Source: an uncultured Gammaproteobacteria bacterium (GTDB lineage: Bacteria; Patescibacteriota; Patescibacteriia; UBA9934; GWF2-40-263). From it: a stretch of DNA of 64,000 bases. Below the pieces are notes generated by a model, which saw only the letters and a list, made by a program, of their open reading frames with translations, did no database searches and was not told where the DNA came from. The stretch is from assembly GCA_964538435.1 (NCBI GenBank), contig CAZIDX010000001.1, positions 393 through 64,392 of the forward strand, written 5' to 3'. Made by a program: the position numbers and the translations under genes. Below, piece by piece: positions 1 to 64,000 of the stretch (its first letter is position 1; the number at the start of each line of letters is the position of its first letter).

Positions 1-370
1 GCGCGAGCTCAAGAAGTACGTGGACGACAAGGGTATCGTCGTGGCTGACCTGATCAGCGCGCGCGAAGAGACCAAGATGAACGAGATGCTGGCCGGCCTC
101 TCCACCAACGAGGACCAGGTCGATCTCTCCGGGGTCTACGATGCTCGTGACCGGGCCCAGGCCCGCGCCGAGATCTCGAGCGCCATGGCTGGCACCGACA
201 CCGGTGCGATCGAGGACGAGCTGGACGCCGCTGCGGCCAGTGCCGGAGTCGCGGACAGTTTCTTCGCCGAACTCGACGCCGACGCCGCGGTCGAGGCCGG
301 GCCCACCAAGCCCGCGACCGACAAGGCCAAGGACTCCGGGTCCATCGACTTCGGTGCCCTGGACGACTAG
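1..370 (+). CDS. 5'-truncated CDS; acidic, Ala/Asp-rich C-terminal fragment of a hypothetical protein
   Basis: Reading frame is open from base 2 to the stop at 368-370 with no start in the window, so the gene begins upstream. GC-rich codon usage matches the downstream operon. Confidence 0.4.
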   Translation, partial: RELKKYVDDKGIVVADLISAREETKMNEMLAGLSTNEDQVDLSGVYDARDRAQARAEISSAMAGTDTGAIEDELDAAAASAGVADSFFAELDADAAVEAGPTKPATDKAKDSGSIDFGALDD

Positions 371-435
371 CGCGTCTGGAAACGTGATACGCGTGGAGTG
401 AGATTCAACCCTCACTCCACATTTCAACGCTCAGA

Positions 436-449
436 GTGGGGAAATCCAC
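436..449 (+). promoter_or_regulatory. Conserved leader hairpin, copy A (GTGG-GGAAAT-CCAC) upstream of the lipoprotein gene
   Basis: GGGGAAATCC core with complementary flanks; same motif at 3669-3684 and 5648-5663; followed by CGAGTGAAAC. Confidence 0.4.
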
Positions 450-552
450 AACGAGTGAAACCCAACCTGTCAATTCCAAGAAAAGGAAACTTGGGAAAGA
501 CTTCAAACCCTCGGTCGCGGGTAAGCGACTAACCCCGAGAAGGAGACACTCC

Positions 553-1731
553 ATGCGTCACTCCCTGATCACCCTGATGGCCTTCGGCCTGCTGATGTCC
601 GCGTGCAACGTCGAGGTCGAGAACCCGCCCGTCGCCAACGACTCCACGAACACCGCCGCGGCGCCCGCCGAGGTCCTGTTCACCCCGGTCAAGGCCGCCG
701 ACGGCACCCCGGACTTCAAGCTCGCCTGGAGCTTCTACACCTCCTGGTCCACCCTCGCCTCCGCCGACGCCTTCCACTACATCGACATCCGCGATGGCTG
801 GCAGGGCAAGTTCGAGGTCGAGCACGGCGTTGACGTGGTCCTGGAGCGCCTGGACTACGTGCCCAGCTTCGGTGTCTACGCCGCAGGCGCGGCCGACGCG
901 GTCACCATCACCAACACCGACGCCATGGCCGTGGCCTTCGAGCGCAAGAAGGGCGTGGGCGACGCCACCGTGGCCGTGTTCCCGACCTCGTGGTCCAACG
1001 GCGCGGACAAGATCCTGGTCGAGAAGGCCATCGGCAACTGGGCCGGCCTCGCCGGCGTGCCGGTCAAGGGCGCCGAGCTCTCCGTGACCCAGTACCTGTT
1101 CTGGCGCTGCAACGCCCTGAACGGCACCATGGACCAGTACGACAAGAGCTACGTGTTCGAGAACCTGGATCCCGTGACCGGCGCGCCCCTGTTCGCCGGC
1201 AAGCAGGATCCCAACCTGCAGGCCTTCGGTGGCTGGTCTCCCGAGACCTTCATCGTCCTGGACGGTCGCAACGGCGACGAGAACAGCGCCAACGACGTCA
1301 TCGACCTGTGCAACTCCGAGGCCCTGGACCGCTACGAGATCACCGACATGATGGTGGTCGGGCAGTCCGTGCTCGAGCGCCCGGGCGGCGTCGAGGGTGT
1401 CAAGGCCCTGGCCGCGGCCATGGATGCCATGGCCTCCCGCGTGGCCAGTCCCACCCAGCAGGGTGAGACCTACCGAGCCATCTCCGTCAACTTCAACGAC
1501 GTGGAGACCGGCTACATCCAGAAGGCCATGACCCTGAGCCCGCTGTCGGCCCCGTCCAAGGACCATGCGATCCTGGACTCGAACGAGATGCGTGCCAACA
1601 TGAAGTACGTGGTCGACTTCAGTCTCGAGCACGACCTGATCGGCGCGGCCAGCGACGTCCCGTACAGCTGGGGCACCAAGGCAGAGGCTCCGGACGCGGT
1701 CCTGCGCTTCGACACCTCGTTCGTCCACTAG
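553..1731 (+). CDS. Secreted lipoprotein of unknown function, possibly the substrate-binding component of the adjacent ABC transporter
   Basis: RBS GAAGGAGA before ATG at 553. N-terminus MRHSLITLMAFGLLMSAC has a signal peptide and a lipobox-like LMSAC. The ORF-track start at 436 would add a non-hydrophobic leader. Confidence 0.55.
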   Translation: MRHSLITLMAFGLLMSACNVEVENPPVANDSTNTAAAPAEVLFTPVKAADGTPDFKLAWSFYTSWSTLASADAFHYIDIRDGWQGKFEVEHGVDVVLERLDYVPSFGVYAAGAADAVTITNTDAMAVAFERKKGVGDATVAVFPTSWSNGADKILVEKAIGNWAGLAGVPVKGAELSVTQYLFWRCNALNGTMDQYDKSYVFENLDPVTGAPLFAGKQDPNLQAFGGWSPETFIVLDGRNGDENSANDVIDLCNSEALDRYEITDMMVVGQSVLERPGGVEGVKALAAAMDAMASRVASPTQQGETYRAISVNFNDVETGYIQKAMTLSPLSAPSKDHAILDSNEMRANMKYVVDFSLEHDLIGAASDVPYSWGTKAEAPDAVLRFDTSFVH

Positions 1732-1805
1732 GACGAGCTTCCTGATCGCACACGCGTGATCAACTCCTGCAGCTAGTTCGCTGGCTGCAGGCTTTCCACT
1801 GGAGG

Positions 1806-2684
1806 ATGAGACACTTCGTCTCGTCAACCAATGAGAAGAAAATGGAGGCTGAGATGCAGCGAGAAAACGGCTGGCGCAAAGCCTTGCGTCAGATGACTAC
1901 CATGCGGGAACCGCTTCCCAAGTGGCAGGAGCACATGTTCTTCGCGCTGGCGATCCTCACGATCCTCAGCGTGTACACCTACATCGCGTACTTCGGCGAC
2001 AACACCACCATCCCGACCTGGACCGAGCTCTTCAAGGGCTTTGGCAAGATGATCACGGACCCACGCAACGGGGAGCACATGATCTGGATGGACTCGATCG
2101 CCTCGTTCTCGCGACTGATCCCAGCTGTGGCAACCGCCTCGCTCATCGGGACCCTCATCGGTCTCTACACCGGTGTGTACGTTGCTGCGGACTCGTTCTT
2201 CAGCAAGATCCTGAGCTTCATGGGCAACATCGTCCCGAACGCTGCCATGGTGGTCTTCCTGACCCTGTTCGGATTTGCGTTCAAGATGTACAACGCCGCG
2301 ATCATCTTCGGTATCCTGCCCATCATCGCTACCCGGGTTCACCAGGCAGTCAGTGAGGTCCACAACGACCACATCTACAGCGCCAAGACCCTGGGAGCGT
2401 CGTCCAGCGAGATCATCTGGACCATTCTGCTTCGGCAGTGCATGCCTCAGATCATCGCTGCGGTTCGCGCATCGATCGGTCTGGCACTGATCCTGCTGGT
2501 CGCCACCGAGTGGGTGGCAGGCAGCTCCGGATTCGGGTACCGCTTCATGCGGCTCTACCGGTCCGCGCGCATGGATGTGATCTTCCCGTACCTGATGTAC
2601 CTCGGGTTCCTGGGAATCATCATCCAGCTCTTCTTCAACCAGATGCAGCGCCTGCTGTGTCCTTGGTACACCAAGGAGGACTAG
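1806..2684 (+). CDS. ABC transporter permease, NitT/TauT (SsuC/TauC-like) family
   Basis: Multi-TM protein with the binding-protein-dependent transport signature region (IIAAVRASIGLALILLVATEW...); start codon uncertain (1806, 1839 or later). Confidence 0.7.
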   Translation: MRHFVSSTNEKKMEAEMQRENGWRKALRQMTTMREPLPKWQEHMFFALAILTILSVYTYIAYFGDNTTIPTWTELFKGFGKMITDPRNGEHMIWMDSIASFSRLIPAVATASLIGTLIGLYTGVYVAADSFFSKILSFMGNIVPNAAMVVFLTLFGFAFKMYNAAIIFGILPIIATRVHQAVSEVHNDHIYSAKTLGASSSEIIWTILLRQCMPQIIAAVRASIGLALILLVATEWVAGSSGFGYRFMRLYRSARMDVIFPYLMYLGFLGIIIQLFFNQMQRLLCPWYTKED

Positions 2685-2686
2685 CC

Positions 2687-3601
2687 ATGACTACTCATGA
2701 GCAAGGCGCCTGCGTGGCACTCGAATGCCAGAACGTCAGCAAGTCCTTCGGAAGCACCCGAGTTCTGACCGACATCAACCTCGAGATCGGAACTGGGCAG
2801 ATTGTGGCCCTGGTCGGTGCGTCCGGCTGCGGCAAGTCCACGCTCCTCAACATGATCGTGGGCACACATCGGCCTTCCACGGGTCTGATCTACACGGTCC
2901 AGGACGGGTCCAAGACCCATGTGCAGACGCACGGTCCTGACCGCGGTATGGTCTACCAGAACTACAGCCTGTACCCGCACCTGACCGCGCTGAGGAACGT
3001 GACGCTCGGGCCCATGCTGCACGAGACGTCCATTCCTGGCCGCTGGCTGGGCTGGATCACGGGTTCGTGGCGCCAGCTGCGACGCGAGCATCAGGGCAAG
3101 GCCATGAAGCTCCTCACCGAGCTCGGTCTGGGTGAGCACGCTCACAAGTACCCGCACCAGCTCTCGGGTGGGAAGCGCCAGCGCGTGGCCATTGCCCGAT
3201 CCCTGATCATGGATCCCCAGATCCTGCTGCTCGACGAGCCCTTCGGAGCGCTCGACGAGGAAACGCGCAATGACGCGCGCCGCCTGTTGCTGGACCTCTA
3301 CGGCAAGGTGACCATCCTGATGGTGACCCACTCGCTCGAAGAGGCTGTGCACGTGGGTGACCGTGTGATCGCGCTTGGGAAGAACTGGAACGGCGGCGAG
3401 CGCGGTGCAACCGTGATCTACGACAAGCCGGCTCCGGTCTACATCTCCAGCGACCCGCTGCAGGACACCAAGATCATCGAGCAGGCCCAAGAGATCTTCC
3501 GGGCCATGTTCGAAAGCCCGAACCTCGACCCTACCGAGTACGTCACCTTCTGGGACGACGTCAAGGCCGGGCGGGTCGAAGGGGTCCTGGCATCGCGCTA
3601 G
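2687..3601 (+). CDS. ABC transporter ATP-binding protein (NitT/TauT family) with a C-terminal extension of about 50 aa
   Basis: RBS AAGGAGGA before ATG 2687; Walker A GASGCGKST, ABC signature LSGGKRQR, Walker B LLLDEPFGALD. The ORF-track start at 2438 overlaps the permease frame. Confidence 0.85.
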   Translation: MTTHEQGACVALECQNVSKSFGSTRVLTDINLEIGTGQIVALVGASGCGKSTLLNMIVGTHRPSTGLIYTVQDGSKTHVQTHGPDRGMVYQNYSLYPHLTALRNVTLGPMLHETSIPGRWLGWITGSWRQLRREHQGKAMKLLTELGLGEHAHKYPHQLSGGKRQRVAIARSLIMDPQILLLDEPFGALDEETRNDARRLLLDLYGKVTILMVTHSLEEAVHVGDRVIALGKNWNGGERGATVIYDKPAPVYISSDPLQDTKIIEQAQEIFRAMFESPNLDPTEYVTFWDDVKAGRVEGVLASR

Positions 3602-3668
3602 GACAAACAAAACGAGCTCAGCTCGAACGAGAGCGAGGCCCACAAAGCCTCGCTCTTTCTACATCAGA

Positions 3669-3684
3669 CTCGGGGAAATCCGAG
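3669..3684 (+). promoter_or_regulatory. Conserved leader hairpin, copy C (CTCGG-GGAAAT-CCGAG) about 35 nt upstream of the AAA+ gene start
   Basis: Same GGGGAAATCC core with covarying flanks; followed by CGATGACCAATCTACAA box shared with copy B. Confidence 0.45.
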
Positions 3685-3719
3685 AACGATGACCAATCTA
3701 CAAACGGAGGATAGACGCG

Positions 3720-5600
3720 ATGAAATTCCGTCATCTCGACTACGAGTTCCGACGTCAGACTGCCAGGATGTTCATGTCCGGGCAGTCGCAGAGCATCATT
3801 CTCCACGGCAACGTGGGGGACTACTTCTACCTGAAGCCCGAGCATTCAGGCAGGGATCCGAAGACCAACGAGATCCTGCACAAGGAAGGCAAGTACGTCA
3901 CCATGCTCGACTACTTGCGTCCGAGGTGGGGGAACGTGGCCAATACCATCCTGCTCGTCTACGAGCTGGGTGGCCCGATCCAGTTCATGTCCAAGGAAGA
4001 CCGCACGCTGTTGCGCGAAGCTTGGCTCAAGTTCCGGACAGAGGAGCTCTGGCAGGAGAACATGAAGGCCGACATCCTGGTCGATCCCAAGGAGGCCGAA
4101 GAACAGGTCGCGTCGCAGTTCAACGAGCTGCTCACTCGAGCCCACAAGGACCCGTCTCAGGCCCTGCGCATTCTGCGCAAGTTCTGCCAGATCTCCCGCT
4201 GGGAACACAAGGACAACCCGATCCGTAATCATCGGATCGTGATCCTGCTCGAGGATGCGGACCTGATCATTCCCGAAGGGGAGATCACGCGCATGAGCGA
4301 CAAGGATCGTCGGCGCATGGTGATCTGTCGGGAGTGGTTCACGGACCCTGGGTTCATGAACGGCGAAGACGCAGTGGTCATGATCGCTGAGTCTGCCAGC
4401 CAGATCAACGGTCGTGTCAGCAAGCTCCCGCAGGTTCTTCGTGTGGCTGTGAACGCTCCTCTGGAGCACGAGCGTGCACACTACATCCGATGGTTCAACG
4501 CCATGCAACCCAAGGATCGCAAGATCAAGCTCTGGGGCACACAGGAAGTACTGGCTGCCTACTCAGCAGGCCTGAACTTGCACGCCCTGCGCCAGATGCT
4601 CGTGGGTGCCACCTACGAGGATCGCAAGCTCGAGAAGAGCGACGTCACTGACCATGTCGAGGCGTACATCATCGCGCAGCTGGGTGAGGGTACGGTCGAG
4701 TTCCATCGGCCACACCACCACCTCAAGGATCTGGTCGGAAACGCAGACGTGATCCGCTTCCTGCGCGAGACCGTGATCCCGCGCATGCTCTCAACCGGCA
4801 AGAGCGCTCTCAGCGGCATTGCTGTCTCAGGCCCTATCGGTGCAGGCAAGACCTTCATCTTCGAGGCTGTGGCTGCCGAACTGGGTATGCCGGTCCTGAT
4901 CCTCAAGAACCTCCGCAGCAAGTGGTTCGGAGGTACGGATGTGATCATGGAGCGGCTCGAGCGCGTGCTCTACAGTCTGTCCAAGGTCGCGATCTTCGTG
5001 GACGAAGCCGACACCGTGTTCGGCGGAGTCGGACAGGACGTACACGCCACCGAGCGCAGGCTCACCGGCAAGATCCAGTCCTGGATGTCAGACCCGCGCC
5101 TCAAGGGCAAGGTGATCTGGATCCTGATGACGGCCCGCGTGCAGAACCTATCCGCAGACATCCGTCGCCCCGGGCGCGTTGGCAACCTGATCATCCCGAT
5201 CCTGGACCCGACCGGCGACGATCGCATTGCGTTCATCAACTGGGCGCTCAAGGGCTACTGCAAGCTTCCTAAGCAGGGGAGCGCAGAATGGATCCGAATC
5301 GAAGAAGCAACCAAGGGTTTCTCGGCCGCGCAGTTCGCTGCACTTCGAGAAGAGCTGGATGCTCAGGTCGAGCTCACAGGCAATGATCTCACCTTCAAGG
5401 ACGCTCTCGAGATCCTAGAAGAACAGCTCTCAGCTGACATCCAGACCGAGCGCCGAGTCCAGGAGCTCTACGCTCTGGTCAACTGCACACGCAAAAGCCT
5501 GCTGCCCGGCGGCAAGGACCTGTCGCGTGCGGATGTCGAGGAGCTGAAGAAGGGGTGGATGAAGGAGATCCACATGCACAAGCGCGCACTCGCCGCTTGA
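3720..5600 (+). CDS. Classic-clade AAA+ ATPase with a degenerate N-terminal AAA-like domain (two-domain architecture)
   Basis: RBS GGAGGA; C-terminal domain has Walker A GPIGAGKT, Walker B IFVDEAD, and an SRH-like RPGRVGN motif. N-terminal half has pseudo Walker A GQSQSIILHGNVGD and Walker B-like VILLEDAD. Confidence 0.75.
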   Translation: MKFRHLDYEFRRQTARMFMSGQSQSIILHGNVGDYFYLKPEHSGRDPKTNEILHKEGKYVTMLDYLRPRWGNVANTILLVYELGGPIQFMSKEDRTLLREAWLKFRTEELWQENMKADILVDPKEAEEQVASQFNELLTRAHKDPSQALRILRKFCQISRWEHKDNPIRNHRIVILLEDADLIIPEGEITRMSDKDRRRMVICREWFTDPGFMNGEDAVVMIAESASQINGRVSKLPQVLRVAVNAPLEHERAHYIRWFNAMQPKDRKIKLWGTQEVLAAYSAGLNLHALRQMLVGATYEDRKLEKSDVTDHVEAYIIAQLGEGTVEFHRPHHHLKDLVGNADVIRFLRETVIPRMLSTGKSALSGIAVSGPIGAGKTFIFEAVAAELGMPVLILKNLRSKWFGGTDVIMERLERVLYSLSKVAIFVDEADTVFGGVGQDVHATERRLTGKIQSWMSDPRLKGKVIWILMTARVQNLSADIRRPGRVGNLIIPILDPTGDDRIAFINWALKGYCKLPKQGSAEWIRIEEATKGFSAAQFAALREELDAQVELTGNDLTFKDALEILEEQLSADIQTERRVQELYALVNCTRKSLLPGGKDLSRADVEELKKGWMKEIHMHKRALAA

Positions 5601-5647
5601 ACACCAGGGTTCGTCAACGACTGACGGACCCATTTCAACACGCAGCG

Positions 5648-5663
5648 CAGGGGAAATCCTGCA
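5648..5663 (+). promoter_or_regulatory. Conserved leader hairpin, copy B (GCAGG-GGAAAT-CCTGC) about 35 nt upstream of the next gene
   Basis: Third copy of the GGGGAAATCC core with compensatory flank changes; followed by GTGTGACCAACTACCA box. Confidence 0.45.
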
Positions 5664-5696
5664 CGTGTGACCAACTACCAGGACCGGAGTGAAACA

Positions 5697-6809
5697 ATGC
5701 CCACCATGCACGCCCGCCTGTGCCGCACGATTCTTCGAAACGCCAGGAAGGCGGGGAAGTTCTACGAGTACGACGATGAGAGCTCGCTCGACGAGCCCAT
5801 CATGTTCTTCTTCCAAGAGTCCGTGGAAGGTCTGGTGCTCTTCATTGTGTACCGCACACTTCCATGCGTCTTCAACGGATGCACCTTCTGCCGTCTGCCT
5901 GGTACATCCACGCTGCGCGAGGTGAACTTCCGTCACGTAATGAATCAGACCAGGTACGTGATGACCCACCCGGACGTGGTGCCGCGCCTGGACGAGATCC
6001 AGAAGCTGATCATCTCCAACCAAGGCTCCATCCTGGACCAACGCACGTTCGACCAGCTCGCGCTCATGGACCTGATCGCTCAGGGTGAGTACAACTTCCC
6101 GAACATGGCTAGCATGTGCCTGGAGACCCGCATCTGCTACGTCGAGGATGAAGAGATTGTGCTACTCGGCCATGCCATGGCTGGCGGTGACACCGTGACT
6201 GTGCTCGAGTTCGGGATCGGGGTCGAGGCCTACAACGACTCAATCCGCAACTCCAGGCTCGGCAAGGGGATGCATCTGCGCGAGAAGCCCAACAGCCTCG
6301 AGCGACTGGCCGAACGGCTCTCGCTCTTGTGTGAGGACATGCTACGCTTCCGCATCAAGTGCTACTTCCTGCAGAAGCCCCACGAGAGCATGACCGACGA
6401 AGAGGCGGTCCAGGACGTCAAGGACATGATCGACTTCATGTCTGGTCTGGTCGCCAAGCATGCGATCCGGATGAACCTCCATCTCAACCCCACCTTCGCG
6501 GCCAAGGAAACCAAGCTCGAGACCGAATTCAAGGCCGGCAGGTTCACACCGCCACGCCTGAGTGATGTCGCGCGCGCGGTTCTCTACGCCGAGGACAAGG
6601 GGGTGAGTGTGTTTGTCGGGCTCGACGACGAGGGGCTTGCCTGCGAAGGAGGTTCCTTCCTGCAGCCTGGCAACGAGCGCATGGTTGCGGCCCTGGATCA
6701 GTTCAACCGTACGCAAGACTTCGATGAGCTGCGCGCAAGGCTGGATGCCTACCTTGGCGATCCGCACTACAATCACGAGACCGACCTGATCGAGGTTCCA
6801 ACGGCCTGA
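5697..6809 (+). CDS. Hypothetical 370-aa protein with a CX4CX2C cysteine cluster (CVFNGCTFC)
   Basis: RBS GGAG before ATG 5697 (ORF track starts at GTG 5667). GC-rich codon usage; sits immediately downstream of the AAA+ gene and shares its leader motif. No family recognised. Confidence 0.55.
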   Translation: MPTMHARLCRTILRNARKAGKFYEYDDESSLDEPIMFFFQESVEGLVLFIVYRTLPCVFNGCTFCRLPGTSTLREVNFRHVMNQTRYVMTHPDVVPRLDEIQKLIISNQGSILDQRTFDQLALMDLIAQGEYNFPNMASMCLETRICYVEDEEIVLLGHAMAGGDTVTVLEFGIGVEAYNDSIRNSRLGKGMHLREKPNSLERLAERLSLLCEDMLRFRIKCYFLQKPHESMTDEEAVQDVKDMIDFMSGLVAKHAIRMNLHLNPTFAAKETKLETEFKAGRFTPPRLSDVARAVLYAEDKGVSVFVGLDDEGLACEGGSFLQPGNERMVAALDQFNRTQDFDELRARLDAYLGDPHYNHETDLIEVPTA

Positions 6810-6837
6810 TCAGCACGTCTCAACGCGCAAACGCAAA

Positions 6838-6868
6838 CGCAGAGCTCGCCTGAGCCCTGCGTTTTCTA
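6838..6868 (+). terminator. Rho-independent terminator of the GC-rich operon
   Basis: CGCAGAG...CCCTGCG stem followed by TTTTCT, then the conserved TTTTCTAATTG linker. Confidence 0.6.
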
Positions 6869-6876
6869 ATTGAACA

Positions 6877-6922
6877 GGTGGATACCATTTAAGTGCCGAT
6901 CGGACCTTATATGGTATCCACC
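6877..6922. repeat. REP-like palindromic repeat, copy 1 (GGTGGATACCATTTAAG-TGCCGATCGGAC-CTTATATGGTATCCACC)
   Basis: 46-bp inverted repeat with a CCGATCGG core; near-identical copies at 31145-31188 and 33693-33735, with outer arms covarying (GGTGG/CCACC vs GGGG/CCCC). Confidence 0.65.
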
Positions 6923-6928
6923 GAGAAT

Positions 6929-7441
6929 CTATTTAATTGTATACAAATAGAGATCAAGTTGCCCCGCGGCTTTGCTTATCTCTTCAGCCTCCCATTCAGG
7001 GATCGGCCAGACATAGCTGATAACCCTAGTTCCAGGTTTGAGCTCTGAGCGAAGCTTTGACTCAATCTTTTCATATGTCTCAGGCATCAGAAACATGTAC
7101 ACCGCATCATATTCATTCAAGTTCTTACCAAACACATTCCCAAATCGATATCGAGCTCGAGAACGCGTTGCTGATGCTTGCAGGGCTGCAACAAGATATT
7201 GCAGTAGAGAAAGCTCAACGCCATGCACTGCGACTCCGGGATTCTTCTGAGCCAAATGTCGACATACACGCCCATTCCCACACCCAAGCTCAACGAACTT
7301 CTCACCATCCTTAAGCTTGAGTAATTTATGTATCCGATCAAGATCTTGCTTCCTGGTAGGCACCCAAGGCGCCCCAGAAGCCGCTGCATACGCAAGCGAG
7401 GCCAGGAGAACCAAGCCAATCCCAGCAAAAACATATAACAT
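6929..7441 (-). CDS. Class I SAM-dependent methyltransferase, small, with an N-terminal TM segment
   Basis: Motif I VELGCGNGRV; about 170 aa. Confidence 0.65.
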   Translation of the reverse strand: MLYVFAGIGLVLLASLAYAAASGAPWVPTRKQDLDRIHKLLKLKDGEKFVELGCGNGRVCRHLAQKNPGVAVHGVELSLLQYLVAALQASATRSRARYRFGNVFGKNLNEYDAVYMFLMPETYEKIESKLRSELKPGTRVISYVWPIPEWEAEEISKAAGQLDLYLYTIK

Positions 7442-7703
7442 ATGGATTGATTATAGCACTGAAACGAATCATCGCCACCTTACTCGACACAAACGTGAGG
7501 ATTTGGAAACGCTATCAAGGCCGCAGGGGACAATTTTTGTGAGAATCCCGCTTGCGGGATCGAACAAAGAATTCGTCCCTGAGGCTACTCTGACAAAACC
7601 CCCACCCGCAGCCAAAAAGAAGACACCCTCCGTTCCAGTCCCCAAGCAAGGGAAAGGGAAGGAGGGTGCTTCGTCGCGACGTTTCGTGCGTCGCGTCAGG
7701 GAG

Positions 7704-8480
7704 CTAGGCCTGTGCCGGCTCCTGGTTGTTCACCACGAGCTGCAGGCCGCTGCCGCGCAGCAGATCACTCATGCTGGCGCTGCCGCCGCTGTCCTGGTGA
7801 ACGACATCCTCACCATCGGCCAGGTCGGCATTGGTCAGGATCTCGCGCACGCGCATGTCGAGGTTGATGCCCTTGCCGCTGACCGGGTTCCAGTCCAGGC
7901 TGCGGGTCGCGAAGGTGCGGGACTCGCCGCCGAACATGAGCGGAGCCGGCCGCGAGTACATCATGCCAGCGGGATCCTTGAGCACGATGCGCTGCTTGGG
8001 CTTGGGATCACCTTCCTCGAGCGGGAAGACATCCAGGAAGAACATGTAGTTCTTCCAGACCTTGAAGTGGGGATCCTGGCGCGTGTCCGCGTCCTTGATG
8101 TGCACGGTGCGCACACCGACCTTGACCCGGCCAGCGACGATCAGGGCGTCATCGCCCTTGGGGCCGCGCAGGTGCACGCTGATGCCGCTGCAGCGGTCGC
8201 CCAGGCGCACGTGATGGTACTCGCCGATGGGGGAGTCGGTCACGGGCGTGTGCTCCGCACCCTTGGGGATCTCGATGATGCAGGGGCCCAGGTCCTCGGC
8301 GTAGAACAGTTCCTGGATCGTGGGGTCGTTGCCCTTGTGTCGGGGCGGCTTCTCGATGGTGGCGATGTGACCCACGCCGTCGGTCTCGACGTTCATCGCT
8401 CGCAGCTCGGCGAGGAAGTCCTCCCAGTGCGCAAGAACGTTCAGTCCTCCGATCGTTCGGACGGTCATGTCGGACATCAT
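7704..8480 (-). CDS. Hypothetical protein, GC-rich gene
   Basis: 258-aa ORF with ordinary amino-acid composition; the overlapping + ORF 7317-8726 looks like an antisense shadow. A TTGACA-N17-TATTTT promoter lies on the minus strand near 8560-8600. Confidence 0.55.
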   Translation of the reverse strand: MMSDMTVRTIGGLNVLAHWEDFLAELRAMNVETDGVGHIATIEKPPRHKGNDPTIQELFYAEDLGPCIIEIPKGAEHTPVTDSPIGEYHHVRLGDRCSGISVHLRGPKGDDALIVAGRVKVGVRTVHIKDADTRQDPHFKVWKNYMFFLDVFPLEEGDPKPKQRIVLKDPAGMMYSRPAPLMFGGESRTFATRSLDWNPVSGKGINLDMRVREILTNADLADGEDVVHQDSGGSASMSDLLRGSGLQLVVNNQEPAQA

Positions 8481-8664
8481 TCACTCCATTGGTTGACGCG
8501 GCCAAGTCGTGGCGGCGTACAGGATTTCCGCTTTAAAAACGGTTCTGACGCAGCGGTCAGACGACGAAAAATACCACAAAATGGTACTTTTGTCAACCTC
8601 TGGAGCCAAAAAACACACAAAAATGGATGCTTTTTATGGATTCGACCCTGGGGAAATCTCTTTG

Positions 8665-8692
8665 TTTACAAAAAAAATACCTTGTGTATAAT
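8665..8692 (+). promoter_or_regulatory. Sigma70-type promoter (TTTACA-N16-TGTGTATAAT, extended -10) for the 8734 gene
   Basis: Read directly from the sequence; a GGGGAAATC motif sits just upstream at 8650-8658. Confidence 0.55.
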
Positions 8693-8733
8693 CCGTTTCG
8701 AAGCATTCATTTCTATTAATCCTTAGGAGGAGT

Positions 8734-9177
8734 ATGGATATCCAAACACTTTTTAAACTCGAGATCGGTGAAACCGTTCGAGTCTCCAACGAGCCACTCA
8801 CGCTCATTGGACGATCTACAATCACATTTGATGGCGGTGACGAGCTTGTCTGGCTCTTTGATGAAGACGAGCGCATTCTCTCAGTCGCACCAGAGGAAGA
8901 AGAGCTTTTCTTGTTTGAAAAACTTGATGAAGAAATCGAGCCAGACGAAGAGGGGATTCTTTACCAAGGAAAAGAGTACGAATTCCACTACAAAGACACA
9001 GGTGTGGTGACAGAGGTAGAGGGCGACGTCATAACCGAGCCAGACGACACCTACTTGTACATGGACTACGAAGCAAAGGATGGGGGTGTGCTGCGCATTG
9101 TCAGCAACGAGAATACAGGTGAAGCAGGTGCCTATGTTGGCCGCACGGTTTCAGAAGATGATCTAAACGAGCTGTAG
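8734..9177 (+). CDS. Small acidic cytoplasmic protein, possibly DUF4178-like
   Basis: RBS AGGAGGAG; 147 aa; family assignment is from memory only. Confidence 0.45.
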   Translation: MDIQTLFKLEIGETVRVSNEPLTLIGRSTITFDGGDELVWLFDEDERILSVAPEEEELFLFEKLDEEIEPDEEGILYQGKEYEFHYKDTGVVTEVEGDVITEPDDTYLYMDYEAKDGGVLRIVSNENTGEAGAYVGRTVSEDDLNEL

Positions 9178-9202
9178 GTTTCAGACAAACGAAAATCTTG
9201 CT

Positions 9203-9236
9203 AAAATAGAGATGGCAAAATGCCGTCTCTATTTTG
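9203..9236 (+). terminator. Rho-independent terminator (13-bp stem AAATAGAGATGGC/GCCGTCTCTATTT + T-run)
   Basis: Near-perfect hairpin followed by TTTTG; the ORF-track start at 9212 lies inside this hairpin. Confidence 0.7.
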
Positions 9237-9244
9237 ATATTCTC

Positions 9245-10450
9245 ATGAAAAAAGCGATCTCATTCATCGTTCTGGGTGTGGTGGTTGTGCTTTCTGTCAC
9301 AGCAGCCACATATATCGTGCTCATGCAGCTGGATCCTGATCTTGAAGTACGTAAAATGATGATAGCAATGGCCAGCCTCGAGACAGTGAGGCAAGACTCA
9401 GGCTTTAGCTGGACGCGCGGAGAAGGCAGTGAGCGCATAAACACAACACTCTACACAACAGGCCAGATAAGCATTGATGATGAGGCTAATCTCCAGCACG
9501 CAACACAGTTTCGGGTTGTGCACATGGGGGCGGATAATTCGTACTCAGACCTCTCAGGCGAATTCCGAATGCTAGAGGATGCAAGCTACCTCACATACAC
9601 ACCTCCAGGCCCAAGCGTAGACGGCGTGTCGTTTGATCAAGAGCAAACCTGGATTGCATTCGCTCAAGATGAGCTGCTCTCCTGGGGGGCTGTGCTACCG
9701 GGTCTTGAGCTTCCAATCGCTTTGAGTGAACAGAAAATATCCTGGACCCCAGACGTATTCGCGCGCCTCCGTTACCTGCTTTCCTCAACAGATGTTTTCA
9801 TCGCCCAAGCAAGTGGACTCACACAGATCGTAGGGAATGCAAACACAAGAATAATTGATGCAACGTTTGACCCAGATGTTGTAGAAGCCTTCCTGCGTGA
9901 CATTGTGCGCGCAAAGCAAGGGCGAGACCCAACAGAAGACGAACGAGAGCTTGTGGCCAAGCAGGCCGAGCAGATTAAGCGATTAACATTCAGGTTCTGG
10001 ATCGGCACACAGGATCATTATCTTTATAAACTACAAGCCGCTGGCGCCTTCTCAGATCCAGAAACAAATGACCTAATCCCAGTTGACATCAAGGTAGAGT
10101 TTGAGGACTTCAACGAACCATTCGACATTGACGAGCCCAATGACCCACTCCTTTTTGAGCAAGTACTCAGGTCAGTGTTTGCTGACCTGCCAGATTCAGA
10201 AGCGCTCACACTGGGAGGGGTAAACAAGGTGCTAGTAACAGATGAAACAGCAAGGCTGCCAGTAGAGGAGGTGGAGGAATCAACCGACCAAGATGAGGAT
10301 GGGCTTAGCAATGTTCTTGAGGCGTTCTACGGCACCAATCCAAACGACCCTGACACAGATGGTGATGGGGTAACAGACGGCGACGAGGTGCGCAAAGGGC
10401 ATAATCCACGAGGAACCGGGTCATTATTCGGATTCGGGCTAGAGAGATAG
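9245..10450 (+). CDS. Membrane-anchored secreted protein with C-terminal acidic Ca-binding-like repeats (DxDxDGxxDxDE)
   Basis: N-terminal TM segment (ISFIVLGVVVVLSV); C-terminus has TDQDEDGLSN...NPNDPDTDGDGVTDGDE, resembling thrombospondin-type-3-like motifs. Start moved to ATG 9245, downstream of the terminator. Confidence 0.5.
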   Translation: MKKAISFIVLGVVVVLSVTAATYIVLMQLDPDLEVRKMMIAMASLETVRQDSGFSWTRGEGSERINTTLYTTGQISIDDEANLQHATQFRVVHMGADNSYSDLSGEFRMLEDASYLTYTPPGPSVDGVSFDQEQTWIAFAQDELLSWGAVLPGLELPIALSEQKISWTPDVFARLRYLLSSTDVFIAQASGLTQIVGNANTRIIDATFDPDVVEAFLRDIVRAKQGRDPTEDERELVAKQAEQIKRLTFRFWIGTQDHYLYKLQAAGAFSDPETNDLIPVDIKVEFEDFNEPFDIDEPNDPLLFEQVLRSVFADLPDSEALTLGGVNKVLVTDETARLPVEEVEESTDQDEDGLSNVLEAFYGTNPNDPDTDGDGVTDGDEVRKGHNPRGTGSLFGFGLER

Positions 10451-10451
10451 A

Positions 10452-12230
10452 ATGACAGCAAAAAAACGAAAACGAGCTTGGCGCCCATCGCGCAAATCAA
10501 ATCCAGACACCCGTCTGGAAGTTTTGCGCATTGGAGCGATCTTATTTGTTTCGGTGATTGTTCTCAAGCTGTTTATCCTCCAGGTGGTCCAGCATGATTT
10601 TTATGATGCGCTTGCAAGTGGGCAGCACGAACTCTTTGAGGAGCTGATTCCAGTCAGAGGTACAGTGTACGTGCATGATTACAAGGATGAAACATTGGTT
10701 CCCGTTGCAACCAATCAAAAACTAGCATTCATCTACGCAGACCCTCGGCTCGTGGAAGATCCAGACGGAACCGCAGAAGACTTGGGGGATATCTTTGATT
10801 GGGATGAAGAAAAAATTGAAGCGCTCGAAGCCAGACTTGAGCAAGAAGACGATCCATACGAGCCAGTCATGAGAAAAGTCGAAGAGGACATGCTTGACGA
10901 GGTGCTTGCGCTTGAGTTGCCAGGCATTTTCTATGTCAGAGAAGCTTCCAGGCTCTATCCAGAGGCTGAGATGAGCGGGCATGTGCTCGGGTTTGTAGGC
11001 TCAAACGAAGACGGTTCGCTCTCTGGAAAATACGGCATCGAAGGATATTTTAACGAGGAGCTCTCAGGTGAAGCAGGATATCTTCTCTCAGAACGAGACA
11101 TTGCAGGTAGGCTCATTGCTGTGGCAGATCGTGTGTATGAGCCAGCGCAAGATGGTGTTGATATCGTGCTAACACTCGATAGGACCGTGCAGTACAAGGC
11201 TTGCTCGCTCTTAAACGAGGCCGTGGAGAAGCATGGTGCTGATGGTGGAAGCGTGGTGATCATCGAGCCGTCAACGGGGCACATTCTTGGGATGTGTGGA
11301 GCTCCAGACTATGATCCAAACGCATACGGCCAAGTGGACAGCATTGATCAGTTTAACAACCCAGCCATTTTTAACGCCTACGAACCAGGTTCGATTTTCA
11401 AGCCTCTCACCATGGGGGCAGCACTTGATGTTGAGGCTGTAACTCCAACAACGCTGTACACAGATCTTGGATATGAAATGGTTGATGGTTGGGATTATCC
11501 AATTAGAAACGCAGAAGACAAGGTGTATGGCGAGGTGAATATGACTCAGGTTCTAGAAGACTCCGTTAACACAGGAATGATTTTTTCCATGCGCGAAACC
11601 GGCATGGATACCTTTGTGGAGTACGTAAAGACGTTTGGTTTTGGGGAGTCTACAGGCATCGAACTTGATACAGAGGCAATTGGAACCATCAGTTCTCTCG
11701 ACATTGGCGCAGAGATCTACGCCGCAACCGCAAGTTACGGACAGGGGATCACAGTCACACCACTCCAGATCGCCATGGCCTACGCAGCAATCGCAAATGG
11801 AGGCGTGCTCAAAAAACCGCTTATTGTTGATGAGGTGCACAATCCAGACGGAACCGTAGAAAAACGAACATCTCAAGACCTGGCGCAAGTCATTCAATCA
11901 TCAACCTCTCGCACGCTCGCTGCCATGCTTGTGTCTGTGATTGAACATGGTCATGGTTCTCGTGCTGGTGTTGAGGGGTATTACATTGCAGGAAAGACAG
12001 GAACCGCCCAGGTGGCTCGATCAGACGCGGTCGGTTACGACGAGGACAACACCATTGGTTCTTTTGCTGGCTTTGGGCCAGTTGAAGACCCTCGTTTTGC
12101 AATGGTGGTTCGTATTGATAATCCAAAAGACGTAGTCTGGGCAGAATCCACGGCCGCCCCGCTCTTTGGGGAGATTGCAGAGTTTCTGCTACAGTACTTT
12201 GAGATCCCTCCAGTTCGCACACTAGAATAA
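10452..12230 (+). CDS. ftsI: Penicillin-binding protein 2 / FtsI-type peptidoglycan transpeptidase
   Basis: N-terminal TM and dimerisation region; active-site motifs SIFKP (SxxK), SVNT (SxN), KTGTA (KTG). Confidence 0.85.
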   Translation: MTAKKRKRAWRPSRKSNPDTRLEVLRIGAILFVSVIVLKLFILQVVQHDFYDALASGQHELFEELIPVRGTVYVHDYKDETLVPVATNQKLAFIYADPRLVEDPDGTAEDLGDIFDWDEEKIEALEARLEQEDDPYEPVMRKVEEDMLDEVLALELPGIFYVREASRLYPEAEMSGHVLGFVGSNEDGSLSGKYGIEGYFNEELSGEAGYLLSERDIAGRLIAVADRVYEPAQDGVDIVLTLDRTVQYKACSLLNEAVEKHGADGGSVVIIEPSTGHILGMCGAPDYDPNAYGQVDSIDQFNNPAIFNAYEPGSIFKPLTMGAALDVEAVTPTTLYTDLGYEMVDGWDYPIRNAEDKVYGEVNMTQVLEDSVNTGMIFSMRETGMDTFVEYVKTFGFGESTGIELDTEAIGTISSLDIGAEIYAATASYGQGITVTPLQIAMAYAAIANGGVLKKPLIVDEVHNPDGTVEKRTSQDLAQVIQSSTSRTLAAMLVSVIEHGHGSRAGVEGYYIAGKTGTAQVARSDAVGYDEDNTIGSFAGFGPVEDPRFAMVVRIDNPKDVVWAESTAAPLFGEIAEFLLQYFEIPPVRTLE

Positions 12231-12240
12231 AACCGCTCAC

Positions 12241-12290
12241 CACGTCATCCTGAGCGCCTGCCTGCCGGTAGGCAGGAAGCGAAGGATCCC
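12241..12290. repeat. Solo copy of the GIY-YIG element terminal repeat (CACGTCATCCTGA-hairpin-GAAGGATCCC) in the murF leader
   Basis: Matches the left ends of the elements at 41448 and 45948, including a covarying internal hairpin (CCTGCC..GGCAGG vs CCCGCC..GGCGG). Confidence 0.55.
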
Positions 12291-12333
12291 ACTCTCAGCA
12301 AGAAACAAGTCAACGAGCAGTATCTAAACTCAC

Positions 12334-13629
12334 ATGAATATGAAAGCGTTTATCCAGGCACAACTTAAGAAAAAGGCACAAAAACTCATTGCAAAGCACA
12401 AGCCGATGGTGATTGGAGTGACAGGTTCTGTTGGAAAGACGTCTGCGCGTAATGTGATCGCTCAGGTTCTGGGAGAAAAGTATCGCGTGCGCACAACCAT
12501 TGACAACTACAACAACGAACTCGGTTTGCCGCTGACGATTCTTGGTGAGAAATCACCTGGACGCTCAGTGCTGGGTTGGCTCAGGGTGCTCACAAAAAAG
12601 ATTGAAGACGTGCCAGAAGTGTTTGTGCTCGAATACGCTGTAGATCATCCAGGCGATATGGCTTACCTGTGCGACATTGCTGAGCCTGACATTGCAGTAT
12701 TCACACGCATCTCTCCAGTGCACGCTGAGAACTTCAGGTCAGTGGAAGAGCTCATCGAAGAGAAAGCTGTCTTGCTCGAGCGAACAAAAGAGGGTGGAAT
12801 GGTTGTGCTCAACGCAGATGATCCACGCGTCCTTGGCGCAAGCAATCACGCAAACGCACCTGCGATTACGTATGGGTTTGCTCAGAACGCAGACGTACGC
12901 GCAACTGATTATGAGCTTGCCACGCGAGAAGACTTCTCTTTTGAGCCTGGCGAGACACTCTCCGAGGTTCGCTTCACCGCCGTCACTGAAAAAACACAGC
13001 TCCCAGTTCGCCTCATCAACCTACTCGGCAGGACCGCCGCCCACGCTGTGCTCCCAGCCATTACTATCGGATGGCACCTAGGGCTAGATCCAGACGAGAT
13101 CACAAAGGGGCTTGCAAAGTCAGAGCTCGAGCCTGGGCGCATGAACCCTGTTCCAGGAATCAAAGGATCACTCATCATTGACTCAAGCTACAATGCAGCA
13201 CCTGCTTCCATGGAGGCTGGGCTCAATGTCCTGCATGAGTTCAAGCCAGTGGAGATAGCAAGACGAATCGCTGTGCTTGGTGTGATGGGGGAGCTTGGTG
13301 CAGACTCAGAGCAAGAGCATAGAATGATCGGGCTCAAGTGCGCAGAGGTTGGTGTCGATGTGCTCGTGACTGTTGGAGAAAAAGCAAGAGACATCCGCTA
13401 CGGCGCCATCGAGGCAGGAATCCCAGAAGACAAATGCGAACACTTTGAACACGCAGTAGAAGCCGGTCGTTGGATGGATGCGCACATCAAAAAGGGTGAC
13501 ATCGTGCTAGTGAAAGGATCACAATCGTCTCGCATGGAAAAGGTGGTAAAAGACATCATGGCTGAGCCACTCAGAGCAAAGGAGCTCCTGGTCAGGCAAT
13601 ATGGGAAGTGGGTGGAGGATGAGGAGTAA
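12334..13629 (+). CDS. murF: UDP-N-acetylmuramoyl-tripeptide--D-alanyl-D-alanine ligase (Mur ligase family; MurF more likely than MurE)
   Basis: Mur ligase P-loop IGVTGSVGKTS; DSSYNAAPASMEAGL motif; position downstream of ftsI. Confidence 0.7.
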   Translation: MNMKAFIQAQLKKKAQKLIAKHKPMVIGVTGSVGKTSARNVIAQVLGEKYRVRTTIDNYNNELGLPLTILGEKSPGRSVLGWLRVLTKKIEDVPEVFVLEYAVDHPGDMAYLCDIAEPDIAVFTRISPVHAENFRSVEELIEEKAVLLERTKEGGMVVLNADDPRVLGASNHANAPAITYGFAQNADVRATDYELATREDFSFEPGETLSEVRFTAVTEKTQLPVRLINLLGRTAAHAVLPAITIGWHLGLDPDEITKGLAKSELEPGRMNPVPGIKGSLIIDSSYNAAPASMEAGLNVLHEFKPVEIARRIAVLGVMGELGADSEQEHRMIGLKCAEVGVDVLVTVGEKARDIRYGAIEAGIPEDKCEHFEHAVEAGRWMDAHIKKGDIVLVKGSQSSRMEKVVKDIMAEPLRAKELLVRQYGKWVEDEE

Positions 13630-13816
13630 CGTTCAAATAGAAGGATTAAAAAGAGTAGTAGGAGTATGAGGATTCGTATTTGCGATTCCTTCTAACCCTA
13701 CTACTCTTTCTATTTGCGAGTTACTCCTTCTAACCCTTCCTATTGACAAAACCCAAAAATCGTGTACGGTCCATCAGTTCAACCGAACAAAACTTTCCTC
13801 GCAGATTCGCTGCGAG

Positions 13817-14683
13817 ATGAATTCCTGTGTGGATGCACAGGTGGTCCCCGCCATCGGCGGGGGGAACGTGAGTGGCAGCACAAATCCTGTCACAGAAAGG
13901 ATCGGATGGATGTCCGACCGTATTCGCCTCAGAGGTCCTTCGCAGAAGTTCAAACCCACAGACGGTCCCAGCAAGATGGACCTGCTCCTCGGAATCGCGG
14001 AGCCGTACGTACACGGTCAGCTCCGGGTCGTGAGTGTCAAGCTCGAGGGCATCGTCGACGAGCTGAACAAGCGATCGCGCAAAGAGCGGTTCGTCGGCTG
14101 TGTAGTGTCCTATGCACCGCTCCGCCTCAAGGACGGCAGCTTCGACCCCGACTACTGCACATTCGTGCTACAGCGAATGGTGGGTACCGGAAGAGCTGGG
14201 GATCCCGAATACCTGATCGTTCGAAGTTACGACACAAACCACCGCCGGGGATTCGAGGCAGTTCTCAGGTTCAAGCAGCCTGGCACCAGTGGTGAGTACG
14301 CACGTCGTCGTTGGGGATATCACCCTCGCATCACCAAGGTGAGCGTGGACTCAGGGCTGAGTCCGTGGAACATCATGAACTGCCTGGGTAACCCACCCGT
14401 CTTGGAAGACAGGCTTCTCGAGTTGTACCTCTCGGCAATCGGGCTCTTCGGAAAGATCGGTCTTTTCGATCCGATCACGGGCACAAGTGTCAATACCGAG
14501 GAGTTCGTGCAGGGGGCAATCGTTCGTTGCGACCTCCATCGTATCGATCGAACCATGCGCATCCGCTACGAGTTCATCGAGTCCCATACCGGAATCGCCT
14601 TCCATGGCGAGTATAACACCAGGACCGGTGAGGCCTGGCTGCGACTCGGCCACGGCTGGGACCCGAAGGATCCCTACTGCTAG
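13817..14683 (+). CDS. Hypothetical protein (start codon uncertain)
   Basis: Long ORF with a coherent composition; no recognisable motifs. Alternative starts at 13910 or 13975. Confidence 0.4.
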   Translation: MNSCVDAQVVPAIGGGNVSGSTNPVTERIGWMSDRIRLRGPSQKFKPTDGPSKMDLLLGIAEPYVHGQLRVVSVKLEGIVDELNKRSRKERFVGCVVSYAPLRLKDGSFDPDYCTFVLQRMVGTGRAGDPEYLIVRSYDTNHRRGFEAVLRFKQPGTSGEYARRRWGYHPRITKVSVDSGLSPWNIMNCLGNPPVLEDRLLELYLSAIGLFGKIGLFDPITGTSVNTEEFVQGAIVRCDLHRIDRTMRIRYEFIESHTGIAFHGEYNTRTGEAWLRLGHGWDPKDPYC

Positions 14684-14684
14684 A

Positions 14685-14750
14685 CCAACGTCTGACTTCC
14701 AACGTCTGACTTCCAAAGTCTGACTTCCAACGTCTGACTTCCAACGTCAG
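14685..14750. repeat. Tandem repeat, 14-bp unit CCAACGTCTGACTT x about 4.7, immediately after a stop codon
   Basis: Units at 14685, 14699, 14713 (one variant base) and 14727, with a partial fifth. Nested GC-rich hairpins and a T-run follow to about 14815. Confidence 0.8.
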
Positions 14751-14985
14751 GCGTCCCCACGAGCCCCGCTCGTGAGACGAAACACTCCGTTTCGCTCGCG
14801 TGCGGGGTGTTTTGTTCAAGCTCAACATCTCAAGCTCAACATCGAACGTCCATAAAAGAAGTCAACCTAGTCATGTTATGTACATCGAACGTCCATTTGT
14901 TGATTTTGAGAAAAAACATTGACAAAACGTTTCAAATAAAGAAAACTTACGTTCTTGCAACCACAGCAAGAGAAAAGGTGGGATT

Positions 14986-15183
14986 GTGACGCACCGATAC
15001 AAGTTCGGATGGAGTCTTTTCGTGGTCTGTACCATTGGTCTGATCAACATGCTGCACTACGGGATCGATGGGAGGTTGTCGGTGTTGCTCGGCCTGCTCG
15101 CAGGGATCGCCTGCTACGCACTCCTGAGCGCCTACCAAGGTCTCACGCGAGGGTCTCAGAACACAACGGGTGCTCAGCAGTGA
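14986..15183 (+). CDS. Small hydrophobic membrane protein (GTG start)
   Basis: RBS AAGGTGG; about 65 aa with two predicted TM helices. Confidence 0.4.
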   Translation: MTHRYKFGWSLFVVCTIGLINMLHYGIDGRLSVLLGLLAGIACYALLSAYQGLTRGSQNTTGAQQ

Positions 15184-15389
15184 CCAGCGAGCACAGGCGA
15201 TGGTTCTGCATCATGATCTTCGTTGCCAACACGATCGTCTACGGGATCATGCTCCTATGCATCGGAGAGCTGAAGTACCTGTGGGTTGCCCCAATCGGTG
15301 GCTTCCTGGCAGCAGTGATCACGCATGCCAGCCTCGATGTGATCACGGTCCAAGAGACAAAACAAAACACCCAACATCGCAAGGTGTGA
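15180..15389 (+). CDS. Small hydrophobic membrane protein, paralog of the preceding gene (GTG start overlapping its stop)
   Basis: About 69 aa; similar VT..HR N-terminus and TM pattern to the upstream paralog. Confidence 0.4.
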   Translation: MTSEHRRWFCIMIFVANTIVYGIMLLCIGELKYLWVAPIGGFLAAVITHASLDVITVQETKQNTQHRKV

Positions 15390-15543
15390 GGGGGTACACA
15401 CGAGTCGTTCGTCACACGAGACGAACGGCCATGCCCGCCATAGCTCGAACAGCGACGGCGGGTTTCTGTTTGCTCACCAATCTTGACAAAAAAAGGATTT
15501 TCCACTAATATTCTGAGCCAACAGCTTGCAAAAGGAGAACGCG

Positions 15544-16140
15544 ATGGAACTACTGCTGGCTGGAATCGCAGGGGGCATCATGATCGCGGTGCTCCTGATC
15601 TACATCCGCAACATCCTCTACGCTGACATCGGCATGAACCTGTCGACCTGGCTGATCGCCACGGTTGGCCTGCTCGTGCAGAACGTCACGTACTACTCGA
15701 CTGTGGACGGCGAGCTGCATCTGCTCGTAGTGCCAACCATCATCTCTGTCGGCCTTATCGTGAACACGACACTGGGCTGGCGCAAGAGTACGTTCGGCAA
15801 GATCAAGTCGTTCGACATCTTCGCCATGGCAGTGACAGCATTCTGCCTGGTCGCCTGGGTGTGGCTCGGTGGGGTCGTGGTCAATGTGATCCTGCAGGTC
15901 GCACTGCTGATGTCCTTCGTCCCAACGATTCGTGACCTGCGCGCCAAGAAGTTCGAGGACGACCCCTTCCCATGGGGGCTCGCAGCTGTCAGCTTCATCT
16001 TCCAGGTCATGGCTGTCTCGATCTCGGTCGAGGTGCTCGCAGAAGACTGGCCCAGGCTCATCAACCCAATCCTAGTCGGCTTCCCCGGCAATGCGCTCGT
16101 CTGCTGGGCCGCGTTCACTGGAAAGAGGAAGCAGGCCTAG
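15544..16140 (+). CDS. Integral membrane protein, about 6 TM, unknown function
   Basis: RBS AAAGGAGAA before ATG 15544; hydrophobic throughout. Confidence 0.55.
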   Translation: MELLLAGIAGGIMIAVLLIYIRNILYADIGMNLSTWLIATVGLLVQNVTYYSTVDGELHLLVVPTIISVGLIVNTTLGWRKSTFGKIKSFDIFAMAVTAFCLVAWVWLGGVVVNVILQVALLMSFVPTIRDLRAKKFEDDPFPWGLAAVSFIFQVMAVSISVEVLAEDWPRLINPILVGFPGNALVCWAAFTGKRKQA

Positions 16141-16225
16141 TACACAGCAACTCCGCAAACGGCGGAGTTTTTCAATTCAAAAACCACCGACTAAAGCCGA
16201 TGATTTGTTTACTGATCAATAACAG

Positions 16226-16996
16226 CTAAAGCTCGCTTTCCATTTTCAGAAGGTAGTTTGTGGCACTGTCACCGCCATCAGCTGTGATGGTTGTGCCGTT
16301 TACAAAAGCAGATTTGTCAGACAAAAGGAAGCTAACAATATTGGCGATGTCTTTATAGTCACCGAGTCTACCCAGTGGGTTAAACGACTTTGCTTCGTCT
16401 AGTAATTCTTGTGGCGACTGCATCCCATCTCCGATCCAACCAGGAGCAATATTGTTTGTTCTGATGCCTTTTGACGAAAGAATATTCGCCATACTCATAG
16501 AAAGGTTTGTGAGAGCAGCTTTGCTCGCAGAGTAGGCAAGTCCTGAGATGGCGCCTGTAAAGGCGTCTGTGCTGGTAATGTTTACAATCGATCCACCTTT
16601 TTGAATGTTACCTTTCAGACCATCAATAAGGAGTAGGGGCGCATGCAGATTCACCTCAAACGTTTTCTCCCAGTCAGACATTTCAAATGCATCGAAGTCG
16701 ATGTCAACAAACACACCCGCGCAGTTCACAATTCCGTGAAGCTCAACGTTGTGTAAATCTGAAATGAGACGAAGTGTATTCTCGCGATCTGAAAAGTTGC
16801 ATTGATAGATCTCAAGATTCTCTAGTTCCTTTTTCATCTGCAAGGCTTCATTTTCGTTTGTGTTGTAAACACCATGCACGAAGTAGCCTTCTTTGATAAG
16901 AGTTTCAGCAGCAGCTTTTCCTATCCCTCTTGAGATGCCTGTGACAAGTATGTTTTTCATATGAGAACATGTTAACACAGCTGATGAAATTCGCAC
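16226..16996 (-). CDS. Short-chain dehydrogenase/reductase (SDR) family oxidoreductase
   Basis: TGISRGIGKAAA cofactor motif; YSASKAAL catalytic YxxxK. Confidence 0.8.
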   Translation of the reverse strand: MRISSAVLTCSHMKNILVTGISRGIGKAAAETLIKEGYFVHGVYNTNENEALQMKKELENLEIYQCNFSDRENTLRLISDLHNVELHGIVNCAGVFVDIDFDAFEMSDWEKTFEVNLHAPLLLIDGLKGNIQKGGSIVNITSTDAFTGAISGLAYSASKAALTNLSMSMANILSSKGIRTNNIAPGWIGDGMQSPQELLDEAKSFNPLGRLGDYKDIANIVSFLLSDKSAFVNGTTITADGGDSATNYLLKMESEL

Positions 16997-17526
16997 GTTT
17001 TTACAACCTCACAAATCTCCCCAACCTCTGCCATTGCACCCATCCCAACATCACCACAAGCAAGACTCTTTTCAATTGGATTGATAGTCTGGAGCCTGTG
17101 CCACTGCCCAAGCTTCTCTAGATGCTCTGCGGTTGCAGGGTGCTCCCACATGTTTGTGTTCATTGCTGGAGCAAGAAGCACGGGCTTCTCTCGGTTCCAT
17201 GCGCGCACAAGGCAGGTGAGCAGATTGTTGCACCGTCCGTGCGCAAGCTTTGCAAGCGTATCCGCACTCAGTGGAGCAATCACAAGCACATCCGCCCACT
17301 TCCCAAGCTCGATATGAGGAATCTCCTGACCTCGCTCATAGCTCTCACCCCACTCGTCTTTATCACGCAAGACAGGCACCTCAACATCCTCGAGCTTAAA
17401 GAAATGTAAGGCCGACTCTGTCGCTGTGACCTTTACTTCACCAATCTCGCTTAATTGCCTCACAAGCTCAGGAGTCTTAATTGCAGCAACCGACCCTGTG
17501 ACTCCGAGCAGTATCTTTGGTTTCAT
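16972..17526 (-). CDS. coaC: Flavoprotein of the phosphopantothenoylcysteine decarboxylase (CoaC/HFCD) family
   Basis: LLGVTGSVAAIK flavin-binding N-terminus; PAMNTNMWEHPAT motif. Confidence 0.65.
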   Translation of the reverse strand: MKPKILLGVTGSVAAIKTPELVRQLSEIGEVKVTATESALHFFKLEDVEVPVLRDKDEWGESYERGQEIPHIELGKWADVLVIAPLSADTLAKLAHGRCNNLLTCLVRAWNREKPVLLAPAMNTNMWEHPATAEHLEKLGQWHRLQTINPIEKSLACGDVGMGAMAEVGEICEVVKTCEFHQLC

Positions 17527-17611
17527 ATACTTAGACTCTACAAATAAGAAAACCGCTTGGCAATACCAAACGGTATTCTATTTGAAAAACCCCGCCTAGT
17601 GGGTCGGGGTC

Positions 17612-17815
17612 TTAGTTGGCTTCCTTCTCCTGGGTTGCAGGAAAGAAGCTGTGCAGCGGCGCGCCAGAGATGCACTCAGCGCGGTCATTGCAGTAACGAA
17701 CGTTCTGGTCGACATCTACTCCGCAGAGTTTTGCCTTGCTCTTGTAGACCGAGATGAACGCATCCGGCCTTTCTTCGCCACAGATATGGCAGGTCCATGT
17801 GGTTCCGGGGAACAT
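17612..17815 (-). CDS. Small Cys-rich (zinc-ribbon-like) protein
   Basis: Strong RBS AAAGGAGGGGG; cysteines arranged CHIC...C...C...C. Confidence 0.5.
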   Translation of the reverse strand: MFPGTTWTCHICGEERPDAFISVYKSKAKLCGVDVDQNVRYCNDRAECISGAPLHSFFPATQEKEAN

Positions 17816-17817
17816 AT

Positions 17818-18093
17818 CTACCCCCTCCTTTCTTCTCTTGGTGAGCGGCTGCGTCTGGCGAGGTACAGACCGGCCAGGAGCTCACCCGCGATGTTGATAG
17901 CAAAGATGCACAGCATGAGCACGAGGAATCCCGCCAGAATCGATTTACCCGCTGGGTCGTGCGTGGTCACTGCATCAAGGTGCAGGACAAGCAATGTAAC
18001 CAGTATCAGAGCAACAGCACCGATCCGCTTGAGCAGCGAAGTGCTCTTGAGCTGAGCGATCAGTTCTTGCTTGAACGTGAGTGTAGATGTCAC
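17818..18093 (-). CDS. Small two-TM membrane protein (GTG start), immediately upstream of the Zn-ribbon gene
   Basis: RBS GAAGGGTGG 5 nt before GTG. Confidence 0.45.
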   Translation of the reverse strand: MTSTLTFKQELIAQLKSTSLLKRIGAVALILVTLLVLHLDAVTTHDPAGKSILAGFLVLMLCIFAINIAGELLAGLYLARRSRSPREERRG

Positions 18094-18440
18094 GCATCCA
18101 CCCTTCTGCTACTTGCATGTAACGAACAGAGTTAAGCAGTTTGCAGCCTGCTTGTCAAGATACCTGGAATCAGAAAAGACTCTCGAAAGAGAGGCTTGCG
18201 ATAACCCAACAACTGTTTCAAAACCCTCACCATAGTGAGAGTTTTGAGTCACATATTTCATTATTCTCAATATTTTTGTTTGGTGAGGTTTCATAACCCT
18301 CACCATTGACGTGATTTTGAAACTTCTTAAACGGTCAATATTGTTTTGAAAGGCTTGATTGAAAAAGTAGAGTATGATATATTTTTCCCGCCGTTTGATA
18401 CGGCCCCATTCCGCTAAGCGCGATAGGGGCCCAAACATGC

Positions 18441-18515
18441 GGCCCCATCGTCTAACGGTCAGGACGCCAGGTTCTCATCCTGGAAATCGGGGTTCGATTC
18501 CCCGTGGGGTCACCA
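18441..18515 (+). tRNA. tRNA-Glu (anticodon CUC), CCA encoded
   Basis: Cloverleaf can be drawn by hand: acceptor GGCCCCA/TGGGGTC, D-stem GTCT/GGAC, anticodon stem CCAGG/CCTGG with loop TTCTCAT, T-arm CGGGG-TTCGATT-CCCCG. Confidence 0.85.
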
Positions 18516-18517
18516 AT

Positions 18518-18550
18518 AAAAACGCTCACCTGAAAGGTGGGCGTTTTTAT
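18518..18550 (+). terminator. Rho-independent terminator after the tRNA (ACGCTCACC/GGTGGGCGT + T5)
   Basis: Hairpin plus TTTTTATT directly after the CCA end. Confidence 0.7.
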
Positions 18551-18708
18551 TGGTACCCGATCGGAGGATGAGAACCTCGCGGGTTCGATGCGTGAGAGAG
18601 CGAGAGTGATAAATGATAGTCGGTATCGGTTCTAAGACTTTCATTTATCACCGAGCGAACAAACGCAATATTGTGTTGGCATCCAACACAATATTCCCCG
18701 TGGGGTCC

Positions 18709-20859
18709 CTACAAAAACAACCTTACCAACCTAAGCTCATCATACCTGTACCTCTCCCCAAGCTGATGATACACCGCAGTAATCGACGTCCCCCCAGACG
18801 CCTTGAACCCAGCCACCATCGCATCAAACGCCTCCTTGTGCGGCTTCAGATGCTCAATATCCTCAAGCTCTCCAGCCCTCACCAGTTTTTCAAGATGCTG
18901 AATGATTGTGCCTTTGCTCAGCTTGCGTTCGTCCGCAACCTGCATAATCGACATCTTCTTTTCAAACAAGGCTTTAGTCTCCTCGAGCGTGCTACTGCTT
19001 CGAGTCGGTCTGCTACTAATCCTCGTTGCTTTCTTTTCAGGAACAGGAATCTCCTCCACATTGTTCTCATCTATATACGCCGCAATGCACTCCAAGAACG
19101 CTTTTCCAAACGCCTCTACTTTTTGCTTTCCAACACCAAAGAGATTTGAAAAGGCTTCCATGCTAGAAGGGAAGTAGTACGCCATTTGGTGCAGTGTGCG
19201 GTCGCCAAAGATGACGAACGGGGGAACATTCTGCTCGTCTGCGATCTCTTTACGCAGCGCACGGAGTTTTTCAAATGCCTCAAGATCGTAATCAAGGTTC
19301 GTCTTTACTTTACTTAGCTTTGTCTTTTTCGCAGGGGTCTGTGCAACCGTTGTCACAGGGAGATGAATAGCTTCCTTATTCGTCAGAGCACGCTTTCCTT
19401 TCGCACTCACACTAAGCGTCGGATACTCTCCCGTGCTTAGCTCCAGATACCCGCGCTTCTTCAGTGCATGCGCATACTCACGCAGCGCGCCCGTAGGAAT
19501 TTCCTTTGCAATACCGTGGACAGAGAGTTTGTCATGCCCGAGCTCGAGCAGACGCTTTCTCTTGGACCCATGGAGCACATCACAAACATGCGCAGCACCA
19601 AAGCGTTCTCCTGTTTTGAGAATCGCTGAGATAATCATCTGAGAGATTTCTGTAGCAACAGCTTCCTCAACAGGCGCCTGAGCACAGTTATCACATGTCT
19701 CGCACTCTGTGGCTGCATCTTGTTCGCCAAAATACATGAGCAGATAAAAGCGTCTGCAGACCTCGTTCTGGCAGTACTCAACAACGTCATCGAGCTTACG
19801 CAAGGCCGTCATCTTTTCATGCTCACTGTCGATGTGATTGATAAAGTACTCCTGCTTACGCCGATCGCCATACGAGTAAAACAAAACGCAATCACTCGGC
19901 AGTCCGTCGCGCCCAGCACGGCCCGTTTCCTGATAGTAACTCTCAATCGTCTTTGGAAGATCCATATGCACAACAAGTCGCACATCAGGCTTATCGATTC
20001 CCATTCCAAACGCAATCGTCGCAACAATAATCTCAGTCTCATCTCGAATAAACCGATCCTGCACACGCACACGCTCTTTCTTAGGAAGCCCAGCATGATA
20101 CGCAGCAGCCTTAAGCCCAACATTCGAGAGTCTGCGAGCTGTGTCCTCGGTGTCCTTCCGCGAAAAGCAATACACAATAATCGACTCTCCCTTGCGAGAC
20201 TTGAGCAGCTTTGCAAGCTCAGTAAATGTATTAAGCTTTGGCCTCACACTGTAATGAAGGTTTTCTCGGTTAAAACTGGAAACAAAAACCTCACCTTTTT
20301 TAATGCTGAGCTGATCCAAAATATCCTTCCGCACAATCGGCGTTGCTGTGGCTGTAAGCGCAATCACCGGAGCGCCTGAGACTCTGCGGCGCAGCATGCT
20401 CAGGTTGCGATACTCAGGTCTAAAATCATGCCCCCACTCAGAAATACAATGTGCCTCATCAATGGCAAGTAGACTCACCTCAAGAGACTCAAGAAACTCA
20501 GTAAACCCAAATGCATTCACACGCTCAGGAGCAAGATACAAAATCTTCAGCTCACCAGAAACTGCTTTCTTCTTCACAGCCTCCCGCTCCATTTTCGTAA
20601 GCGAGCTATTCAAAAACGCAGCAGAGATCCCGTTGGCACAGAGCGCATCCACCTGGTCCTTCATCAGAGCAATAAGAGGGGAGACCACGAGCGTGATTCC
20701 AGGAAGCATCAGAGCCGGTAGCTGAAAACACAAAGACTTACCACCTCCAGTCGGCATCAAAACAAAAGCGTCCTTGCCAGAGAGAACTGTATCAATAACC
20801 TCCTTCTGCAAAGGACGAAACTCATCATAACCAAAATGATCTTTCAAAAGTTTCTCCAT
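18709..20859 (-). CDS. recQ: ATP-dependent DNA helicase RecQ with an extra C-terminal domain
   Basis: DEAD/DEAH helicase motifs (PTGGGKSLCFQLPA, DEAH-box, HRDC region) and about 100 extra C-terminal residues. Start set at MEKLLKDHF (20859) rather than the ORF-track 20943. Confidence 0.9.
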   Translation of the reverse strand: MEKLLKDHFGYDEFRPLQKEVIDTVLSGKDAFVLMPTGGGKSLCFQLPALMLPGITLVVSPLIALMKDQVDALCANGISAAFLNSSLTKMEREAVKKKAVSGELKILYLAPERVNAFGFTEFLESLEVSLLAIDEAHCISEWGHDFRPEYRNLSMLRRRVSGAPVIALTATATPIVRKDILDQLSIKKGEVFVSSFNRENLHYSVRPKLNTFTELAKLLKSRKGESIIVYCFSRKDTEDTARRLSNVGLKAAAYHAGLPKKERVRVQDRFIRDETEIIVATIAFGMGIDKPDVRLVVHMDLPKTIESYYQETGRAGRDGLPSDCVLFYSYGDRRKQEYFINHIDSEHEKMTALRKLDDVVEYCQNEVCRRFYLLMYFGEQDAATECETCDNCAQAPVEEAVATEISQMIISAILKTGERFGAAHVCDVLHGSKRKRLLELGHDKLSVHGIAKEIPTGALREYAHALKKRGYLELSTGEYPTLSVSAKGKRALTNKEAIHLPVTTVAQTPAKKTKLSKVKTNLDYDLEAFEKLRALRKEIADEQNVPPFVIFGDRTLHQMAYYFPSSMEAFSNLFGVGKQKVEAFGKAFLECIAAYIDENNVEEIPVPEKKATRISSRPTRSSSTLEETKALFEKKMSIMQVADERKLSKGTIIQHLEKLVRAGELEDIEHLKPHKEAFDAMVAGFKASGGTSITAVYHQLGERYRYDELRLVRLFL

Positions 20860-21254
20860 AGAAAAATATAAGCAAACAAAAAAACGGCCTGCGGCCGCGT
20901 TCTTCCTACGCAATTCGTAAATTGAGTCTAACGTCGTTTTCACGTTTTGTCAAAAAACGAATCCACACCCTCATCTCCAAACTATTGACAAATCAATACG
21001 CCCACCTTCAGGTCGAGGATCAAGACGAACTCGACTAACCAGAGCACGACACTCTGACCCCCCCAAAAGGGGGTTTTCATTTTCAAACACGTAAAAACGT
21101 AACAAAACGTAACCCGGTTACGGAGTTTTAGCTAAGGTAAGTACTTTTGTCGAGGTCTTAGGCACATATGCGTCGATCGTCGCATATGTGCCTAAACAAA
21201 AAGCTTCGAGCTGAAGTCCGAGGGCCTTCGGTGGAGTATTAGAAAAGAGCAGCT

Positions 21255-22142
21255 CTACGCTGCTCCGTGATAGCTGTCCAAGAAGTCTTGCATGGCCTGG
21301 AAGTACCGCGCAGACACCTGGTAGTCCTCCTTGAACCGCGCATGCTCCCGGAAAGGTGCCATGCAGGTTCTGTAGATGTAGCATTGACGGCAAGCGCTGT
21401 CATCTTGCTCGCTGCTGCCCATCGCCTTGCAGATCGGACAGATGTCGTAGCGGTAGCTGACTCGACCACTGCGCTCGAAGTTGCCAAGCTTGACCCTCAG
21501 GCCCTCCCGCACGACCCTGAGCTGTGCAGGGCTCAGCTTGACAAGCTCAGCGCATGTCAGGTTGTCGAGACAAACATCATCGTCCACGACCAGCATCTTG
21601 AAGACTTTGAGGTCGTCGATGTGGTTAGGGTACAGGGCGAGGTAGACATCGCACGCAGTGCGCTCCTCGTTCGTGATCTCGCGCCGATTGTACGCATGCG
21701 CCTGAAAACCCATCTTGCGCAGGAACTTCCCAAACGCAAACGGCTCAGCATCCCTGTCAGCATCCAGGTAGATCATGCTCTTCAGGTACATGAGGTGGAT
21801 GTCGTCCGGCTTCTCTCCGCTCTTGACCAGATCGTGGTGATGGTTCGCGGCGATGTCTCGCAGCTCTGCCATGAGCCGACGAGCAATACCGCGGCCACGG
21901 TACAGCGGGATCACAGTGAAGTTGCGGAACGTCAGGTGGTACATGCTCAGCGTGTACTGCACCCAACCAACAACCTGGTCGCCCTTGTAGCACACGAGCG
22001 TGCACTCGTCCTTACCAAGAAGCGGGCTAGCCGCGAGCATGGTTTCAAAGTACGGCCCAAACACGTTTTGGAAATGCGGTCGCTTGTGCACACACAGCTC
22101 CAAAGGAAGCGCCTCAGCCCCCTCCAACCGTTCGATTCTCAT
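21255..22142 (-). CDS. GNAT-family N-acetyltransferase fused to a Cys-rich C-terminal domain
   Basis: Acetyl-CoA-binding motif VGWVQY...IPLYRGRGIARRLM; C-terminus contains CPIC...C..C...C cysteines. Confidence 0.6.
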   Translation of the reverse strand: MRIERLEGAEALPLELCVHKRPHFQNVFGPYFETMLAASPLLGKDECTLVCYKGDQVVGWVQYTLSMYHLTFRNFTVIPLYRGRGIARRLMAELRDIAANHHHDLVKSGEKPDDIHLMYLKSMIYLDADRDAEPFAFGKFLRKMGFQAHAYNRREITNEERTACDVYLALYPNHIDDLKVFKMLVVDDDVCLDNLTCAELVKLSPAQLRVVREGLRVKLGNFERSGRVSYRYDICPICKAMGSSEQDDSACRQCYIYRTCMAPFREHARFKEDYQVSARYFQAMQDFLDSYHGAA

Positions 22143-22254
22143 AGGAATCTCCCTTCATGGCTTCACCCGACCATAGGCGAATTTCGAGCTTTTGTCAAGG
22201 CTTGCAGGCACAAATGAAACAAATCTGTTATCATTTTTGTATACATATCTGACT

Positions 22255-22452
22255 ATGCCAAACACAAAACGTAAAAACATCTATCCTGGCCTGTACGTGG
22301 CAATCGTCCAAAAGCATCATCAAAAGACCGGACAGTTGACACAGGGCCTTGTAAAGGATTTACTGACCAATAAAGCTAATCATCCACGCGGAATCAAAGT
22401 CCGTCTCGACACAGGAGAAGTCGGCCGCGTGCAGCATATTTTAGAATCGTAA
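22255..22452 (+). CDS. YwbE-family small protein (DUF2196-like)
   Basis: GLYVAIVQK..QKTGQLTQGLVKDLLT...HPRGIKVRLDTGEVGRVQHI matches my recollection of the YwbE pattern; start at 22255 within the ORF-track ORF. Confidence 0.6.
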   Translation: MPNTKRKNIYPGLYVAIVQKHHQKTGQLTQGLVKDLLTNKANHPRGIKVRLDTGEVGRVQHILES

Positions 22453-22462
22453 ACTCAATCTT

Positions 22463-23284
22463 ATGAAAAACACTCTCGCCATTCTCTTGCTCGCTCTGCT
22501 CGTCTTTGCCGGAGCTGGTTGTGCAGGGCAAGAAGAAACTCAGGAGGAGGTACAAGAACCTCAGGTCGAAGAGGCGGGTCTCTATGAGGAGGCTGACCTC
22601 GATCAGGCCTCGGGGTACGAAGCGCATGCTCCTGGTTACTGGACCTTTAAAATTGTCGTGCCTGGAGAAGGGGAGATCGATTCAAACCTCGCTCTCTTTG
22701 ACGATGGAACCGCGCAAGGGCTCTTTGGCTCTGCAACAGCATATGGAGCCGGCACGCAACACATTAACTACGGAGCAAACGATACAGGTTCATGGGAAAT
22801 GGTTGATGAAAGCACACTCAGATTCGCAGGAGGATCCGTCCAACCGTTCACCGGCACATTCACAAGCGAGACGAGTATGAGCGGATCGCTCATTGACACA
22901 TCAGGATCATCCTGGCCTTGGACAGCAATCAAGACTGGTGAGATCGACAGAGTACTCGAGATTGCAGGTGAGTGGATGCTCAACTTCACTGTGAACGGAC
23001 AGGAGCGATTCGAAGAGCTTCGCTGCGCACCAAACGGTCTGTGTGAAGTTGTGTGGGAGAAGTATCCAGGTGTCTACGAGGGTGCGCCAAGCGAAGAGCG
23101 TTTCTACACATACCACCACGCCGGAGGATATGATTTCCAACTCGAATCCACTGACGGCAGCCTAAGCCTGGACCTCACAGCAGGATGGGAAGATTACTGG
23201 GGAGGATGGGAAGCAGACGGAACAGCAACGAACAACGGGGACGGCTCATCAGATAGCGCCTCTGGAGTAAAAATGGCAAATTAA
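22463..23284 (+). CDS. Secreted lipoprotein, unknown function
   Basis: Signal peptide MKNTLAILLLALLVFAGAGC with a lipobox cysteine. Confidence 0.5.
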   Translation: MKNTLAILLLALLVFAGAGCAGQEETQEEVQEPQVEEAGLYEEADLDQASGYEAHAPGYWTFKIVVPGEGEIDSNLALFDDGTAQGLFGSATAYGAGTQHINYGANDTGSWEMVDESTLRFAGGSVQPFTGTFTSETSMSGSLIDTSGSSWPWTAIKTGEIDRVLEIAGEWMLNFTVNGQERFEELRCAPNGLCEVVWEKYPGVYEGAPSEERFYTYHHAGGYDFQLESTDGSLSLDLTAGWEDYWGGWEADGTATNNGDGSSDSASGVKMAN

Positions 23285-23344
23285 AATTCAAAGATAAAAC
23301 ACCCCATAAAACGGGTGTTTTTGATTTTGCCTGGACCGATAACA

Positions 23345-23373
23345 TTGACAAAATGGCGAAAATCGAGTATTCT
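23345..23373 (+). promoter_or_regulatory. Sigma70-type promoter TTGACA-N17-TATTCT preceding a leader of about 235 nt
   Basis: Read directly from the sequence; a terminator hairpin for the upstream gene lies at about 23297-23323. Confidence 0.5.
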
Positions 23374-23607
23374 CCAATCTTCTTTACCCAATACCAAGGC
23401 AACTATCGCAGCCAAAAATTGCATAGAAACACTCCATGTTCCCTCATGAACAACAACAGCTCAGAGGTTTTTGCAGGGAGTTTTTGTTTTGTGGTCGCTC
23501 GTGCTCAATGGAGGCTTTGCACGGGTTGTCACCGAACAGGTATTACGCCTGAAACGAACAACCTCCCATGCGCTTTTTGCGCTTCCTGTTCATCACAAGG
23601 AGACTTC

Positions 23608-26430
<2,823 letters not shown>

Positions 26431-26442
26431 CCCCAACGCTAG

Positions 26443-26482
26443 GGGTTCACGGAACCGAGTCTCTCTGAGGCTCGGTTCTTTC
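26443..26482 (+). terminator. Rho-independent terminator (GAACCGAG/CTCGGTTC + T-run)
   Basis: Hairpin followed by TTTCGTTTCC after the repeat-protein gene. Confidence 0.55.
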
Positions 26483-26528
26483 GTTTCCAAAAACTTCCAA
26501 TCGTTGTTATGATGAATCAAATAACAAT

Positions 26529-27851
26529 ATGGAAGAAGAAAACAACAAAAACACGAAAGTTCTCGTTACAATGATCGTTTTGCTCGCTGCGCTTCTTGCT
26601 GCTTTTGGCACTTGGGCATATCTGGCTTACGTAGCCCCAGATCAAGAAGAGGTCGTTCAAGACGAGTTGGATATTCAGACGGAAGATGAAGTCTCTGTCA
26701 GCGATGAGACCAGTCGTGCAAACATCGCCTCACCAGCCGGCCTTGATTACAGTGAAGACGAGCTTGTCTACGACGGCAATGCTCCGGTGTACGTGACGCT
26801 TTACTCACACAATGAAGACTCATGGGAGTACAAAGTAAACTCTCCAGACAAGTATTACAGCTATCGCGAGGATCTCATTCACCGCTCAGAAGTCATTGCA
26901 GAATACGGAATCGAGTGGAACTGGCAGACGGATCAGCCAGTTGTCGAAGCAATGGTTGAGTACGAGTTTGATCCAGGGTTTAAGGCCACCTACGAGCTCT
27001 CAGGGGATGCGAACAAAAACGTACTTGAGTACCTAGAAACGCTGGGTGTGCATTTTGATCCACATGCGCACACGAATAACTACGCAGACATCGCCTTTAT
27101 CATGGAGGAATTCCTGGGAGTGGATGCAACACCTGTGATCGGCGGACTCACGCATGTTGAATGCGGGCGTGAGCTTTACGGATTCCTCGACTACATGAGC
27201 TGGCATGAGCAAATCGATCTGCAGCCTGATGGCTATGTGTATGGTGAAGACTATTCAGAAGCCAAGTGGAAGCCAGAGATTCTCTCAGATCCGGGAATGG
27301 GTGGGCATTATTTTGATGACTACAGCATTGGAGTCTGGAAGCCGGGGAACGAGGATAGTTTCTATAATCATTACCCAAACAACGACATTGTCTACATTGG
27401 TGAAGGGTATCCTCACGACACAACGGTTATTGGCACACACCATGCCAGCGGAGCAACAGTTTGGGCAGAGGATGGTGCATACATCAAAGAGCTCGTTGAA
27501 AAAATCGAAAGCAGTGAGCTGCCAACTGGTCTTGTGACCGGAGAAAAGTTTATGTACACCGTGTCGGTTCACATGCGTGACACTGAGACTGTTACAGAGG
27601 GGGGTGGCGAGCCAGTGAACACCGCAGATGGAATTTCAGATTTCCTTGATGAGCTTGCGCCACTTCGAGACGCTGGGAAAATCGTTTACGTTGATTTCGA
27701 AGAGGCAGCGCGCATTTGGCAGGACGAGTTCAACGCACTCCCGTACTTTGTCAGCCTAGAATCGTTTTCATTCTACAACGAGCTTCGATCTGAAGCTGGA
27801 GACTTCTGCGAGGCAAGGCTCGAACTAGAGACTAAGCGACCACAGCGGTGA
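26529..27851 (+). CDS. Membrane-anchored hypothetical protein
   Basis: N-terminal TM helix (VLVTMIVLLAALLAAFGTWAYLAYV) followed by a large soluble domain; no motif recognised. Confidence 0.5.
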   Translation: MEEENNKNTKVLVTMIVLLAALLAAFGTWAYLAYVAPDQEEVVQDELDIQTEDEVSVSDETSRANIASPAGLDYSEDELVYDGNAPVYVTLYSHNEDSWEYKVNSPDKYYSYREDLIHRSEVIAEYGIEWNWQTDQPVVEAMVEYEFDPGFKATYELSGDANKNVLEYLETLGVHFDPHAHTNNYADIAFIMEEFLGVDATPVIGGLTHVECGRELYGFLDYMSWHEQIDLQPDGYVYGEDYSEAKWKPEILSDPGMGGHYFDDYSIGVWKPGNEDSFYNHYPNNDIVYIGEGYPHDTTVIGTHHASGATVWAEDGAYIKELVEKIESSELPTGLVTGEKFMYTVSVHMRDTETVTEGGGEPVNTADGISDFLDELAPLRDAGKIVYVDFEEAARIWQDEFNALPYFVSLESFSFYNELRSEAGDFCEARLELETKRPQR

Positions 27852-27852
27852 T

Positions 27853-28752
27853 ATGAAAAGGATCAAACACATTCTAGACACATTCATGCTTGGAAACATC
27901 AAGCAGGTTAAGGACGTTCCATCAAGCGGGAACGTTCTTTTTGATATTGAATCTGACCAAGGGCGCTACTTCCTAAGATTCAACCCCTCAGGTGGACCTC
28001 GTCACAGAACAGAAGAGGAGGTGCACGCTGAGATCGAGGTGCTTGATTTGCTCAAGGAAAAGGGAATTCCAGTTGAGTCTGCTGTTCAAAACAATGACAA
28101 CCAACGTGTGTTCTCGCATGAAAACGCTTTTGGCTATCTGAGAAATCACATTGAGGGTGAATACAAAAATGATCCAAGCGTTGAGGATGTAAAAAAAGTA
28201 GGGGAGCTGCTTGGAAAGATTCATGCAATCACGCAGGACTATCAAACAAAGCACGAACGCAAACATCGCTGGGATCTAGAAAATGCCAAGCAGTTTCTCA
28301 AAGAAAAGGCCGAGATCATGCCGCTTGGCGTAAAAGCTCGAATTGAAAAAGAGTTTGAGAATATGGAGTTCGGAAGCAATCTGCCAACCGGCATGCTTCA
28401 CGAAGACCTTGGAAAGCGACATGTGCTCTGGAAGGATGATGAGATCGTCGGTGTGATCGACTTTGACCGCATGTACCACGGTCCACTCATCCTAGATGTG
28501 GGGCAAGCGATTCGCGGATGGTGCTTTTACGGAGATTGGGAGGAATTCAGCGAAGAAAGATTTGAGGCATTCCTGAGCGGATATGAGTCCGTGCGCAAAC
28601 TCACATCAGAAGAAAAAGACGTGCTCATGGACGCACTGCGTTTTGCCCTGCTCGAGCGCGCCATGTCATTCATCGTCCGCTTCGCAGAAATGACAGAAGA
28701 CCCAGAAGACAAAAAATTCGCCTACGACACTATGAACTTGGTAGGGAAATAG
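27853..28752 (+). CDS. Phosphotransferase of the APH / homoserine-kinase-like (protein-kinase-like) family
   Basis: Catalytic-loop-like HEDLGKRHVLW and IDFD motif; translationally coupled to the upstream gene (TGATATG). Confidence 0.6.
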   Translation: MKRIKHILDTFMLGNIKQVKDVPSSGNVLFDIESDQGRYFLRFNPSGGPRHRTEEEVHAEIEVLDLLKEKGIPVESAVQNNDNQRVFSHENAFGYLRNHIEGEYKNDPSVEDVKKVGELLGKIHAITQDYQTKHERKHRWDLENAKQFLKEKAEIMPLGVKARIEKEFENMEFGSNLPTGMLHEDLGKRHVLWKDDEIVGVIDFDRMYHGPLILDVGQAIRGWCFYGDWEEFSEERFEAFLSGYESVRKLTSEEKDVLMDALRFALLERAMSFIVRFAEMTEDPEDKKFAYDTMNLVGK

Positions 28753-28769
28753 AAAACACACCCAATCCC

Positions 28770-29354
28770 TCAGGTGTGCGCAAGTGTTTCCGGAAAATAT
28801 TCCAGAAAGGACTCGTAGAACACGGGCCCTTTTTTTGTATACGTAGCTTCCACGATCACAACTCGAGTCCGTGCATGCCCAAGCTGTGTGTAGTCACCTT
28901 CCTCCAAGTGTCTCTGGCCCCAGGCCCTCCGGATCACCCTGTAGACCCCAGGAACGTTTTTCAAGTCCCAAGACTTCCGTGTTCCTCGAAAGCCTCGGTC
29001 AGGCTGCCAGTCATACACACCACGGCTCATCCAGTGCAGACCACGGGACACCCAGAACCGCAAGTGTGTAAGAGCAGGTGCGTGGACGTAGAAGATGAGG
29101 TTGTATTCATCGAGTTGCATGAGCGCCTTGCTGCCGAATGCGTGGATGTCCTCGATGAGCCAGATCGTATCCACATCAGCCGGATCGATGTATCTGGGAT
29201 CGGCTAGGTAAGTGTCAGCAGGATTCCTCTCCCTTGAGTACCCATCCACGTCCACTTGCACAACCTTGTGCCGCTGCGCATGGAGTGTCTTGGCAAGGTG
29301 TCGTCGAAACGAACTCTTCCCAACATTCCCCAGTCCAGTGATCAGAACGAGCAT
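28770..29354 (-). CDS. P-loop NTPase / small kinase-like protein
   Basis: Walker A GLGNVGKSS at the N-terminus; about 194 aa. Confidence 0.55.
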   Translation of the reverse strand: MLVLITGLGNVGKSSFRRHLAKTLHAQRHKVVQVDVDGYSRERNPADTYLADPRYIDPADVDTIWLIEDIHAFGSKALMQLDEYNLIFYVHAPALTHLRFWVSRGLHWMSRGVYDWQPDRGFRGTRKSWDLKNVPGVYRVIRRAWGQRHLEEGDYTQLGHARTRVVIVEATYTKKGPVFYESFLEYFPETLAHT

Positions 29355-29843
29355 TAGCGCCTCCAGTCTTGATTCAGGTATTGACCTTAAGTCTCTTGCA
29401 TAAAAAAGTCAAAAGGAAAACTCAGCCGAGTGGCTGAGTCCGTGACGTTACGCTCCAAGGGTAAGACCCCCGGCAGCGAAATCTGAGGCAATCACTTCAA
29501 TCAGGTTGAGTACTGATAGAAGTGACGTCTCAAGCTGGCCCGCAAGGAGCGGGAAGAAGAGTTGAAGGACCAGCAATGTCATCACGAGCATAAAGAGGCT
29601 TCGCATATGGATCGTTGGTTAGATCCAGGGGCCGCAGAGCTGACTAAGCCCTGAGTCGGATGACGTTTGCATGGTCACCTCATCCCTTGGGGTAATCCGC
29701 CGAAACTCAGCACATCGCTCCAAGAGACAAGAGACATTTGTGGGACATACGATAATAGCAAGAAAACCGTCTTTTGTCAACCCAAAAGATGTCCATGAAT
29801 AACAAAAATGCTCAATCGAAAAACCCCACCGGAGTGAGGTCTG

Positions 29844-30037
29844 CTAGCCAACGCCGTCTTGCGTCAGGCCAGTGTCGTAGGAGAGGTCTTCGAGCTCGCT
29901 GGCAGACTCCTGCGCTTGATGCCAGTGTTTGAAATGAGTATGCATAGAGCGAGCGAAGTACCAGGGGAGTAGCGCGACCACTGCCGCTGCCACCAGGAAA
30001 TCCCAGTTCTTGCGAACCCAGGCGAGTTTAGTGTTCA
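29844..30037 (-). CDS. Small membrane protein (64 aa) overlapping the 3' end of the pilin gene
   Basis: Internal ATG at 30037 gives MNTKLAWVRKNWDFLVAAAVVALLPWYF...; a terminator hairpin lies just downstream near 29813-29843. Confidence 0.35.
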
Positions 30038-30426
30038 TGCGCAAGCACCCTGATTGTCGCCGAACAATACTTCTCGCCATTGAGTCTGTGGCAACACACC
30101 AGGAACGGCTGCTCCTTCTCACGCACATCGAATGCGCGCACGGTGTAGCCTGCCTGCTCACAGCGCTTGCATCCAAGCTGCTTTGCCTCCTCAGTGGTCC
30201 AGGTGTGAGCAACCCAAGCGTCGAAGTAGCCGACTGCCTCCACCGCTTCGATGGCATCCTGCTCCGTGATCTTTCTCGTGTTCACAACTGTCTGCTCACC
30301 ATCCTCAAGCCCCATGGCACGCTCGCGCATGGCAATGAAGCTCGGGATCGCAATAGCAGCAATGATGCCGATCATGGCGATGACGACCATCAGCTCGATC
30401 AGGGTGAATGCGCGCTCGCTACTCAT
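30028..30426 (-). CDS. Type IV pilin-like / pseudopilin protein (prepilin-type N-terminal domain)
   Basis: MSSERA|FTLIELMVVIAMIGIIAAIAIP class-III signal; C-terminal cysteine pairs including FLVCC. Confidence 0.7.
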   Translation of the reverse strand: MSSERAFTLIELMVVIAMIGIIAAIAIPSFIAMRERAMGLEDGEQTVVNTRKITEQDAIEAVEAVGYFDAWVAHTWTTEEAKQLGCKRCEQAGYTVRAFDVREKEQPFLVCCHRLNGEKYCSATIRVLAHEH

Positions 30427-30581
30427 CGGCTGACCTCGGAGGTCTCCTCGACCTGAGCAGGCTCATGCGCGCTGTTCCACTTCTCATTGTATTGATGTGC
30501 GACGTACATGACGATTGCAATCGCGATGATGAACAGCACGATCATGATCTCACCAACACCGAATCCTCTCAGGAATCTCAT
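30423..30581 (-). CDS. Micro-ORF (52 aa) hydrophobic peptide between the two pilin genes, not in the ORF track
   Basis: RBS GGAGAAAGGAGAG; MRFLRGFGVGEIMIVLFIIAIAIVMYVAHQY...; its TGA overlaps the ATG of the pilin gene. Confidence 0.4.
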   Translation of the reverse strand: MRFLRGFGVGEIMIVLFIIAIAIVMYVAHQYNEKWNSAHEPAQVEETSEVSR

Positions 30582-30698
30582 TGAAGGCTCTCCTTTCTCC
30601 AGACAACGACATTACGCAGAAGATGCAGTTTTGTCAAGAATCAGAAAACCCCACCAGCGGCGGGGTCGTTGTCGAATATCTCGGCTTTCTCTACTCGC

Positions 30699-31106
30699 TC
30701 ATCTCTTGAAAAGGATGATGCAAGCCTTGTGTGTGCCAGTGCCTCGGCAGCACACTAGGAAGTTGTGCTCCTCCTCGTGAGAGTCCGAGGCTGTGACTTC
30801 GTACGCACGCAGGTCACGACACGCACAATCACTGTTCCTGAGGTCATGACCCCAGTCCTTGGTTATGATCGGGGAGAGATACCCCGCGTTCGTCATGGTC
30901 ACGAGTGCATCACCAGCCGTGGGATAGCGATCTTCCGTGCTCAGTCCATGATTGACATTGTCGTTCTTGGGTCTCTCTTGCATCGCAATGAAGTTCGGGA
31001 TCACGATCGCTGCCAGCAGGCCCACGATTGCACACACGACCATCAACTCGATCAGCGTCAAGCCGCTACGGCTCTTGTTCATGATTCCCTCCAGGGTCAG
31101 AAGCAA
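30699..31106 (-). CDS. Type IV pilin-like protein (prepilin peptidase site KSRSG|LTLIELMVV)
   Basis: Canonical G|LTLIELMVV prepilin N-terminus; C-terminal Cys pairs and FLVCC shared with the paralog. Confidence 0.7.
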   Translation of the reverse strand: MLLTLEGIMNKSRSGLTLIELMVVCAIVGLLAAIVIPNFIAMQERPKNDNVNHGLSTEDRYPTAGDALVTMTNAGYLSPIITKDWGHDLRNSDCACRDLRAYEVTASDSHEEEHNFLVCCRGTGTHKACIILFKR

Positions 31107-31112
31107 GAGACA

Positions 31113-31141
31113 ATAATAGTCAAAAAACCATCATTTGTCAA
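31113..31141 (-). promoter_or_regulatory. Consensus sigma70 promoter TTGACA-N17-TATTAT driving the pilin cluster
   Basis: Minus-strand reading: ggTTGACAaatgatggttttttgacTATTATtgtc. Confidence 0.65.
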
Positions 31142-31218
31142 CCAGGGGATACCATATAAGTGCCGATCGGACCTTATATGGTATCCCCAAAGAGTATTCA
31201 GCCCAATTAGAAAACCCG
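31116..31218. repeat. 103-bp direct repeat, copy 1 (promoter + 44-bp palindrome + CAATTAGAAAACCC)
   Basis: Near-identical to 33663-33765; contains the palindrome 31145-31188 (GGGGATACCATATAAG-TGCCGATCGGAC-CTTATATGGTATCCCC). Confidence 0.8.
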
Positions 31219-31300
31219 TCTACACTCAACTGAGTATTGACGGGTCGTGACCGTTAATGCACTTCAGACACCGGACCAGCTGGTCCGCAGCTCAAGTACT

Positions 31301-31585
31301 CTAACGCTCTTGTCGTTCGTCCAGGAGCTGTTGCTGCTCCTTCATGCGGTCGTTGAGCTCCTCGAGCTCTTCGAGCACAGCCGGTCCGTTGGCGAACCAG
31401 CGCACGAGCTGCAGGCGCATCTCCGTGCTGCAGTGGCGCAGCAGGTACTCGGCAACAGCCATGGCGATGCCGCGCTTGATCAGCTCGCGGAAGATCAGCA
31501 GGACCGCGATGATGCCGATCAGGCTGATGACCTCGCTGAGGATGCTGATGATCTGAGCGGTTCCGATGAGTCCTTCTTCCATCAC
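31301..31585 (-). CDS. Small membrane protein (94 aa) downstream of the SPFH gene
   Basis: Hydrophobic core IISILSEVISLIGIIAVLLIF; a rho-independent terminator follows on the minus strand at 31206-31247. Confidence 0.45.
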   Translation of the reverse strand: MMEEGLIGTAQIISILSEVISLIGIIAVLLIFRELIKRGIAMAVAEYLLRHCSTEMRLQLVRWFANGPAVLEELEELNDRMKEQQQLLDERQER

Positions 31586-32805
31586 CGACCTCCTTCTTCG
31601 ATGCTCATGTCCAGACCCAGGTCACGGGCGGTCTGCACCGTGAGGAGCTGGATCATGTCCGTGGCCGCGGAGCCAGACACGGTGGGGTCACCACCCATCA
31701 TGACTTCCGGCACCCAGCGCTGCTTGCCGATCTCGGCAGCGTACAGACCGTTGACCTGGACCCACGCTGCGAGCTTCTGCTCGAGCGCGCCGTCGGCCTT
31801 CATGGTCAGACGCTTGCGCTCGGCATCGCCTTCACCGCGCAAGATCTGCTCGGCCTTGTAGAACTCGGCTGCTTCCATCTCGAGCTGCGCGACTTCCTTC
31901 TTCTGCTCGGCCTCGGTGACAGCCTTGGCCTTGAGGACCTCCTGCTGCCACTTGGCACGGGCGGCCTCGGCCTCACCTTGCTTGGCTACGGTCTTGGCCT
32001 GCTGGTCGGCCTTGAGCGCATCCGCGATCGCGGACTGGACTTCCATGGTCGCGTCCTGCTGACGCTGGATCTGCTCCTCGACCTTGGGGTCGTAGTCGAT
32101 GCTGTTGACCGTGAAGTTGAAGGCGCGGATCTGGAACTCGGTCAAGGGAGAGTCTTCCTGGCGCATGTAGCCGCCACTCTCGTTCTCCACGAGTTCCACG
32201 AGGTTGATCACTCGTTCTTCTCCGGTGAGCGAATCCGTCTCCTTCACGCTTCGCGTGCGGGTGCGGTACACACCGTTGCTGACCTGATCACCGACGATCT
32301 GGATCAGCTCGGTGCGTCGGTCCGCGTAGCTCTCCTTGGAGCTCATGAGCGGGCCAGACATGAAGACCGCCTTGTTCACCACCTGTCCGAGCAGGTCTCG
32401 CTCGATCGCGTGCTGCGAACCGTACTTGGTGTGCAGCTTGCGCAGAGCTTCCTCGTTGAGCGGAAGCTCGAAGCGGAGCGAACCTGAGATAGTGGCAGTA
32501 CCACCATCGTTGAAGCGAACAGGGATCGACTGATCCGTGCCGTCGCCAGTCTCAGGGTCCTTGGTGAACCAGTACTGCGAGGACTTCAGGTAGGTCTCGG
32601 TGCCACCCCAACGGGTGAAGTAGAGACCAGGCTCGGTCCAGAAGTGCAGCTCGCCATCGAACGGGTCCTGTTCGATCACGATCTCGTCTGCACCGACGCG
32701 TTCCCACGCCGTGAAGATCGAGATGGTGCCTCCCAGGATCGCCAGTGCGGTGAGGATTCCCACCACAGCCTTGACGACGGAGCCAATCGGGTTTCTGCGT
32801 GCCAT
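31582..32805 (-). CDS. SPFH/band-7 (flotillin/YqiK-like) membrane protein
   Basis: N-terminal TM helix, SPFH core, long Ala/Glu/Lys-rich coiled-coil (flotillin-like) tail; GC-rich codon usage. Confidence 0.75.
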   Translation of the reverse strand: MARRNPIGSVVKAVVGILTALAILGGTISIFTAWERVGADEIVIEQDPFDGELHFWTEPGLYFTRWGGTETYLKSSQYWFTKDPETGDGTDQSIPVRFNDGGTATISGSLRFELPLNEEALRKLHTKYGSQHAIERDLLGQVVNKAVFMSGPLMSSKESYADRRTELIQIVGDQVSNGVYRTRTRSVKETDSLTGEERVINLVELVENESGGYMRQEDSPLTEFQIRAFNFTVNSIDYDPKVEEQIQRQQDATMEVQSAIADALKADQQAKTVAKQGEAEAARAKWQQEVLKAKAVTEAEQKKEVAQLEMEAAEFYKAEQILRGEGDAERKRLTMKADGALEQKLAAWVQVNGLYAAEIGKQRWVPEVMMGGDPTVSGSAATDMIQLLTVQTARDLGLDMSIEEGGR

Positions 32806-32826
32806 CCTTTCTCCCTATGGAAAGGG

Positions 32827-33171
32827 TTAGTGGTCTGTTGACCGGGGTTGCTGCTTGCGGGAACGACTCCCACGAGCAGAAGTTCCAGGAACCCTGCTGC
32901 GCGCACGGTGCGCACGAGCCTGTTCCTGATGGATGTCATCGAGGAGTTCCTCGATCTCGGCTTCCAAGCGCGCGACCTCAGCTTCAGTATGAGCATCAGC
33001 CAGGTCCAGCCTCATCTGCTCGAGACGTTCCTGCGGGGTCAGGGGCTTGGCAGCCCTACGTCGAAGGATCGGAAAGATCCGTTCGTTCCGAAACACGGGG
33101 AGCGTGATCTGTGTCACGACCCCCACCACGAGTAGAACAAATGCCGCGAAAAGCAGGAATTTGATCAGCAT
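32827..33171 (-). CDS. Membrane-anchored coiled-coil protein (109 aa), first gene of the SPFH module
   Basis: RBS GGAGG before ATG 33171; MLIKFLLFAAFVLLVVGVV TM helix followed by a charged helical tail. Confidence 0.5.
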   Translation of the reverse strand: MLIKFLLFAAFVLLVVGVVTQITLPVFRNERIFPILRRRAAKPLTPQERLEQMRLDLADAHTEAEVARLEAEIEELLDDIHQEQARAHRARSRVPGTSARGSRSRKQQPRSTDH

Positions 33172-33344
33172 CGTAGCCTCCTGGGCGAGGGGACACAACC
33201 GAAAAACCTGAGGTTCTGAAGGTTTTCGGAAGTGTCGAACTTAGTACTTTAAAAGAAGTTTGTCAAGCCAATTTGACGACCCGCAATCATTGGGGGTAGA
33301 GTTCAATTAGTTAAGAGGGAAGTCATTTCATAGAAAGGTAGGTT

Positions 33345-33574
33345 ATGACTGACCAGAAGGAGTACCTTTCAGTTTCTGAGTTTCAAGCTAGAATAAAAAC
33401 CTACATCGATGAAAGGGGGGGCTAAGCGTAGAACAGGTCGCTGACATTTGCCGAGTTCATGTAGGAACTGCAAACAGGTGGTACAGGGGCGTGACAGCAC
33501 CCATGCCACTATCCAGGGCAATCGCCGTGGACCACGTTGAACATTACCTGGAGAGACGAACTTCTGTCGGCTGA
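33345..33574 (+). pseudogene. XRE-family HTH transcriptional regulator interrupted by a frameshift in a G7 homopolymer (33415-33421)
   Basis: RBS AAAGGTAGG; frame 1 gives MTDQKEYLSVSEFQARIKTYIDERGG-stop; the +1 frame continues LSVEQVADICRVHVGTANRWYRGVTAPMPLSRAIAV... (HTH). An eighth G would restore a protein of about 77 aa. Confidence 0.5.
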
Positions 33575-33662
33575 CAGAAGTTACAAATCGGCTTTGCAAC
33601 AAGTCGGTTTTCTTTTTGAAAAGCCAAATAGAAAACCGGTCGTCAGAAGCAAGTGGTGGGGA

Positions 33663-33765
33663 ATAGTCAAAAAACCATCATTTGTCAACCAAGGGATACC
33701 ATATAAGGGCCGATCGGACCTTATATGGTATCCCCAAAGAGTATTCAGCCCAATTAGAAAACCCG
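33663..33765. repeat. 103-bp direct repeat, copy 2 (promoter-like TTGACA + palindrome 33693-33735 + CAATTAGAAAACCC)
   Basis: Same orientation as copy 1; the two copies bracket the SPFH module and the HTH pseudogene. Confidence 0.8.
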
Positions 33766-33798
33766 CTAATCTGTTGTAAGACTGCGGGTTCGAGGTGA

Positions 33799-33978
33799 CT
33801 ACGGAGCGTGGAGTTCGTAGTCTTCGGAAAGAGAGGTGGTTTGCTCAGGGGCAGGGCGTTCACCAAGCACCACAGTGATTGCGAGATAAGCCTCGGTCAG
33901 AAGCCATGCTGCAAGAGCGATTCCGATTGCGCTGAGCAGGAGCTCGAGCGCACTCATACGTCGAGATCCGTAACTCAT
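33799..33978 (-). CDS. Small membrane protein (59 aa)
   Basis: RBS GGAGGA before ATG 33978; a minus-strand terminator hairpin (CCCGC...GCGGG + TTTTCT) lies at 33758-33790. Confidence 0.4.
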   Translation of the reverse strand: MSYGSRRMSALELLLSAIGIALAAWLLTEAYLAITVVLGERPAPEQTTSLSEDYELHAP

Positions 33979-34025
33979 AGAATCCTCCATGTGGGACCCT
34001 ATTATCGACAACAAAATGAGTGCTG

Positions 34026-34769
34026 TCAAACCCTCATCGAGATATGTGAGCTCGAATCCAGGTTGAGTCGAATGATCTCCCGTACGATGGGTTCAACTTC
34101 AGGGAGCACATGGAACCCCTTGGGAGGAAATCTGCCACCGCGCTCAGTCGTGATGATCGGCTCGATCCGACGCAGGAACGCTCTGTGCTCAGGTGTACAC
34201 AGAATCTCGTTGCCAAGCGGATCAGCCAGAATACCCTTACGAGGCACAAAATGTTCGCTACGCTCGGTGTCCCAAAACAAGATGTCCCAGTGAATCCCAT
34301 CCACCATCACCTTGGGAGCAATGCCCGCAAACTTCATGCCAGCAAAGCGCGCCAGGAACGAAGCCTTGGAGTGTCCTTGGGTGGCCTCAGTGAACGCTTG
34401 GATGCCAGCAGCGCGCAGGAAGTTCATGCGAGCCATGACCAGAGCCTTGATCCCACCCGTGAATCTGCGATCAGGATCCGACATCAGGCGCCCCAGCTCC
34501 CACAGACCGCTCTCAAGCTGGATCAGAGCCACATGCGCACAGATGCGCAACCGCTCGTCCACGATCACCCACGAGAAGATCGTGTTCTCGATCCAGCCAG
34601 TGAGGATCTCAGTCCTCCAGGTCTCCACTTTGTTGAGAGTAGAGTGGGGGAACATGGTCTGCCCAGTCTTGTGATTCGTCCAGACCTTCTGGGTCAAGCC
34701 AGCCAGTTGAGTATCCCAATTCGGGATCAGTGCAGGGATGCGATCCGACATGATGATCTGAAAGTTCAT
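34026..34769 (-). CDS. Hypothetical protein
   Basis: 247-aa ORF; no motif recognised. Confidence 0.45.
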   Translation of the reverse strand: MNFQIIMSDRIPALIPNWDTQLAGLTQKVWTNHKTGQTMFPHSTLNKVETWRTEILTGWIENTIFSWVIVDERLRICAHVALIQLESGLWELGRLMSDPDRRFTGGIKALVMARMNFLRAAGIQAFTEATQGHSKASFLARFAGMKFAGIAPKVMVDGIHWDILFWDTERSEHFVPRKGILADPLGNEILCTPEHRAFLRRIEPIITTERGGRFPPKGFHVLPEVEPIVREIIRLNLDSSSHISMRV

Positions 34770-35092
34770 TTTTCACTCCATCAGATTATTGACATTCAGG
34801 ACAGTGTGCTATCTGGGTGCGTGGGGAAAACGACGCCGGAGGTGTGCAAGGCGCACATCGACAAGTCGTTGGGGCCCCACAAGCCCAGAGAGTGCCTGTG
34901 CGGGATGTCAAACAAAACAACCGGCTTCCGCCGGCGTTTGCTCTTGGGTTGGTTTACAAGATGAACCTAACTCAAACTACGCACAGCGGAATGCAGTGCG
35001 TAATAATATGAGTTGTGAAGTTGATTCATCATGTATCCCCATACTGTCATGGAATGAACGAGTCGTCAATGCTATACTAAAAACAACTTTCT

Positions 35093-36760
35093 ATGTTGGA
35101 GGAACTGTTTTTTGAAATAGGAATCGTCCTCATCATCGCGGCAGCAATCTCGATGCTGGTTTATCGTTTCAAACAGCCCATCATCATTGCCTACATTCTT
35201 ACAGGTGTGATTGTTGGTCCAGGACTTCTTGCGCTCACACATAATCATTCAGTTTTTGACGTCATGTCCGAGATCGGAGTGGCGTTTTTGTTGTTTACCG
35301 TAGGTCTTGGTCTGGACTGGCGCAATGCAAAAGATGTCGGAGGTATCGCTGCGGTTACTGGTGTTGGACAAGTATTGTTCTCAGGTGGGATAGGTTGGGT
35401 TGTTGGTATTGCCCTTGGTCTGGATCCAATCACCAGCCTCTACCTTGCTATTGCGTTTGCCTTCTCCAGCACAATTGTGATTGTAAAGCTCCTCATGGAT
35501 AAAGAGGACCTGGATTCACTCTACGGCCGTATCAGTGTTGGTTTCCTCCTGGTTCAAGACTTTATTGCCATGATCATCTTGCTCGGCCTCGGTGCCTTTA
35601 CTGGCGGAGCTTCACTTGAGCAAGTTGTTGTACTCACGCTTCTTAAAGCATTTATACTGATTCCGGTTCTTTGGGTCATCTCTGTAAAAGTGGTTCCGCA
35701 AGTGCTCTCCTACGTTGCAAAATCCCAAGAGCTCCTATTCATCTTCTCAATCGCCTGGTGCTTCCTCATTGCAGGCCTGCTTGTTCTCCTAGGATTCGGA
35801 ATGGAACTCGGTGCGCTCATTGCAGGTATCACGCTCTCAAGTACAGTCTACTACCGCGAAATTAACGCGCGCATCCGTCCGCTCCGCGATTTCTTCCTCA
35901 TCATGTTCTTTATCGTTCTAGGAACACGGCTGGGAATCGATTCCATTACCTCACTGCTCTTCCCAACAATTATTTTCAGTATTGTCATTCTTGTTGCAAA
36001 GCCGTTCATTGTCATGGTGATCATGCGTGCACTTGGATATCACCCGCGCACAGGCTTCCTCTCGGGAACATCCATGGCACAGATCTCCGAGTTCTCCTTT
36101 ATTGTAATCGCAGCTGGAATCAGCATCGGACATCTTGATGAGTCTGTGCTTGCGCTAGCAACAGCCATCGGAATCGTAACCATTGCCGTAAGCTCATTCT
36201 TAATCGAGCACAACGAACTCTTTTACGAGAAAATCAAATGGGCCATGCGTCCGCTTGAGCCAAAGAAAACACTTGATATCGAGCAGCTTCAGAATCACAA
36301 GCCAACAGACGTACTCATGATTGGTTACCATCGCTCAGGAGCCATGCTCCTACCAACCATTCAAGGTCTGCGCCGCTCATATACAATTGTTGACTTTGAC
36401 CCAATGGTGATCCGTTCGCTTGCAGAAGAGGGACTCCCAGCGATTTATGGCGATGCCGGTGATGAGAACTTTTTGGAGGAAGTAAAAGCTGACCGCGCAC
36501 GTCTGATTGTGTCTACAGTGCCAGATGTTGTTATAAGTACCGCACTTCTCACATATCTCAAATCAAGAAATTACAAAGGAGTAGTTGTTGTGTCTGTTCA
36601 TAAGCGCAGTGATGCAGAAACATGTTACAACCTGGGTGCAACATACGTCATTGTTCCAAGCGTGCTCAGCGGAACAAAGTTCTCAGAAATTCTGTCTGAG
36701 AAAAAGACAGCAAAAAGATCCTGGAGCGCACTTCAAAAAACTATCCTCAGCAGCAAGTAA
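35093..36760 (+). CDS. Monovalent cation:proton antiporter (CPA2/Kef-type) with a C-terminal TrkA-N (RCK) domain
   Basis: Kef-like N-terminus and about 12 TM helices; C-terminal Rossmann-type VLMIGYHRSG motif. Confidence 0.8.
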   Translation: MLEELFFEIGIVLIIAAAISMLVYRFKQPIIIAYILTGVIVGPGLLALTHNHSVFDVMSEIGVAFLLFTVGLGLDWRNAKDVGGIAAVTGVGQVLFSGGIGWVVGIALGLDPITSLYLAIAFAFSSTIVIVKLLMDKEDLDSLYGRISVGFLLVQDFIAMIILLGLGAFTGGASLEQVVVLTLLKAFILIPVLWVISVKVVPQVLSYVAKSQELLFIFSIAWCFLIAGLLVLLGFGMELGALIAGITLSSTVYYREINARIRPLRDFFLIMFFIVLGTRLGIDSITSLLFPTIIFSIVILVAKPFIVMVIMRALGYHPRTGFLSGTSMAQISEFSFIVIAAGISIGHLDESVLALATAIGIVTIAVSSFLIEHNELFYEKIKWAMRPLEPKKTLDIEQLQNHKPTDVLMIGYHRSGAMLLPTIQGLRRSYTIVDFDPMVIRSLAEEGLPAIYGDAGDENFLEEVKADRARLIVSTVPDVVISTALLTYLKSRNYKGVVVVSVHKRSDAETCYNLGATYVIVPSVLSGTKFSEILSEKKTAKRSWSALQKTILSSK

Positions 36761-36802
36761 AAATCCTGTCACAGTGGCAGGATTTTTTGATATACTAGTT
36801 TT

Positions 36803-38155
36803 ATGAGACAACACTCAACGGCACGAAAATTTGATAGATCAAGCAGAGCGCCAGATCGCCCTGCTCTTGAGGCTGTACGAAACAACGAGAAACGGGAGAA
36901 CATGAATGTGGGTCATGAGCCAATTGCTGCAAGAAAAGAGCTGGGTTCTGAAAAGCGATTGCCTTTACAGACCAGCAAGCTCAATTGTCCTCGCGAAGGT
37001 ATCTTCATGGTCGCGCAAAGCGAGGATGAGCAAATGGGAGCAATCTCGGCCAGGATCGCTGAAGGAGTTTTTGGAAGCATGCTAGGTAAAAGCTTGGACA
37101 ACGAGATTCAGAATCTGAGCCAGACAGATCAGTCGCAAGACCATCAAGTCCATCTTGTTGATACACATGTAAGGACCAGGCTCAAAGAAGCATTCCTGCG
37201 AGTAAGAGACGAGCTTGATAAGCAGGTGTCGTTTATCGACGGGCTCGAAAGGATGTCTGTAAAAACCACTGCAGCAAAAATGGTCGACCTTCCTGGTGGA
37301 CAAAAAAGAATGTATATAGGTCATGTGGGTGATGCGCGTGCATATCTCGTGCGCGGTGATTCCATCTACCAACTCACAAAAGATCAAACTGGACTCAGGC
37401 AACAGGTTGAGTCAGGATTTCTCACAGAAGATGAGTACGAGCAGATTGATCAGGCTGTAGATCCCTCTGGATTAGACAGGGTGAAGCAGCAAATGTTTGG
37501 TATGCGAGATCAAGCTATCTCCATCACTTCAGGTGCAGAGCATCCTGAGCAAATTATTGCCTATGACGTACATCCCGGTGACAAGATCTTGATTACAAAT
37601 GATGGTCTTCATAAAAATACTCTGCAATCCGAGATAGAAGCGGTTTTTCAGGAAGATGTATTTGATGACGCTGGAGCGGAAAAAGAATTACAACAGATGG
37701 GCGACAACCAAACAGGCACCGCACATCCTCGAGGTCGCTCAGAAGCAAAACCCATTGCAGCAGTCGTGTACTCAGTGCCAGAAGGCAGACGCGAAAAAGC
37801 TGTTCAGCAAGAGGTTGTTTCCGTGCATGAGTTAAAACAAAAAATTCGCATGCATGAACTTGAGGTGCGCAACTACCACATGTTGCGACGCGAAATCGAG
37901 GCGCAGCTAGAAGCCTCAAACGTCCCTGCGCTGAGGCGAGAGGTTCTCGAAAAACAACTTCTCGAAGCACGTCGTCACGAAGCGCTTCACAAGCTCAGAT
38001 GCAGCCAAATGAAACTTGCTTACTTTGATGCTCAGATCCCAACAGACAAACTCAATGACATTGCCGCTGAAGAGCGAAAGCGGCTTGTTCAAACACATGA
38101 GGCTGATCAGATGCGCCTGACAAGAGCAGAAGAGCAGATAGGTATCGAAAAATAG
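36803..38155 (+). CDS. PP2C-like serine/threonine phosphatase-related protein (degenerate) with a C-terminal coiled coil
   Basis: IGHVGDARAYLVRGDSIYQLTKDQT and DKILITNDGL match PP2C motifs, but the N-terminal metal-binding DGxGG motif is not evident. Start uncertain. Confidence 0.45.
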   Translation: MRQHSTARKFDRSSRAPDRPALEAVRNNEKRENMNVGHEPIAARKELGSEKRLPLQTSKLNCPREGIFMVAQSEDEQMGAISARIAEGVFGSMLGKSLDNEIQNLSQTDQSQDHQVHLVDTHVRTRLKEAFLRVRDELDKQVSFIDGLERMSVKTTAAKMVDLPGGQKRMYIGHVGDARAYLVRGDSIYQLTKDQTGLRQQVESGFLTEDEYEQIDQAVDPSGLDRVKQQMFGMRDQAISITSGAEHPEQIIAYDVHPGDKILITNDGLHKNTLQSEIEAVFQEDVFDDAGAEKELQQMGDNQTGTAHPRGRSEAKPIAAVVYSVPEGRREKAVQQEVVSVHELKQKIRMHELEVRNYHMLRREIEAQLEASNVPALRREVLEKQLLEARRHEALHKLRCSQMKLAYFDAQIPTDKLNDIAAEERKRLVQTHEADQMRLTRAEEQIGIEK

Positions 38156-38181
38156 GGAAAACAACGTATTGACAGAAATAA

Positions 38182-38208
38182 TTAGCACTCTATAATAGGG
38201 AGTGCTAA
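38182..38208 (+). promoter_or_regulatory. CIRCE operator (TTAGCACTC-N9-GAGTGCTAA) overlapping the TTGACA/TATAAT promoter of hrcA
   Basis: Perfect match to the CIRCE consensus; the -10 TATAAT lies in the spacer; -35 TTGACA at about 38169. Confidence 0.85.
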
Positions 38209-38217
38209 TTTGTTTAT

Positions 38218-38919
38218 ATGCTTAGCGCAAGAACTGAACTCATTTTAAAGCTCGTAATCGAGGATTACATCAAGACGGCCGAGCCGGTTGGTTCAAAGTA
38301 CTTGGGCGATAGCTACAACATCGGCTGCTCACCAGCCACCATCCGCAATGAAATGGCTTGGCTTGAAAAGGAAGGCTACCTACGGGCGCCGCACACATCA
38401 GCAGGGCGCGAGCCAACAGAGAAGGCCTACGAGTACTACCTCAAGCATCTACGCGACAAACAGTTTGTACTCAAAGGAAAGCCGCTCGCAAACGTTCCGC
38501 AAAAAAACGACGATCGGAAAACCTCTATCAAGAACGTGGCGCGTAGACTCTCAGAAGTTTCAGGAGAGACAGCCATCATCGCCTTTGACCAGCGCTGGAG
38601 CTACTACGTCGGAGTCTCAAATCTTTTTCAAAAACCGGACTTCAGAGAACTTGCGCACATGCATGCACTCTCAGAAACCATCGACCAGTTCGACGAAGTC
38701 ATTCGCAAAATCTATAACACGATCCCAGACGAGCCACAAATCCTCATCGGATCAAGCAATCCGTTCGGAAGCCAAATGGCCGCGATCGTAACCAAATACG
38801 AACTAACCGACCAAGAGCACGGGATCGTAGGAATCGTAGGCCCACTTAGAATGGACTATGAACGCAACCTCGCACTCGTAACGCGAGCAAAAGATCTCAT
38901 TAGCGAACTCTATGCCTAA
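38218..38919 (+). CDS. hrcA: Heat-inducible transcription repressor HrcA (short form)
   Basis: N-terminal winged-helix region with GSKYL...SPATIRNEMAWLE..GYL..PHTSAGR; operon position before grpE-dnaK. Confidence 0.7.
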   Translation: MLSARTELILKLVIEDYIKTAEPVGSKYLGDSYNIGCSPATIRNEMAWLEKEGYLRAPHTSAGREPTEKAYEYYLKHLRDKQFVLKGKPLANVPQKNDDRKTSIKNVARRLSEVSGETAIIAFDQRWSYYVGVSNLFQKPDFRELAHMHALSETIDQFDEVIRKIYNTIPDEPQILIGSSNPFGSQMAAIVTKYELTDQEHGIVGIVGPLRMDYERNLALVTRAKDLISELYA

Positions 38920-39424
38920 AGAAAAAAAACCAAAAGAAAAAAAAGAGAAAAAGAAAAAACAGCAAGCTCAAGAATGTGAAAAGTGCAAAGAGCACTTAGA
39001 CGGCTGGAAACGAGCAATGGCTGACTACGATAATCTCAAAAAGGACCTCATTAAAGAACGTGAGCAGATCAGAAAGCATGTCAAAGAAGACATGGCACAC
39101 GAAATCATCACTGTGCTAGATAATTTTGACCAAGCTGTAAAGTTTGTTCCAGAGAATCTCGAGCCAGAAGTCAAAAATTGGATCGCAGGCATCACGCATG
39201 TGCGCGGCCAGCTCGAGAGCGTGCTTACAACGCAAGGTATCGAGCCCTCAGGTGAGGTCGGAGAAATATTTGACCCCAACCTGCACGAAGCAATCGGCGA
39301 GCGAACAGAAGACGATAAGCTCGACCAAGAAATTTTAGAGATTCAATTGCGCGGATGGAAACTAGGAGAAAAAATCATCCGTCCAGCAAAAACAATAATC
39401 AATCAATTAACAACTACTGAATAA
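38912..39424 (+). CDS. grpE: Nucleotide exchange factor GrpE
   Basis: Lys-rich N-terminus and the GrpE C-terminal motif ...[13 protein letters not shown]. Confidence 0.8.
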
Positions 39425-39437
39425 CGTTAAACAAGCT

Positions 39438-41342
39438 ATGCCTAAGATTCTAGGAATTGACCTTGGTACAACAAACTCATGCATGACCGTCATCGAAGGT
39501 GGTCAGCCAAAGGTCCTTGAAAACAAAGAAGGAGCACGCACAACCCCATCGGTTGTGGCTGTCTCAAAAAGCGGTGAGCGCATTGCAGGACTTGCAGCCA
39601 AGCGCCAAGCCATCACAAACCCAAAAGACACACTCTTTTCTATCAAGCGCCTCATTGGGCGACGTTGGAATGACGAAGAGGTAAAGCACGACAAAAACGT
39701 CATGCCTTACGAGATCGTTCAGCGTGGAGAGGGTGTTGCCATCAAAATGCAAGACAAGGAATACACACCAGAGGAAGTCTCAGCCATGATCTTGCAAAAG
39801 CTCAAGGCAGACGCAGAAGAACGACTCGGTGAGACCATCGAAGAGGCTGTGATCACTGTTCCAGCATACTTTGACGACTCACAGCGCGCAGCAACAAAGG
39901 TTGCTGGTGAAATCGCTGGACTCAAAGTCCGCCGCGTCATCAACGAGCCAACTGCTGCGGCTCTTGCCTACGGTTTTGACAAAAAGAAAGGCCAGCAGAT
40001 CGTCGTGTACGACCTAGGTGGTGGAACCTTTGATGTGTCTGTGCTCGACGTAGCAGAAGACACAGTTGAAGTGAAGTCAACAAACGGAGACACACATCTT
40101 GGTGGAGACGACTTTGATCGTGTGATCATTGACTGGATTCTCGAAGAGTTCAAAAAGACAGAGGGAGTAGACTTGCAAAAAGATCCACTCGCGCTCCAAC
40201 GCATCAAGGACGCAGCAGAAAAGGCAAAGATCGAGCTCTCAACAGCTCAGCAAACAGAAATCAACCAACCATTCATCACATCAGACGAAAACGGTCCAAA
40301 GCACCTTGTGATCACAATGACCCGCTCAAAACTCGAAGAGCTTTGCGGAGATCTTGTGCAAAAGACCCTCGAGCCAGTAAAGGCAGCACTCAAAGACGCA
40401 GGCTTCACAAAGGACGAAATCGAAGAGGTGATCATGGTGGGTGGTATGACCCGCATGCCAATCGTGCAAAAGGCTGTCGAAGACTTCTTCGGTAAAAAGC
40501 CAAACGTAAGCATGAACCCAGACGAGGTAGTTGCACTCGGTGCAGCTGTACAAGCTGGTGTGTTCCAAGGAGACGTAAAAGACGTGCTCCTACTTGACGT
40601 CACCCCACTTTCAGTTGGAATCGAAACACTCGGAGGTGTGATGACTAAGCTCATCGAGCGAAACACAACCATCCCATCCTCAAAAACTCAAATCTTCTCA
40701 ACCGCTGCTGACAACCAGACAACCGTAGAAATCCACGTCCTCCAAGGAGAGCGTGAAATGGCAGACGGCAACAAGACTCTCGGACGATTCATCCTCTCAG
40801 GTCTTCCAATGGCCCCAAGAGGCGTCCCACAGGTGGAAGTAAAGTTCGACGTAGACGCAAACGGAATCCTCAACGTCTCAGCCACTGACAAGGCAAGTGG
40901 AAAGAGCCAGAATATCACCATCCAAGGCTCAACCGGACTCTCTGACGAAGAAGTGGAAAAGATGAAGCAAGAAGCAGAGTCACATGCAGAAGAGGACGCA
41001 AAGCGAAAAGAACAAGTCGAGCACCAGAACCTAGCAAATACAATGATCCACACCTCAGAGAAAATGCTGAGTGACGCCGGAGACAAAATCACCGACGAAG
41101 AGCGAAAAGAGGTAGAAGAAAAGATCGAGGCGCTCAAGGCTGTAAAGGATGGCGACGACCACGAAGCAATCAAGAAAGCAGCAGATGAACTAACAGAGTC
41201 TGCACAAAAGGTTGGCGCAAAGATGTACCAAGCAGAGCAAGAAGCAGCCGGAGCTCAAGGAGCAGAAGGTGAAGCAGGATCTGAAGAGAAAAAAGAAGAC
41301 GAGCCGATTGATGCTGAATTCAAAGAGAAAGACTCAGAGTAA
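39438..41342 (+). CDS. dnaK: Molecular chaperone DnaK (Hsp70)
   Basis: [19 protein letters not shown] and the C-terminal lid with an acidic tail. Confidence 0.95.
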
Positions 41343-41447
41343 ACAAAAAACAAACGCGGTTGGGTGCAAACACACTCAACCGCATTGTGGTTTCTTGAAT
41401 GCTGACTAGTTTGGTCTCTGATTCATCTCGTCAAACTTTCACCACAC

Positions 41448-41840
41448 CACGTCATCCTGACCCCGCCGTAGGCGGTGGGAAGGATCCCCCTCGTAGCAAG
41501 AAAAACGTATGGACCGAGAATATTTTGCATACATGATGACGAATACCCACAACACTGTGCTTTACACAGGAGTCACGAACGATCTAATTCGTAGAGTTGA
41601 AGAACATAAAGAAGGCAAAGTGAAGGGGTTCACAAAAAAGTATAAATGCACAAAGCTTGTGTTCGTTGAAAGCACACCAGATGCAATGTCTGCAATCGAG
41701 CGTGAGAAAGAAATCAAAGGATGGAACAGAAACAAAAAGAATGAATTAGTAAATTCTATTAACCCCAACTGGAGCGACCTGTCGTTCGAAATGTAAGAGC
41801 AGGGGATCCCTCAGTCATCACAAACTCCTTCGGGATGACG
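41448..41840. mobile_element. Mini-element of about 390 bp: GIY-YIG nuclease gene bounded by terminal inverted repeats of about 45 bp
   Basis: Left end CACGTCATCCTGA...GAAGGATCCCC; right end GGGGATCCC...GGGATGACGGTGG, its inverted counterpart; a paralogous element lies at 45948-46337. Confidence 0.6.
41509..41796 (+). CDS. GIY-YIG nuclease-domain protein (95 aa, UPF0213/YhbQ-like)
   Basis: YFAYMMTN...VLYTGVTNDLIRRVEEHKEG...REKEIKGWNRNKKNELV matches the GIY-YIG pattern as I recall it. Confidence 0.75.
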   Translation: MDREYFAYMMTNTHNTVLYTGVTNDLIRRVEEHKEGKVKGFTKKYKCTKLVFVESTPDAMSAIEREKEIKGWNRNKKNELVNSINPNWSDLSFEM

Positions 41841-41868
41841 GTGGTGGCGAGAGAGTTAAACAATATCT

Positions 41869-42306
41869 ATGCCAAACTACGAAAAATTTACGGTTAGCCA
41901 GGTGGCTGTCTGGATCAAAGATAGCAAGGTTCTCATTCTCGAGGACGCAGCGAATCCAGGTCGCTGGCTCATTCCAGGTGGTCGCATTGATAAAGAAGAA
42001 GAAGCTGAGCCAGCATTCCGGCGCGAGCTTAAAGAAGAGATCGGGCTCGATAAGTTCGAAGTTGGAGAACTCCTCGACACAGCCATCTGGTACGCAGGAG
42101 TGAAAAAGACTCCGGTGTGCTCTGTCACACGCTTCATCTCAACCGATCAAGAAGAGGTTATGCTCTCAGACGAGCACGCAAGCTATAAATGGATCACAGA
42201 AGATGAAATCGAGGATTACCACTTTATCTGGCCACACGCAGCAGAGATCCTCAAGAAAGGTTTTGAGAAATCAAAAAGCAGGCTCTGTGCCTGCTCTGGT
42301 TGCTAA
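41869..42306 (+). CDS. Nudix hydrolase
   Basis: Nudix box GGRIDKEEEAEPAFRRELKEEIG. Confidence 0.75.
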   Translation: MPNYEKFTVSQVAVWIKDSKVLILEDAANPGRWLIPGGRIDKEEEAEPAFRRELKEEIGLDKFEVGELLDTAIWYAGVKKTPVCSVTRFISTDQEEVMLSDEHASYKWITEDEIEDYHFIWPHAAEILKKGFEKSKSRLCACSGC

Positions 42307-42532
42307 GCAATCTTGAGGACAGCTTTCATGTTCTCAACATCTGCCTCGATTCTCTTGATTCTCTCGAGTGTAAACAACCGCTCCTGATCAAGACGTTGAA
42401 GAATCTGACCTTGTTGATCCAATGCATCATAAATCGGTTCAAGATCAGCCTTTGTTGCCATGATGGACTGCATGCGATCGATCTTCTCGTCCATTTCAAC
42501 GAGCTTGTTGATAATTTTGTCTTCAAGTTCCA
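42303..42532 (-). CDS. Small coiled-coil protein (start at internal ATG 42532)
   Basis: 76 aa, heptad-like MELEDKIINKLVEMDEKIDRMQ...; low information. Confidence 0.3.
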
Positions 42533-42620
42533 TACATCTCAAATATACCAGATCCTCATAAAAAGAAACACCCGCCGTTGCGTAAAGCATTGGCGGGGTC
42601 GTTGTTCCGATCGCGTTTGA

Positions 42621-43211
42621 TCAGAACTCGTGCTTCAGCTCATCGATCTCGGTGAAACCGCCAGGGCACCGGTCGTACACACCTGCGACCATGAAGCCGA
42701 TACCGTACAGGATTCGACCACCCTCGGTGCGGACACTTGCCAGATGGATGTCACGGTCCTGCAGGCCAGGGTAGGTCTTTCTTGCCATGGTCACGAATCT
42801 GAGGATGTGGTTGAGGGTGCTGCGAGGGAAGTCAGAGAAGACCAAATGGACTCCATTGATCGGCAGCGCACCGTCCGCGCACCACTCGGGACCCTTGCCA
42901 GGGAGGAACTCGCAGAAGATCTCGAAGTGCTGCGCCTCGCGAAGCGTCTCCAAGACCACAGGAGCCTCGGACGATCGTGCCCAACCGGCACCCTCGCACA
43001 CATCTGGCCAGTTGCCCCAGCCACCTTCCGGGCTGCGACCGATCCAGAGATCTCCGTCGCAAGGAGATTCGTCATTGCTCTCGAACCCCAATGCGAGTCC
43101 GAGTCTCGCAGCCTCCGCTGCGATCGCGGCCGACTCAGGCAGGTTCATGTCCAGGATGATGCGCTTCACCTCGAAAGGCTTTGCACACCAGGTAATCAAG
43201 GTTACTTTCAT
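42621..43211 (-). CDS. Hypothetical protein, GC-rich
   Basis: 196-aa ORF; no motif recognised. Confidence 0.45.
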   Translation of the reverse strand: MKVTLITWCAKPFEVKRIILDMNLPESAAIAAEAARLGLALGFESNDESPCDGDLWIGRSPEGGWGNWPDVCEGAGWARSSEAPVVLETLREAQHFEIFCEFLPGKGPEWCADGALPINGVHLVFSDFPRSTLNHILRFVTMARKTYPGLQDRDIHLASVRTEGGRILYGIGFMVAGVYDRCPGGFTEIDELKHEF

Positions 43212-43327
43212 TACGTCTCCAGGAAGTCTCGCTAAGGATGTTGATTGCCAGCACCCAAAAAAGACTTGTCAATTCACCACAAAACCCCCATTTTGTCAAC
43301 CAATTCAAGCCTTGCCCTGAGAAAAGT

Positions 43328-43367
43328 GCTGACATTTTCTCACCATGGTGAAGAAATGTCAGCATCT
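43328..43367 (+). promoter_or_regulatory. Near-perfect palindrome of about 36 bp (GCTGACATTTTCTCACC ATGG TGAAGAAATGTCAGC) immediately upstream of dnaJ
   Basis: Inverted repeat centred on CCATGG; distinct from CIRCE. Confidence 0.4.
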
Positions 43368-43371
43368 TTCT

Positions 43372-44436
43372 ATGAGTAAGGACTACTACAACATTCTAGG
43401 AATCGATAAGAACGCTTCGAAAGATGAAATCAAGCGTGCTTTTAGGAAAAAAGCTCATCAATATCACCCTGACAAGGATGGAGGAGATGAAGAGAAGTTT
43501 AAGGAAGCAAACGAGGCGTACCAGGTGCTCAAGGACGACAAAAAGCGCCAGACCTACGATCAGTTTGGATCAGATGCTTTTAGTGGAGCAGGTGCTGGTG
43601 GATTCGGTGGCGGACAAGGTTTTGGAGGCTTCGACTTTTCAGGCTTCCAAGGAGCACATGACTTTGGAGACATCTTTGGAGATATTTTTGGGGGAGGACG
43701 CTCACGCCGTTCTAGGGAGCGTCGCGGGCAAGATATTCAAATCGATATTGATCTAGATTTTAAAGAAGCTGTCTTTGGTGTAGAAAAAGAAATCACTCTC
43801 ACGAAAAACACTAGCTGTGAGCGTTGCTCAGGAAACGGGGCAGAGCCAGGCTCAGGGATGGAAACCTGCTCAGAGTGCTCAGGTCATGGTGTGGTCACAA
43901 AAGCGCATCGAACGATTCTTGGAACCGTACAGAGCAAAGTAACCTGCGATAAGTGTCAGGGGACAGGGGAGACTCCAAAGAAATCCTGCACAACATGTCA
44001 TGGCGGCGGAATCGAAAGCAAAAAAGAAACCAGCACCATCACGATCCCAGCCGGAGTCGATCATGGAAACACGCTCCGGATACGAGAAGAAGGTGAAGCA
44101 ATCAAAGGAGGGAAAAACGGAGACTTGTTTGTACGATTGCATGTCCGCTCAGACAAACGATTCGACCGCGAAGGATTTCACATCTACTCAGAAGCAAAGA
44201 TTGGATTTACTCAAGCAGCGCTCGGAACAATAGTCGATGTTGAGACTGTGGATGGCAAAGTAGAACTCGACATCCCACACGGCACTCAATCAGGAACCGT
44301 CTTTCGCCTCAAAGGAAAAGGTGTGCCATCACGCCGCGGTCGAGGAGATCACTACGTAACCGCAACCGTCCTTACACCAAAAAAACTTTCTCGAAAACAA
44401 AAAAAGCTCCTCGAAGAGCTTGATTTGAAGGAATAA
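43372..44436 (+). CDS. dnaJ: Molecular chaperone DnaJ
   Basis: J domain with HPD, G/F-rich linker, four CxxCxGxG zinc-finger repeats. Confidence 0.9.
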   Translation: MSKDYYNILGIDKNASKDEIKRAFRKKAHQYHPDKDGGDEEKFKEANEAYQVLKDDKKRQTYDQFGSDAFSGAGAGGFGGGQGFGGFDFSGFQGAHDFGDIFGDIFGGGRSRRSRERRGQDIQIDIDLDFKEAVFGVEKEITLTKNTSCERCSGNGAEPGSGMETCSECSGHGVVTKAHRTILGTVQSKVTCDKCQGTGETPKKSCTTCHGGGIESKKETSTITIPAGVDHGNTLRIREEGEAIKGGKNGDLFVRLHVRSDKRFDREGFHIYSEAKIGFTQAALGTIVDVETVDGKVELDIPHGTQSGTVFRLKGKGVPSRRGRGDHYVTATVLTPKKLSRKQKKLLEELDLKE

Positions 44437-44466
44437 GAAAAGCTCTGCTGCGTGCAGAGCAAGTTG

Positions 44467-45931
<1,465 letters not shown>

Positions 45932-45947
45932 AATCACCGTCTTATTT

Positions 45948-46337
45948 TTTGTCATCCTGACCCCGCCAAAGGCGGTGGGAAGGATCTCCTAATCTTTGAG
46001 CATATGAGCAAAGAATATTTCGTCTACATGATGGCAAACAAAAACAATGCCGTGCTTTATACTGGTGTGACGAACTGTATTACAAGCAGGGTTAGGCAAC
46101 ACAAAAAGGGCACCATTGATGGGTTCACAAAGAAATATAAATGTACAAAACTCGTCTTCGCCGAATCAACAAGTGACATCTTGGCTGCTATCGAGAGGGA
46201 AAAAGAGATAAAAGGTTGGAAACGAGAGAAAAAGAACAAACTAGTTGAAACAATAAATCCTAATTGGATGGATCTGTCATCTGAATTATGAATCAGGAGA
46301 TCCTTCCTCCTCGCAACCTTGTCGTCAGGATGACAAA
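45948..46337. mobile_element. Second GIY-YIG mini-element with terminal inverted repeats (TTTGTCATCCTGAC...GGAAGGATCTCC / GGAGATCCTTCC...GTCAGGATGACAAA)
   Basis: Right end is an exact inverted copy of the outer 12-15 nt of the left end; same architecture as 41448-41840. Confidence 0.65.
46004..46291 (+). CDS. GIY-YIG nuclease-domain protein, paralog of 41509-41796
   Basis: About 65% identical by eye (YFVYMMANKNNAVLYTGVTN...REKEIKGWKREKKNKLV). Confidence 0.75.
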   Translation: MSKEYFVYMMANKNNAVLYTGVTNCITSRVRQHKKGTIDGFTKKYKCTKLVFAESTSDILAAIEREKEIKGWKREKKNKLVETINPNWMDLSSEL

Positions 46338-46415
46338 AGTGAGTATGGAAAATCGAAAAACAACCCACAGGCCCCGCGTATGCGGGGTCTTTGAATATGC
46401 TAAAATAGATCTGTT

Positions 46416-46793
46416 ATGAACAAACCAGCGGCATCTCTAGTCGCGCAGTACGTAGTCAAAGACGGCCTCAAGGAGTTCGTCTCTCTTCCGATTTGGTGGT
46501 ACACCACCGGACTATCGCTCGTGCTGGGCTGGACAGGTAAATCAATCAAAGGATCTGTACGTTTTTTCGAGCTTGATGTATGGGCAAAGAACCTGTTTGT
46601 GCCCATGTATGGCGAAACGGGATTCACAGGCCGGGCCATTAGTTTTGGTGTGCGCCTCTTTATGATTGTTGTGCGATCCATTGGGGTTGCTGCGCTTAGT
46701 ATCTTCTCTCTGTTCCTGCTCGCATTGTATGTTCTCGGTCTCCCTGTCTTGCTCATTGGCATTGCAAGCCATCTAATCGGCTTGGTGCTTTGA
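46416..46793 (+). CDS. Membrane protein, unknown function
   Basis: Hydrophobic C-terminal half; 125 aa. Confidence 0.45.
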   Translation: MNKPAASLVAQYVVKDGLKEFVSLPIWWYTTGLSLVLGWTGKSIKGSVRFFELDVWAKNLFVPMYGETGFTGRAISFGVRLFMIVVRSIGVAALSIFSLFLLALYVLGLPVLLIGIASHLIGLVL

Positions 46794-46794
46794 T

Positions 46795-49413
46795 ATGGCT
46801 CAACTAAAACTCACAATCAAAGACAAGGCCTACGCTTGGATTGAATCGCTCAAAGAAGACGATATTCTAAGGCGCACTGCAAAAACAAAAGCCGGCAAGG
46901 TGATTGGTGGCATTGTGTTTGGTTTTTCTGTTCTCCTGCTCCTACTGGCGTTTTTCTTGTTTTTTCTCAGGGGCCTCACATATGCACTTGCAGCAAGCAC
47001 ATGGCTTGGCGGCTCCCTTCCAGTCTTTTTGCTCCTATTGGCTTTGCTGGGTGGCTGCTTTTTGTTCATGCAGCAAGCAAAGCTTCTTTCAAACAAAGTT
47101 CTTATCCCTCGACTTGGTGAAAAAGATACAATTGGCAACCCAGAAGCATTCTCAGGAAGCCCAAACAATATTGCAGAGCTATTCAACGCTGAGGCTCGCG
47201 AGTCAGTTGAGCGCGCATATGCCCTTGCATCAAAGTTCAAGCACGCCCAGCTCGAACCAATTCATTTCTTTGTGGGTACACTCGAGAGCCTAGATGCTTC
47301 AGTTTTTTTTGGGCGGCTTGGTCTACGTTTCGACCAGGTGCAGGACCCAGTTGGACGTCGTCTTGAAACGCGTCAGCGCGCAGATCAGACTCAAGTTGGA
47401 GAGGCTGCAGAAAAGATCCTACTTCAAGCATTCGCCAACACAGTCAAAGAGCGGCTCGACAGCGTGCCATCGCTCGAAATCTTGGTAGCCGCCTACGAGA
47501 GTGATGAGTTCCTACAGGATCTCATGCTTGACCTGGGGGTCGATAAAGATCAGTTTGCAAACATGGCTGAGTGGATAAGAATCCACGAGCGCATGCGCAA
47601 TCAGTACGCGCGCTTCCGAAAAGCCGCTGCGTACAAACCAACCGGCGCAATGAACCGCGCCATGACCTCAGTTGCAACTCCAATCCTCGATGCGTTCTCA
47701 GAAGACCTCACAACAGCTGCAGTGAACGGTCATCTACCAATGCTTATCGGACGCAAGCGTGAGTTAGAAGAAGTATTCCGCATTATCGAAGGCGGAAGGC
47801 AAAGCGCAGTGCTCGTAGGTTCAGAAGGTGTTGGTCGCACGACATTACTTGGAGGAATCGCACAACTTATGGTTGAAGAGCGTGTGCCAAAGGTGCTCCA
47901 GGACAAGCGGCTTGTACGCCTTTCAATTCCACACCTCATCTCTGGCGTGAACCCATCGGATGCTCAAGAAAGGCTTTTACAGCTCTTTATCGAGGTTTCC
48001 AAGTCCCGCAACATCATCCTAGCGGTCACAGACATCGAGCAAATGACCGGGATCTCCTCCGGAGGAGATCAAACAGCAGACCTTGCCTCAACATTTGTAG
48101 ACTTTTTGCGCCGCACAGGTACTTTCACAATCGCAACCACATCGCCGCAAGCCTATGTATCCAGCATTGAGCGTTCCATCTTGGGGCGGGTGTTTGAAAA
48201 AGTTGATGTAAACGAACCAGACCAATCCGAAGCCATTCAGATGCTTGAGTCAAAAATCGGTGGAATCGAATACGAGCACAAGGTTGTCTTTGCTTACAGT
48301 GCTGTAGAAAAGGCTGTGGAGCTCACAGACCGCTACATGCACGAGACCTATCTACCAAAGAAAGCCATCACCGTCGCACGTGAAGCCGCTCAACTTGTTT
48401 CTAAAACACGTGGCGAGGACGCTCTCATCACCGGAGAAGACATAGCAAAGATCGTTACAGAAAAAACAGGAGTCCCAACCGAGAGCGTGAACCGAGACGA
48501 AAAAGACGCACTTCTAAACCTGGCAGAGCGCATGCATGGTCGCGTGATCGGGCAGGACGATGCCGTAACGGCTGTAGCAGCAGCACTCAGGCGAGCGCGC
48601 GCAGAGCTGCGCGCCCAAGACAGGCCAATCGCCACATTCTTGTTCCTGGGATCAACCGGTGTTGGTAAGACCGAGCTCGCAAAGACCGTTGCAGAGGCTT
48701 ACTTTGGAAATGAGGCAGCCATGATCAGACTCGACATGTCAGAGTATCAAGAGCAGTCCAGCATCAACCGACTCATCGGCGTTCCTGGGTCTCGCGACGG
48801 CGGATTGCTAACAGAAGCGGTTCGCAAGAAACCGTTCTCAATCGTGCTCCTCGACGAGCTAGAAAAAGCCCATCCAGACATTCTCAACGTATTCCTCCAG
48901 GTCTTTGACGACGGACGCCTCACTGACGCAGCCGGACGCACAATCGACTTCACAAACACGATCCTCATATCAACCTCAAACGCAGGAACAGCCTACATTC
49001 AAGATGCGGTTGGAAGGGGAGACGAGCTCGAATCCATCAAGACCCACTTGCTCGAAGAAGAGCTCAAAGGAATCTATCGACCAGAGTTCCTCAACCGCTT
49101 TGACGGCATTATTGTATTCAAGCCACTCACCATGGAAGATGTGATCCAGATCGCTGGACTCATGGTCGGAAAGGTTGCAAGCAGACTTGAGCCAAAGGGA
49201 ATCTTTTTCCGAGCTGAGTCTCAGGCAGTGAAAGAGCTTGCAGAAAAGGGATTTGATCCAAAGTTTGGTGCACGACCACTCAGGCGCGTTGTGCAAAATG
49301 AAGTCGATACCGCCATTGCAGATGCGCTTTTGCAAGGAAAAGTACAAAGACGTGATACAATCGTGCTTCAGCCTGGGGGGTCTATCCGTATTGAAAAAGG
49401 TAAGGAATTATGA
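46795..49413 (+). CDS. ClpB/ClpC-like two-domain AAA+ chaperone with N-terminal TM helices and a degenerate first ATPase domain
   Basis: Two N-terminal TM helices; Clp_N-like region; D1 Walker A GSEGVGRTT (Lys replaced by Arg) and Walker-B-like AVTDIEQ; D2 canonical GSTGVGKTELAK and LLDELEKAHPD. Confidence 0.8.
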   Translation: MAQLKLTIKDKAYAWIESLKEDDILRRTAKTKAGKVIGGIVFGFSVLLLLLAFFLFFLRGLTYALAASTWLGGSLPVFLLLLALLGGCFLFMQQAKLLSNKVLIPRLGEKDTIGNPEAFSGSPNNIAELFNAEARESVERAYALASKFKHAQLEPIHFFVGTLESLDASVFFGRLGLRFDQVQDPVGRRLETRQRADQTQVGEAAEKILLQAFANTVKERLDSVPSLEILVAAYESDEFLQDLMLDLGVDKDQFANMAEWIRIHERMRNQYARFRKAAAYKPTGAMNRAMTSVATPILDAFSEDLTTAAVNGHLPMLIGRKRELEEVFRIIEGGRQSAVLVGSEGVGRTTLLGGIAQLMVEERVPKVLQDKRLVRLSIPHLISGVNPSDAQERLLQLFIEVSKSRNIILAVTDIEQMTGISSGGDQTADLASTFVDFLRRTGTFTIATTSPQAYVSSIERSILGRVFEKVDVNEPDQSEAIQMLESKIGGIEYEHKVVFAYSAVEKAVELTDRYMHETYLPKKAITVAREAAQLVSKTRGEDALITGEDIAKIVTEKTGVPTESVNRDEKDALLNLAERMHGRVIGQDDAVTAVAAALRRARAELRAQDRPIATFLFLGSTGVGKTELAKTVAEAYFGNEAAMIRLDMSEYQEQSSINRLIGVPGSRDGGLLTEAVRKKPFSIVLLDELEKAHPDILNVFLQVFDDGRLTDAAGRTIDFTNTILISTSNAGTAYIQDAVGRGDELESIKTHLLEEELKGIYRPEFLNRFDGIIVFKPLTMEDVIQIAGLMVGKVASRLEPKGIFFRAESQAVKELAEKGFDPKFGARPLRRVVQNEVDTAIADALLQGKVQRRDTIVLQPGGSIRIEKGKEL

Positions 49414-50450
49414 ACATTCTTGTGATCTGGGGAGTTGTTGCATTCTGTTTGTCTGCAATTGCCACGGTTTTTGTAAAACAACTTGCTTTGCGAAAAGGTG
49501 CAGTTGATGTCCCAAAAGACAACAGGCGCCTCCATAAACAACCGATTGCCAGGCTGGGCGGCCTTGCAATCTTTTTGTCTGTGTTCATTGTCTTGATCGT
49601 GCTCCTTGCAACATCAGACGCGCTCACAGGCGGGGAGATCACACATGTGCACTACCTTGGAGTGCTGCTGGGAGGATTCATTCTCATGATTGGCGGGTAT
49701 CTTGATGATCGTTTTGATCTGCCTCCAAAGTTCGCAATTGTCGCTCCTGTGCTTGCATCTCTGACAGTAATCTTGTTTGGAGTAGAGGTCGACAAACTTT
49801 CAAATCCATTTGGAGACGTTCTGATTCTCGAGTCATGGCAATCAAACATCCTCGTCTTCATCTGGCTCATGGTGGTCATGTACACAACAAAGTTCCTAGA
49901 TGGTCTAGATGGCCTTGCAACCTCAGTCAGTTCGGTAGGGGTCATCATGGTCATGCTCCTCTCGCTTTCTGTTGCCTACTACCAGCCTGATGTAGCTCTG
50001 CTCAGCGCCATCTCTCTGGGAGCGTTTATGGGATTTCTTTTCTGGAACTTTCATCCTGCAACCATCTTTCTTGGTGAGGGGGGAAGTACGTTTGTCGGAT
50101 TCCTGCTCGGTGTGCTCGCGGTGATTTCCGGAGGCAAGCTCGCAACCGCACTACTCGTACTCGGAATCCCACTTCTGGATGTTATCTGGGTCGTGCTCAG
50201 GCGAATGAAAACAGGAGGAGTCAAACAAGCATTCAAAGGTGATAGAAAGCATCTTCATCACAGACTCTATGACCTTGGACTCAGCCAGCGAGCCATTGTG
50301 TATTTGTACGTATTCATAGCATCAGCATTCGGAGTGACCGCACTCTTCTTGCAGAGTAAAGAAAAGCTCGTCGCGCTTGTGATTCTCTGCGTGATGATGC
50401 TCGCAGCTATTCTCTTTTTCATCCACAAAGAACGATATGACCACTCATAG
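49410..50450 (+). CDS. Polyprenyl-phosphate sugar-1-phosphate transferase, MraY/WecA (GT4) family
   Basis: Multi-TM protein; the LDGLDGLA motif typical of the MraY/WecA family; start overlaps the ClpC-like stop (ATGA). Confidence 0.7.
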   Translation: MNILVIWGVVAFCLSAIATVFVKQLALRKGAVDVPKDNRRLHKQPIARLGGLAIFLSVFIVLIVLLATSDALTGGEITHVHYLGVLLGGFILMIGGYLDDRFDLPPKFAIVAPVLASLTVILFGVEVDKLSNPFGDVLILESWQSNILVFIWLMVVMYTTKFLDGLDGLATSVSSVGVIMVMLLSLSVAYYQPDVALLSAISLGAFMGFLFWNFHPATIFLGEGGSTFVGFLLGVLAVISGGKLATALLVLGIPLLDVIWVVLRRMKTGGVKQAFKGDRKHLHHRLYDLGLSQRAIVYLYVFIASAFGVTALFLQSKEKLVALVILCVMMLAAILFFIHKERYDHS

Positions 50451-50916
50451 CAAGCATGTCATCTTTTTGCTCACAACACTCTTTGTGCTTGTAAGCATTC
50501 TCACAGCCATTTATCTCTGGAACAACTTCGGTAAGATTCCTGTCGAAATCGCAACTATTACAACAGGCGGCGGCGTTGAGCTAGAAGTTGAAGTAGCCCG
50601 AACCTATCCAGAGCGCCAAACAGGACTTTCAAATCGTTCAAGTATGGGAGGAATCGACGGCATGCTCTTTATCCATCCTGATATCGATTTTCACAATTAT
50701 TGGATGAAAGACATGGAATTTGGCCTAGACATCATATGGATCCTGGAAGGGGTGATTGTGGATATCAAGCCAAATTTAGAGCCTGAAGAGCCCCCAGAGA
50801 CGCTCCACGCACCAGAAATGCCCGCAAACATGGTATTAGAGCTAAAAGCAGGAAAAGCAGAGGATTTGGGTCTCAACACAGGCCAGAAACTTGACATAAG
50901 CTTCCCAGGCGAGTAA
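50437..50916 (+). CDS. DUF192-like protein with an N-terminal TM anchor
   Basis: GMLFIHPD...FHNYWMKDMEFGLDIIWI resembles the DUF192 signature as recalled. Confidence 0.5.
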   Translation: MTTHSKHVIFLLTTLFVLVSILTAIYLWNNFGKIPVEIATITTGGGVELEVEVARTYPERQTGLSNRSSMGGIDGMLFIHPDIDFHNYWMKDMEFGLDIIWILEGVIVDIKPNLEPEEPPETLHAPEMPANMVLELKAGKAEDLGLNTGQKLDISFPGE

Positions 50917-50985
50917 ACTCCCTCGCGTATCATTAATTTATCGCAGGTACACTGGCAAAAGCACAGGAACCGCGTGTGAAAATCT

Positions 50986-51306
50986 ATGGCATCACTAGCA
51001 GTAATTGAAACAGGAGGGAAGCAGTACATTGTCCGAGAAGGACAGGTTCTTAAGATTGAAAAGATCTCAGATGATGTTGGGGCAACACTCAATTTTGAGG
51101 TACTTCTGGTTTCAGATGAAGAAGGAACAACAACAAAGGTTGGAACACCAACCGTAAGCGGTGCAAAGGTAATGGCAACCGTACTTGAGCAGGGTCGAGG
51201 AAAAAAGATCCCGATTATCAAGTATAAACCGAAATCACGTTACAGACGTAACGTTGGTCATCGGCAGCCATTCACCAAGATCAAGATTGAAAAGATCACC
51301 GCTTAA
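50986..51306 (+). CDS. rplU: 50S ribosomal protein L21
   Basis: VIETGGKQY...KYKPKSRYRRNVGHRQPFTKIKIEKI. Confidence 0.85.
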   Translation: MASLAVIETGGKQYIVREGQVLKIEKISDDVGATLNFEVLLVSDEEGTTTKVGTPTVSGAKVMATVLEQGRGKKIPIIKYKPKSRYRRNVGHRQPFTKIKIEKITA

Positions 51307-51350
51307 TAGCGGTGTTTTTCTTTCTTGTAACAAAATGGAGAGACAAAACT

Positions 51351-53126
51351 ATGAAATCAAAAATCAATACAAAAGCAATCATGAGGGTGCTTTGGAAGCA
51401 TGTTCGGCCTTACACGCTTCAGGTGACGATTATCACGATCTTGGTGATCGTGGCAAAGATTGCAGACGTCATCATCATGCCGCTCTTTATCAAGAGGTTC
51501 TTTGACCTGCTTGGTGGAGTGATTCCATCGACCGCTGAAGAATTGCCAGGCTTGCTTATCGGCACTTTGGTCTTGATGCTGGGGCTAAGGTTTGTCGGTT
51601 GGCTGTCATGGCGAACACTCTCGTTTGTGAACAACTGGTTCCAGCCACGAGTAATGACAGATTTGATTCAGACGGCTCATGAGTATATCCACAATCATTC
51701 TTATCGATTCTTCTCAAACAGCTTCACTGGCTCACTTGTTCGTAAAGTGAATCGACTCAGTCGCTCGTTTGAGGTCCTAGCCGATCAGATGCAGTTCGTC
51801 TTCATTCCGTTGTTTGTAACGATTGTCGGGTCGCTCGTGGTGATCTGGATGCGGAGCCCTCTGCTTGCAATCATGTTGCTAGCCTGGGTAATCTTCTATC
51901 TTGCATTCAACATCATGTACGCAACCTGGAAGACAAAGTACGACTTTGAAAAGGCAAAGATCGATTCAGAAACAACAGGAGTCCTTGCGGATTCCATTAG
52001 CAACTCAACGACCGTGAAACTCTTCACTGGTCACGCGCATGAAAAAGGACTCTACAAAGAAGTAACAGAGCGACTCAGGCGCGCACGCACCTTTACATGG
52101 AATATCGCAGAAATCATGGATGCCTCACAGGCGCTGCTCATGACACTCATTGAGTTTGTCATGATGTACTACGCTGTCAGGTACTACCAGCAAGGTCTGC
52201 TCACCATTGGTGACTTTGCGCTCATCCAGGCATATCTCATCAGTTTCTTCATGGTGCTCTGGGACATTGGTCGAGCCATTCGACACACCTACGAAGCACT
52301 GGCAGATGCAGACGAGATTGTAGAGATCCTTGAAGAACCTCTCGAGATCCAGGATGTGCGAAGCGCAAAGAAGCTCGACGTGCAAACCGGTCGCATTGAG
52401 TTTAAGAATGTCTACTTCAGCTTCCAGAAGACAAGGCGCGTGCTCAAGGGCTTCAACCTTCAGATCAAGCCAGGTGAAAAGATCGCGCTCGTTGGGCCGT
52501 CTGGTGCTGGTAAGTCTACGGTGACAAAGCTCCTCTTCCGCTTCTACGACGTAGAGCGCGGAAAGATCTACGTAGGCAACCAGAACATCGCCAAGGTCAC
52601 GCAGGAAAGCCTGCGAGAGCAGATCGCCCTTGTGCCACAAGAGCCAATCTTGTTCCACCGATCAATCATGGACAACATTCGCTACGGCCGAAGGGGTGCA
52701 ACGGATGAAGAGGTTGTCGAGGCAGCCAAGAGGGCGCACGCGCACGAGTTCATCGAAGAGCTTCCAGACGGCTACGAAACATTCGTAGGTGAACGCGGAG
52801 TCAAGCTCTCCGGCGGAGAACGCCAGCGCATCGCAATCGCACGCGCAGTGCTCAAGGACGCACCAATCCTCGTGCTCGACGAGGCAACATCCAGCCTGGA
52901 CTCAGAGTCAGAAGCGCTCATCCAGTCAGCGCTCGAAGACCTGATGAAGAACAAGACCACGATCGTGATCGCTCACCGACTCTCAACCATCATGAAGATG
53001 GACAGAATCGTAGAGATCGACAACGGTCAGGTAACAGACACAGGCTCACACAAGCAACTTCTGCGAAAGAAAAACAGCATCTACAAGAAGCTCTGGGACA
53101 TCCAAGCAGGAGGATTCATCCAGTGA
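51351..53126 (+). CDS. ABC exporter, fused permease/ATPase (MsbA-like type I exporter)
   Basis: Six-TM domain followed by Walker A GPSGAGKST, signature LSGGERQR and Walker B ILVLDEATS; start at ATG 51351 with RBS GGAGAGA. Confidence 0.85.
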   Translation: MKSKINTKAIMRVLWKHVRPYTLQVTIITILVIVAKIADVIIMPLFIKRFFDLLGGVIPSTAEELPGLLIGTLVLMLGLRFVGWLSWRTLSFVNNWFQPRVMTDLIQTAHEYIHNHSYRFFSNSFTGSLVRKVNRLSRSFEVLADQMQFVFIPLFVTIVGSLVVIWMRSPLLAIMLLAWVIFYLAFNIMYATWKTKYDFEKAKIDSETTGVLADSISNSTTVKLFTGHAHEKGLYKEVTERLRRARTFTWNIAEIMDASQALLMTLIEFVMMYYAVRYYQQGLLTIGDFALIQAYLISFFMVLWDIGRAIRHTYEALADADEIVEILEEPLEIQDVRSAKKLDVQTGRIEFKNVYFSFQKTRRVLKGFNLQIKPGEKIALVGPSGAGKSTVTKLLFRFYDVERGKIYVGNQNIAKVTQESLREQIALVPQEPILFHRSIMDNIRYGRRGATDEEVVEAAKRAHAHEFIEELPDGYETFVGERGVKLSGGERQRIAIARAVLKDAPILVLDEATSSLDSESEALIQSALEDLMKNKTTIVIAHRLSTIMKMDRIVEIDNGQVTDTGSHKQLLRKKNSIYKKLWDIQAGGFIQ

Positions 53127-53325
53127 TCGTCCAAAATTCGCGAGCTTGCCTCTCACAGGACCCTGTTGGATTGTCGACGTACGTTTAAGTACGCCTCTGG
53201 CGCCAATATCCCGTTCAAGGCAATCTCATCGAATTTAGAACGATCGAAATTATGTAAAGGAAAAACCACTCGAGGCTATCCCGGGTGGTTTTTTAAATCG
53301 AAAAAGGACCCGGGGGTCCTTTGCG

Positions 53326-53895
53326 TCAGATGTTGAGGATCCCTGTGCCGTGGTGTAGTGACACACCAACACTGTGAATCTCCCTTGACCACACGCCGCG
53401 TGAGGCGTTTTGGAACGCAAGCATGAGAGCTTGACGGTCCCTGTGGTTCATCTGGTTGCGGAGAATCAGGAAGGTGACCAGCATCTGCCGGTTCATCTTG
53501 TAGATCAGCTGCCATGCCCAGAGCACGATGTTGATCAGCAGAATGATCGGGCTGAGCAGAATCACAGTAGGTAGGCCCATCAGGAACATCACCCACAGTC
53601 CAGCAGGTTTGTGATCTCTGCCGATGAGAAAGCTGCTCGTGTTGAGTTCTATCAGAACAGCTCTTCCACCCTCATCAGCGATCGAGATGTAGCTGTCCGG
53701 CAGCCCATGGTTTCCCCACTGGTTGCCATTTTTGTACCACACCTCGATCACATGGCCCTTCTCACCCTCGTGAACCTTGTGCACTCTGATGTGAGGAAAG
53801 CTAGCTCCCAGCGCCATTGCAACCGCCATGATCTGCGAGACCAGGAGGGTGCCGATGACAGGCACGTCTTCTAGCCAATCGATGAATCGTTCCAT
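53326..53895 (-). CDS. Hypothetical protein with a central TM hairpin
   Basis: 189 aa; a minus-strand terminator GGACCC-CCGG-GGTCC + T-run lies at about 53292-53325. Confidence 0.45.
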   Translation of the reverse strand: MERFIDWLEDVPVIGTLLVSQIMAVAMALGASFPHIRVHKVHEGEKGHVIEVWYKNGNQWGNHGLPDSYISIADEGGRAVLIELNTSSFLIGRDHKPAGLWVMFLMGLPTVILLSPIILLINIVLWAWQLIYKMNRQMLVTFLILRNQMNHRDRQALMLAFQNASRGVWSREIHSVGVSLHHGTGILNI

Positions 53896-53987
53896 GCGTC
53901 CACCGCCTTTCTGTATTCAAAAACGTTACCCAACAAAACCGGTTCTGTCAAGACTCCAAACTAAAACACCGCACTTTTTGCGGTGTT

Positions 53988-54590
53988 TTAACTCTTCTTT
54001 CTATGCTTAAGCGCGTCTCCCAGCGTAACCTCATCTGCAAACTCCAGTGTCGCTCCCATGGGCAGTCCTCGAGCAAGACGTGTGAACGAGACATCAAGCG
54101 GGGCAAACAATTTCGTCAGGTACATAATCGTTGTCTCACCATGAGCAGTCGGGGAGAGAGCCAAGATGACCTCCTTAATCTCCGGATTCTTCTCCAGTCG
54201 ATCTCTAAGCTCACGGATCCTAATCACATCCGGCGTGATTCCCTCGATTGGGTTCAGGTTGCCGCCCAGTACGTGGTAACAACCTCTGTACGCATCTGTT
54301 GATTCTATCGTTGCAATGTCACGCGACTCCTCAACCACGCACAGCACAGACTCGTCACGTTTTGGATCAGTGCAGATCTCGCACAGCTCATGCTCAGTGT
54401 AAGTAAAACACTTTGGACACACACCAATCTTCTCACCAAGCTCACGCAGCGCCCGCGCCATGACTTCCAGGTCATGCTTTGGTTGCTTGAGTAGATAGAA
54501 AACATAGCGCAGGGCCGTTTTGGGCCCCACGCCGGGTAGCCGCGCAAACGCAGCAACTAAATTCGCAATTGGTTCAGGAAAGCGGCGCAT
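53988..54590 (-). CDS. recR: Recombination protein RecR
   Basis: HhH motif, Cys4 zinc finger CPKC...CEIC, Toprim domain. Confidence 0.9.
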   Translation of the reverse strand: MRRFPEPIANLVAAFARLPGVGPKTALRYVFYLLKQPKHDLEVMARALRELGEKIGVCPKCFTYTEHELCEICTDPKRDESVLCVVEESRDIATIESTDAYRGCYHVLGGNLNPIEGITPDVIRIRELRDRLEKNPEIKEVILALSPTAHGETTIMYLTKLFAPLDVSFTRLARGLPMGATLEFADEVTLGDALKHRKKS

Positions 54591-54599
54591 GTTGCCAGG

Positions 54600-54902
54600 T
54601 TAGCCTCCAAGCCCCTTGAGCATATCCATCCCACCCATGTCCTGCATCTTCTTTGCAAGCTTCATCTGGAACTTCATGCCTGTAGCGTCCTTAAACGCAT
54701 CCTTAATCGCAGCACCGAGCTTTTCAGCGTCCTTGAGGGCTTCTGGGTCAATAGTCACGTCAACGATCTCACGGTTTCCATTCACAACAATCTTTACCTT
54801 GCCCCACATAGCAGAGCCTTCATGAATAACCGTTGCAAGTTCATTTTGCATTTCCTTGCCTTGTTTCTTGAGATCCTTGATGTTTTTGAGTTTGTTGAAC
54901 AT
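54600..54902 (-). CDS. ybaB: Nucleoid-associated protein YbaB/EbfC
   Basis: About 100 aa with the typical MFNKLKNIKDLKKQGKEMQ... and a C-terminal GGMDM tail. Confidence 0.85.
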   Translation of the reverse strand: MFNKLKNIKDLKKQGKEMQNELATVIHEGSAMWGKVKIVVNGNREIVDVTIDPEALKDAEKLGAAIKDAFKDATGMKFQMKLAKKMQDMGGMDMLKGLGG

Positions 54903-54932
54903 AGTTTTTTGAATTGATTATCACGGGCTACA

Positions 54933-56438
54933 TCATACCTTAGCCTCGGGTGCTTCATCAACCGGAGGAGTCTCCTTGCCAGATGGGTTTGGATCAACCG
55001 GCGGCGGCGCCATTGGAGCATTTGGTTGTGCCAGCGGAGCAAAGCCAGAGCTGTCTTGCTCAGAAGCTGGAGGGGTTTGAGGAGTGAAGCCTTTTTGTAA
55101 GTTTTGAAATGACGCACGTTTCTTGTCAAAGTACAGTCTAAGCATTCCAGTTGGTCCATTACGATGCTTTCCAATGTGGATCTCAGTGACATTCTGCTCT
55201 TCAGGCGGAATGTCTTCAGGACGATAGTTTTTATCAGCACCCTTACGATAAATAAAGAGAACAACGTCAGCATCCTGCTCAATCGAACCAGAGTCTCGAA
55301 GATGAGAGAGGCGAGGGATTGCAGGTTTGTTCTGCTCCACAGCACGGGAGAGCTGAGCCAGAGCGAACACAGGCACATCAAGCTCCTTAGCAATCTGCTT
55401 AAGACCACGAGAAATCTCAGACACCTCCTGCACACGGTTGTCACTCTTGTTTGAGCGGCCTTCCATCAGCTGGAGGTAGTCAATCATGATGAGCCCCAGC
55501 CCATGTTCTGTTTTTAGTCGCCTAGCCTTAGTTCTCAGCTGCATGATATTCAGGTTCGCGCTGTCATCAATGAAGATAGGGGCCTCTGAAAGTTCACCAA
55601 GCGCCTGACCGATGCGAGGGAAATCATCGTCGCGATCAGAGAGTCGTCCTGTGCGCAGCTTCCACAAATCAACATTAGCCTGGGCACAAATCATGCGGTC
55701 AACAAGCTGTTCTTTACTCATTTCCAGAGAGAAGAATCCAACAGGAGCTTTTTGAGCAACGCCCACATGACGCATAATGTCTAGCGCAAGCGAAGTTTTA
55801 CCAACAGAAGGTCGGGCTGCCAAAATGACAAGGTCAGACTTTTGCAACCCTGCCAGGAGCGCATCAAGATCAGTAAACCCAGTCGGCACACCACGCATTT
55901 TCCCACGATCACGATGAAGCTCGTCAATGCGATCAAACGCTCCATCCAAAACAGACCGTATTGAAACAAAGGTGTTCTTGTTAAACTTCTCACTCACTTC
56001 AAACAGCGACCGCTCAGCGCGATCAAGTGTGACATCAATCTCTTCGTCCTCATCATAACCCATGGTTGTGATATCAGACGCAGCAGAAAGAAGTCGTCTA
56101 AGCGTCGCTTTCTTTTGGATGATCTCTGCGTAGTGAACGACGTTGGCCGAAGTAGGTACAACATTCGAGAGTTCAACGAGGTACGCACGCCCACCAACTT
56201 GCTGGAGCCAACCTTTTTCTTCAAGTCGATTTCCAAGCGAGAGGATGTCAATCGGATCATGCCGTTCGTAAAGCTCAATCATGGTCTCAAAGATCTTCTC
56301 ATGTGAGTCACGATAGAAATCATCTGAGCGAACCTTGTCCGCGATCTTGATCATGGACTGCTTGTCAATCAAAAGACAGCAAAGCGCTGATTGTTCAGCC
56401 TCAAGGTTCTGTGGAGGGATGCGAGATTCATTTGCCAT
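54933..56438 (-). CDS. dnaB: Replicative DNA helicase DnaB with a Pro-rich C-terminal tail
   Basis: N-terminal domain (QNLEAEQSALCCLLID), Walker A ILAARPSVGKTSLAL, RecA-like core. Start taken at MANESRIPPQ (56438). Confidence 0.9.
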   Translation of the reverse strand: MANESRIPPQNLEAEQSALCCLLIDKQSMIKIADKVRSDDFYRDSHEKIFETMIELYERHDPIDILSLGNRLEEKGWLQQVGGRAYLVELSNVVPTSANVVHYAEIIQKKATLRRLLSAASDITTMGYDEDEEIDVTLDRAERSLFEVSEKFNKNTFVSIRSVLDGAFDRIDELHRDRGKMRGVPTGFTDLDALLAGLQKSDLVILAARPSVGKTSLALDIMRHVGVAQKAPVGFFSLEMSKEQLVDRMICAQANVDLWKLRTGRLSDRDDDFPRIGQALGELSEAPIFIDDSANLNIMQLRTKARRLKTEHGLGLIMIDYLQLMEGRSNKSDNRVQEVSEISRGLKQIAKELDVPVFALAQLSRAVEQNKPAIPRLSHLRDSGSIEQDADVVLFIYRKGADKNYRPEDIPPEEQNVTEIHIGKHRNGPTGMLRLYFDKKRASFQNLQKGFTPQTPPASEQDSSGFAPLAQPNAPMAPPPVDPNPSGKETPPVDEAPEAKV

Positions 56439-56518
56439 AAGTCTGTGGCATCTTAGCACTACTACGCCCCAAATCAAGCCCGGGTTGTGGTATAATTGGG
56501 GAGAACAGGAGGAAAACC

Positions 56519-57679
56519 ATGATTCATCCGAACATTAAGTTCCTTAGATCAATCGGAATGATGATCGGCGCCATCGTTGGGGTCGGAGTTTTGGGTCTTC
56601 CATACGCATTTTCCCAGAGCGGTGTTGCTATTGGAATGCTCGAATTGCTCATCATTGTCACGCTTTTGACCTTCCTGCAGCTCATGTTTGCAGAAGTGTG
56701 TCTTCAAACGCCTGGAAAACAAAGGCTCGTTGGTCTTGTGGGAACCCATGTGGGCAAAAAGTGGCGATGGGTTGCCCTAAGTGCCATGGCAATCGGTATT
56801 TGGGGTGCAATGATTGCGTACATGATTGTTGGGGGAAGATTCCTTCATATTCTCCTTGAGCCAATTCTTGGTGGCCCAGAAATTGTCTACTCAATCGCTG
56901 TTTGGGTAATCGGCGTTGCTCTCATATCTCAGGGCTTGAAATTCGCCTCAAAGATAGAGGTCCCTATCGTGATCGCACTACTTTTCTTGTTCGTGTTCAT
57001 TATCCTTGCTAGCACAACCGAGATCACACCAGAGCACTACTTCACCATGGATATTTCCAAATCCTTTGTTCCATACGGAGTGATTCTCTTCTCGGCTGCC
57101 GGGGTGGGGATTGTGCCAGAAATGGCAGATGTGCTTGGTAAAAAGCTCGGCCGCAAGTACTTGGGCCTCTCCATCATGATTGCCATGGCTATCATCCTTC
57201 TGCTTTACACAGGCTTTGCGCTTGCTGTTGTGGGGGTAACAGGTCCTGAGACATCACAAACAGCTTTTGATGGACTCGTTCCGTTTTTTGGAGGAGGATT
57301 CAAAGTGCTAACGCTACTGCTCGGATCAATCACAATTCTGTCCATCTTTCTCATTATCGGAATCGAGCTCTTGGATACGTTTAAGTTTGATTTCAAGCTC
57401 AAGCACAATACCTCATGGTTTCTTGTTGCCATCGTTCCGATCGTGTTGTTCCTTCTTGGGGTAAGGGAGTTTATCTCGCTTGTTGGGTTTATTGGTGGAG
57501 TGTTCGGAGGCGGAATCGGTATCCTGATTGCACTCTCATACTGGAACCTAAAACGATCAAAAATCTGCAGAGATCATCATTGCATCAACTTCCCATCATT
57601 TCTCACATGGGCGATCATTACTCTGTTTGCCTGCGGAGTTGTCTGGCAGATCTCTGATGCAATCATAAATTTGTTATAG
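56519..57679 (+). CDS. Amino-acid permease, HAAAP (TnaB/Mtr/SdaC-like) family
   Basis: Extended -10 promoter TGTGGTATAAT and RBS AGGAGGAAAA upstream; about 11 TM helices; family assignment tentative. Confidence 0.55.
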   Translation: MIHPNIKFLRSIGMMIGAIVGVGVLGLPYAFSQSGVAIGMLELLIIVTLLTFLQLMFAEVCLQTPGKQRLVGLVGTHVGKKWRWVALSAMAIGIWGAMIAYMIVGGRFLHILLEPILGGPEIVYSIAVWVIGVALISQGLKFASKIEVPIVIALLFLFVFIILASTTEITPEHYFTMDISKSFVPYGVILFSAAGVGIVPEMADVLGKKLGRKYLGLSIMIAMAIILLLYTGFALAVVGVTGPETSQTAFDGLVPFFGGGFKVLTLLLGSITILSIFLIIGIELLDTFKFDFKLKHNTSWFLVAIVPIVLFLLGVREFISLVGFIGGVFGGGIGILIALSYWNLKRSKICRDHHCINFPSFLTWAIITLFACGVVWQISDAIINLL

Positions 57680-57685
57680 AAAATT

Positions 57686-58129
57686 ATGGAGGGAACATAC
57701 ATCACAAAAAGATGGTTCATCTACTTCCTGCTGTACTTTCTGGTTTCTTACGTAGGAATGACCTTTCTGATTACAGGATTTCAAATCACAGAAAGCGGAA
57801 TCTTCTTTGTTGCCATAAAAATCTTTCACCCAATTGTTGCGCTGGCCGCTGCCTATCTCTACTTCAGAAAAGCCCATAACGATTGGCAAGCAAGGTTTAT
57901 CACAGCAATCGGCTGGACAGCTCTGTATTACGTGCTTGTAATCGCGCTCCTTGAGCCTGTGTGGGGGGTTGCATGGAAACAAGGATTCACATGGAGCATG
58001 ATCGTACCGCACTGGCTCTACATTGTTGGTATCATTGTCGGAGCAACAGCCGCCCACAGATCAACAGACGAAATCGCCCGAGCTTTAAAAGAAGAGCCAT
58101 CAGCGCTAGAAAAACAGTTCAGAAAATAA
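57686..58129 (+). CDS. Membrane protein, unknown function
   Basis: 147 aa, four TM segments; a bidirectional terminator hairpin lies at 58139-58170. Confidence 0.45.
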   Translation: MEGTYITKRWFIYFLLYFLVSYVGMTFLITGFQITESGIFFVAIKIFHPIVALAAAYLYFRKAHNDWQARFITAIGWTALYYVLVIALLEPVWGVAWKQGFTWSMIVPHWLYIVGIIVGATAAHRSTDEIARALKEEPSALEKQFRK

Positions 58130-58181
58130 TCAATAAGAAAGACCGGTCTCCGTGGAGGCCGGTCGTTTTTCGTTTGGCTGA

Positions 58182-58538
58182 TCAGGCCAGTGCGCAGAAT
58201 CCCGGAGTCTCCGGTAGTGTCCTCAGCATCTCGCTGCCGAGCCACCCCACCGAAGGTGAGACACCTTCACGGCGGATCTGACGAAGAGTTGTGTGCTCCT
58301 CGCGCACGAGTCTCACGAGCTTGCCCTTCTCACCCCAGCAGAGCTGGAAGTTGTTGAGCCACTGACGCACGCTCACGAGCACATCGTTGATGTACTGCTC
58401 ATCGAAGCGGTTGCATCCGATGACCTGTCCGTTCTGCTCGATCACGATGCCGAGCGCTTGCTCTCCTCGCTCGATGAAGACGCGTGCCTGCATCTCACCG
58501 AGTTCTGTCTGGATCTGGACCACCCTCTTCCTCCTCAT
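58182..58538 (-). CDS. Hypothetical basic protein (about 119 aa from MRRKRVVQ)
   Basis: The ORF-track 58182-58616 has been trimmed to an internal ATG; GC-rich; no motif recognised. Confidence 0.35.
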   Translation of the reverse strand: MRRKRVVQIQTELGEMQARVFIERGEQALGIVIEQNGQVIGCNRFDEQYINDVLVSVRQWLNNFQLCWGEKGKLVRLVREEHTTLRQIRREGVSPSVGWLGSEMLRTLPETPGFCALA

Positions 58539-58612
58539 CCGTTTTGTGCGGGGTTTCTGCCCACATCCCTTGGGATGCAGACACATCAACCTACACAAAG
58601 AAACGTTTGGTG

Positions 58613-59446
58613 TCAAGCGTTTTGAAGCGAATAAGCTTTGAGAATGTTTACAAGCAGCATAGCCACAGTCATGGGCCCCACACCTCCTGGAACAGGGGTC
58701 AAAGCACTTGCAACAGGCTCAACTGAGTCAAAGTCAACATCGCCCTCAAGATGATCATCACGCTTTGTGGTTCCAACATCAATCACAATTGCTCCAGGCT
58801 TCACATGCTCTGCTTTTATAAGCCCTGGGATCCCCTCAGCAACAACAATCACATCAGCATCGCGAGTCTTTTCAATCAAATCAGGATCTTCGGCTTGAGT
58901 AACAACCACCTTTGCCTTCTCCTGTCTGAGCATGATCTCAAGCGGCTCTGCAAAAAGAGGAGACGCAACAACAGTTGCCGTCTTTGGGTACTCACTGCCA
59001 AGCGCAGCAACCTGGATCAGTTTCATCACACCAAGCGCAGTCGCAGAGACAATCGAAAACTCACCACGCTTGAGCTTCTCCACATTCTCTCTGTGAAACC
59101 CATCAACATCTTTAAGTGGGTCGATCTCAGGGATCACTTTATTTGCATCTTGGTTGGGGAGGGGGAGTTGCACAAGAATGCCTGTGACCTCCTCGCTAGT
59201 ATTGAGCTCGCGCACTTTATCGATAATGACCTGCTCATCCACACTAGCTTCATACAAATTCAAATCAAATCCAATTCCAGCTTCCTCGCAGGCAATACGT
59301 TTTAACTCAACATACTTATGCGATGCCGGATCATCTCCTACCAAAATAACCGCCAGTCCAGGCGGGTTCGGCAGATTAGCCACGCGAATCGCAACTTTTT
59401 CACGAATTGTCTTGGCAATTGCCTTGCCATCTAAAACATGTGCCAT
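58613..59446 (-). CDS. folD: Bifunctional methylenetetrahydrofolate dehydrogenase/cyclohydrolase FolD
   Basis: MAHVLDGKAIA...TGILVQLPLP...GGVGPMT motifs. Confidence 0.9.
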   Translation of the reverse strand: MAHVLDGKAIAKTIREKVAIRVANLPNPPGLAVILVGDDPASHKYVELKRIACEEAGIGFDLNLYEASVDEQVIIDKVRELNTSEEVTGILVQLPLPNQDANKVIPEIDPLKDVDGFHRENVEKLKRGEFSIVSATALGVMKLIQVAALGSEYPKTATVVASPLFAEPLEIMLRQEKAKVVVTQAEDPDLIEKTRDADVIVVAEGIPGLIKAEHVKPGAIVIDVGTTKRDDHLEGDVDFDSVEPVASALTPVPGGVGPMTVAMLLVNILKAYSLQNA

Positions 59447-59576
59447 AACGCCAAAATACTAGCATGGATAAAGGTTTTGTTCAATGTTGGGCCTTGACAA
59501 ATCAAGCAAAAATGGTCATTTTAATCTGCTCGAAGTTTCCTCAAACACAACCCAAGACGGGTTGGAAGGCAGCAAG

Positions 59577-60410
59577 ATGCATCGAGCCTTCAAAATCTTC
59601 TTCGCCAGCACCCTTGGTGCAGGCGTTGGCGCAGCCATCGCGCTCTCACTCCACCCGTACCTGTGGTGGATCGGGCTGCTCATCGGTGGTCTCACAGGCT
59701 ACCTCTCGTTCGAGTACAAGACCGTCATCAGCGCGCTCCGCCGCGCATCGATCAGGTCCTACCTCAAGAACCTGGCCCGGCTGCGACCGTCAAAGAGTTT
59801 CTACTGGAAGACGCTCAAGGCAGGAGCAGTCTGCATTGTGGGGGCAACCTGGGCCCTGGGAATCATGTGCTACGCGTTCTCAGATGAAGGGCACTGGAAA
59901 GTCGCTCTTGCCTGGTGGATTGTCTCAGGTCTTCTGGCAGGCGCCTACTGGGTGTTGGGAGGATTCCTGGATCGTCCTGAGCCTGGATGGGGCAGAGACA
60001 TGAATGATCTCATGTTCATCTTCTTCTTCAGTGCCCCTGTCTGCTGTGGGACCGTCGTCTATGGGCTTGTGATCGCACTGGTGCTCCAAGTCCTTATTGC
60101 GGTCTGGGAGATTGGTGGGGAAATCATCTTCGGGGTCATCCCTTGGGTGGTTTGCGACGCAATCCCGGCGGTCGCTCGCTTCGTGCGAGATACCACCATC
60201 TTCCTCATCCTCGAGATCCACTCGGACGTCCGTCTCATCTGCGGAACGGACGCTGCCATCGGGGCTGGAATCGGGTACTTCACCGGATCCGTGCTCATCG
60301 GCGCTCTTGCCGGCGGCCTGCTGGGCGTCCTCAACTACGAGATCGTGACCCGCCGCTGGCTCATTCCACGCGGTCACATCCAGAGCTCGAACCTCACGCT
60401 CGAGGCCTAG
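59577..60410 (+). CDS. Integral membrane protein, unknown function
   Basis: Multiple TM helices; GC-rich; start could be 59484 or 59577. Confidence 0.45.
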   Translation: MHRAFKIFFASTLGAGVGAAIALSLHPYLWWIGLLIGGLTGYLSFEYKTVISALRRASIRSYLKNLARLRPSKSFYWKTLKAGAVCIVGATWALGIMCYAFSDEGHWKVALAWWIVSGLLAGAYWVLGGFLDRPEPGWGRDMNDLMFIFFFSAPVCCGTVVYGLVIALVLQVLIAVWEIGGEIIFGVIPWVVCDAIPAVARFVRDTTIFLILEIHSDVRLICGTDAAIGAGIGYFTGSVLIGALAGGLLGVLNYEIVTRRWLIPRGHIQSSNLTLEA

Positions 60411-60472
60411 CCTCACACGGACGGTAAGCGCAAGCTGCCGTCTTTTCTGTTATAGAGACTATGTAACAAAAT

Positions 60473-60486
60473 TTCGTACGTACGAA
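60473..60486. repeat. 14-bp palindrome TTCGTACGTACGAA (site 1)
   Basis: The identical core recurs inside the 30-bp palindrome at 60541-60570. Confidence 0.6.
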
Positions 60487-60540
60487 CTAAAATTACATTC
60501 TACTCTTCACACACCCTCAGCTTTTCGCTGAAACAAGTAT

Positions 60541-60570
60541 GACTTTTTTTCGTACGTACGAAAAAAAGTC
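60541..60570. repeat. 30-bp perfect palindrome GACTTTTTTTCGTACGTACGAAAAAAAGTC adjoining the CAATTAGAAAACCC-terminator unit
   Basis: Read directly; followed on the minus strand by the terminator of the 60618-61637 gene. Confidence 0.65.
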
Positions 60571-60617
60571 GCAATTAGAAAACCCGTCCTTCCGAAGAAA
60601 AACGGGGTCGTTGCAGT

Positions 60618-61637
60618 CTAGGTTTCGAATCCGTAGCCCAGCGCCGTGCACCAGGTCTCCAGTTCAGGTCGTCTGGAGGAGTGAATGACCAGGATCTCGT
60701 AGTCCCTCTCGTACCTCTCTCGAACCGGCTTGGGGTCCATCAGAGCGAAGCATTGGTTCTGGACATCGATCATCCAGAACTCGAACCCCAGCTTGAGGCT
60801 CATCCCAATGATCGGGTTGCTGTCCCAGGGGGTCTCGCCACCAGCCGAGAGCACATAGCCTCCGCGCTCACCCTTCCACAGTTGCGCCATGGAAATGCCG
60901 ATGGAGTTCCCGTCGACATGCGTTTCATCGAACAGGCCTTCATCCACCATGGACTGCACCATATACGAGAGCTTGTGAGGCATTTCGCGCAAGTGCAGAC
61001 GTTGGTCGATCAGGCATAGATCCGTGTCGATGACCATCCGCTCCGGAATGTCGTCCTCGATCCGCCAGACTTTGTCAGAGTCCGGTCGGTAGAAGTAGCA
61101 CTCCCGGGTCATGATGTCGTAGATACACACACAGATGATCTCATCGTTGCAGATGATTGCACCCATGCTACCGATACCGTGCGATTGACGACGTACATAG
61201 GCGCTCGTCCCATCGATTGGATCGATCACGACCCAGATGTCCAGTGTCGGATGCGTGCACGGGATGATGAGGGGCTGTCCCTTGATCTTGCTCTCCTCAG
61301 CAATGATGCCGAACAACTTGAACTGATTCTGCAGGTCTTCGACCACATCGTCCTGGACGTCTTCGTCGATGTCTGTGACCTTGTCAGTGTGACCATCAGC
61401 CTTGATACCCTTGATGCTCACCTTGGCGTGCCTTCGCATGATGTGGGCTGTACGTGCAGCGCGTCGCAGGATCTCCTTGAAGATCGTGCCGATGTTGTAC
61501 GAGTTCAAGTCGACCCCATAGTCTCTCGTTTGTGTCGTCACGACGTCCTCCTTTTGTATCCCTTCGGGGTGGGTTACAATAGGCCCCGCAAGGGGATGTG
61601 TCAAGGTTTTACCCCTCAATCTTGACAAAAACCACAC
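60618..61637 (-). CDS. Inositol monophosphatase / FBPase-family (IMPase-like) phosphatase
   Basis: DPIDGT and VTDIDEDVQ metal-binding motifs. Confidence 0.65.
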   Translation of the reverse strand: MWFLSRLRGKTLTHPLAGPIVTHPEGIQKEDVVTTQTRDYGVDLNSYNIGTIFKEILRRAARTAHIMRRHAKVSIKGIKADGHTDKVTDIDEDVQDDVVEDLQNQFKLFGIIAEESKIKGQPLIIPCTHPTLDIWVVIDPIDGTSAYVRRQSHGIGSMGAIICNDEIICVCIYDIMTRECYFYRPDSDKVWRIEDDIPERMVIDTDLCLIDQRLHLREMPHKLSYMVQSMVDEGLFDETHVDGNSIGISMAQLWKGERGGYVLSAGGETPWDSNPIIGMSLKLGFEFWMIDVQNQCFALMDPKPVRERYERDYEILVIHSSRRPELETWCTALGYGFET

Positions 61638-61673
61638 TTTCAGTCATTATCCATTGCTCACTGAGGGAGAAGT

Positions 61674-62285
61674 ATGAAAGAACTCGTATTTGCAACGCAC
61701 AATCCAGGCAAAACCGAGGAGATGCGACAGATCCTTGGAGACCTGGGAATCAGCATCCTATCACTCGAGGATCTCGGTATCGATCACGACACCGTGGAGG
61801 ATCAAGACACCTTCAAGGGTAATGCGCTCAAGAAGGCTCGTGAAGCCGCTGAGCTCACAGGCAAGTGGGCCGTAGCTGACGATTCCGGCATCTGCATCGA
61901 CGCACTCAAAGGTCGCCCCGGAGTCTTCTCGGCTCGCTGGGCCCAGATGGAAGCTCCTGGCACAGGCGTTGTCGAGCACACGCTCAACCAGCTCAAGGGC
62001 GTGCCCGAAGCAGAGCGCCAAGCTCAGTTCGTCTCGGTTGCAGCGCTCGTGGCTCCAGACGGGCGTGAGTGGGTGTTCCGCGGCGAAGCAAAGGGCGAGA
62101 TCCTCCTGGCCCCTGTCGATGGAGGTCACAAACCCAAGCTGCCCTACGACATCATCTTCAGGCCAGAAGGTCACAAGCAGACCTTCTCCCAGATGACTGA
62201 CGAGCTCAAGAACGAGCTCAGCCACCGCGGAATCGCATTCCGCAAGCTCGCTGCGTTCCTCACCGAGAACCGCGACCAGCTCTAG
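61674..62285 (+). CDS. rdgB: Non-canonical purine NTP pyrophosphatase (RdgB/HAM1, dITP/XTPase)
   Basis: KELVFATHNPGKTEE...ALKKAREAA...ADDSGICIDALKGRPGVFSARW. Confidence 0.8.
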   Translation: MKELVFATHNPGKTEEMRQILGDLGISILSLEDLGIDHDTVEDQDTFKGNALKKAREAAELTGKWAVADDSGICIDALKGRPGVFSARWAQMEAPGTGVVEHTLNQLKGVPEAERQAQFVSVAALVAPDGREWVFRGEAKGEILLAPVDGGHKPKLPYDIIFRPEGHKQTFSQMTDELKNELSHRGIAFRKLAAFLTENRDQL

Positions 62286-62293
62286 ACTGCACG

Positions 62294-62350
62294 CCTCGTC
62301 CACCAGGACGGGGTTTTTCCAATCAGAAAACCAGGCCCTGAGCCTGGTTT
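62294..62350. terminator. Tandem, convergent rho-independent terminators between rdgB and glyA
   Basis: CCTCGTCC-ACCAG-GACGGGG + T5, then AACCAGGC-CCTG-AGCCTGGTT + T5. Confidence 0.7.
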
Positions 62351-62357
62351 TTGGTTT

Positions 62358-63596
62358 CTAGTACTTCAGATCAGGATACAGAGGAAACTCCAGCGCCAGC
62401 TCTTTCACTTCCTCGTGAATACGCTCAAGTACAGCATCTTCCTCATGGTTTTCAATCACCTCATCAATCCACGCAGCAATCTTCTTCATCTCACCCTCTT
62501 TCATTCCACGAGTGGTAATCGCCGGCGTTCCCAGTCTGATCCCTGACGGATCCATAGGCCCACGCTCATCATCTGGAATCGCGTTCTTGTTCACAGTAAT
62601 TCCAGCCCTATCAAGTGCTTCCTCTGCTTGTTTTCCAGTCACACCCTTTGGCGTCACATCAATCAGTAAGAGGTGGTTATCAGTTCCGCCAAACATCAGG
62701 TTGTAATCAAGAGATCGAAATGCATTCTCAAGTGTTTTGGCATTTGCTTTGATCTGGCGCGCATATTCCTTGAAACTCGGCTCAAGCGCTTCTTTAAACG
62801 CAACCGCCTTTGCAGCAATCACATTCTCATGCGGGCCGCCTTGCAGCCCAGGGAATACGGCCTTGTTTACGGCCTTACGATGTTTTTTCTTGCAAAGAAT
62901 CATTCCACCTCGTGGACCTCGCAGGGTCTTGTGTGTGGTGGTTGTCACAATGTCAAAGATGGGAACCGGGTTGTTCATCTCACCTCCAGCGATCAATCCA
63001 GCAATGTGAGCCATATCAGCCATGGTAAGCGCACCAACCTCATCAGCGATTCGCTTAATCCGCTCGTAATCAATCTCTCGTGAGTACGCACTGTAGCCAA
63101 CCAAGATGAGCTTTGGCTTATGTTCACGAGCCTTTGCCTCAATGTCGTTGTAATCAATGAGTCCTTCTGTTGTTGTCTTGTACCGCACAAAGTTCCAGAT
63201 CTTACTCATGAACGTGACAGGGTGCCCATGCGTAAGATGCCCACCGTGGGAGAGGTCCATTCCTAAAATCGTCTCTCCAGGCTCAACAAGTGCAACATAG
63301 GCAGCAAGATTGGCTGGAGCACCAGAAAGAGGCTGGACATTCACATGCTCTGCACCAAAGAGCTCCTTTGCACGCTCAATAGCAAGATTCTCCATCACAT
63401 CAATCTCTTGGCATCCACCATAATAACGTTTACCAGGATAGCCTTCAGAGTACTTATTCGTAGCAACAGATCCCAGGGCTTCCAGCACAGCAGAAGAAAC
63501 AAAGTTTTCAGACGGAATAAGCTCCAGTCCTTCTTGTTGGCGAGTTAGTTCCCGCTGCATCGCTTCGCTAAGTTGTGGATCGTATGTACTGATCAT
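62358..63596 (-). CDS. glyA: Serine hydroxymethyltransferase
   Basis: ELIPSENF, the PLP-lysine region [14 protein letters not shown]. Confidence 0.9.
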
Positions 63597-63806
63597 ATTA
63601 AATGCTAGTAGCCGCAGGCTTCAGCCTGCGTTGAATGAAACGCGTCTATTCCTGTATTTTTCATCAGCTACAACATACGAAGCAGATATTAGTGAAATAC
63701 TTAGTATGTACATTCTACGTGGCCCCATTGCTATTGACAACCTGGGAAAATATGGCTAAGTTACGTCAACCACGTTGCTTCATCGTGTGTGTGGACTTAG
63801 GAGGTC

Positions 63807-64000
63807 CAGATGTATACAGATGTGACCTCCCGGATTCCTCTCGAGCTAGACTCAGGCCTCATGCGAGGGTCTGCTCGATACCTGCTACGCCTACCTGAAG
63901 AACCCGACATGCAGCAGTTGACTAGGTTGATCGCCGGGGATCAGCTCGCAGTGAGCAGTGACGGTCATCAGGTGGCAGCAGTGGTGCCAGAAGCGTCTGG
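63807..64000 (+). CDS. 3'-truncated CDS; hypothetical, with a weak resemblance to Phd/YefM-type antitoxins
   Basis: RBS TTAGGAGG; the ORF runs off the window end; GC-rich. Confidence 0.3.

Follow-up and report, generated by a model that had tools for sequence, protein, structure and literature searches.

A probable two-class translational architecture behind the GC-rich gene modules of a Candidatus Uhrbacteria genome

Translation initiation independent of a Shine-Dalgarno (SD) motif needs weak mRNA structure. Amelioration, as Lawrence and Ochman reportedly argued in 1997, is expected to shift the GC content of third codon positions (GC3) first and that of first and second positions (GC1 and GC2) last. 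Related loci in other Uhrbacteria were compared with the one described here as ∼20-kb pieces. The same gene order and the same alternation of high and low GC3 were found in six genomes, namely L002 (contig FLOH01000142.1 of GCA_900089805.1), L003, L010, L038, L040 and the 64,000-nucleotide stretch analyzed here (the window), which is itself from a Candidatus Uhrbacteria (CPR/Patescibacteria) genome. The conserved block comprises genes for NMT1-like, VWA and OmpA proteins, two further genes, and those for a binding protein, permease, ATPase and AAA protein, followed by a variable gene, a methyltransferase gene, a slot gene and the DUF4178, TSP3, FtsI and MurF genes. GC3 in the block and in the backbone was 0.79-0.91 and 0.47-0.53 in the window, 0.73-0.92 and 0.41-0.53 in L002, 0.70-0.98 and 0.35-0.43 in L040, 0.41-0.73 and 0.30-0.39 in L038, and 0.67-0.85 and 0.53-0.59 in L010.

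An initial annotation had picked out four segments of the window as GC-rich, and calculation agreed: positions 1-6810, 7650-8480, 23600-26430 and 31250-33200 have GC contents of 0.612, 0.650, 0.612 and 0.610 and GC3 values of 0.77-0.91, against a backbone of ∼0.50 with GC3 of 0.43-0.55 (0.485-0.507 between the segments, 0.495 over 33201-64000). The standard deviation of GC in 1-kb intervals was 0.049, compared with 0.016 expected of homogeneous DNA, and GC3 was bimodal, at 0.49 and 0.75, among the 48 genes of the window. Housekeeping genes are lower, as had been stated: ftsI, murF, recQ, dnaK, tgt and glyA, identified by Pfam and by pipeline Pfam tags on the Logan contig L001, have GC3 of 0.46-0.55. 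The long antisense shadow ORFs reported opposite the GC-rich genes were also recovered, at 529-1827 (minus strand, 432 aa; opposite the real plus-strand ORF 436-1731), 2681-3643 (minus, 320 aa), 7317-8726 (plus, 469 aa; opposite the minus-strand gene 7704-8480), and 31247-31861 and 31978-32487 (both plus, opposite the SPFH gene); coding strands were decided by Pfam matches and orthologs. The list of GC-rich segments was incomplete, with ∼10 further genes of GC3 0.69-0.82 found elsewhere (13817-14683, 15526-16140, 21255-22142, 30028-30426, 30699-31106, 53326-53895, 58182-58616, 59484-60410, 60618-61637 and 61674-62285).

Module 1 (1-6810, plus strand, GC 0.612, GC3 0.79-0.91) is the 3' portion of the longer conserved block; it is truncated by the start of the window, and the GC-rich block of relatives reaches at least 10 kb further upstream. 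It contains the C-terminal end of a gene that begins further upstream (20-370) and, by Pfam/NCBIfam matches, genes for a substrate-binding lipoprotein (436-1731, probable start 553), an ABC permease (1854-2684), an ABC ATPase (2687-3601), a 626-aa AAA ATPase (3720-5600) and a RaSEA-like radical-SAM-type protein (5697-6809 within ORF 5667-6809), all on the plus strand and with SD motifs upstream of the gene starts. Orthologs are collinear in L002, L003, L010, L038 and L040, with GC3 raised in all of them. Where the window has the radical-SAM-like gene after the AAA gene, L040 has one for a 2OG-Fe oxygenase. The AAA ATPase has homologs with 47-51% identity among Hydrogenedentota, Planctomycetota, Deltaproteobacteria, Acidobacteriota and other groups, which are as close as those of distant Uhrbacteria. 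Given that the AAA gene of Hydrogenedentota has other neighbors, the block was not transferred as a unit. Between two high-GC3 genes sits a methyltransferase gene (6929-7441, minus strand) of low GC3, flat along the gene, with a TATAAT box 8 nt upstream of the ATG and no SD motif. Its GC3 is 0.44 in the window, 0.50 in L002, 0.46 in L003, 0.40 in L040 and 0.33 in L038, and its neighbors have 0.7-0.9 in all five genomes.

The single gene of module 2 (7704-8480, minus strand, GC 0.65, GC3 0.88) occupies a variable slot between this methyltransferase gene and that for DUF4178. Orthologs in L002 (76% identity), L003 and L040 show a GC3 excess of +0.37 to +0.53, and a different, unrelated family that fills the slot in L004, L005, L007, L008, L010, L025, L031 and L038 is also GC3-rich (mean excess +0.39). 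The adjoining plus-strand genes for DUF4178, a TSP3-repeat protein, FtsI and MurF (8734-13629, GC3 0.47-0.53) served as backbone references; their GC3 excess is ∼0 over 14-16 Uhrbacteria loci, and an SD motif precedes only the DUF4178 gene. Two plus-strand features beyond murF had previously been missed, a membrane protein gene (15526-16140, GC3 0.82) and a candidate gene (13817-14683, GC3 0.71), for which neither a homolog nor an SD motif was found and opposite which the pipeline called an antisense ORF on L001. The junction from murF into GC-rich sequence (13630-13817) is present, 100% identical, in L001, an independent contig.

Module 3 (23608-26430, plus strand, GC3 0.77) encodes a secreted lipoprotein whose 10 Cys/Asp-rich repeats, of the MopE type, are matched by PF11617 over 10 stretches (E=8e-90) and mirrored in DNA repeats with a period of 195-219 nt. 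The ATG at position 23608 follows an AAGGAG SD motif, and the part of the ORF further 5' (23353-23607), which is low in GC, is probably non-coding. Further high-GC3 genes on the minus strand encode a GNAT-domain protein (21255-22142, GC3 0.76; Pfam Acetyltransf_1/7), with GGGAG 6 nt upstream of its ATG, and type IV pilin-like proteins with an N_methyl motif (30028-30426 and 30699-31082, ORF to 31106; GC3 0.70-0.71), also with SD motifs. Module 4 (31301-33198, minus strand, GC 0.61) encodes a 94-aa protein, an SPFH/band-7 protein (31582-32805) and a membrane protein of 114-123 aa, with gene GC3 values of 0.84, 0.81 and 0.63. Orthologs of the SPFH protein (75-76% identity) in L035 and L042 each lie in another gene context, making three in total, and have GC3 of 0.54 and 0.52, respectively, against 0.27-0.38 in their neighbors. 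Synteny lends little or no support to modules 3 and 4, module 3 having yielded no relatives.

The palindrome GGGGATACCATATAAGTGCCGATCGGACCTTATATGGTATCCCC (44-46 nt) occurs three times in the window, against zero copies expected by chance: at 6877-6922, between the convergent genes 5667-6809 (plus) and 6929-7441 (minus), and at 31145-31188 and 33693-33734, each within a 104-nt minus-strand cassette (31115-31218 and 33662-33765). The cassettes are 98% identical direct repeats around module 4, in which a TTGACA-type -35 box comes after the hairpin when read on the minus strand. One is immediately upstream of the pilin gene 30699-31082, the other upstream of 33199-33661 (460 nt without a convincing ORF) and module 4. 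The proposal that the palindrome marks module borders thus holds for one border of module 1 and both sides of module 4, and fails at 7650, 8480, 23600 and 26430. The placement of module 4 is putative and unconfirmed, as it depends on the 104-nt repeat; the Logan contig L032 (2550 bp), corresponding to 31189-33738, ends inside both cassettes.

A second interleaved region (58182-62285), with Pfam matches, contains five genes with GC3 of 0.72, 0.42, 0.72, 0.73 and 0.69: a high-class gene (58182-58616, minus), low-class FolD (58613-59446, minus), and the high-class genes 59484-60410 (plus), IMPase-like (60618-61541, ORF to 61637, minus) and Ham1 (61674-62285, plus); GlyA, at 0.46, comes next. Homologs of the IMPase-like family were found in Patescibacteria only. 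Throughout the window, ∼45% of the genes belong to a class H, with codons strongly enriched in C/G endings and a canonical SD start, which includes the ABC transporter with its binding protein, the AAA ATPase, SPFH, the pilins, the MopE-repeat lipoprotein, IMPase, Ham1 and others. Class L, with unbiased third positions near the composition of non-coding DNA, includes ftsI, murF, recQ, dnaK, grpE, dnaJ, clpB, dnaB, tgt, glyA and folD, together with the ribosomal proteins L9 and L27 in the relative L035. That the classical markers of high expression dnaK, grpE, clpB and, in L035, L9 and L27 fall in the low class speaks against the translational reading favored below.

The difference between the classes is nearly all synonymous. 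GC1, GC2 and GC3 are 0.602, 0.411 and 0.787 in H against 0.595, 0.374 and 0.491 in L, with GARP amino acids at 0.258 and 0.249. GC3 is flat inside genes and steps at ORF borders; in H genes it is lower over the initial 10 codons, at 0.58 against 0.74-0.79. Both G and C are raised at third positions of H genes; the shift from W to S is unequal across codon families (Q=185, df 20) in a pattern common to the genomes (r=0.69-0.75). The classes share dinucleotide quirks (TA 0.41 and 0.48; CA/TG 1.22 and CC/GG 0.81 in both), and the dinucleotide distance δ* between them is 0.124, against 0.025 within L. Four-fold GC of class L (0.42, 0.35, 0.32) follows spacer GC genome by genome. In an Akashi-type test, the Mantel-Haenszel odds ratio was 0.8-1.45, significant only in L038; conserved residues were not consistently enriched in codons ending in G or C, which counts against the translational reading.

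Silent sites in the compared genomes have been completely randomized. Four-fold identity between the window and L038 is 0.266 for H and 0.265 for L, against 0.262 and 0.263 for random sequence, and despite this saturation GC4 is 0.80 in the window and 0.53 in L038 for H, compared with 0.41 and 0.32 for L. The four-fold similarity that is left is much the same in the two classes (H 0.122 versus L 0.147 for window-L040; 0.046 versus 0.083 for L040-L038). Gene-specific GC3 levels correlate between L040 and L038 (Spearman 0.90, n=15; 0.88 within H, n=10), as does GC3 excess between orthologs (r=0.80; 141 pairs, 18 loci). Class membership is thus shown to be a vertically inherited property of genes that switches at ORF borders and outlasts randomization of silent sites. 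Given this persistence past saturation, a gene-specific force pushes the silent sites of class H towards G/C, and the H genes are not slowly ameliorating relics.

GC3-rich genes are led by SD motifs, and GC3-low housekeeping genes mostly lack them, a finding new to this analysis. SD sites precede 22 of 22 H genes and 2 of 25 L genes in L035, L038 and L040 (p=2e-11), 69% of H and 16% of L among 165 conserved ORFs (internal controls, 6-7%), and 14 of 20 H and 5 of 26 L genes in the window. Some class L genes have a -10 box positioned as in leaderless mRNAs, and part of the GC3-low genes look leaderless. In L043, a 61%-GC Uhrbacteria locus with GC3 of 0.7-0.9 throughout, the SD-less uvrABC and sigma factor genes are as GC3-rich as the SD-led ones, and the GC3 split is therefore lineage-dependent.

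We somewhat favor (probability roughly 0.55) the view that this Uhrbacteria lineage has a two-class translational architecture of its own, passed on vertically, and that the GC-rich modules are the part of it that stands out. The force involved is most likely selection at the level of translation, a mechanism that we infer. SD-led mRNAs would be initiated often, so that fast codons read by G34 and C34 tRNAs would pay off; SD-less mRNAs would seldom be initiated, leaving their silent sites at mutational equilibrium. A source in other bacteria is conceivable for some genes of class H, but their arrival would long predate the divergence of the sampled lineages.

The patches of high GC are thus genuine, and are neither recently imported islands nor an assembly error. 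The initial annotation had read them as horizontally acquired islands, which is unsupported as stated: orthologs lie at the same positions with GC3 high despite saturated four-fold sites, synonymous divergence equals that of backbone genes, and GC1, GC2 and amino-acid composition resemble those of the backbone. Its view that the pieces form one genome stands, owing to gene order and GC steps conserved in independent assemblies, the palindrome not being the decisive evidence. Recent islands, or a chimeric assembly joining two organisms, one GC-rich and one of mid-GC, would account for the sharp GC steps, the distinct oligonucleotide signatures and the separate contig that module 4 forms when the same samples are assembled in Logan, but that contig is the usual assembler outcome at a 104-nt repeat. 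The same junctions recur in independent assemblies, other samples and other species, with L001 spanning one of them, and no integrase, transposase or defense gene was found among Pfam/NCBIfam profile matches in the window. Such an origin is hardly credible; it is contradicted for modules 1 and 2 by the junctions conserved in relatives, and on these comparisons chimeric assembly can be taken as excluded for both. The tetranucleotide signatures of H and L do differ (r 0.61), which is compatible with a lateral history. An ancient foreign origin, in which class H passed from GC-rich bacteria that use SD motifs into an early ancestor of Uhrbacteria and retained its codon style and ribosome-binding sites, with lateral replacement continuing in some slots, is unlikely, if worth entertaining. 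It would fit the signature distances, the AAA homologs in other phyla, the separation of H from native genes by SD use, the two unrelated families in the methyltransferase-DUF4178 slot and the variable gene after AAA, the three SPFH contexts and the repeats around module 4. It leaves unexplained why GC3 stays high after saturation, as in the L040 binding-protein gene (0.98 against a backbone of 0.37), and native GC1 and GC2 with non-native GC3 reverse the expected order of amelioration. The different neighbors of the Hydrogenedentota AAA gene, the Patescibacteria-only IMPase family and the lack of mobility or defense genes also weigh against it.

GC-biased gene conversion would require class H to recombine more between strains, for example because envelope or host-interaction genes are under diversifying selection, with biased mismatch repair raising GC. 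The joint rise of G and C, the variable slots nearby, the many envelope or exported H products and spacers within the H block that are ∼0.1 higher in GC than other spacers would suit it. We regard it as very unlikely, since GC3 steps at ORF borders around a 0.5-kb low methyltransferase gene in five genomes, the codon-family shift is far from uniform, GC1 and GC2 barely follow, the SPFH excess is kept in three locations, TSP3 and DUF4178 are low though evolving equally fast, and the SD association is given no reason. Reversed polarity, with class H at a GC-rich unconstrained equilibrium and selection keeping the SD-less or leaderless genes of class L richer in AT, for instance to leave their mRNA unstructured, draws on the uniformly high GC3 of L043 and on the structural need of SD-independent initiation. 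Yet class L four-fold GC tracks the spacers in each genome, its codon choice follows genomic dinucleotide biases, and its GC3 is low along whole genes and not at the start only; the GC3-rich SD-less genes of L043 indicate that such genes have no intrinsic need of AT. This polarity is highly improbable.

That tRNAs specific for codons ending in G or C are retained is counted in favor of the two-class architecture. A tRNA-Glu(CUC) at 18441-18515 (plus strand), reading GAG only, is also found in L009, L010, L012 and L014, and tRNA-Pro(GGG) and tRNA-Pro(CGG) were found in L008 and L031. The signature differences, the variable slot, the three SPFH contexts and the 104-nt repeats are compatible with a lateral history. 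The GC-richer spacers of the H block hint at a DNA-level component, against a purely translational cause. Every "preferred" codon ends in G or C, a pattern that also resembles plain GC pressure.

Windowed GC along the window revealed four blocks at 0.59-0.67 against a background of 0.45-0.55. The four GC-rich segments proposed in the initial annotation, at 1-6810, 7650-8480, 23600-26430 and 31250-33200 (here modules 1 to 4), have GC contents of 0.612, 0.650, 0.612 and 0.610, respectively, with 0.485-0.507 between them and 0.495 over 33201-64000; the standard deviation of 1-kb GC is three times the value for homogeneous sequence. The predominance of G/C-ending third positions in these segments, and the lower GC content of housekeeping genes, were confirmed: GC3 per gene is 0.77-0.91 within the segments and 0.43-0.55 in ftsI, murF, recQ, dnaK, tgt and glyA, the gene identities being taken from Pfam and the Pfam tags of the pipeline. 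Long antisense ORFs overlie the GC-rich genes, and the ORF listing bears out their description as shadow ORFs; the coding strand of the GC-rich genes was set by domain matches and orthologs. The list of segments is real but incomplete, since approximately 10 further genes with GC3 of 0.69-0.82 lie outside them, and the mosaic observation is thus right and wider than first stated. For the 48 genes of the window, a two-component mixture describes GC3 better than one component (BIC -54.6 vs -40.2), with components at 0.49±0.04 (54%) and 0.75±0.09 (46%). The window is better described by two interleaved gene classes than as a backbone with islands; high-GC3 genes, mostly led by a Shine-Dalgarno (SD) sequence, are termed class H, and low-GC3, mostly SD-less genes (ftsI, murF, recQ, dnaK, tgt, glyA and folD) class L.

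The compositional gap between the classes is almost entirely synonymous. GC1 is 0.602 in class H and 0.595 in class L, GC2 0.411 and 0.374, and GC3 0.787 and 0.491, while the GARP amino acids amount to 0.258 and 0.249. Oligonucleotide signatures differ, with a dinucleotide delta* of 0.124 between H and L against 0.025 within L, and a tetranucleotide correlation of 0.61 between the classes against 0.90-0.95 inside them. Odd dinucleotide values are common to H and L (TA 0.41/0.48, CA/TG 1.22, CC/GG 0.81). Uhrbacteria loci bearing H blocks have a 1-kb GC standard deviation of 0.044-0.075; in loci of other CPR groups (Moranbacteria, Kerfeldbacteria, Buchananbacteria), which are homogeneous, it is 0.02-0.03. 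The 2 kb from dnaK to dnaJ (41343-43344) contain only small or overlapping ORFs (42621-43211 on the minus strand, 42630-43235 on the plus strand), with no Pfam match.

The proposal that the pieces belong to one genome rather than to a chimera was borne out for modules 1 and 2. The best relatives of FtsI (64-74% identity) are Candidatus Uhrbacteria MAGs. A homolog of the module 1 AAA ATPase (3720-5600), with 69% identity, is encoded on the 202-kb contig FLOH01000142.1 of GCA_900089805.1 (L002), in which gene order is as in the window and GC drops at the corresponding position from 0.58-0.65 to 0.44-0.52. The gene order recurs in the related loci L003, L010, L038 (Uhrbacteria GW2011_GWF2_39_13 type) and L040. 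In addition, SRR8146440, assembled independently, yields a 5.9-kb contig (L001) that matches window 8814-14714 at 100% identity and spans the junction from murF to GC-rich sequence. Given the gene order and GC step in independent assemblies and the identity of L001, chimerism is essentially excluded for modules 1 and 2, as are recent islands. L001 stops, at 14714, within a tandem array of approximately five copies of the 14-nt unit CCAACGTCTGACTT (14685-14756), which lies inside a long spacer. Module 4 is a separate 2550-bp contig in the Logan assemblies that ends inside 104-nt repeats, and its placement depends on how this repeat was resolved.

Interpretation of the modules as horizontally acquired islands proved mostly wrong, given that orthologs occupy the same sites in relatives and the GC3 excess persists at saturation. 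The modules do share with the genomic islands of Lawrence and Ochman an atypical GC content (0.61-0.65 vs 0.50) and oligonucleotide signature (delta* 0.124 vs 0.025), sharp borders and one case of flanking direct repeats. These repeats, a 104-nt unit with 98% identity, flank module 4 alone, and the unit resembles a terminator-plus-promoter cassette more than an att site. Unlike such islands, the GC-rich genes occupy unchanged positions in distant relatives, modules 1 and 2 being syntenic in L002, L003, L010, L038 and L040; the SPFH gene of module 4 (31582-32805) is present in relatives at other sites. No integrase or transposase Pfam family was found in any gene in or beside the modules, and no module border carries a tRNA insertion, the only tRNA of the window (18441-18515) being located away from the borders. 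No defence genes were found in the modules; PADLOC analysis of ten class H proteins gave only weak, generic AAA matches, and the modules are therefore not defence islands. Genes from a donor of approximately 65% GC are expected to bring GC-rich first and second positions, and amelioration, as reportedly set out by Lawrence and Ochman in 1997, is expected to erase the GC3 signal first and the GC1 and GC2 signals last. The modules display the reverse of this order, with host-like GC1 and GC2 and undecayed GC3. Ancient import plus retention of class H genes is a rival explanation, but by itself does not explain the maintenance of GC3. Homologs of the IMPase-like class H family were found in Patescibacteria only. 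Joint transfer of the whole H block was also considered; the AAA homolog of Hydrogenedentota shares no neighbours with the block, and a conserved transferable operon was therefore rejected.

Class membership is conserved in relatives. GC3 is 0.73-0.92 in the block and 0.41-0.53 in the backbone of L002, with corresponding values of 0.70-0.98 and 0.35-0.43 in L040, 0.41-0.73 and 0.30-0.39 in L038, and 0.67-0.85 and 0.53-0.59 in L010; the methyltransferase gene between the block genes has low GC3 in every genome compared. The rank order is kept, with the binding protein (an ABC gene of module 1) having the highest GC3 in all five genomes, and the ranks of L040 and L038 correlate at a Spearman coefficient of 0.90 (n=15), or 0.88 among H genes alone. 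For 165 conserved ORFs from 18 Uhrbacteria loci, GC3 excess correlates at r=0.80 over 141 ortholog pairs, which are not independent. The family means are nevertheless distinct, with an excess of approximately 0 for FtsI, MurF, TSP3, DUF4178 and the methyltransferase, +0.24 for the AAA ATPase, +0.38 for the binding protein, and +0.39 and +0.43 for two families that alternate in the slot flanked by the methyltransferase and DUF4178 genes. In the other contexts of L035 and L042, the SPFH gene has GC3 of 0.54 and 0.52, respectively, against 0.27-0.38 in its neighbours. Four-fold identity between the window and L038 is 0.266 in H and 0.265 in L, compared with random values of 0.262 and 0.263; despite this, GC4 (window/L038) is still 0.80/0.53 in H against 0.41/0.32 in L. 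Within each genome pair, leftover four-fold similarity is about equal in H and L, which indicates that both classes have diverged for equally long, and cross-genome identity ranks agree between them. Taken together, the comparisons demonstrate that the high/low split defines two gene classes at the level of the ORF, that it is inherited vertically, and that the high GC3 of class H is actively maintained.

The slot (window 7442-8733; L004 7285-8136; L010 7269-7949; L038 12740-13414; L040 13746-14558) contains either of the two families, which appear unrelated and are both strongly GC3-rich. In the window, L002 and L003, the adjacent methyltransferase gene (window 6929-7441, minus strand) has the opposite orientation to that in L004, L010, L038 and L040. 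A second variable site is found 3' of the AAA ATPase gene (window 5697-6809; L040 12035-13057), where the window, L002 and L003 encode a RaSEA-like radical-SAM-type protein (TIGR01210 below cutoff, motif C-x4-C-x2-C) and L040 a 2OG-Fe oxygenase (PF10014). The 626-aa AAA ATPase itself belongs to an apparently uncharacterised family, named merely ‘ATP-binding protein’ in the sources, with members at 47-51% identity in Hydrogenedentota, Planctomycetota, Acidobacteriota, Verrucomicrobia, Sumerlaeia and others; no database record matches its exact sequence. Public gene calls across the GC-rich block of L002 (5404-9243) are on the wrong strand. For example, a 405-aa product without a Pfam match is called at 6464-7681 on the minus strand, in a stretch where tblastn locates plus-strand genes for the binding protein, permease and ATPase; the gene caller is misled by GC3-rich genes.

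The high GC3 of class H goes together with SD-led initiation. At the start sites of the public pipeline in L035, L038 and L040, AGGAG or GGAGG is found 5-10 nt before the start of all 22 class H genes and of 2 of the 25 class L genes (p=2e-11). Because the leaders of L038 are AT-rich, this split cannot be put down to GC content. For the 165 conserved ORFs, the proportion of SD-preceded starts is 16% at a GC3 excess below 0.08, 62% at 0.08-0.2 and 69% above 0.2, with an internal control of 6-7% in all three bins. Unbiased scans of the window gave 14/20 for H and 5/26 for L; SD counts based on our own choice of starts are circular and were excluded as evidence. A TATAAT-like box is located 4-12 nt before the ATG at 8 of 48 class L starts and at none of 39 class H starts. 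Class L genes with such a -10 box and no SD occur in the window (6929-7441 on the minus strand, 9212, 22463 and 36803), in L040 (13116) and in L035 (4630, 11386 and 17653), which suggests that they may be expressed from leaderless mRNAs.

The Uhrbacteria contig L043 (ENA ERZ27300037 k141_1266906, 61% GC) has GC3 of 0.70-0.91 in all 15 genes, and uniformly GC-rich Uhrbacteria therefore exist. The SD split is kept in this contig, with an SD before the IMPase gene and none before uvrABC and a sigma factor gene. Thus, of the two traits, SD class is the more stable, the GC3 gap arising in genomes whose own equilibrium is lower. According to a published survey (PMC9297842), roughly half of the 16S rRNAs of Parcubacteria have no detectable anti-SD. 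This was the only relevant observation found in the literature on GC or codon-usage heterogeneity or SD use in Uhrbacteria, Patescibacteria or CPR, where no report coupling SD use to codon class was found. As in low-SD or leaderless lineages (Bacteroidota, Cyanobacteria, Actinobacteria, Deinococcus), most housekeeping genes are without an SD and some have a -10 box right before the start codon; unlike these lineages, Uhrbacteria keep a canonical SD in a large minority of genes that coincides with a separate codon dialect.

GC3 is flat inside genes and switches at ORF borders: the methyltransferase gene (0.44) has neighbours at 0.81 and 0.88, and that for FolD (0.42) adjoins a gene at 0.72. Such switches argue against regional mutation bias or conversion tracts, and those of the type seen between FolD and its downstream neighbour weaken the case for transcript-level selection on mRNA stability. 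GC-biased gene conversion, another rival explanation and reportedly described in bacteria by Lassalle et al. in 2015, would, like the process behind vertebrate isochores, be expected to leave the kind of long-lived within-genome GC3 difference beyond mutation bias that is found here. However, the unit is the ORF rather than the region, spacers inside the H block are only approximately 0.1 richer in GC, and the shift of 0.3-0.55 in GC3 is far above that reported for bacterial gene conversion. The shift also depends on codon family. For H relative to L, the ln odds ratio of S-ending (G/C) over W-ending (A/T) codons averages 1.36 for the window, 1.05 for L038 and 2.15 for L040. By family, it is 3.0 for Phe and approximately 2 for each of Lys, Ile, Pro and Ser-TCN, but only 0.5-1.0 in the case of Cys, Arg-CGN, Glu, Gly, Ala and Asp; over the three genomes, Phe, Lys, Ile and Pro reach 2-4.5. 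The heterogeneity is pronounced (Q=185, df 20) and its pattern common to the three genomes (r=0.69-0.75), which argues against a uniform GC push.

Reverse polarity of the two classes is a further rival. Third positions of class L are nearly even (A 0.25, T 0.26, G 0.23, C 0.26) and near spacer GC, and the codon choices track dinucleotide biases; class L therefore looks unselected. Transcription-associated deamination was rejected because class L third positions have no strand asymmetry, as was a link between high GC3 and fast protein evolution, because TSP3 and DUF4178 diverge as fast, yet have low GC3.

Judged from these sequence traits, translation-linked selection is the most likely force behind the bias of class H. 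Such selection would keep the silent sites of class H at G or C, with a strength that scales with the initiation frequency of the mRNA; SD-led genes would accumulate faster-read G/C-ending codons and SD-less genes would drift at mutational equilibrium. Class H combines strong codon bias with strong ribosome-binding sites, as a highly expressed class would. The first ten codons of H genes have lower GC3 than the rest, which fits native tuning of start regions. Close to ftsI-murF-recQ, a tRNA-Glu(CUC) is conserved in the window (18441-18515) and in L009, L010 (16124-16198; 94% identical in DNA), L012 and L014, and tRNA-Pro(GGG) and tRNA-Pro(CGG) are retained in two relatives; all three serve only G- or C-ending codons. 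The model has weak points. The expected markers of high expression that were seen belong to class L rather than H, namely the chaperones (GC3 of 0.50 for dnaK, 0.43 for grpE and 0.50 for clpB) and the ribosomal proteins L9 and L27 of locus L035 (GC3 of 0.32 and 0.35 where the backbone has 0.27-0.33, and no SD). An Akashi-type test for preferred codons at conserved residues was not clearly positive, with Mantel-Haenszel odds ratios of 0.81-1.45 in eight genomes and significance in L038 alone (z=2.9), and every preferred codon is G/C-ending.

Codon-usage gene classes were reportedly recognised in E. coli by Medigue et al. in 1991, and Karlin is said to have defined ‘predicted highly expressed’ and ‘alien’ genes by codon usage. 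The classes described here are likewise discrete in synonymous codons, and one of them likewise joins strong bias to strong Shine-Dalgarno sites. By contrast, the biased, SD-led class comprises nearly half of the genes, without the chaperones or ribosomal proteins seen; its preferred codons are all G/C-ending; it is GC-rich, in contrast to the AT-rich ‘alien’ class of E. coli; and membership is kept across the whole candidate class at saturated divergence.

GC-rich patches in MAGs are routinely flagged as contamination, chimera or recent lateral transfer and then trimmed or discounted. The patches of the window are none of these, but mark a class kept distinct across a CPR lineage in codon usage and initiation signal, at divergences with randomised silent sites. 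The underlying two-class architecture is unusual. If genome-wide, it would provide a concrete, testable case of long-term, ORF-level upkeep of silent-site composition in bacteria, and would suggest that Patescibacteria use SD-dependent initiation for one set of genes and SD-independent or leaderless initiation for another, a point of relevance to the anti-SD loss reported for Parcubacteria. Binning by composition, contamination screens and detectors of horizontal transfer would misjudge such genomes, and gene calling would be affected, given that GC-rich genes throw long antisense ORFs of the kind that the pipeline called in L002. It is conceivable, although we consider it unlikely, that Uhrbacteria run two parallel translation regimes written in their genes, between which the cell could shift resources globally. 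One, SD-led with G/C-ending codons, would serve envelope, transport, pilus and other lineage-specific functions; the other, SD-less, partly leaderless and unbiased, would serve the universal housekeeping core. Shifts might accompany, for example, host-attached growth as against free or starved states, with anti-SD availability or the supply of C34/G34 tRNAs as possible levers. In that case, the GC mosaic would reflect a regulatory partition and not gene origin.

A palindrome and terminator unit shared by module borders had been put forward as evidence for a single replicon. The palindrome is real, being near-perfect, 44-46 nt long and present in three intergenic copies in 64 kb (0 expected by chance), one between convergent genes and two within the 104-nt cassette. 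It is not a general border mark, however, and is weak evidence for a single replicon. On the minus strand, the cassette presents a hairpin and then TTGACA with a plausible -10, and one copy is directly upstream of a pilin gene; these elements identify it as a putative terminator-plus-promoter unit and not a general mark of module borders. Among 43 related loci, the palindrome was found only in L032, the window's own contig. Its length, near-perfect symmetry and intergenic location, once between convergent genes, recall REP/BIME palindromes, from which it differs in having just three copies in 64 kb, two of them part of a hairpin-plus-promoter cassette, with no RAYT-type gene seen. Rfam matched only the tRNA in the window, and neither the palindrome nor the approximately 460 nt between the cassette and the next gene (33199-33661, minus strand). 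The latter stretch has no convincing ORF and is possibly a long leader or a novel RNA. Finally, the motif TTTTGTCAACC (reverse complement GGTTGACAAAA, with TTGACA) occurs at 8570-8598, 29754-29782, 43273-43301, 31115-31218 and 33662-33765, and is probably a common -35 promoter context for minus-strand genes.

What the first reader, a model, noticed from the sequence alone, without database searches (positions are those of the whole stretch)
436..5700. Covarying GGGGAAATCC leader hairpin shared by three genes of the GC-rich operon
The 5' leaders of the lipoprotein gene, the AAA+ gene and the CX4CX2C gene each contain GGGGAAATCC flanked by 2-3 bp that differ between copies yet remain complementary. 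The copies are GTGG..CCAC at 436-449, CTCGG..CCGAG at 3669-3684 and GCAGG..CCTGC at 5648-5663. Compensatory changes around a conserved loop are the signature of a selected stem-loop in RNA, or of a structured DNA site. Copies B and C also share a downstream box, CG(A/T)-TGACCAAYCTACMA, and both lie about 35 nt before a start codon. Copy A is followed by CGAGTGAAAC, and GAGTGAAAC recurs at 5688. Together this suggests a small regulon with a common, possibly novel, cis-regulatory RNA or operator.
Basis: seen in the sequence. Interest (0 to 1): 0.8.

Follow-up and report, generated by a model that had tools for sequence, protein, structure and literature searches.

The report
Terminator-plus-hairpin punctuation of a Uhrbacteria operon
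The three GGGGAAATCC hairpins are real, evolutionarily maintained RNA stem-loops. Each sits directly behind a weak terminator hairpin in the gaps between genes of one operon in a Candidatus Uhrbacteria genome, so they look like an undescribed but not revolutionary way of setting how much of each gene's message survives.

Summary
GGGGAAATCC occurs exactly three times (0.11 expected), each time capping a hairpin whose flanks differ but stay complementary.

The element is larger than reported:
- a GC-rich terminator-like hairpin (P0) with a short U tract (YUUUCNA);
- 7-9 nt later, a two-helix hairpin (P1, purine-rich internal loop, P2, mostly a GAAA loop; 13-14 stacked layers);
- then a C/A-rich, G-poor tail that usually starts (G)ACCAA.

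A fourth gap, before the permease gene, carries the same layout with a different hairpin.

Fifteen copies from eight Uhrbacteria loci give the same structure de novo: 94% of cells paired versus 28-40% in slid controls, and 5 of 9 pairs show compensatory changes. Frequent G-U pairs point to sense-strand RNA, not a DNA operator.

The same operon (PspA-like, ABC importer, AAA+, radical-SAM-like) occurs in many phyla, but there its gene gaps are near zero. Only Uhrbacteria have 100-180 nt gaps with these modules. Rfam has no match.

The hairpin is anchored to the terminator, not to the ribosome-binding site. My best reading (about 0.45) is an intercistronic attenuation, processing and stability module. 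Rivals are a protein-bound operator, a tRNA-like minihelix for RNase P, a nut-like antitermination site and a sigma-B-like promoter.

I rate it a new variant of a known kind.

The parts
393..420 (+). P0-A: terminator-like hairpin after the PspA-like gene (stop at 368-370). Sequence GTGGAGTGAG-ATTCAACC-CTCACTCCAC, followed by the tail ATTTCAA (421-427).
   Evidence: The whole module folds with z = -4.7, and 0 of 200 shuffles fold as well.
428..457 (+). Class I hairpin, copy A. P1 is CGCUC/GAGUG, the internal loop is AGA/AAC, P2 is GUGGG/UCCAC and the loop is GAAA. The tail AAACCCAACC covers 458-467.
   Evidence: (26 bits, not a seed of the model).
553..1731 (+). Substrate-binding lipoprotein of the ABC importer (NMT1/urea-SBP-like).
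   Evidence: (TIGR03427, E = 1e-27).
1766..1791 (+). P0-D: terminator-like hairpin after the SBP gene. Sequence CCTGCAGC-TAGTTCGCTG-GCTGCAGG, followed by the tail CTTTCCAC (1792-1799).
1800..1830 (+). Class II hairpin, copy D. UGG/CCA flanks a continuous 8-bp helix GAUGAGAC/GUCUCGUC with loop ACUUC. The U tract can also pair with the downstream GAAG. The likely permease start is the ATG at 1854, after the Shine-Dalgarno sequence GGAGG.
   Evidence: z = -5.9. Orthologues with compensatory changes are in L001 and L003 and in L087, L088 and L089.
1854..3601 (+). ABC permease (1854-2684) and ABC ATPase (2687-3601). The gap between them is 2 nt and holds no module.
3631..3655 (+). P0-B: terminator-like hairpin after the ATPase gene. 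Sequence GAGCGAGGC-CCACAAA-GCCTCGCTC, followed by the tail TTTCTA (3656-3661).
   Evidence: z = -6.2.
3662..3691 (+). Class I hairpin, copy B. P1 is CAUC/GAUG, the internal loop is AGA/AAC, P2 is CUCGGG/UCCGAG and the loop is GAAA. The tail ACCAAUCUAC covers 3692-3701. The AAA+ start codon is the ATG at 3720.
3720..5600 (+). AAA+ ATPase (Vps4/CdvC/FtsH-type AAA domain), 626 aa.
5607..5631 (+). P0-C: terminator-like hairpin after the AAA+ gene. Sequence GGGTTCGTC-AACGACT-GACGGACCC, followed by the tail ATTTCAA (5632-5638).
   Evidence: z = -5.8.
5639..5669 (+). Class I hairpin, copy C. P1 is CACGC/GUGUG, the internal loop is AGC/AC, P2 is GCAGGG/UCCUGC and the loop is GAAA. The tail ACCAACUACC covers 5670-5679. 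The start codon of the next gene is the ATG at 5697.
5697..6809 (+). RaSEA-like radical-SAM-type protein with a CX4CX2C motif, 370 aa.
   Evidence: TIGR01210, E = 2.4e-18, below the curated cutoff.
6835..6875 (+). End-of-operon terminator. A hairpin (CGCAGAGCTCGCCTGAGCCCTGCG) is followed by TTTTCTAATTG. It has a longer U tract and no second hairpin of class I or II.

Best explanation
Proposed function. Each gap between genes of this operon carries a two-part RNA punctuation module that acts on the polycistronic transcript.

Part 1 is P0, a GC-rich hairpin with only 3-4 U. It works as a leaky internal intrinsic terminator and as a barrier to 3' exonucleases for the upstream gene's message.

It forms 7-9 nt further on in read-through transcripts. 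I propose that:
- the short U-rich linker between the two hairpins is where RNA ends are made, either by termination or by endonuclease cleavage guided by the downstream helix;
- the second hairpin then sits at or near the 5' end of the downstream message and protects it;
- the C/A-rich unstructured tail leads to a strong Shine-Dalgarno sequence.

The net effect would be a stepwise, tunable ratio: PspA-like > SBP > permease/ATPase > AAA+ > radical-SAM protein.

Shown: the anatomy, the conservation, the covariation, the fixed position relative to the terminator and the lineage restriction.

Inferred: termination, cleavage and stabilisation. No transcript data were available.
For: 1. All four window modules fold as two adjacent hairpins, with z = -4.7 to -6.2 and 0 of 200 shuffles folding as well.
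2. Pairing is maintained by compensatory change. In 15 copies, 94.1% of cells are paired against 28-40% in slid controls, and 23 cells have changes on both sides against 6.9 in shuffles (0 of 500 reach the observed value). P2 pair 19-32 occurs as AU 6, CG 5, UA 3 and UG 1.
3. G-U pairs make up 15 of the 127 paired cells, which fits sense-strand RNA.
4. P0 resembles this genome's ordinary terminators, which end in TTTT(C/G)A, but has fewer U. Internal terminators with low-U tracts after SBP genes set ABC importer stoichiometry in Clostridia (PMC9045158).
5. The spacing from P0 to the second hairpin is fixed at 7-9 nt. The spacing from that hairpin to the start codon is not fixed.
6. In Staphylococcus aureus an internal terminator is followed by an RNase Y cut, which is directed by a double-stranded element 6 nt downstream (PMC5449607). 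Intergenic stem-loops set operon stoichiometry in selective RNA processing and stabilisation (PMC4423207).
7. Class I and class II hairpins occupy the same ATPase-to-AAA+ junction in different Uhrbacteria, so the role seems structural and interchangeable.
8. In other phyla the same operon has junctions of about -10 to +30 nt and no module.
Against: - There are no transcript ends, no RNA-seq and no nuclease data for this organism.
- A pure stabiliser model does not explain three features of class I copies: the apex GGGRA is invariant in all 15 while the lower stem covaries, the total helix length stays at 13-14 layers, and (G)ACCAA is kept in B and C copies.
- I did not check which ribonucleases (RNase Y, J, E, III) Uhrbacteria encode.
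- P0 has a short U tract and may terminate poorly or not at all.
Confidence: 0.45

Rival explanations
1. The class I hairpin is the binding site of a specific trans-acting factor, either a protein possibly encoded in the cluster or a small RNA. The factor would co-regulate translation or stability of the SBP, AAA+ and radical-SAM cistrons.
For: - The apex G-G-G-R-A and the top two or three G-C/G-U pairs are invariant in 15 of 15 copies, while the lower stem covaries.
- Total helix length is constant at 13-14 layers.
- The same hairpin type is used at three junctions in the window lineage.
- The copy at the PspA-like to SBP junction is kept in every Uhrbacteria locus examined that contains this junction.
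Against: - The distance to the Shine-Dalgarno sequence and start codon varies widely, so direct occlusion of the ribosome-binding site is unlikely.
- Loops vary: GAAA, GAGUA, AGACC, AAAUA, AACU and an 8-nt loop.
- Sister genomes use an unrelated class II hairpin at the AAA+ junction.
- No RNA-binding domain was found in cluster proteins.
Confidence: 0.2
2. The class I hairpin plus its ACCA tail is a tRNA-like minihelix. RNase P would cut at its 5' base and the tRNA 3'-end machinery would cut or trim after CCA. The message would be punctuated in the way tRNAs punctuate mitochondrial transcripts.
For: - P1 is followed directly by A-CCA-A in most B and C copies: all four B copies and W_C read GACCAA, L001_C reads GACCAT, and L002_C reads GACCAA.
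- The only tRNA genes seen in this lineage encode CCA in the same context: tRNA-Glu ...GGGGTC-ACCA-AT and L004 tRNA-Arg ...ATC-ACCA-G.
- The helix has 13-14 layers, close to the 12-bp acceptor/T-stem stack.
- RNase E cuts 1-3 nt after encoded CCA in E. coli tRNA precursors (PMC2190699 abstract).
Against: - Copies at the PspA-like to SBP junction have variable tails (ACCA, AUCA, ACUA, AAACCAA, AAACCCAA).
- L003_C has AUCCA.
- There is no T-loop, and ARAGORN and the Rfam tRNA model see nothing here.
- The first pair is C-G rather than G-C.
- In class II copies the CCA is base-paired.
Confidence: 0.1
3. The module is a nut-like or put-like processive antitermination site. A boxA-like U-rich element plus a boxB-like GNRA hairpin would reload a termination-resistant RNA polymerase, so that it reads through the next internal terminator.
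For: - Window copy B reads CGCUCUUUCUACAUCAGA-CUCGGGGAAAUCCGAG. Lambda nutR reads CGCUCUUACACAUUCCA-AGCCCUGAAAAAGGGC, and rrn boxA reads UGCUCUUUA (PMC2724277).
- Loops are GAAA in 10 of 15 copies, and GAGUA in L001 fits a GNR(N)A fold.
- The operon has a terminator-like hairpin at every junction.
Against: - The CGCUC part is the base-paired 3' strand of P0. It differs completely in copies A, C and D.
- Only the U run is common to all copies.
- Other copies have non-GNRA loops.
- Class II hairpins do not resemble boxB.
- No N-like protein was identified.
Confidence: 0.07
4. The conserved letters are a promoter for a sigma-B/F-type alternative sigma factor (TTT, then 13-15 nt, then GGGAR), so each gene has its own start just after the hairpin. 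GACCAA would then be the transcription start region.
For: - All 15 class I copies have a T run 13-15 nt before GGGA(A/G). From memory, this is close to GTTTAA-N12-14-GGGWAW.
- No sigma-70-like promoter is found in these gaps.
Against: - A promoter does not explain complementarity between its spacer and the region after the -10 element, nor the compensatory changes and G-U pairs.
- Class II junctions lack GGGAR.
- The T run is already explained as the terminator tail.
- A canonical TTTACA-16-TATAAT promoter and a conserved extended -10-like TGTTATACT sequence that I read as a promoter suggest the lineage uses ordinary promoters.
Confidence: 0.05
5. The modules are copies of a small repeated extragenic element (REP/MITE-like) that spread within the operon and are neutral or selfish.
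For: - B and C copies share an identical P2 (GCAGGGGAAAUCCUGC in W_C, L001_C, L002_B and L003_B), which suggests duplication or gene conversion between junctions.
- The genome does hold another palindromic repeat family.
Against: - There are no copies outside this operon in the other 57 kb of the window, in the flanks of eight related loci, or in 1.1 Mb of distant loci.
- Copies are kept at orthologous positions across genomes whose AAA+ proteins are only 50-70% identical, with compensatory substitutions.
Confidence: 0.05

Closest known systems
Internal (attenuating) intrinsic terminators in ABC importer operons, and selective RNA processing and stabilisation (SRPS) stem-loops (Clostridia; PMC9045158, PMC4423207)
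   Same: - GC-rich stem-loops lie in gaps inside an operon, including directly after the SBP gene.
- Their U content is lower than in the genome's canonical terminators.
- The expected result is graded levels of the cistrons.
   Different: - Here every internal terminator is followed at a fixed 7-9 nt by a second, separately conserved and covarying hairpin and a C/A-rich tail.
- The lineage is Patescibacteria.
- No expression data exist.
RNase Y cleavage guided by a downstream double-stranded element in the S. aureus saePQRS operon (PMC5449607)
   Same: An internal terminator after the first gene is followed by an intergenic site, with a helix a few nucleotides downstream that determines where RNA ends are made. 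The downstream product is stabilised.
   Different: - The sae element is described as a 24-bp duplex. The hairpin here has 9-11 pairs plus an internal loop (13-14 layers).
- Neither RNase Y nor cleavage is shown here.
tRNA-like minihelix substrates of RNase P, and the tRNA punctuation model
   Same: A helix of about acceptor-plus-T-stem length is followed by N-CCA in most B and C copies. It lies between coding regions of a polycistronic RNA.
   Different: - There is no T-loop and no cloverleaf.
- The CCA is not universal.
- tRNA and Rfam models do not detect it.
Lambda nut site (boxA, spacer, boxB) and rrn antitermination signals (PMC2724277)
   Same: A U-rich element is followed about 10 nt later by a short hairpin with a GNRA-type loop. 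Copy B resembles nutR letter for letter over CGCUCUU.
   Different: - The boxA-like letters are base-paired in P0 and are not conserved among copies.
- Many loops are not GNRA.
- The module follows a terminator rather than a promoter.
Repetitive extragenic palindromes (REP/BIME, Correia-type elements)
   Same: Structured palindromic units lie in intergenic regions of operons and can stabilise upstream mRNA.
   Different: REP families are dispersed genome-wide and conserved in sequence. These copies are confined to one operon and conserved in structure with covariation.

Membership tests
Any Rfam 15 family | Match to a curated covariance model | tested here: not met
   Bases 1-9000 were scanned at E <= 10. 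The only hits were chance-level rimP (24.6 bits against a gathering score of 47) and sucA-II (16.8 against 70). The whole window at gathering threshold gave only one tRNA.
Intrinsic terminator (P0 part) | GC-rich stem-loop just downstream of a stop codon | tested here: met
   Stems are 8-11 bp and lie 7-30 nt after the stop codons at 370, 1731, 3601 and 5600.
Intrinsic terminator (P0 part) | Run of U directly after the stem | tested here: inconclusive
   There are only 3-4 T (ATTTCAA, CTTTCCA, CTTTCTA), against 4-6 T in other terminators of the window. The generic scan, which requires 5 T in 8 bases, did not call them.
Intrinsic terminator (P0 part) | Release of transcripts at the U tract | not testable with these tools
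   No transcriptome or in vitro transcription data.
Internal attenuating terminator / SRPS stem-loop | Located inside an operon between co-directional genes, with lower U content than canonical terminators | tested here: met
   Four junctions of one co-directional cluster. U content is compared. The criterion is taken from PMC9045158.
Internal attenuating terminator / SRPS stem-loop | Step in transcript abundance, or processed ends, at the stem-loop | not testable with these tools
   No RNA data.
RNase Y guide element (sae type) | Double-stranded element about 6 nt downstream of the cut site; 24 bp in sae | tested here: inconclusive
   A helix starts 7-9 nt after P0 but has only 9-11 pairs. 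The cut site is unknown, and I did not check whether the genome encodes RNase Y.
tRNA-like minihelix / RNase P substrate | Single-stranded N-CCA directly after the helix | tested here: inconclusive
   Met in 7 of 8 B and C copies. Only 2 of 7 copies at the PspA-like to SBP junction have ACCA; the others have AUCA, ACUA, AAACCAA or AAACCCAA.
tRNA-like minihelix / RNase P substrate | T-loop or recognisable tRNA-like fold | tested here: not met
   Loops are 4-8 nt and mostly GAAA. ARAGORN and Rfam tRNA/tmRNA models find nothing at these sites.
Lambda nut / rrn antitermination site | Single-stranded boxA consensus (CGCUCUUA / UGCUCUUUA) | tested here: not met
   It is present only in the B copies of the window and L001, and there it forms the 3' strand of P0. 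Copies A, C and D differ.
Lambda nut / rrn antitermination site | boxB hairpin with a GNRA-like loop | tested here: inconclusive
   GAAA in 10 of 15 copies and GAGUA in 1. The other four loops are AGACC, AAAUA, AACU and GGAACGCU.
Sigma-B/F-type promoter | GTTTAA-like and GGGWAW-like elements 12-14 nt apart (consensus quoted from memory) | tested here: inconclusive
   TTT-N13-15-GGGAR is present in 15 of 15 class I copies but absent from class II junctions. It does not account for the covariation. I did not search for the sigma factor.
Dispersed repeat (REP/MITE) | Many copies in unrelated intergenic regions | tested here: not met
   Models R1 and R2 find copies only at junctions of this operon, across 1.29 Mb searched.

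The most novel reading that the evidence does not exclude
The class I hairpin with its ACCA tail is a tRNA-like minihelix. It recruits RNase P and the tRNA 3'-end machinery to cut a bacterial polycistronic mRNA into separate, differently stable messages. This would be a bacterial counterpart of mitochondrial tRNA punctuation, evolved in a reduced-genome Patescibacteria lineage. A related reading that is also not excluded: the invariant GGGRA apex is the target of a dedicated, still unknown RNA-binding regulator of this widely conserved PspA-like/ABC/AAA+ operon.
Probability: 0.1. Interest if true: 0.75.

Novelty: new variant of a known kind. Interest (0 to 1): 0.45.

Why it matters
Almost nothing is known about RNA-level gene control in Candidate Phyla Radiation (Patescibacteria) bacteria, which cannot be grown alone.

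Here a lineage has taken an operon that is tightly packed in many other phyla and opened every junction to insert a terminator-plus-hairpin unit kept by compensatory evolution. If the unit sets message ratios, it is a compact, portable part for tuning operon stoichiometry.

It also marks a conserved operon of unknown function as needing graded expression. That operon encodes a PspA-like protein, an ABC importer, a Vps4-like AAA+ ATPase and a RaSEA-like radical-SAM protein.

The hairpin is a candidate new RNA family for Rfam.

Tried and rejected
- **Rfam** at permissive thresholds returned nothing relevant.
- **The generic promoter and terminator scan** found no sigma-70 promoter in the gaps and did not call P0, because its U tracts are short.
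- **The metagenome scan** with the AAA+ protein returned only the FLOH01 contig I already held.
- **The genome scan** returned 80 distant loci (at most 51% identity), only two of which (L004, L005) carry a module. The window's own species is not among the GTDB representatives.
- **Exact-protein look-ups** of the window's SBP and ATPase found nothing. Look-ups of the methyltransferase and the PBP gave only short Logan contigs. I therefore could not read upstream of the window start.
- **A literature search** for the accession numbers found nothing.
- **Known self-cleaving ribozymes** have no Rfam hits and no hammerhead core.
- **CsrA sites**: GGA is present in most copies, but it is not in a loop in class II and is absent from the L001 OmpA-leader hairpin.
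- **Small riboswitches** (preQ1-I, guanidine-II): there is no matching loop or tail pairing.
- **A GNRA tetraloop-receptor contact with P0**: P0 sequences are unrelated between copies.
- **The GAGTGAAAC recurrence**: it is not conserved in the orthologue.

Full report
**1. Checking the observation**

GGGGAAATCC occurs exactly three times in the window, at 438, 3672 and 5650, all on the + strand. Shuffles give 0.11 expected, and none of 100 reaches three.

Outside the inner helix there is a second helix that also differs between copies yet stays paired:
- copy A: CGCUC/GAGUG;
- copy B: CAUC/GAUG;
- copy C: CACGC/GUGUG.

The full hairpin is therefore P1 (4-6 bp), a purine-rich internal loop, P2 (5-6 bp, 8 bp in L001_C) and a loop that is usually GAAA closed by G-U.

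**2. The element is bigger than the hairpin**

Directly upstream of each copy lies an unrelated GC-rich hairpin, P0, of 8-11 bp. It is followed by (A/C)TTTC(A/T)A, and the covarying hairpin starts 7-9 nt after P0.

After the hairpin comes a C/A-rich, G-poor tract that starts (G)ACCAA in copies B and C. A strong Shine-Dalgarno sequence and the start codon follow.

A fourth gap, between the SBP and permease genes, has the same layout:
- P0 at 1766-1791;
- tail CTTTCCAC;
- hairpin at 1800-1830, then CCAAUG.

Its second hairpin is of a different type, a continuous GAUGAGAC/GUCUCGUC helix that I call class II.

All four modules fold as two adjacent hairpins, with z-scores from -4.7 to -6.2. There is no module between the permease and ATPase genes, which are 2 nt apart.

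**3. Organism and gene context**

The window is chromosomal. It encodes DnaK, DnaB, RecQ, ClpB, MurF and a PBP. Its DnaK is 80-85% identical to proteins named Candidatus Uhrbacteria, in the Patescibacteria.

The first 6.8 kb are 60-64% G+C, against about 50% for the rest. They encode:
- the end of a PspA/IM30-like protein;
- an NMT1/urea-type SBP lipoprotein;
- an ABC permease and an ABC ATPase;
- a 626-aa AAA+ ATPase;
- a RaSEA-like radical-SAM-type protein.

**4. Related loci**

The AAA+ protein has four relatives at 53-69% identity and thousands at about 50%.

I obtained the following syntenic Uhrbacteria loci: L001, L002 and L003; L004 and L005; and L087, L088 and L089.

Covariance model R1, built from six copies, recovered unseeded copies at the same junctions:
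- L001 AAA+ leader: 47 bits;
- L003 post-AAA+ gap: 31 bits;
- window copy A: 26 bits;
- L003 and L001 SBP leaders: about 20 bits each;
- L088, L087, L004 and L005 SBP leaders: 29, 26, 15 and 14 bits.

Model R2, built from all 15 copies, finds those 15 and nothing else below E = 8 in 1.29 Mb. An independent architecture scan (hairpin, TTTCNA, hairpin, CCA) found 0 hits in 1.1 Mb of the 80 distant loci.

**5. Covariation**

RNAalifold on a plain MAFFT alignment of the 15 copies predicts P1 and P2 de novo. Five of nine pairs show changes on both sides.

With that structure, 94.1% of cells pair, against 28-40% when partners are slid by 1-3 columns. Twenty-three cells have double changes, against 6.9 in shuffles (0 of 500 reach the observed value).

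Examples:
- the window and L001 have CUCGGG/(U/C)CCGAG at the AAA+ leader, where L002 and L003 have GCAGGG/UCCUGC;
- the window has GUGGG/UCCAC at the SBP leader, where L001 has GUAGG/UCUAC.

The sequences are related as orthologues and paralogues, so the shuffle counts overstate independence. The slid controls and the de novo prediction do not depend on that.

Fifteen of the 127 paired cells are G-U. These would be A-C mismatches on the opposite strand, which fits a sense-strand RNA. It argues against an antisense RNA, a cruciform or a dimer-bound DNA palindrome.

P0 also shows compensatory change between orthologues, for example GAGCGAGGC/GCCUCGCUC, GGGCGGGGC/GCCUCGCCC and GGGCGAGGU/ACCUCGCCC.

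**6. What is constrained and what is not**

- Lower P2 and P1 covary freely.
- The apex G-G-G-R-A is invariant in 15 of 15 copies.
- The first P1 pair is C-G in 14 of 15 copies.
- By my count from the sequences, total length (P1, plus the longer side of the internal loop, plus P2) is 13-14 layers in all copies, even though the partition varies.
- Loops are GAAA in 10 copies, and GAGUA, AGACC, AAAUA, AACU and GGAACGCU in one each.
- The tail is ACCA-A/U in most B and C copies but varies at the SBP junction (ACCA, AUCA, ACUA, AAACCAA, AAACCCAA).
- The distance to the start codon varies widely, while the distance to P0 is fixed.

The hairpin is therefore tied to the terminator-like element, not to the ribosome-binding site.

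**7. P0 looks like this genome's terminators, but weaker**

An unbiased list of strong hairpins shows that terminators elsewhere in the window end in 4-6 T followed by (C/G)A, for example TTTTTCAAT, TTTTTGATAT and TTTTTCGATTT. The operon's internal ones have three T. The operon's last hairpin, at 6835-6864, has TTTTCTAATTG and no second hairpin of class I or II.

**8. The lineage pattern**

The whole cluster is syntenic in Planctomycetota, Verrucomicrobiota, Hydrogenedentota, Nitrospirota, Poribacteria, Desulfobacterales and others. In most of those loci the junctions are about -10 to +30 nt.

Only the Uhrbacteria loci have junctions of 100-180 nt filled with terminator-plus-hairpin modules.

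- Class I is at the PspA-like to SBP junction in all seven Uhrbacteria loci whose sequence includes that junction.
- In the window lineage (window, L001, L002, L003), class I is also at the ATPase to AAA+ junction and at the gap after AAA+.
- L005, L087, L088 and L089 have a class II hairpin at the ATPase to AAA+ junction.
- In class II modules the U tract can pair with a downstream GAAGAG tract.

**9. Mechanism**

The best-supported reading is an intercistronic attenuation, processing and stability module. P0 would be a leaky terminator and a block to 3' exonucleases. The U-rich linker would be where RNA ends arise. The second hairpin would guide or limit cleavage and cap the 5' side of the downstream message.

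Three published systems support this by analogy:
- low-U internal terminators after SBP genes in Clostridia (PMC9045158);
- selective RNA processing and stabilisation (PMC4423207);
- the S. aureus sae operon, where an internal terminator is followed by an RNase Y cut guided by a duplex 6 nt downstream (PMC5449607).

The interchangeability of class I and class II hairpins at one junction supports a structural role. Termination, cleavage and stabilisation are all inferred; none is shown.

**10. Rivals**

- **A specific binder** would explain the invariant apex and the constant length. It fits poorly with the variable loops and the variable distance to the start codon.
- **A tRNA-like minihelix for RNase P** is suggested by helix-ACCA in B and C copies and by CCA-encoding tRNA genes with the same 3' context. 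The CCA is not universal, and there is no T-loop.
- **A nut-like site**: window copy B resembles lambda nutR strikingly, but the boxA-like letters are the paired 3' strand of P0 and are not shared by other copies.
- **A sigma-B-like promoter** (TTT-N13-15-GGGAR) fits the conserved letters but cannot explain the covariation.
- **A dispersed repeat** is excluded by the searches.

**11. Verdict**

The 'leader regulon' framing should be replaced by 'operon punctuation module'.

The terminator part is of a known kind. The fixed, covarying second hairpin is undescribed: it is not in Rfam and is specific to Uhrbacteria. I rate it a new variant of a known kind, of moderate interest.

Noticed in passing
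window 1-6810; loci L004-L083: The cluster (PspA/IM30-like, NMT1-type SBP, permease, ATPase, 600-aa Vps4/CdvC-like AAA+, often a RaSEA-like radical-SAM protein) is syntenic across many phyla, and a Bathyarchaeia MAG also carries it. The AAA+ protein is about 45-50% identical across them. Its function appears to be unknown. In L003, L087 and L088 further upstream genes (a longer NMT1-type protein, a VWA protein, an OmpA-like protein) belong to the same cluster. In Uhrbacteria the cluster is 10-14 points richer in G+C than the surrounding genome.
   Followed up: partly
window 6877-6922, 31145-31188, 33692-33735: A palindromic repeat of about 44 nt (GGGGATACCATATAAGKNCCGATCGGNCCTTATATGGTATCCCC) occurs at three intergenic sites, with 6 half-site matches against 0 expected. 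One copy sits right at the 3' boundary of the GC-rich operon. It may be a REP/MITE-like element or a bidirectional terminator family.
   Followed up: partly
window 18441-18554: The tRNA-Glu(CUC) gene encodes its CCA. The ACCA is also the first four bases of a 20-bp hairpin (ACCAATAAAAACGC...GCGTTTTTATTGGT), so the tRNA 3' end would be base-paired in the primary transcript.
   Followed up: no
L087 10822-10850, L088 9872-9925, L089 4728-4787: After the AAA+ or 2OG-oxygenase gene these sister loci have a canonical terminator. It runs straight into a conserved TTTTTTGTTATACT, which reads as an extended -10 promoter (TGnTATACT) fused to the U tract.
   Followed up: no
L001 5400-9300 (FLOH01000142) and window 1-6800: Public gene calls in the GC-rich operon are on the wrong strand or fused. 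L001 has a run of minus-strand calls over the SBP, permease and ATPase genes. The window's SBP, ATPase and AAA+ proteins are absent from the protein collection. The operon is therefore effectively unannotated in these records.
   Followed up: partly
L003 12035-13057, L087 9872-10822: The gene after the AAA+ gene varies between Uhrbacteria. It is a RaSEA-like radical-SAM protein in the window, L001 and L002; a 2OG-Fe(II) oxygenase (PF10014) in L003 and L087; and a methyltransferase in L088. In L003 the class I hairpin precedes the oxygenase gene.
   Followed up: no
window 14685-14748 and 25099-25466: There is a 14-nt tandem repeat (CCAACGTCTGACTT, 4.6 copies) in an apparent intergenic region. 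There is also a 198-nt in-frame tandem repeat inside the 1025-aa ORF at 23353-26430, a stretch that is 62% G+C.
   Followed up: no
L090 6079-7963: In this more distant locus, genes for a nucleotidyltransferase (PF01909), a DUF4258 protein and an MqsA-like antitoxin-type protein sit between the ABC genes and the AAA+ gene. In other phyla that position is a tight junction.
   Followed up: no
L003 3195-3270, L001 2777-2850, L087 1353-1469, L088 1328-1440: The leader of the OmpA-like gene further upstream in the cluster also has a terminator-like hairpin, then CTTTCCA or TTTTCTC, then a second hairpin. The tail is AGAAAG-type rather than ACCAA. The two-hairpin layout may therefore extend over the whole cluster of about 12 kb.
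   Followed up: partly

Follow-up and report, generated by a model that had tools for sequence, protein, structure and literature searches.

We found that the 626-residue AAA+ ATPase and the adjacent 370-residue radical-SAM enzyme encoded in the window (the whole 64-kb stretch of DNA analysed) are specified by the two genes that end a widely conserved envelope operon. Positions 1-6809 hold the distal part of this ten-gene operon in a Candidatus Uhrbacteria-like (CPR) bacterium. We think that the two proteins are probably co-workers in one uncharacterised system, the ATPase remodelling a PspA-like protein and the radical-SAM enzyme being tied to an ABC importer, rather than an ATPase and its client. 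The genes are as follows.

2..370, + strand: 3' end (last 122 codons and stop) of a gene for a PspA/Vipp1-like protein of the ESCRT-III superfamily, from translation and profile alignment
553..1731, + strand: substrate-binding lipoprotein of a NitT/TauT-type ABC importer, from homology and signal peptide
1806..2684, + strand: ABC importer permease (PF00528, BPD_transp_1, E 3e-16)
2690..3601, + strand: ABC transporter ATPase with a C-terminal extension of ~70 aa (PF00005, E 1.8e-32)
3720..5600, + strand: two-tier classical AAA+ ATPase, 626 aa from an ATG, from motifs, PF00004 and model
5697..6809, + strand: radical-SAM enzyme, 370 aa, of a bacterial TIGR01210-like (RaSEA/QueL-like) family, from NCBIfam, fold and motif
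6929..7441, - strand: class-I SAM-dependent methyltransferase, 170 aa, convergent with the operon, from Pfam methyltransferase domains

The full operon encodes, in this order, an NMT1-type substrate-binding protein (SBP), a VWA protein, an SBP-OmpA fusion, a membrane-anchored coiled-coil protein, the PspA/Vipp1-like protein, the SBP lipoprotein, the ABC permease, the ABC ATPase, the two-tier AAA+ ATPase and the radical-SAM enzyme. The order was taken from loci L008 and L007 and from the mapping of 80 genome loci, where it recurs in Verrucomicrobiota, Planctomycetota, Hydrogenedentota, Poribacteria, Desulfobacterales, Nitrospiraceae, Acidobacteriota and Uhrbacteria. The window opens inside the PspA-like gene; the SBP-OmpA gene lies upstream of it and is found in a close relative (L006/L089) and in most other loci. 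The first-pass annotation, made from the sequence alone, had placed the AAA and radical-SAM genes in one GC-rich operon with an ABC importer. Indeed, the operon has 58-67% GC and a GC3 of 0.79-0.95, with neighbouring genes at a GC3 of 0.47-0.54, and the importer consists of an SBP, a BPD_transp_1 permease and an ABC ATPase. The SBP starts at ATG 553, preceded by AGGAG, and has a signal peptide with the lipobox LMSAC. It is 29% identical to the SBP in the matching operon slot of L008 (E 5e-40), and all its NCBIfam matches, including TIGR03427 (E 1e-27), score below their family cut-offs. The best NCBIfam matches of the permease are SaoP, TauC and NtrB permeases, and those of the ABC ATPase are sulfate, nitrate and taurine-type ATPases.

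The motif GGGGAAATCC occurs exactly three times in 64 kb, each time on the + strand and ~47-115 nt upstream of the starts of the SBP, AAA and radical-SAM genes. All three intergenic regions fold into the same two hairpins (z = -3.1 to -4.9).

393..457, + strand: leader copy 1, with a GC hairpin (393-420), UUUCAAC and a conserved hairpin (428-457); z = -3.85
3629..3691, + strand: leader copy 2, with a GC hairpin (3629-3657), UUUCUAC and a conserved hairpin (3662-3691) with GAAA loop; z = -4.90
5607..5669, + strand: leader copy 3, with a GC hairpin (5607-5631), UUUCAAC and a conserved hairpin (5639-5669) with GAAA loop; z = -3.09

The conserved hairpin of copy 1 consists of an outer stem, a 3x3 internal loop, an inner stem and a GAAA tetraloop, and the element is present again at orthologous spacers on two related contigs. 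The shared leader noticed at first pass is real and larger than a 10-mer, with its two hairpins and three copies. These leaders are RNA elements in the spacers before the three genes, and probably set the relative expression, processing or stability of operon segments. The AAA and radical-SAM genes had also been called a tightly linked pair. They are adjacent, but are separated by the 96-nt structured spacer, with neither overlap nor translational coupling. The radical-SAM reading frame spans 5667/5697-6809 on the + strand, and the ATG at 5697 yields a 370-aa protein whose start agrees with the N-termini of its homologues.

The 626-aa protein had been described as a classic AAA C-terminal domain behind a degenerate pseudo-ATPase half, and both parts of this description are borne out. 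Residues 369-489 match PF00004 (E 3.2e-16, 60.4 bits versus a cut-off of 21.2), and the best PDB sequence matches are the D2 domains of VAT, Cdc48 and p97 (~1e-22), which by sequence places the protein in the classical AAA clade. An inactive D1-like tier (~1-330) is followed by an active D2 tier (~335-545) and a conserved C-terminal helical region. Sequence and family alignment reveal no Walker A motif or P-loop in the N-terminal half, where LHGNVGDYF occupies the P-loop position. The AlphaFold model (pLDDT 89) has a two-ring fold that Foldseek aligns over ~620-690 columns with two-ring p97/Cdc48, Rix7 and the D1-D2 tiers of Pex1/6; identity in the structural alignment with Cdc48/p97/VAT, Rix7 and Pex1/6 is only ~15%. 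Members of the AAA family align over their full length with ~50% identity across many phyla and a mean column identity of 63%. The four motifs quoted at first pass, GPIGAGKT, FVDEAD and RPGRVGN in the ATPase and CVFNGCTFC in the 370-aa protein, are all present and invariant, as judged on 31-member alignments of the AAA and radical-SAM families. These and the pore loop are listed here.

4830..4853, + strand: Walker A GPIGAGKT of D2, residues 371-378; G371, G374, G376 and K377 invariant in 31 sequences
4920..4931, + strand: pore loop 1 KWFG; W402 and G404 invariant, F403 nearly invariant
4995..5012, + strand: Walker B FVDEAD, residues 426-431; D428 and E429 invariant
5166..5186, + strand: RPGRVGN, residues 483-489, end of the second region of homology with the arginine fingers; R482, R483 and R486 invariant
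5865..5891, + strand: codons for C57-X4-C62-X2-C65 (CVFNGCTFC, residues 57-65), predicted [4Fe-4S] ligands; all three Cys invariant in 31 sequences

An aromatic-hydrophobic-Gly pore loop 1, as in Vps4 and p97, is typical of substrate-threading classical AAA proteins. The 626-aa protein is probably a remodelling ATPase, as had been proposed. It shares stacked D1 and D2 tiers with the type II classical AAA unfoldases Cdc48/p97/VAT, Rix7 and Pex1/Pex6, its best matches in sequence and fold. In contrast to the Cdc48-type enzymes, its D1 has lost the Walker A motif, it has no Cdc48-type N domain, and it is shorter, at 626 aa. By frequency among NCBIfam matches, CdvC ranks second for the AAA family (28 of 31 members, best 1.1e-14). 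The window protein matches CdvC in the AAA domain only, at 32 bits versus a cut-off of 650, and searches of Pfam and NCBIfam returned no MIT domain. We rejected the protein as a Vps4/CdvC orthologue on these two grounds and on that of its two tiers. As in the ESCRT-III/Vps4 system (archaeal CdvB/CdvC), a polymer-forming protein of the ESCRT-III superfamily is encoded together with a classical-clade AAA protein that has a threading pore loop and arginine fingers. Unlike Vps4/CdvC, the ATPase lacks an MIT domain and has two tiers instead of one, and its partner is of the PspA type, not the Snf7 type. The resemblance is one of functional analogy and not of orthology.

We compared the window operon with the operons of Ravi et al. 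2024 (mSystems, PMC11237479), who described computationally an operon in which PspA is accompanied by a protein with two AAA domains, the N-terminal one inactive, and by ABC and SBP-OmpA genes (examples are AEY64320.1/AEY64321.1 and the OGG56892.1 locus). The 626-aa protein belongs to this "inactive classical AAA + active classical AAA" ATPase family that accompanies PspA: it has two AAA folds, a PspA-family gene is present in its operon, and ABC ATPase, permease and SBP genes are all found. By published domain strings, the two systems have in common PspA, the inactive and active classical AAA domains in one protein, the ABC ATPase and permease, the SBP-OmpA fusion and a "TM+Snf7" coiled-coil protein. 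The role proposed there, ATP-dependent membrane remodelling linked to solute transport, is also the same. Gene order in the published example differs from that in the window operon, and the description does not include the radical-SAM gene, the NMT1-type SBP, the VWA protein, an AAA-less variant containing TelA, the xLPE tail or the RNA leaders. The "TM+Snf7" assignment of the membrane coiled-coil protein, encoded upstream of PspA and outside the window, comes from Ravi et al. 2024 alone (PMC11237479). We found no Snf7 or PspA match for this protein in Pfam or in PDB profile searches, and its hhalign probability versus the PspA-like profile is 1.2%.

The ATPase most likely remodels the PspA (ESCRT-III-like) membrane protein encoded upstream, as gene neighbourhood and analogy suggest. 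The translation of positions 2-370 aligns with the C-terminal 106 columns of the PspA-like family profile A4 (hhalign probability 98.6%, E 5.6e-16). The top eight PDB matches of this profile are all Vipp1/PspA (best E 3.3e-5) and lie in register, 65-249 against 28-212. Pfam PspA_IM30 (PF04012) matches seven of 12 PspA-like members, with a best value of 2.5e-6 and the first member under the gathering score. PspA lies 3.3 kb upstream of the AAA gene in the window, where the radical-SAM gene is the immediate neighbour. Across genomes, a PspA-like gene is located within 5 kb upstream of the AAA gene in 52 of 55 loci, and operons without the AAA gene are also without PspA or have TelA in its place. 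The ATPase might instead act on the transporter, serving the ABC system in quality control or assembly by extracting or unfolding the permease, an SBP precursor or the VWA protein. In 43 of 55 loci its gene does come directly after that of the ABC ATPase; but PspA-AAA dyads with no ABC genes nearby exist (11 loci), as do ABC operons without an AAA gene, and we regard action on the transporter as quite unlikely. Returning to PspA, 57 of 74 loci encode a PspA-like protein that ends in the C-terminal xLPE tail; most lineages have xLPE, and the clade of the window has LD[DA].

The 370-aa protein, which could not be placed in a family at first pass, is a radical-SAM iron-sulfur enzyme by its profile match and modelled fold. 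It matches NCBIfam TIGR01210 with an E of 2.4e-18 and 66.4 bits, under the curated cut-off of 212.15 bits, so that by score it does not qualify as a RaSEA equivalog. TIGR01210 matches 31 of 31 family members (best E 5.1e-35, about 115-120 bits). PF04055 gave no match to the window protein in Pfam, where only a sub-threshold Radical_SAM_C match appeared (E 0.025); the divergent family escapes the Pfam model. The structural model (pLDDT 93.9) is a single radical-SAM barrel, with the Cys motif in the loop following strand 45-51. Top Foldseek matches are Elp3 radical-SAM domains, MgmA, DesII and LAM. Distant members of the family include fusions to an EamA transporter and to a P-type ATPase.

Among curated families, only that of RaSEA, the archaeosine synthase beta subunit and itself a radical-SAM enzyme, matches every member along almost the entire sequence. 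In contrast to RaSEA, the window family is bacterial and is linked to an ABC importer rather than to tRNA-modification genes, with no ArcS partner visible. The RaSEA/QueL-like group is small, and the two of its members that have been characterised both cleave a C-N bond on a substituent of 7-deazaguanine. Queuine lyase QueL (PDB 6P78) has the same CX4CX2C spacing in CIWGKCSFC, which the profile match covers. Identity to QueL is 13%, however, and QueL has 229-251 residues versus 370; it was outside the Foldseek top 50 for our model, and no queuosine-salvage genes were seen near the radical-SAM gene. The enzyme could, like RaSEA or Elp3, modify tRNA or other RNA, with no mechanistic tie to the transporter and a gene position that reflects co-regulation or chance. 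RaSEA, the tRNA archaeosine enzyme, is its best family match and Elp3 a weaker one, and in 13 of 54 informative loci the gene is not linked to the operon, with no partner found to recur there. In the other 41, however, the gene adjoins SBP/VWA/ABC genes, in at least four positions (after the ABC ATPase, after the AAA gene, before the NMT1 gene and divergent), which argues for selection on proximity. Moreover, family scores of 66-120 bits fall far under the RaSEA cut-off of 212, and no ArcS-like partner was noticed in an unsystematic look through the loci. We consider an RNA substrate without a transporter link improbable.

We next consider the contribution of the AAA gene to this neighbourhood, in loci for which either the AAA or the radical-SAM protein had served as bait. 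The first-pass annotation had proposed a dedicated ATPase-client or activase system or, as a second guess, an Fe-S enzyme and its maturase. The ATPase would then activate, remodel or mature the radical-SAM enzyme, for example by loading or repairing its Fe-S cluster or by releasing an inhibited state, like CbbX for RuBisCO. The two genes are adjacent in the window, L001 and L006/L089, the same leader precedes both, and they are neighbours in 10-11 of 69 AAA-centred loci (Planctomycetota, Desulfobacterota, Kiritimatiellota, Acidobacteriota). The count of 10 is a lower bound, since a radical-SAM gene placed ahead of the whole operon, like those of L007 and L128, falls outside the 10-kb flank. 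Yet a radical-SAM gene is absent downstream of the AAA gene in ~85% of the AAA loci, and 33 of the 54 informative radical-SAM loci, all among the 41 that are operon-linked, have ABC/SBP genes without an adjacent AAA gene, in operons that lack PspA too. The nearest relatives of the window's radical-SAM clade, its sister clade, are found in operons with neither AAA nor PspA, and it is PspA with which the AAA gene co-varies (52 of 55 loci). Nor is the leader specific to the pair, since it also precedes the SBP gene. A dedicated activase or maturase is thus very doubtful. The 370-aa protein does fall, as a predicted Fe-S enzyme, into the well-known radical-SAM superfamily, and synteny of the pair does exist as a minority pattern (at least 10 of 69 AAA loci) that recurs in at least five phyla. 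Some functional contact between the two proteins may therefore exist.

The radical-SAM gene travels with SBP, permease and ABC genes with or without PspA and AAA, and we therefore infer that the enzyme processes a solute. A different target would lie within the system: one of its own proteins or envelope components, for instance PspA, the VWA protein, an SBP or a lipid. The gene is encoded with those of envelope proteins, and one distant homologue is fused to a class-I methyltransferase. The small methyltransferase of the window weakly matches an archaeal protein-lysine methyltransferase (NCBIfam E 5.8e-12, below cut-off), and its homologues adjoin the AAA or radical-SAM gene in L001, L006/L089, L010 and L094; it is a recurrent neighbour whose membership of the system is uncertain. 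Against modification of the envelope, the 370-aa protein is modelled as a single barrel with no SPASM/twitch or RiPP-recognition domain, its nearest structures are the small-molecule lyases QueL, MqnE, NosL and ThiH, and it persists in operons without PspA. We thus give this target a low probability. Solute processing is itself one option among others, because the substrate of RaSEA is tRNA rather than a free solute.

In the arrangement that we favour, the ATPase would assemble as a hexamer whose KWFG pore threads the PspA-like protein, and perhaps the membrane coiled-coil protein as well. Its docking site may be the conserved residues at the extreme C terminus of the PspA-like protein (xLPE, or LD[DA] in the window's clade), and it would disassemble or recycle PspA polymers at the membrane, as Vps4/CdvC do with ESCRT-III. 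The radical-SAM enzyme is predicted to carry a [4Fe-4S] cluster on C57/C62/C65 that cleaves SAM to the 5'-deoxyadenosyl radical. Rather than being a client of the ATPase, it would process a solute delivered by the importer, or perform a cytoplasmic step coupled to the importer. A link of a radical-SAM enzyme to the PspA/AAA operon is not mentioned in Ravi et al. 2024, and we found no other report of it. Archaeal "Meth_adaptin" ESCRT loci include the substrate-binding protein ProX (Makarova et al. 2024, PMC10936438) and similarly encode an ESCRT-III/AAA membrane-remodelling module with an ABC-type substrate-binding protein. They differ in being archaeal, in having a true Vps4 and adaptin-like components, and in having no radical-SAM enzyme.

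A bolder proposal, which we regard as conceivable but on balance unlikely, is that all components form one integrated machine. In it, PspA (ESCRT-III) would form the basis of a membrane-remodelling module served by a Vps4-like disassembly ATPase of its own, which would recognise the conserved xLPE tail. This module would be joined physically to an ABC importer that is anchored to peptidoglycan and has several SBPs, and the cargo of the importer would be cleaved by a radical-SAM C-N lyase of the QueL/RaSEA type. Reviews list Vps4-like ATPases as absent from bacteria (PMC7619361, PMC10936438), and such a machine, if it exists, would be of a kind that bacteria were thought to lack. Reduced CPR bacteria could use it to acquire and unpack a host-derived nutrient, for example a compound bearing a 7-deazapurine or an amidine.

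The two adjacent genes at positions 3720-6809 form the visible tail of a larger operon that is cut by the window edge. They had been described as a tightly linked pair, an ATPase and an unplaced partner protein behind a shared leader in a GC-rich ABC importer operon. Both open reading frames and the motifs GPIGAGKT, FVDEAD, RPGRVGN and CVFNGCTFC are present, and the importer genes lie upstream. The operon features in the window are as follows:

2-370: 3' end of a PspA-like gene, encoding the C-terminal 122 residues (hhalign 98.6%, E = 5.6e-16)
553-1731: gene for a substrate-binding protein (SBP), a lipoprotein; start after AGGAG, lipobox LMSAC
1806-2684: permease gene (BPD_transp_1)
2690-3601: ABC ATPase gene (Pfam/NCBIfam)
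3720-5600, + strand: AAA ATPase gene, 626 aa
5697-6809, + strand: radical-SAM gene, 370 aa; ATG at 5697 agrees with homologue N-termini, and a longer GTG reading frame runs from 5667

The window opens inside the PspA-like gene, so the likely partner of the AAA ATPase was invisible to the first-pass annotation.

We analyzed the 626-aa ATPase by sequence and structure. Its C-terminal half is a classical AAA domain (Pfam PF00004, E = 3.2e-16), and among PDB sequences it best matches VAT, Cdc48 and p97, in each case in the D2 domain (~1e-22). In a 31-sequence family alignment with a mean column identity of 63%, Lys-377 of Walker A, Asp-428 and Glu-429 of Walker B, Trp-402 and Gly-404 of the pore loop, and Arg-482, Arg-483 and Arg-486 are invariant. 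Inspection of the sequence and alignment revealed no P-loop in the N-terminal half. An AlphaFold model (pLDDT 89) nevertheless aligns over ~620-690 columns with the stacked D1-D2 rings (the N- and C-terminal AAA tiers) of p97/Cdc48, Rix7 and Pex1/Pex6, which supports the degenerate pseudo-ATPase half proposed earlier. The protein is thus a type-II classical AAA ATPase with an inactive D1 and a complete D2 carrying ATP-binding and hydrolysis motifs, arginine fingers and an aromatic pore loop, and it is co-encoded with a PspA homologue. Full-length homologues of ~600-630 aa (44-53% identity) occur in many phyla. A JGI COG label hints at a possible relation to cyanobacterial Ycf46, which is a lead and no more; the literature gave nothing usable on this point.

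The 370-aa protein, which the first-pass annotation could not place, belongs to a small, uncharacterised family of radical-SAM enzymes. It has no match in Pfam, and a phmmer search against PDB sequences returned nothing at E <= 1, so that its placement came only through family profile and fold searches. In NCBIfam, residues 46-346 match TIGR01210, the model for the archaeosine radical-SAM protein RaSEA, with E = 2.4e-18. The same model matches all 31 aligned family members (best 5.1e-35), none of which approaches its cut-off of 212 bits; with scores so far below it, the bacterial family is a sister of RaSEA rather than RaSEA proper. Cys-57, Cys-62 and Cys-65 are invariant in this alignment, together with ~50 further positions. 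In a PDB profile search with the family, queuine lyase came first (E = 7.2e-5), and its motif CIWGKCSFC has the same CX4CX2C spacing. The AlphaFold model (pLDDT 93.9) finds Elp3 radical-SAM domains as top Foldseek matches, followed by MgmA, DesII, AprD4 and lysine 2,3-aminomutase. Homologues form a compact bacterial family (41-49% identity) in Verrucomicrobia, Planctomycetes and Desulfobacterota, frequently labeled 'radical SAM enzyme (TIGR01210 family)' at JGI. The family is small: of 1.84 billion representatives (50% identity clusters), 162 match at E <= 1e-30. A few distant members (P0404, P0447, P0453) carry a fusion partner, which is a class-I methyltransferase, an EamA transporter or a P-type ATPase, and members P0374-P0392 form a subfamily of ~490 aa with an unassigned N-terminal domain of ~180 aa. 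In the relative FLOH01000142.1 (locus L006) the gene seemed absent from the public gene call; tblastn and ORF mapping located it, 76% identical to that of the window. The public call at L006 12007-12975 is a 322-aa minus-strand reading frame laid over the intact plus-strand radical-SAM gene.

For a survey of the operon, the AAA alignment served to retrieve 80 genome loci, on which we then placed the operon proteins. The shared order begins with an NMT1-type SBP (612 aa), a VWA protein and an SBP fused to an OmpA peptidoglycan-binding domain (530 aa), and continues with a 256-aa membrane-anchored coiled-coil protein, a 276-aa coiled-coil protein, SBP, permease, ABC ATPase and AAA ATPase. It is found in Verrucomicrobiota, Planctomycetota, Hydrogenedentota, Poribacteria, Desulfobacterales, Nitrospiraceae, Acidobacteriota, Lentisphaerota, Kiritimatiellota and Uhrbacteria. 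By profile comparison the 276-aa protein is PspA/Vipp1-like: its eight best PDB matches are all Vipp1 or PspA, in register (best E = 3.3e-5), and PF04012 is the commonest Pfam match of the family (7 of 12 members, best 2.5e-6). In 57 of 74 loci the PspA-like protein closes with a conserved xLPE-COOH tail, which stands behind a variable linker of low complexity; in the clade of the window the tail reads ALDD or PLDA, and the window copy lies at 356-367. The pattern is as expected of a short docking motif, and the tail is a candidate for docking to the AAA ATPase. Neither Pfam, PDB profile search nor hhalign gave support for the Snf7-like nature that Ravi et al. 2024 assign to the membrane-anchored coiled-coil protein. 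The SBPs resemble NitT/TauT-family binding proteins (TIGR03427, SsuA, TauA, NMT1), only at scores under the curated cut-offs. A small class-I methyltransferase gene, weakly similar to an archaeal protein-lysine methyltransferase, follows on the minus strand (6929-7441), and such a gene adjoins the AAA or radical-SAM gene in L001, L006/L089, L010 and L094, in either orientation. We also considered kinship between the methyltransferase of the window and the one that a distant radical-SAM homologue carries as a fusion, and the comparison showed no similarity.

We then asked how tightly the components are linked. AAA-centred counts were restricted to loci with sufficient flanking sequence. The 5 kb upstream of the AAA gene contain a PspA-like gene in 52/55 loci, an ABC ATPase gene is directly upstream in 43/55, and 11 loci hold a PspA-AAA dyad without ABC genes. 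The radical-SAM gene directly follows the AAA gene in 10/69 loci (11 if L031 is counted). Around the radical-SAM gene we collected 80 metagenome loci, 54 of them informative: an AAA gene is adjacent in 8, 33 have NMT1, VWA, SBP-OmpA, SBP, permease or ABC genes beside the radical-SAM gene without an adjacent AAA gene, and 13 have neither AAA nor importer genes. Two AAA-less forms were seen. The first lacks PspA and runs NMT1, VWA, SBP-OmpA, transmembrane coiled-coil protein, SBP, permease, ABC ATPase and radical SAM; in the second, a TelA protein (PF05816, E = 1.3e-72) takes the place of PspA, preceded by a 287-aa membrane coiled-coil protein, and the radical-SAM gene is kept (L136 4756-6906, also L120, L125, L134, L139 and L150). 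In a rough neighbour-joining tree, the radical-SAM clade of the window, which has AAA, has as its sister a clade whose operons lack both AAA and PspA, and operon contexts are interleaved in the rest. Clustering the neighbours of radical-SAM genes away from the operon gave no informative partner; recurring ones (Gfo/Idh/MocA oxidoreductase, sulfatase, prepilin-like proteins) are only lineage-typical. These counts place the strong linkages between AAA and PspA, and between radical SAM and the importer genes. Adjacency of the AAA and radical-SAM genes is real and recurs in at least five phyla, yet it is secondary. The original observation is confirmed, and its interpretation is borne out in part: the AAA and radical-SAM proteins both belong to a larger PspA-AAA-ABC system and do not make up a dedicated pair.

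GGGGAAATCC, a part of the shared leader, is present exactly three times in the window, at 438, 3672 and 5650, each time in an intergenic spacer; the genes that follow are those for the SBP, the AAA ATPase and the radical-SAM enzyme. The leader does precede both genes of the supposed pair, though the SBP gene carries a copy also, and it is therefore no mark of the AAA and radical-SAM genes as a pair. Leader copies were located at:

393-457, 3629-3691, 5607-5669: the window
4251-4292, 6258-6300: related contig L001
4421-4462, 7965-8007, 9938-9979: related contig L089
6638-6681 in L010, 6648-6689 in L091, 4940-4982 in L094: distant operons

RNA folding indicates that the three spacers share one fold (z = -3.1 to -4.9), in which a GC hairpin of 10-11 bp is followed by UUUC(A/U)AC, a second hairpin and (G)A(A)ACCAA. 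The second hairpin has an outer stem of 4-5 bp, a 3x3 internal loop, an inner stem of 5-6 bp and a GAAA tetraloop. Compensatory changes are found in the inner stems (GUGG/CCAC, CUCGG/CCGAG, GCAGG/CCUGC) and the outer stems (CGCUC/GAGUG, CAUC/GAUG, ACACG/CGUGU), and RNAalifold finds double changes at 6 of 10 pairs. Because MAFFT set the copies out of structural register, we used a descriptor search in place of a covariance model; its background of ~4.4 hits per 64-kb window (both strands) led us to accept only sequence-similar hits. The leader occupies the orthologous spacers of L001 and L006/L089, and in L010, L091 and L094 it is recognisable and kept only before the SBP gene. Rfam holds no family for it, at gathering thresholds or at E <= 1. 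A standard promoter was discarded as an explanation, since a sigma-70 promoter scan was empty in all three spacers. The sole strong sigma-70-like matches in the first 9 kb lie at 8568-8692 and face each other (TTTACA-16-TATAAT, +; TTGACA-17-TATTTT, -), upstream of a DUF4178 gene (8734-9177) and a minus-strand reading frame (7704-8480).

The operon block (1-6809) has 58-67% GC and a GC3 of 0.79-0.95, as against 0.47-0.54 for the neighbouring PBP, Mur-ligase and TSP3 genes (9212-13629). Recent horizontal transfer could account for such a GC-rich island. The FLOH01 relative, however, has the operon at the same place, upstream of DUF4178-TSP3-PBP-Mur genes, and a further Uhrbacteria genome (L010) has the complete operon; in both of these Uhrbacteria-like contigs the GC content of the operon exceeds that of its flanks. 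These findings weaken recent transfer as the cause and indicate that the compositional anomaly is old or selection-driven. PBP2 (10452-12230) is 100% identical to a protein on a 285-kb NCBI contig, 91% identical to a FLOH01000142.1 protein and ~74% identical to Candidatus Uhrbacteria and Patescibacteria proteins; judged by such matches, the genome is Candidatus Uhrbacteria-like (Patescibacteria/CPR). Further along, the 1025-aa protein encoded at 23353-26430 contains ten putative metal-binding repeats of the MopE type (PF11617, E = 8e-90), an unusual cargo for a CPR genome.

Bacterial PspA is known to co-occur sometimes with a protein of two AAA+ domains, the N-terminal one inactive, and ATP-dependent membrane remodelling analogous to Snf7/Vps4 has been proposed for such operons (Ravi et al. 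2024, mSystems, PMC11237479). The core PspA-AAA association is thus already published, and our ATPase adds a member to a family that earlier computational work had described. The radical-SAM enzyme, NMT1, VWA and TelA find no mention in the text or supplement of that study (PMC11237479), and our literature searches on TIGR01210, on NMT1/VWA/OmpA/AAA/radical-SAM operons and on conserved operons of the PVC group found nothing relevant. As far as can be told, earlier work has described neither the radical-SAM link to the system nor its variants without AAA or with TelA, and the conserved tail of PspA and the structured leaders are likewise new. Reviews hold that bacteria have ESCRT-III relatives (PspA, Vipp1) without a Vps4-like disassembly ATPase (PMC7619361, PMC10936438), which a 2025 review describes as apparently absent in bacteria (PMC7619361). 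Makarova et al. 2024 restrict ESCRT systems with both Vps4 and ESCRT-III to archaea and eukaryotes, and report an archaeal ESCRT locus with a ProX-type SBP (PMC10936438).

In the mechanism we propose, the AAA ATPase would hexamerise and thread PspA subunits, and would so disassemble or recycle polymers of PspA on the inner side of the membrane, much as Vps4/CdvC does. The radical-SAM enzyme should generate a 5'-deoxyadenosyl radical at a predicted [4Fe-4S] cluster on Cys-57, Cys-62 and Cys-65. It has two characterised relatives, RaSEA and queuine lyase. For queuine lyase, work from 2019 reportedly found cleavage of a C-N bond on a side chain of 7-deazaguanine. RaSEA likewise cuts a C-N bond on such a side chain, in preQ0-Lys in tRNA (PMC11298593). 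The radical-SAM gene follows the importer genes irrespective of PspA and AAA, and the imported solute is thus the most likely substrate for the enzyme to transform.

The system bears on the recycling of bacterial ESCRT-III-like polymers. Its ATPase belongs to a strongly conserved classical AAA family of many phyla that is almost always co-encoded with a PspA-like gene, and the conserved tail of the PspA-like protein supplies a concrete candidate docking motif that can be put to the test. A radical-SAM enzyme of the tiny RaSEA/QueL group belongs to the system in many lineages. Membrane remodelling, uptake and radical chemistry may be joined in one system, as the steady link with a multi-SBP ABC importer suggests. 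An envelope operon of 13 kb is a big investment for so small a genome, and its presence in a small-genome CPR bacterium argues that it is important for that lifestyle.
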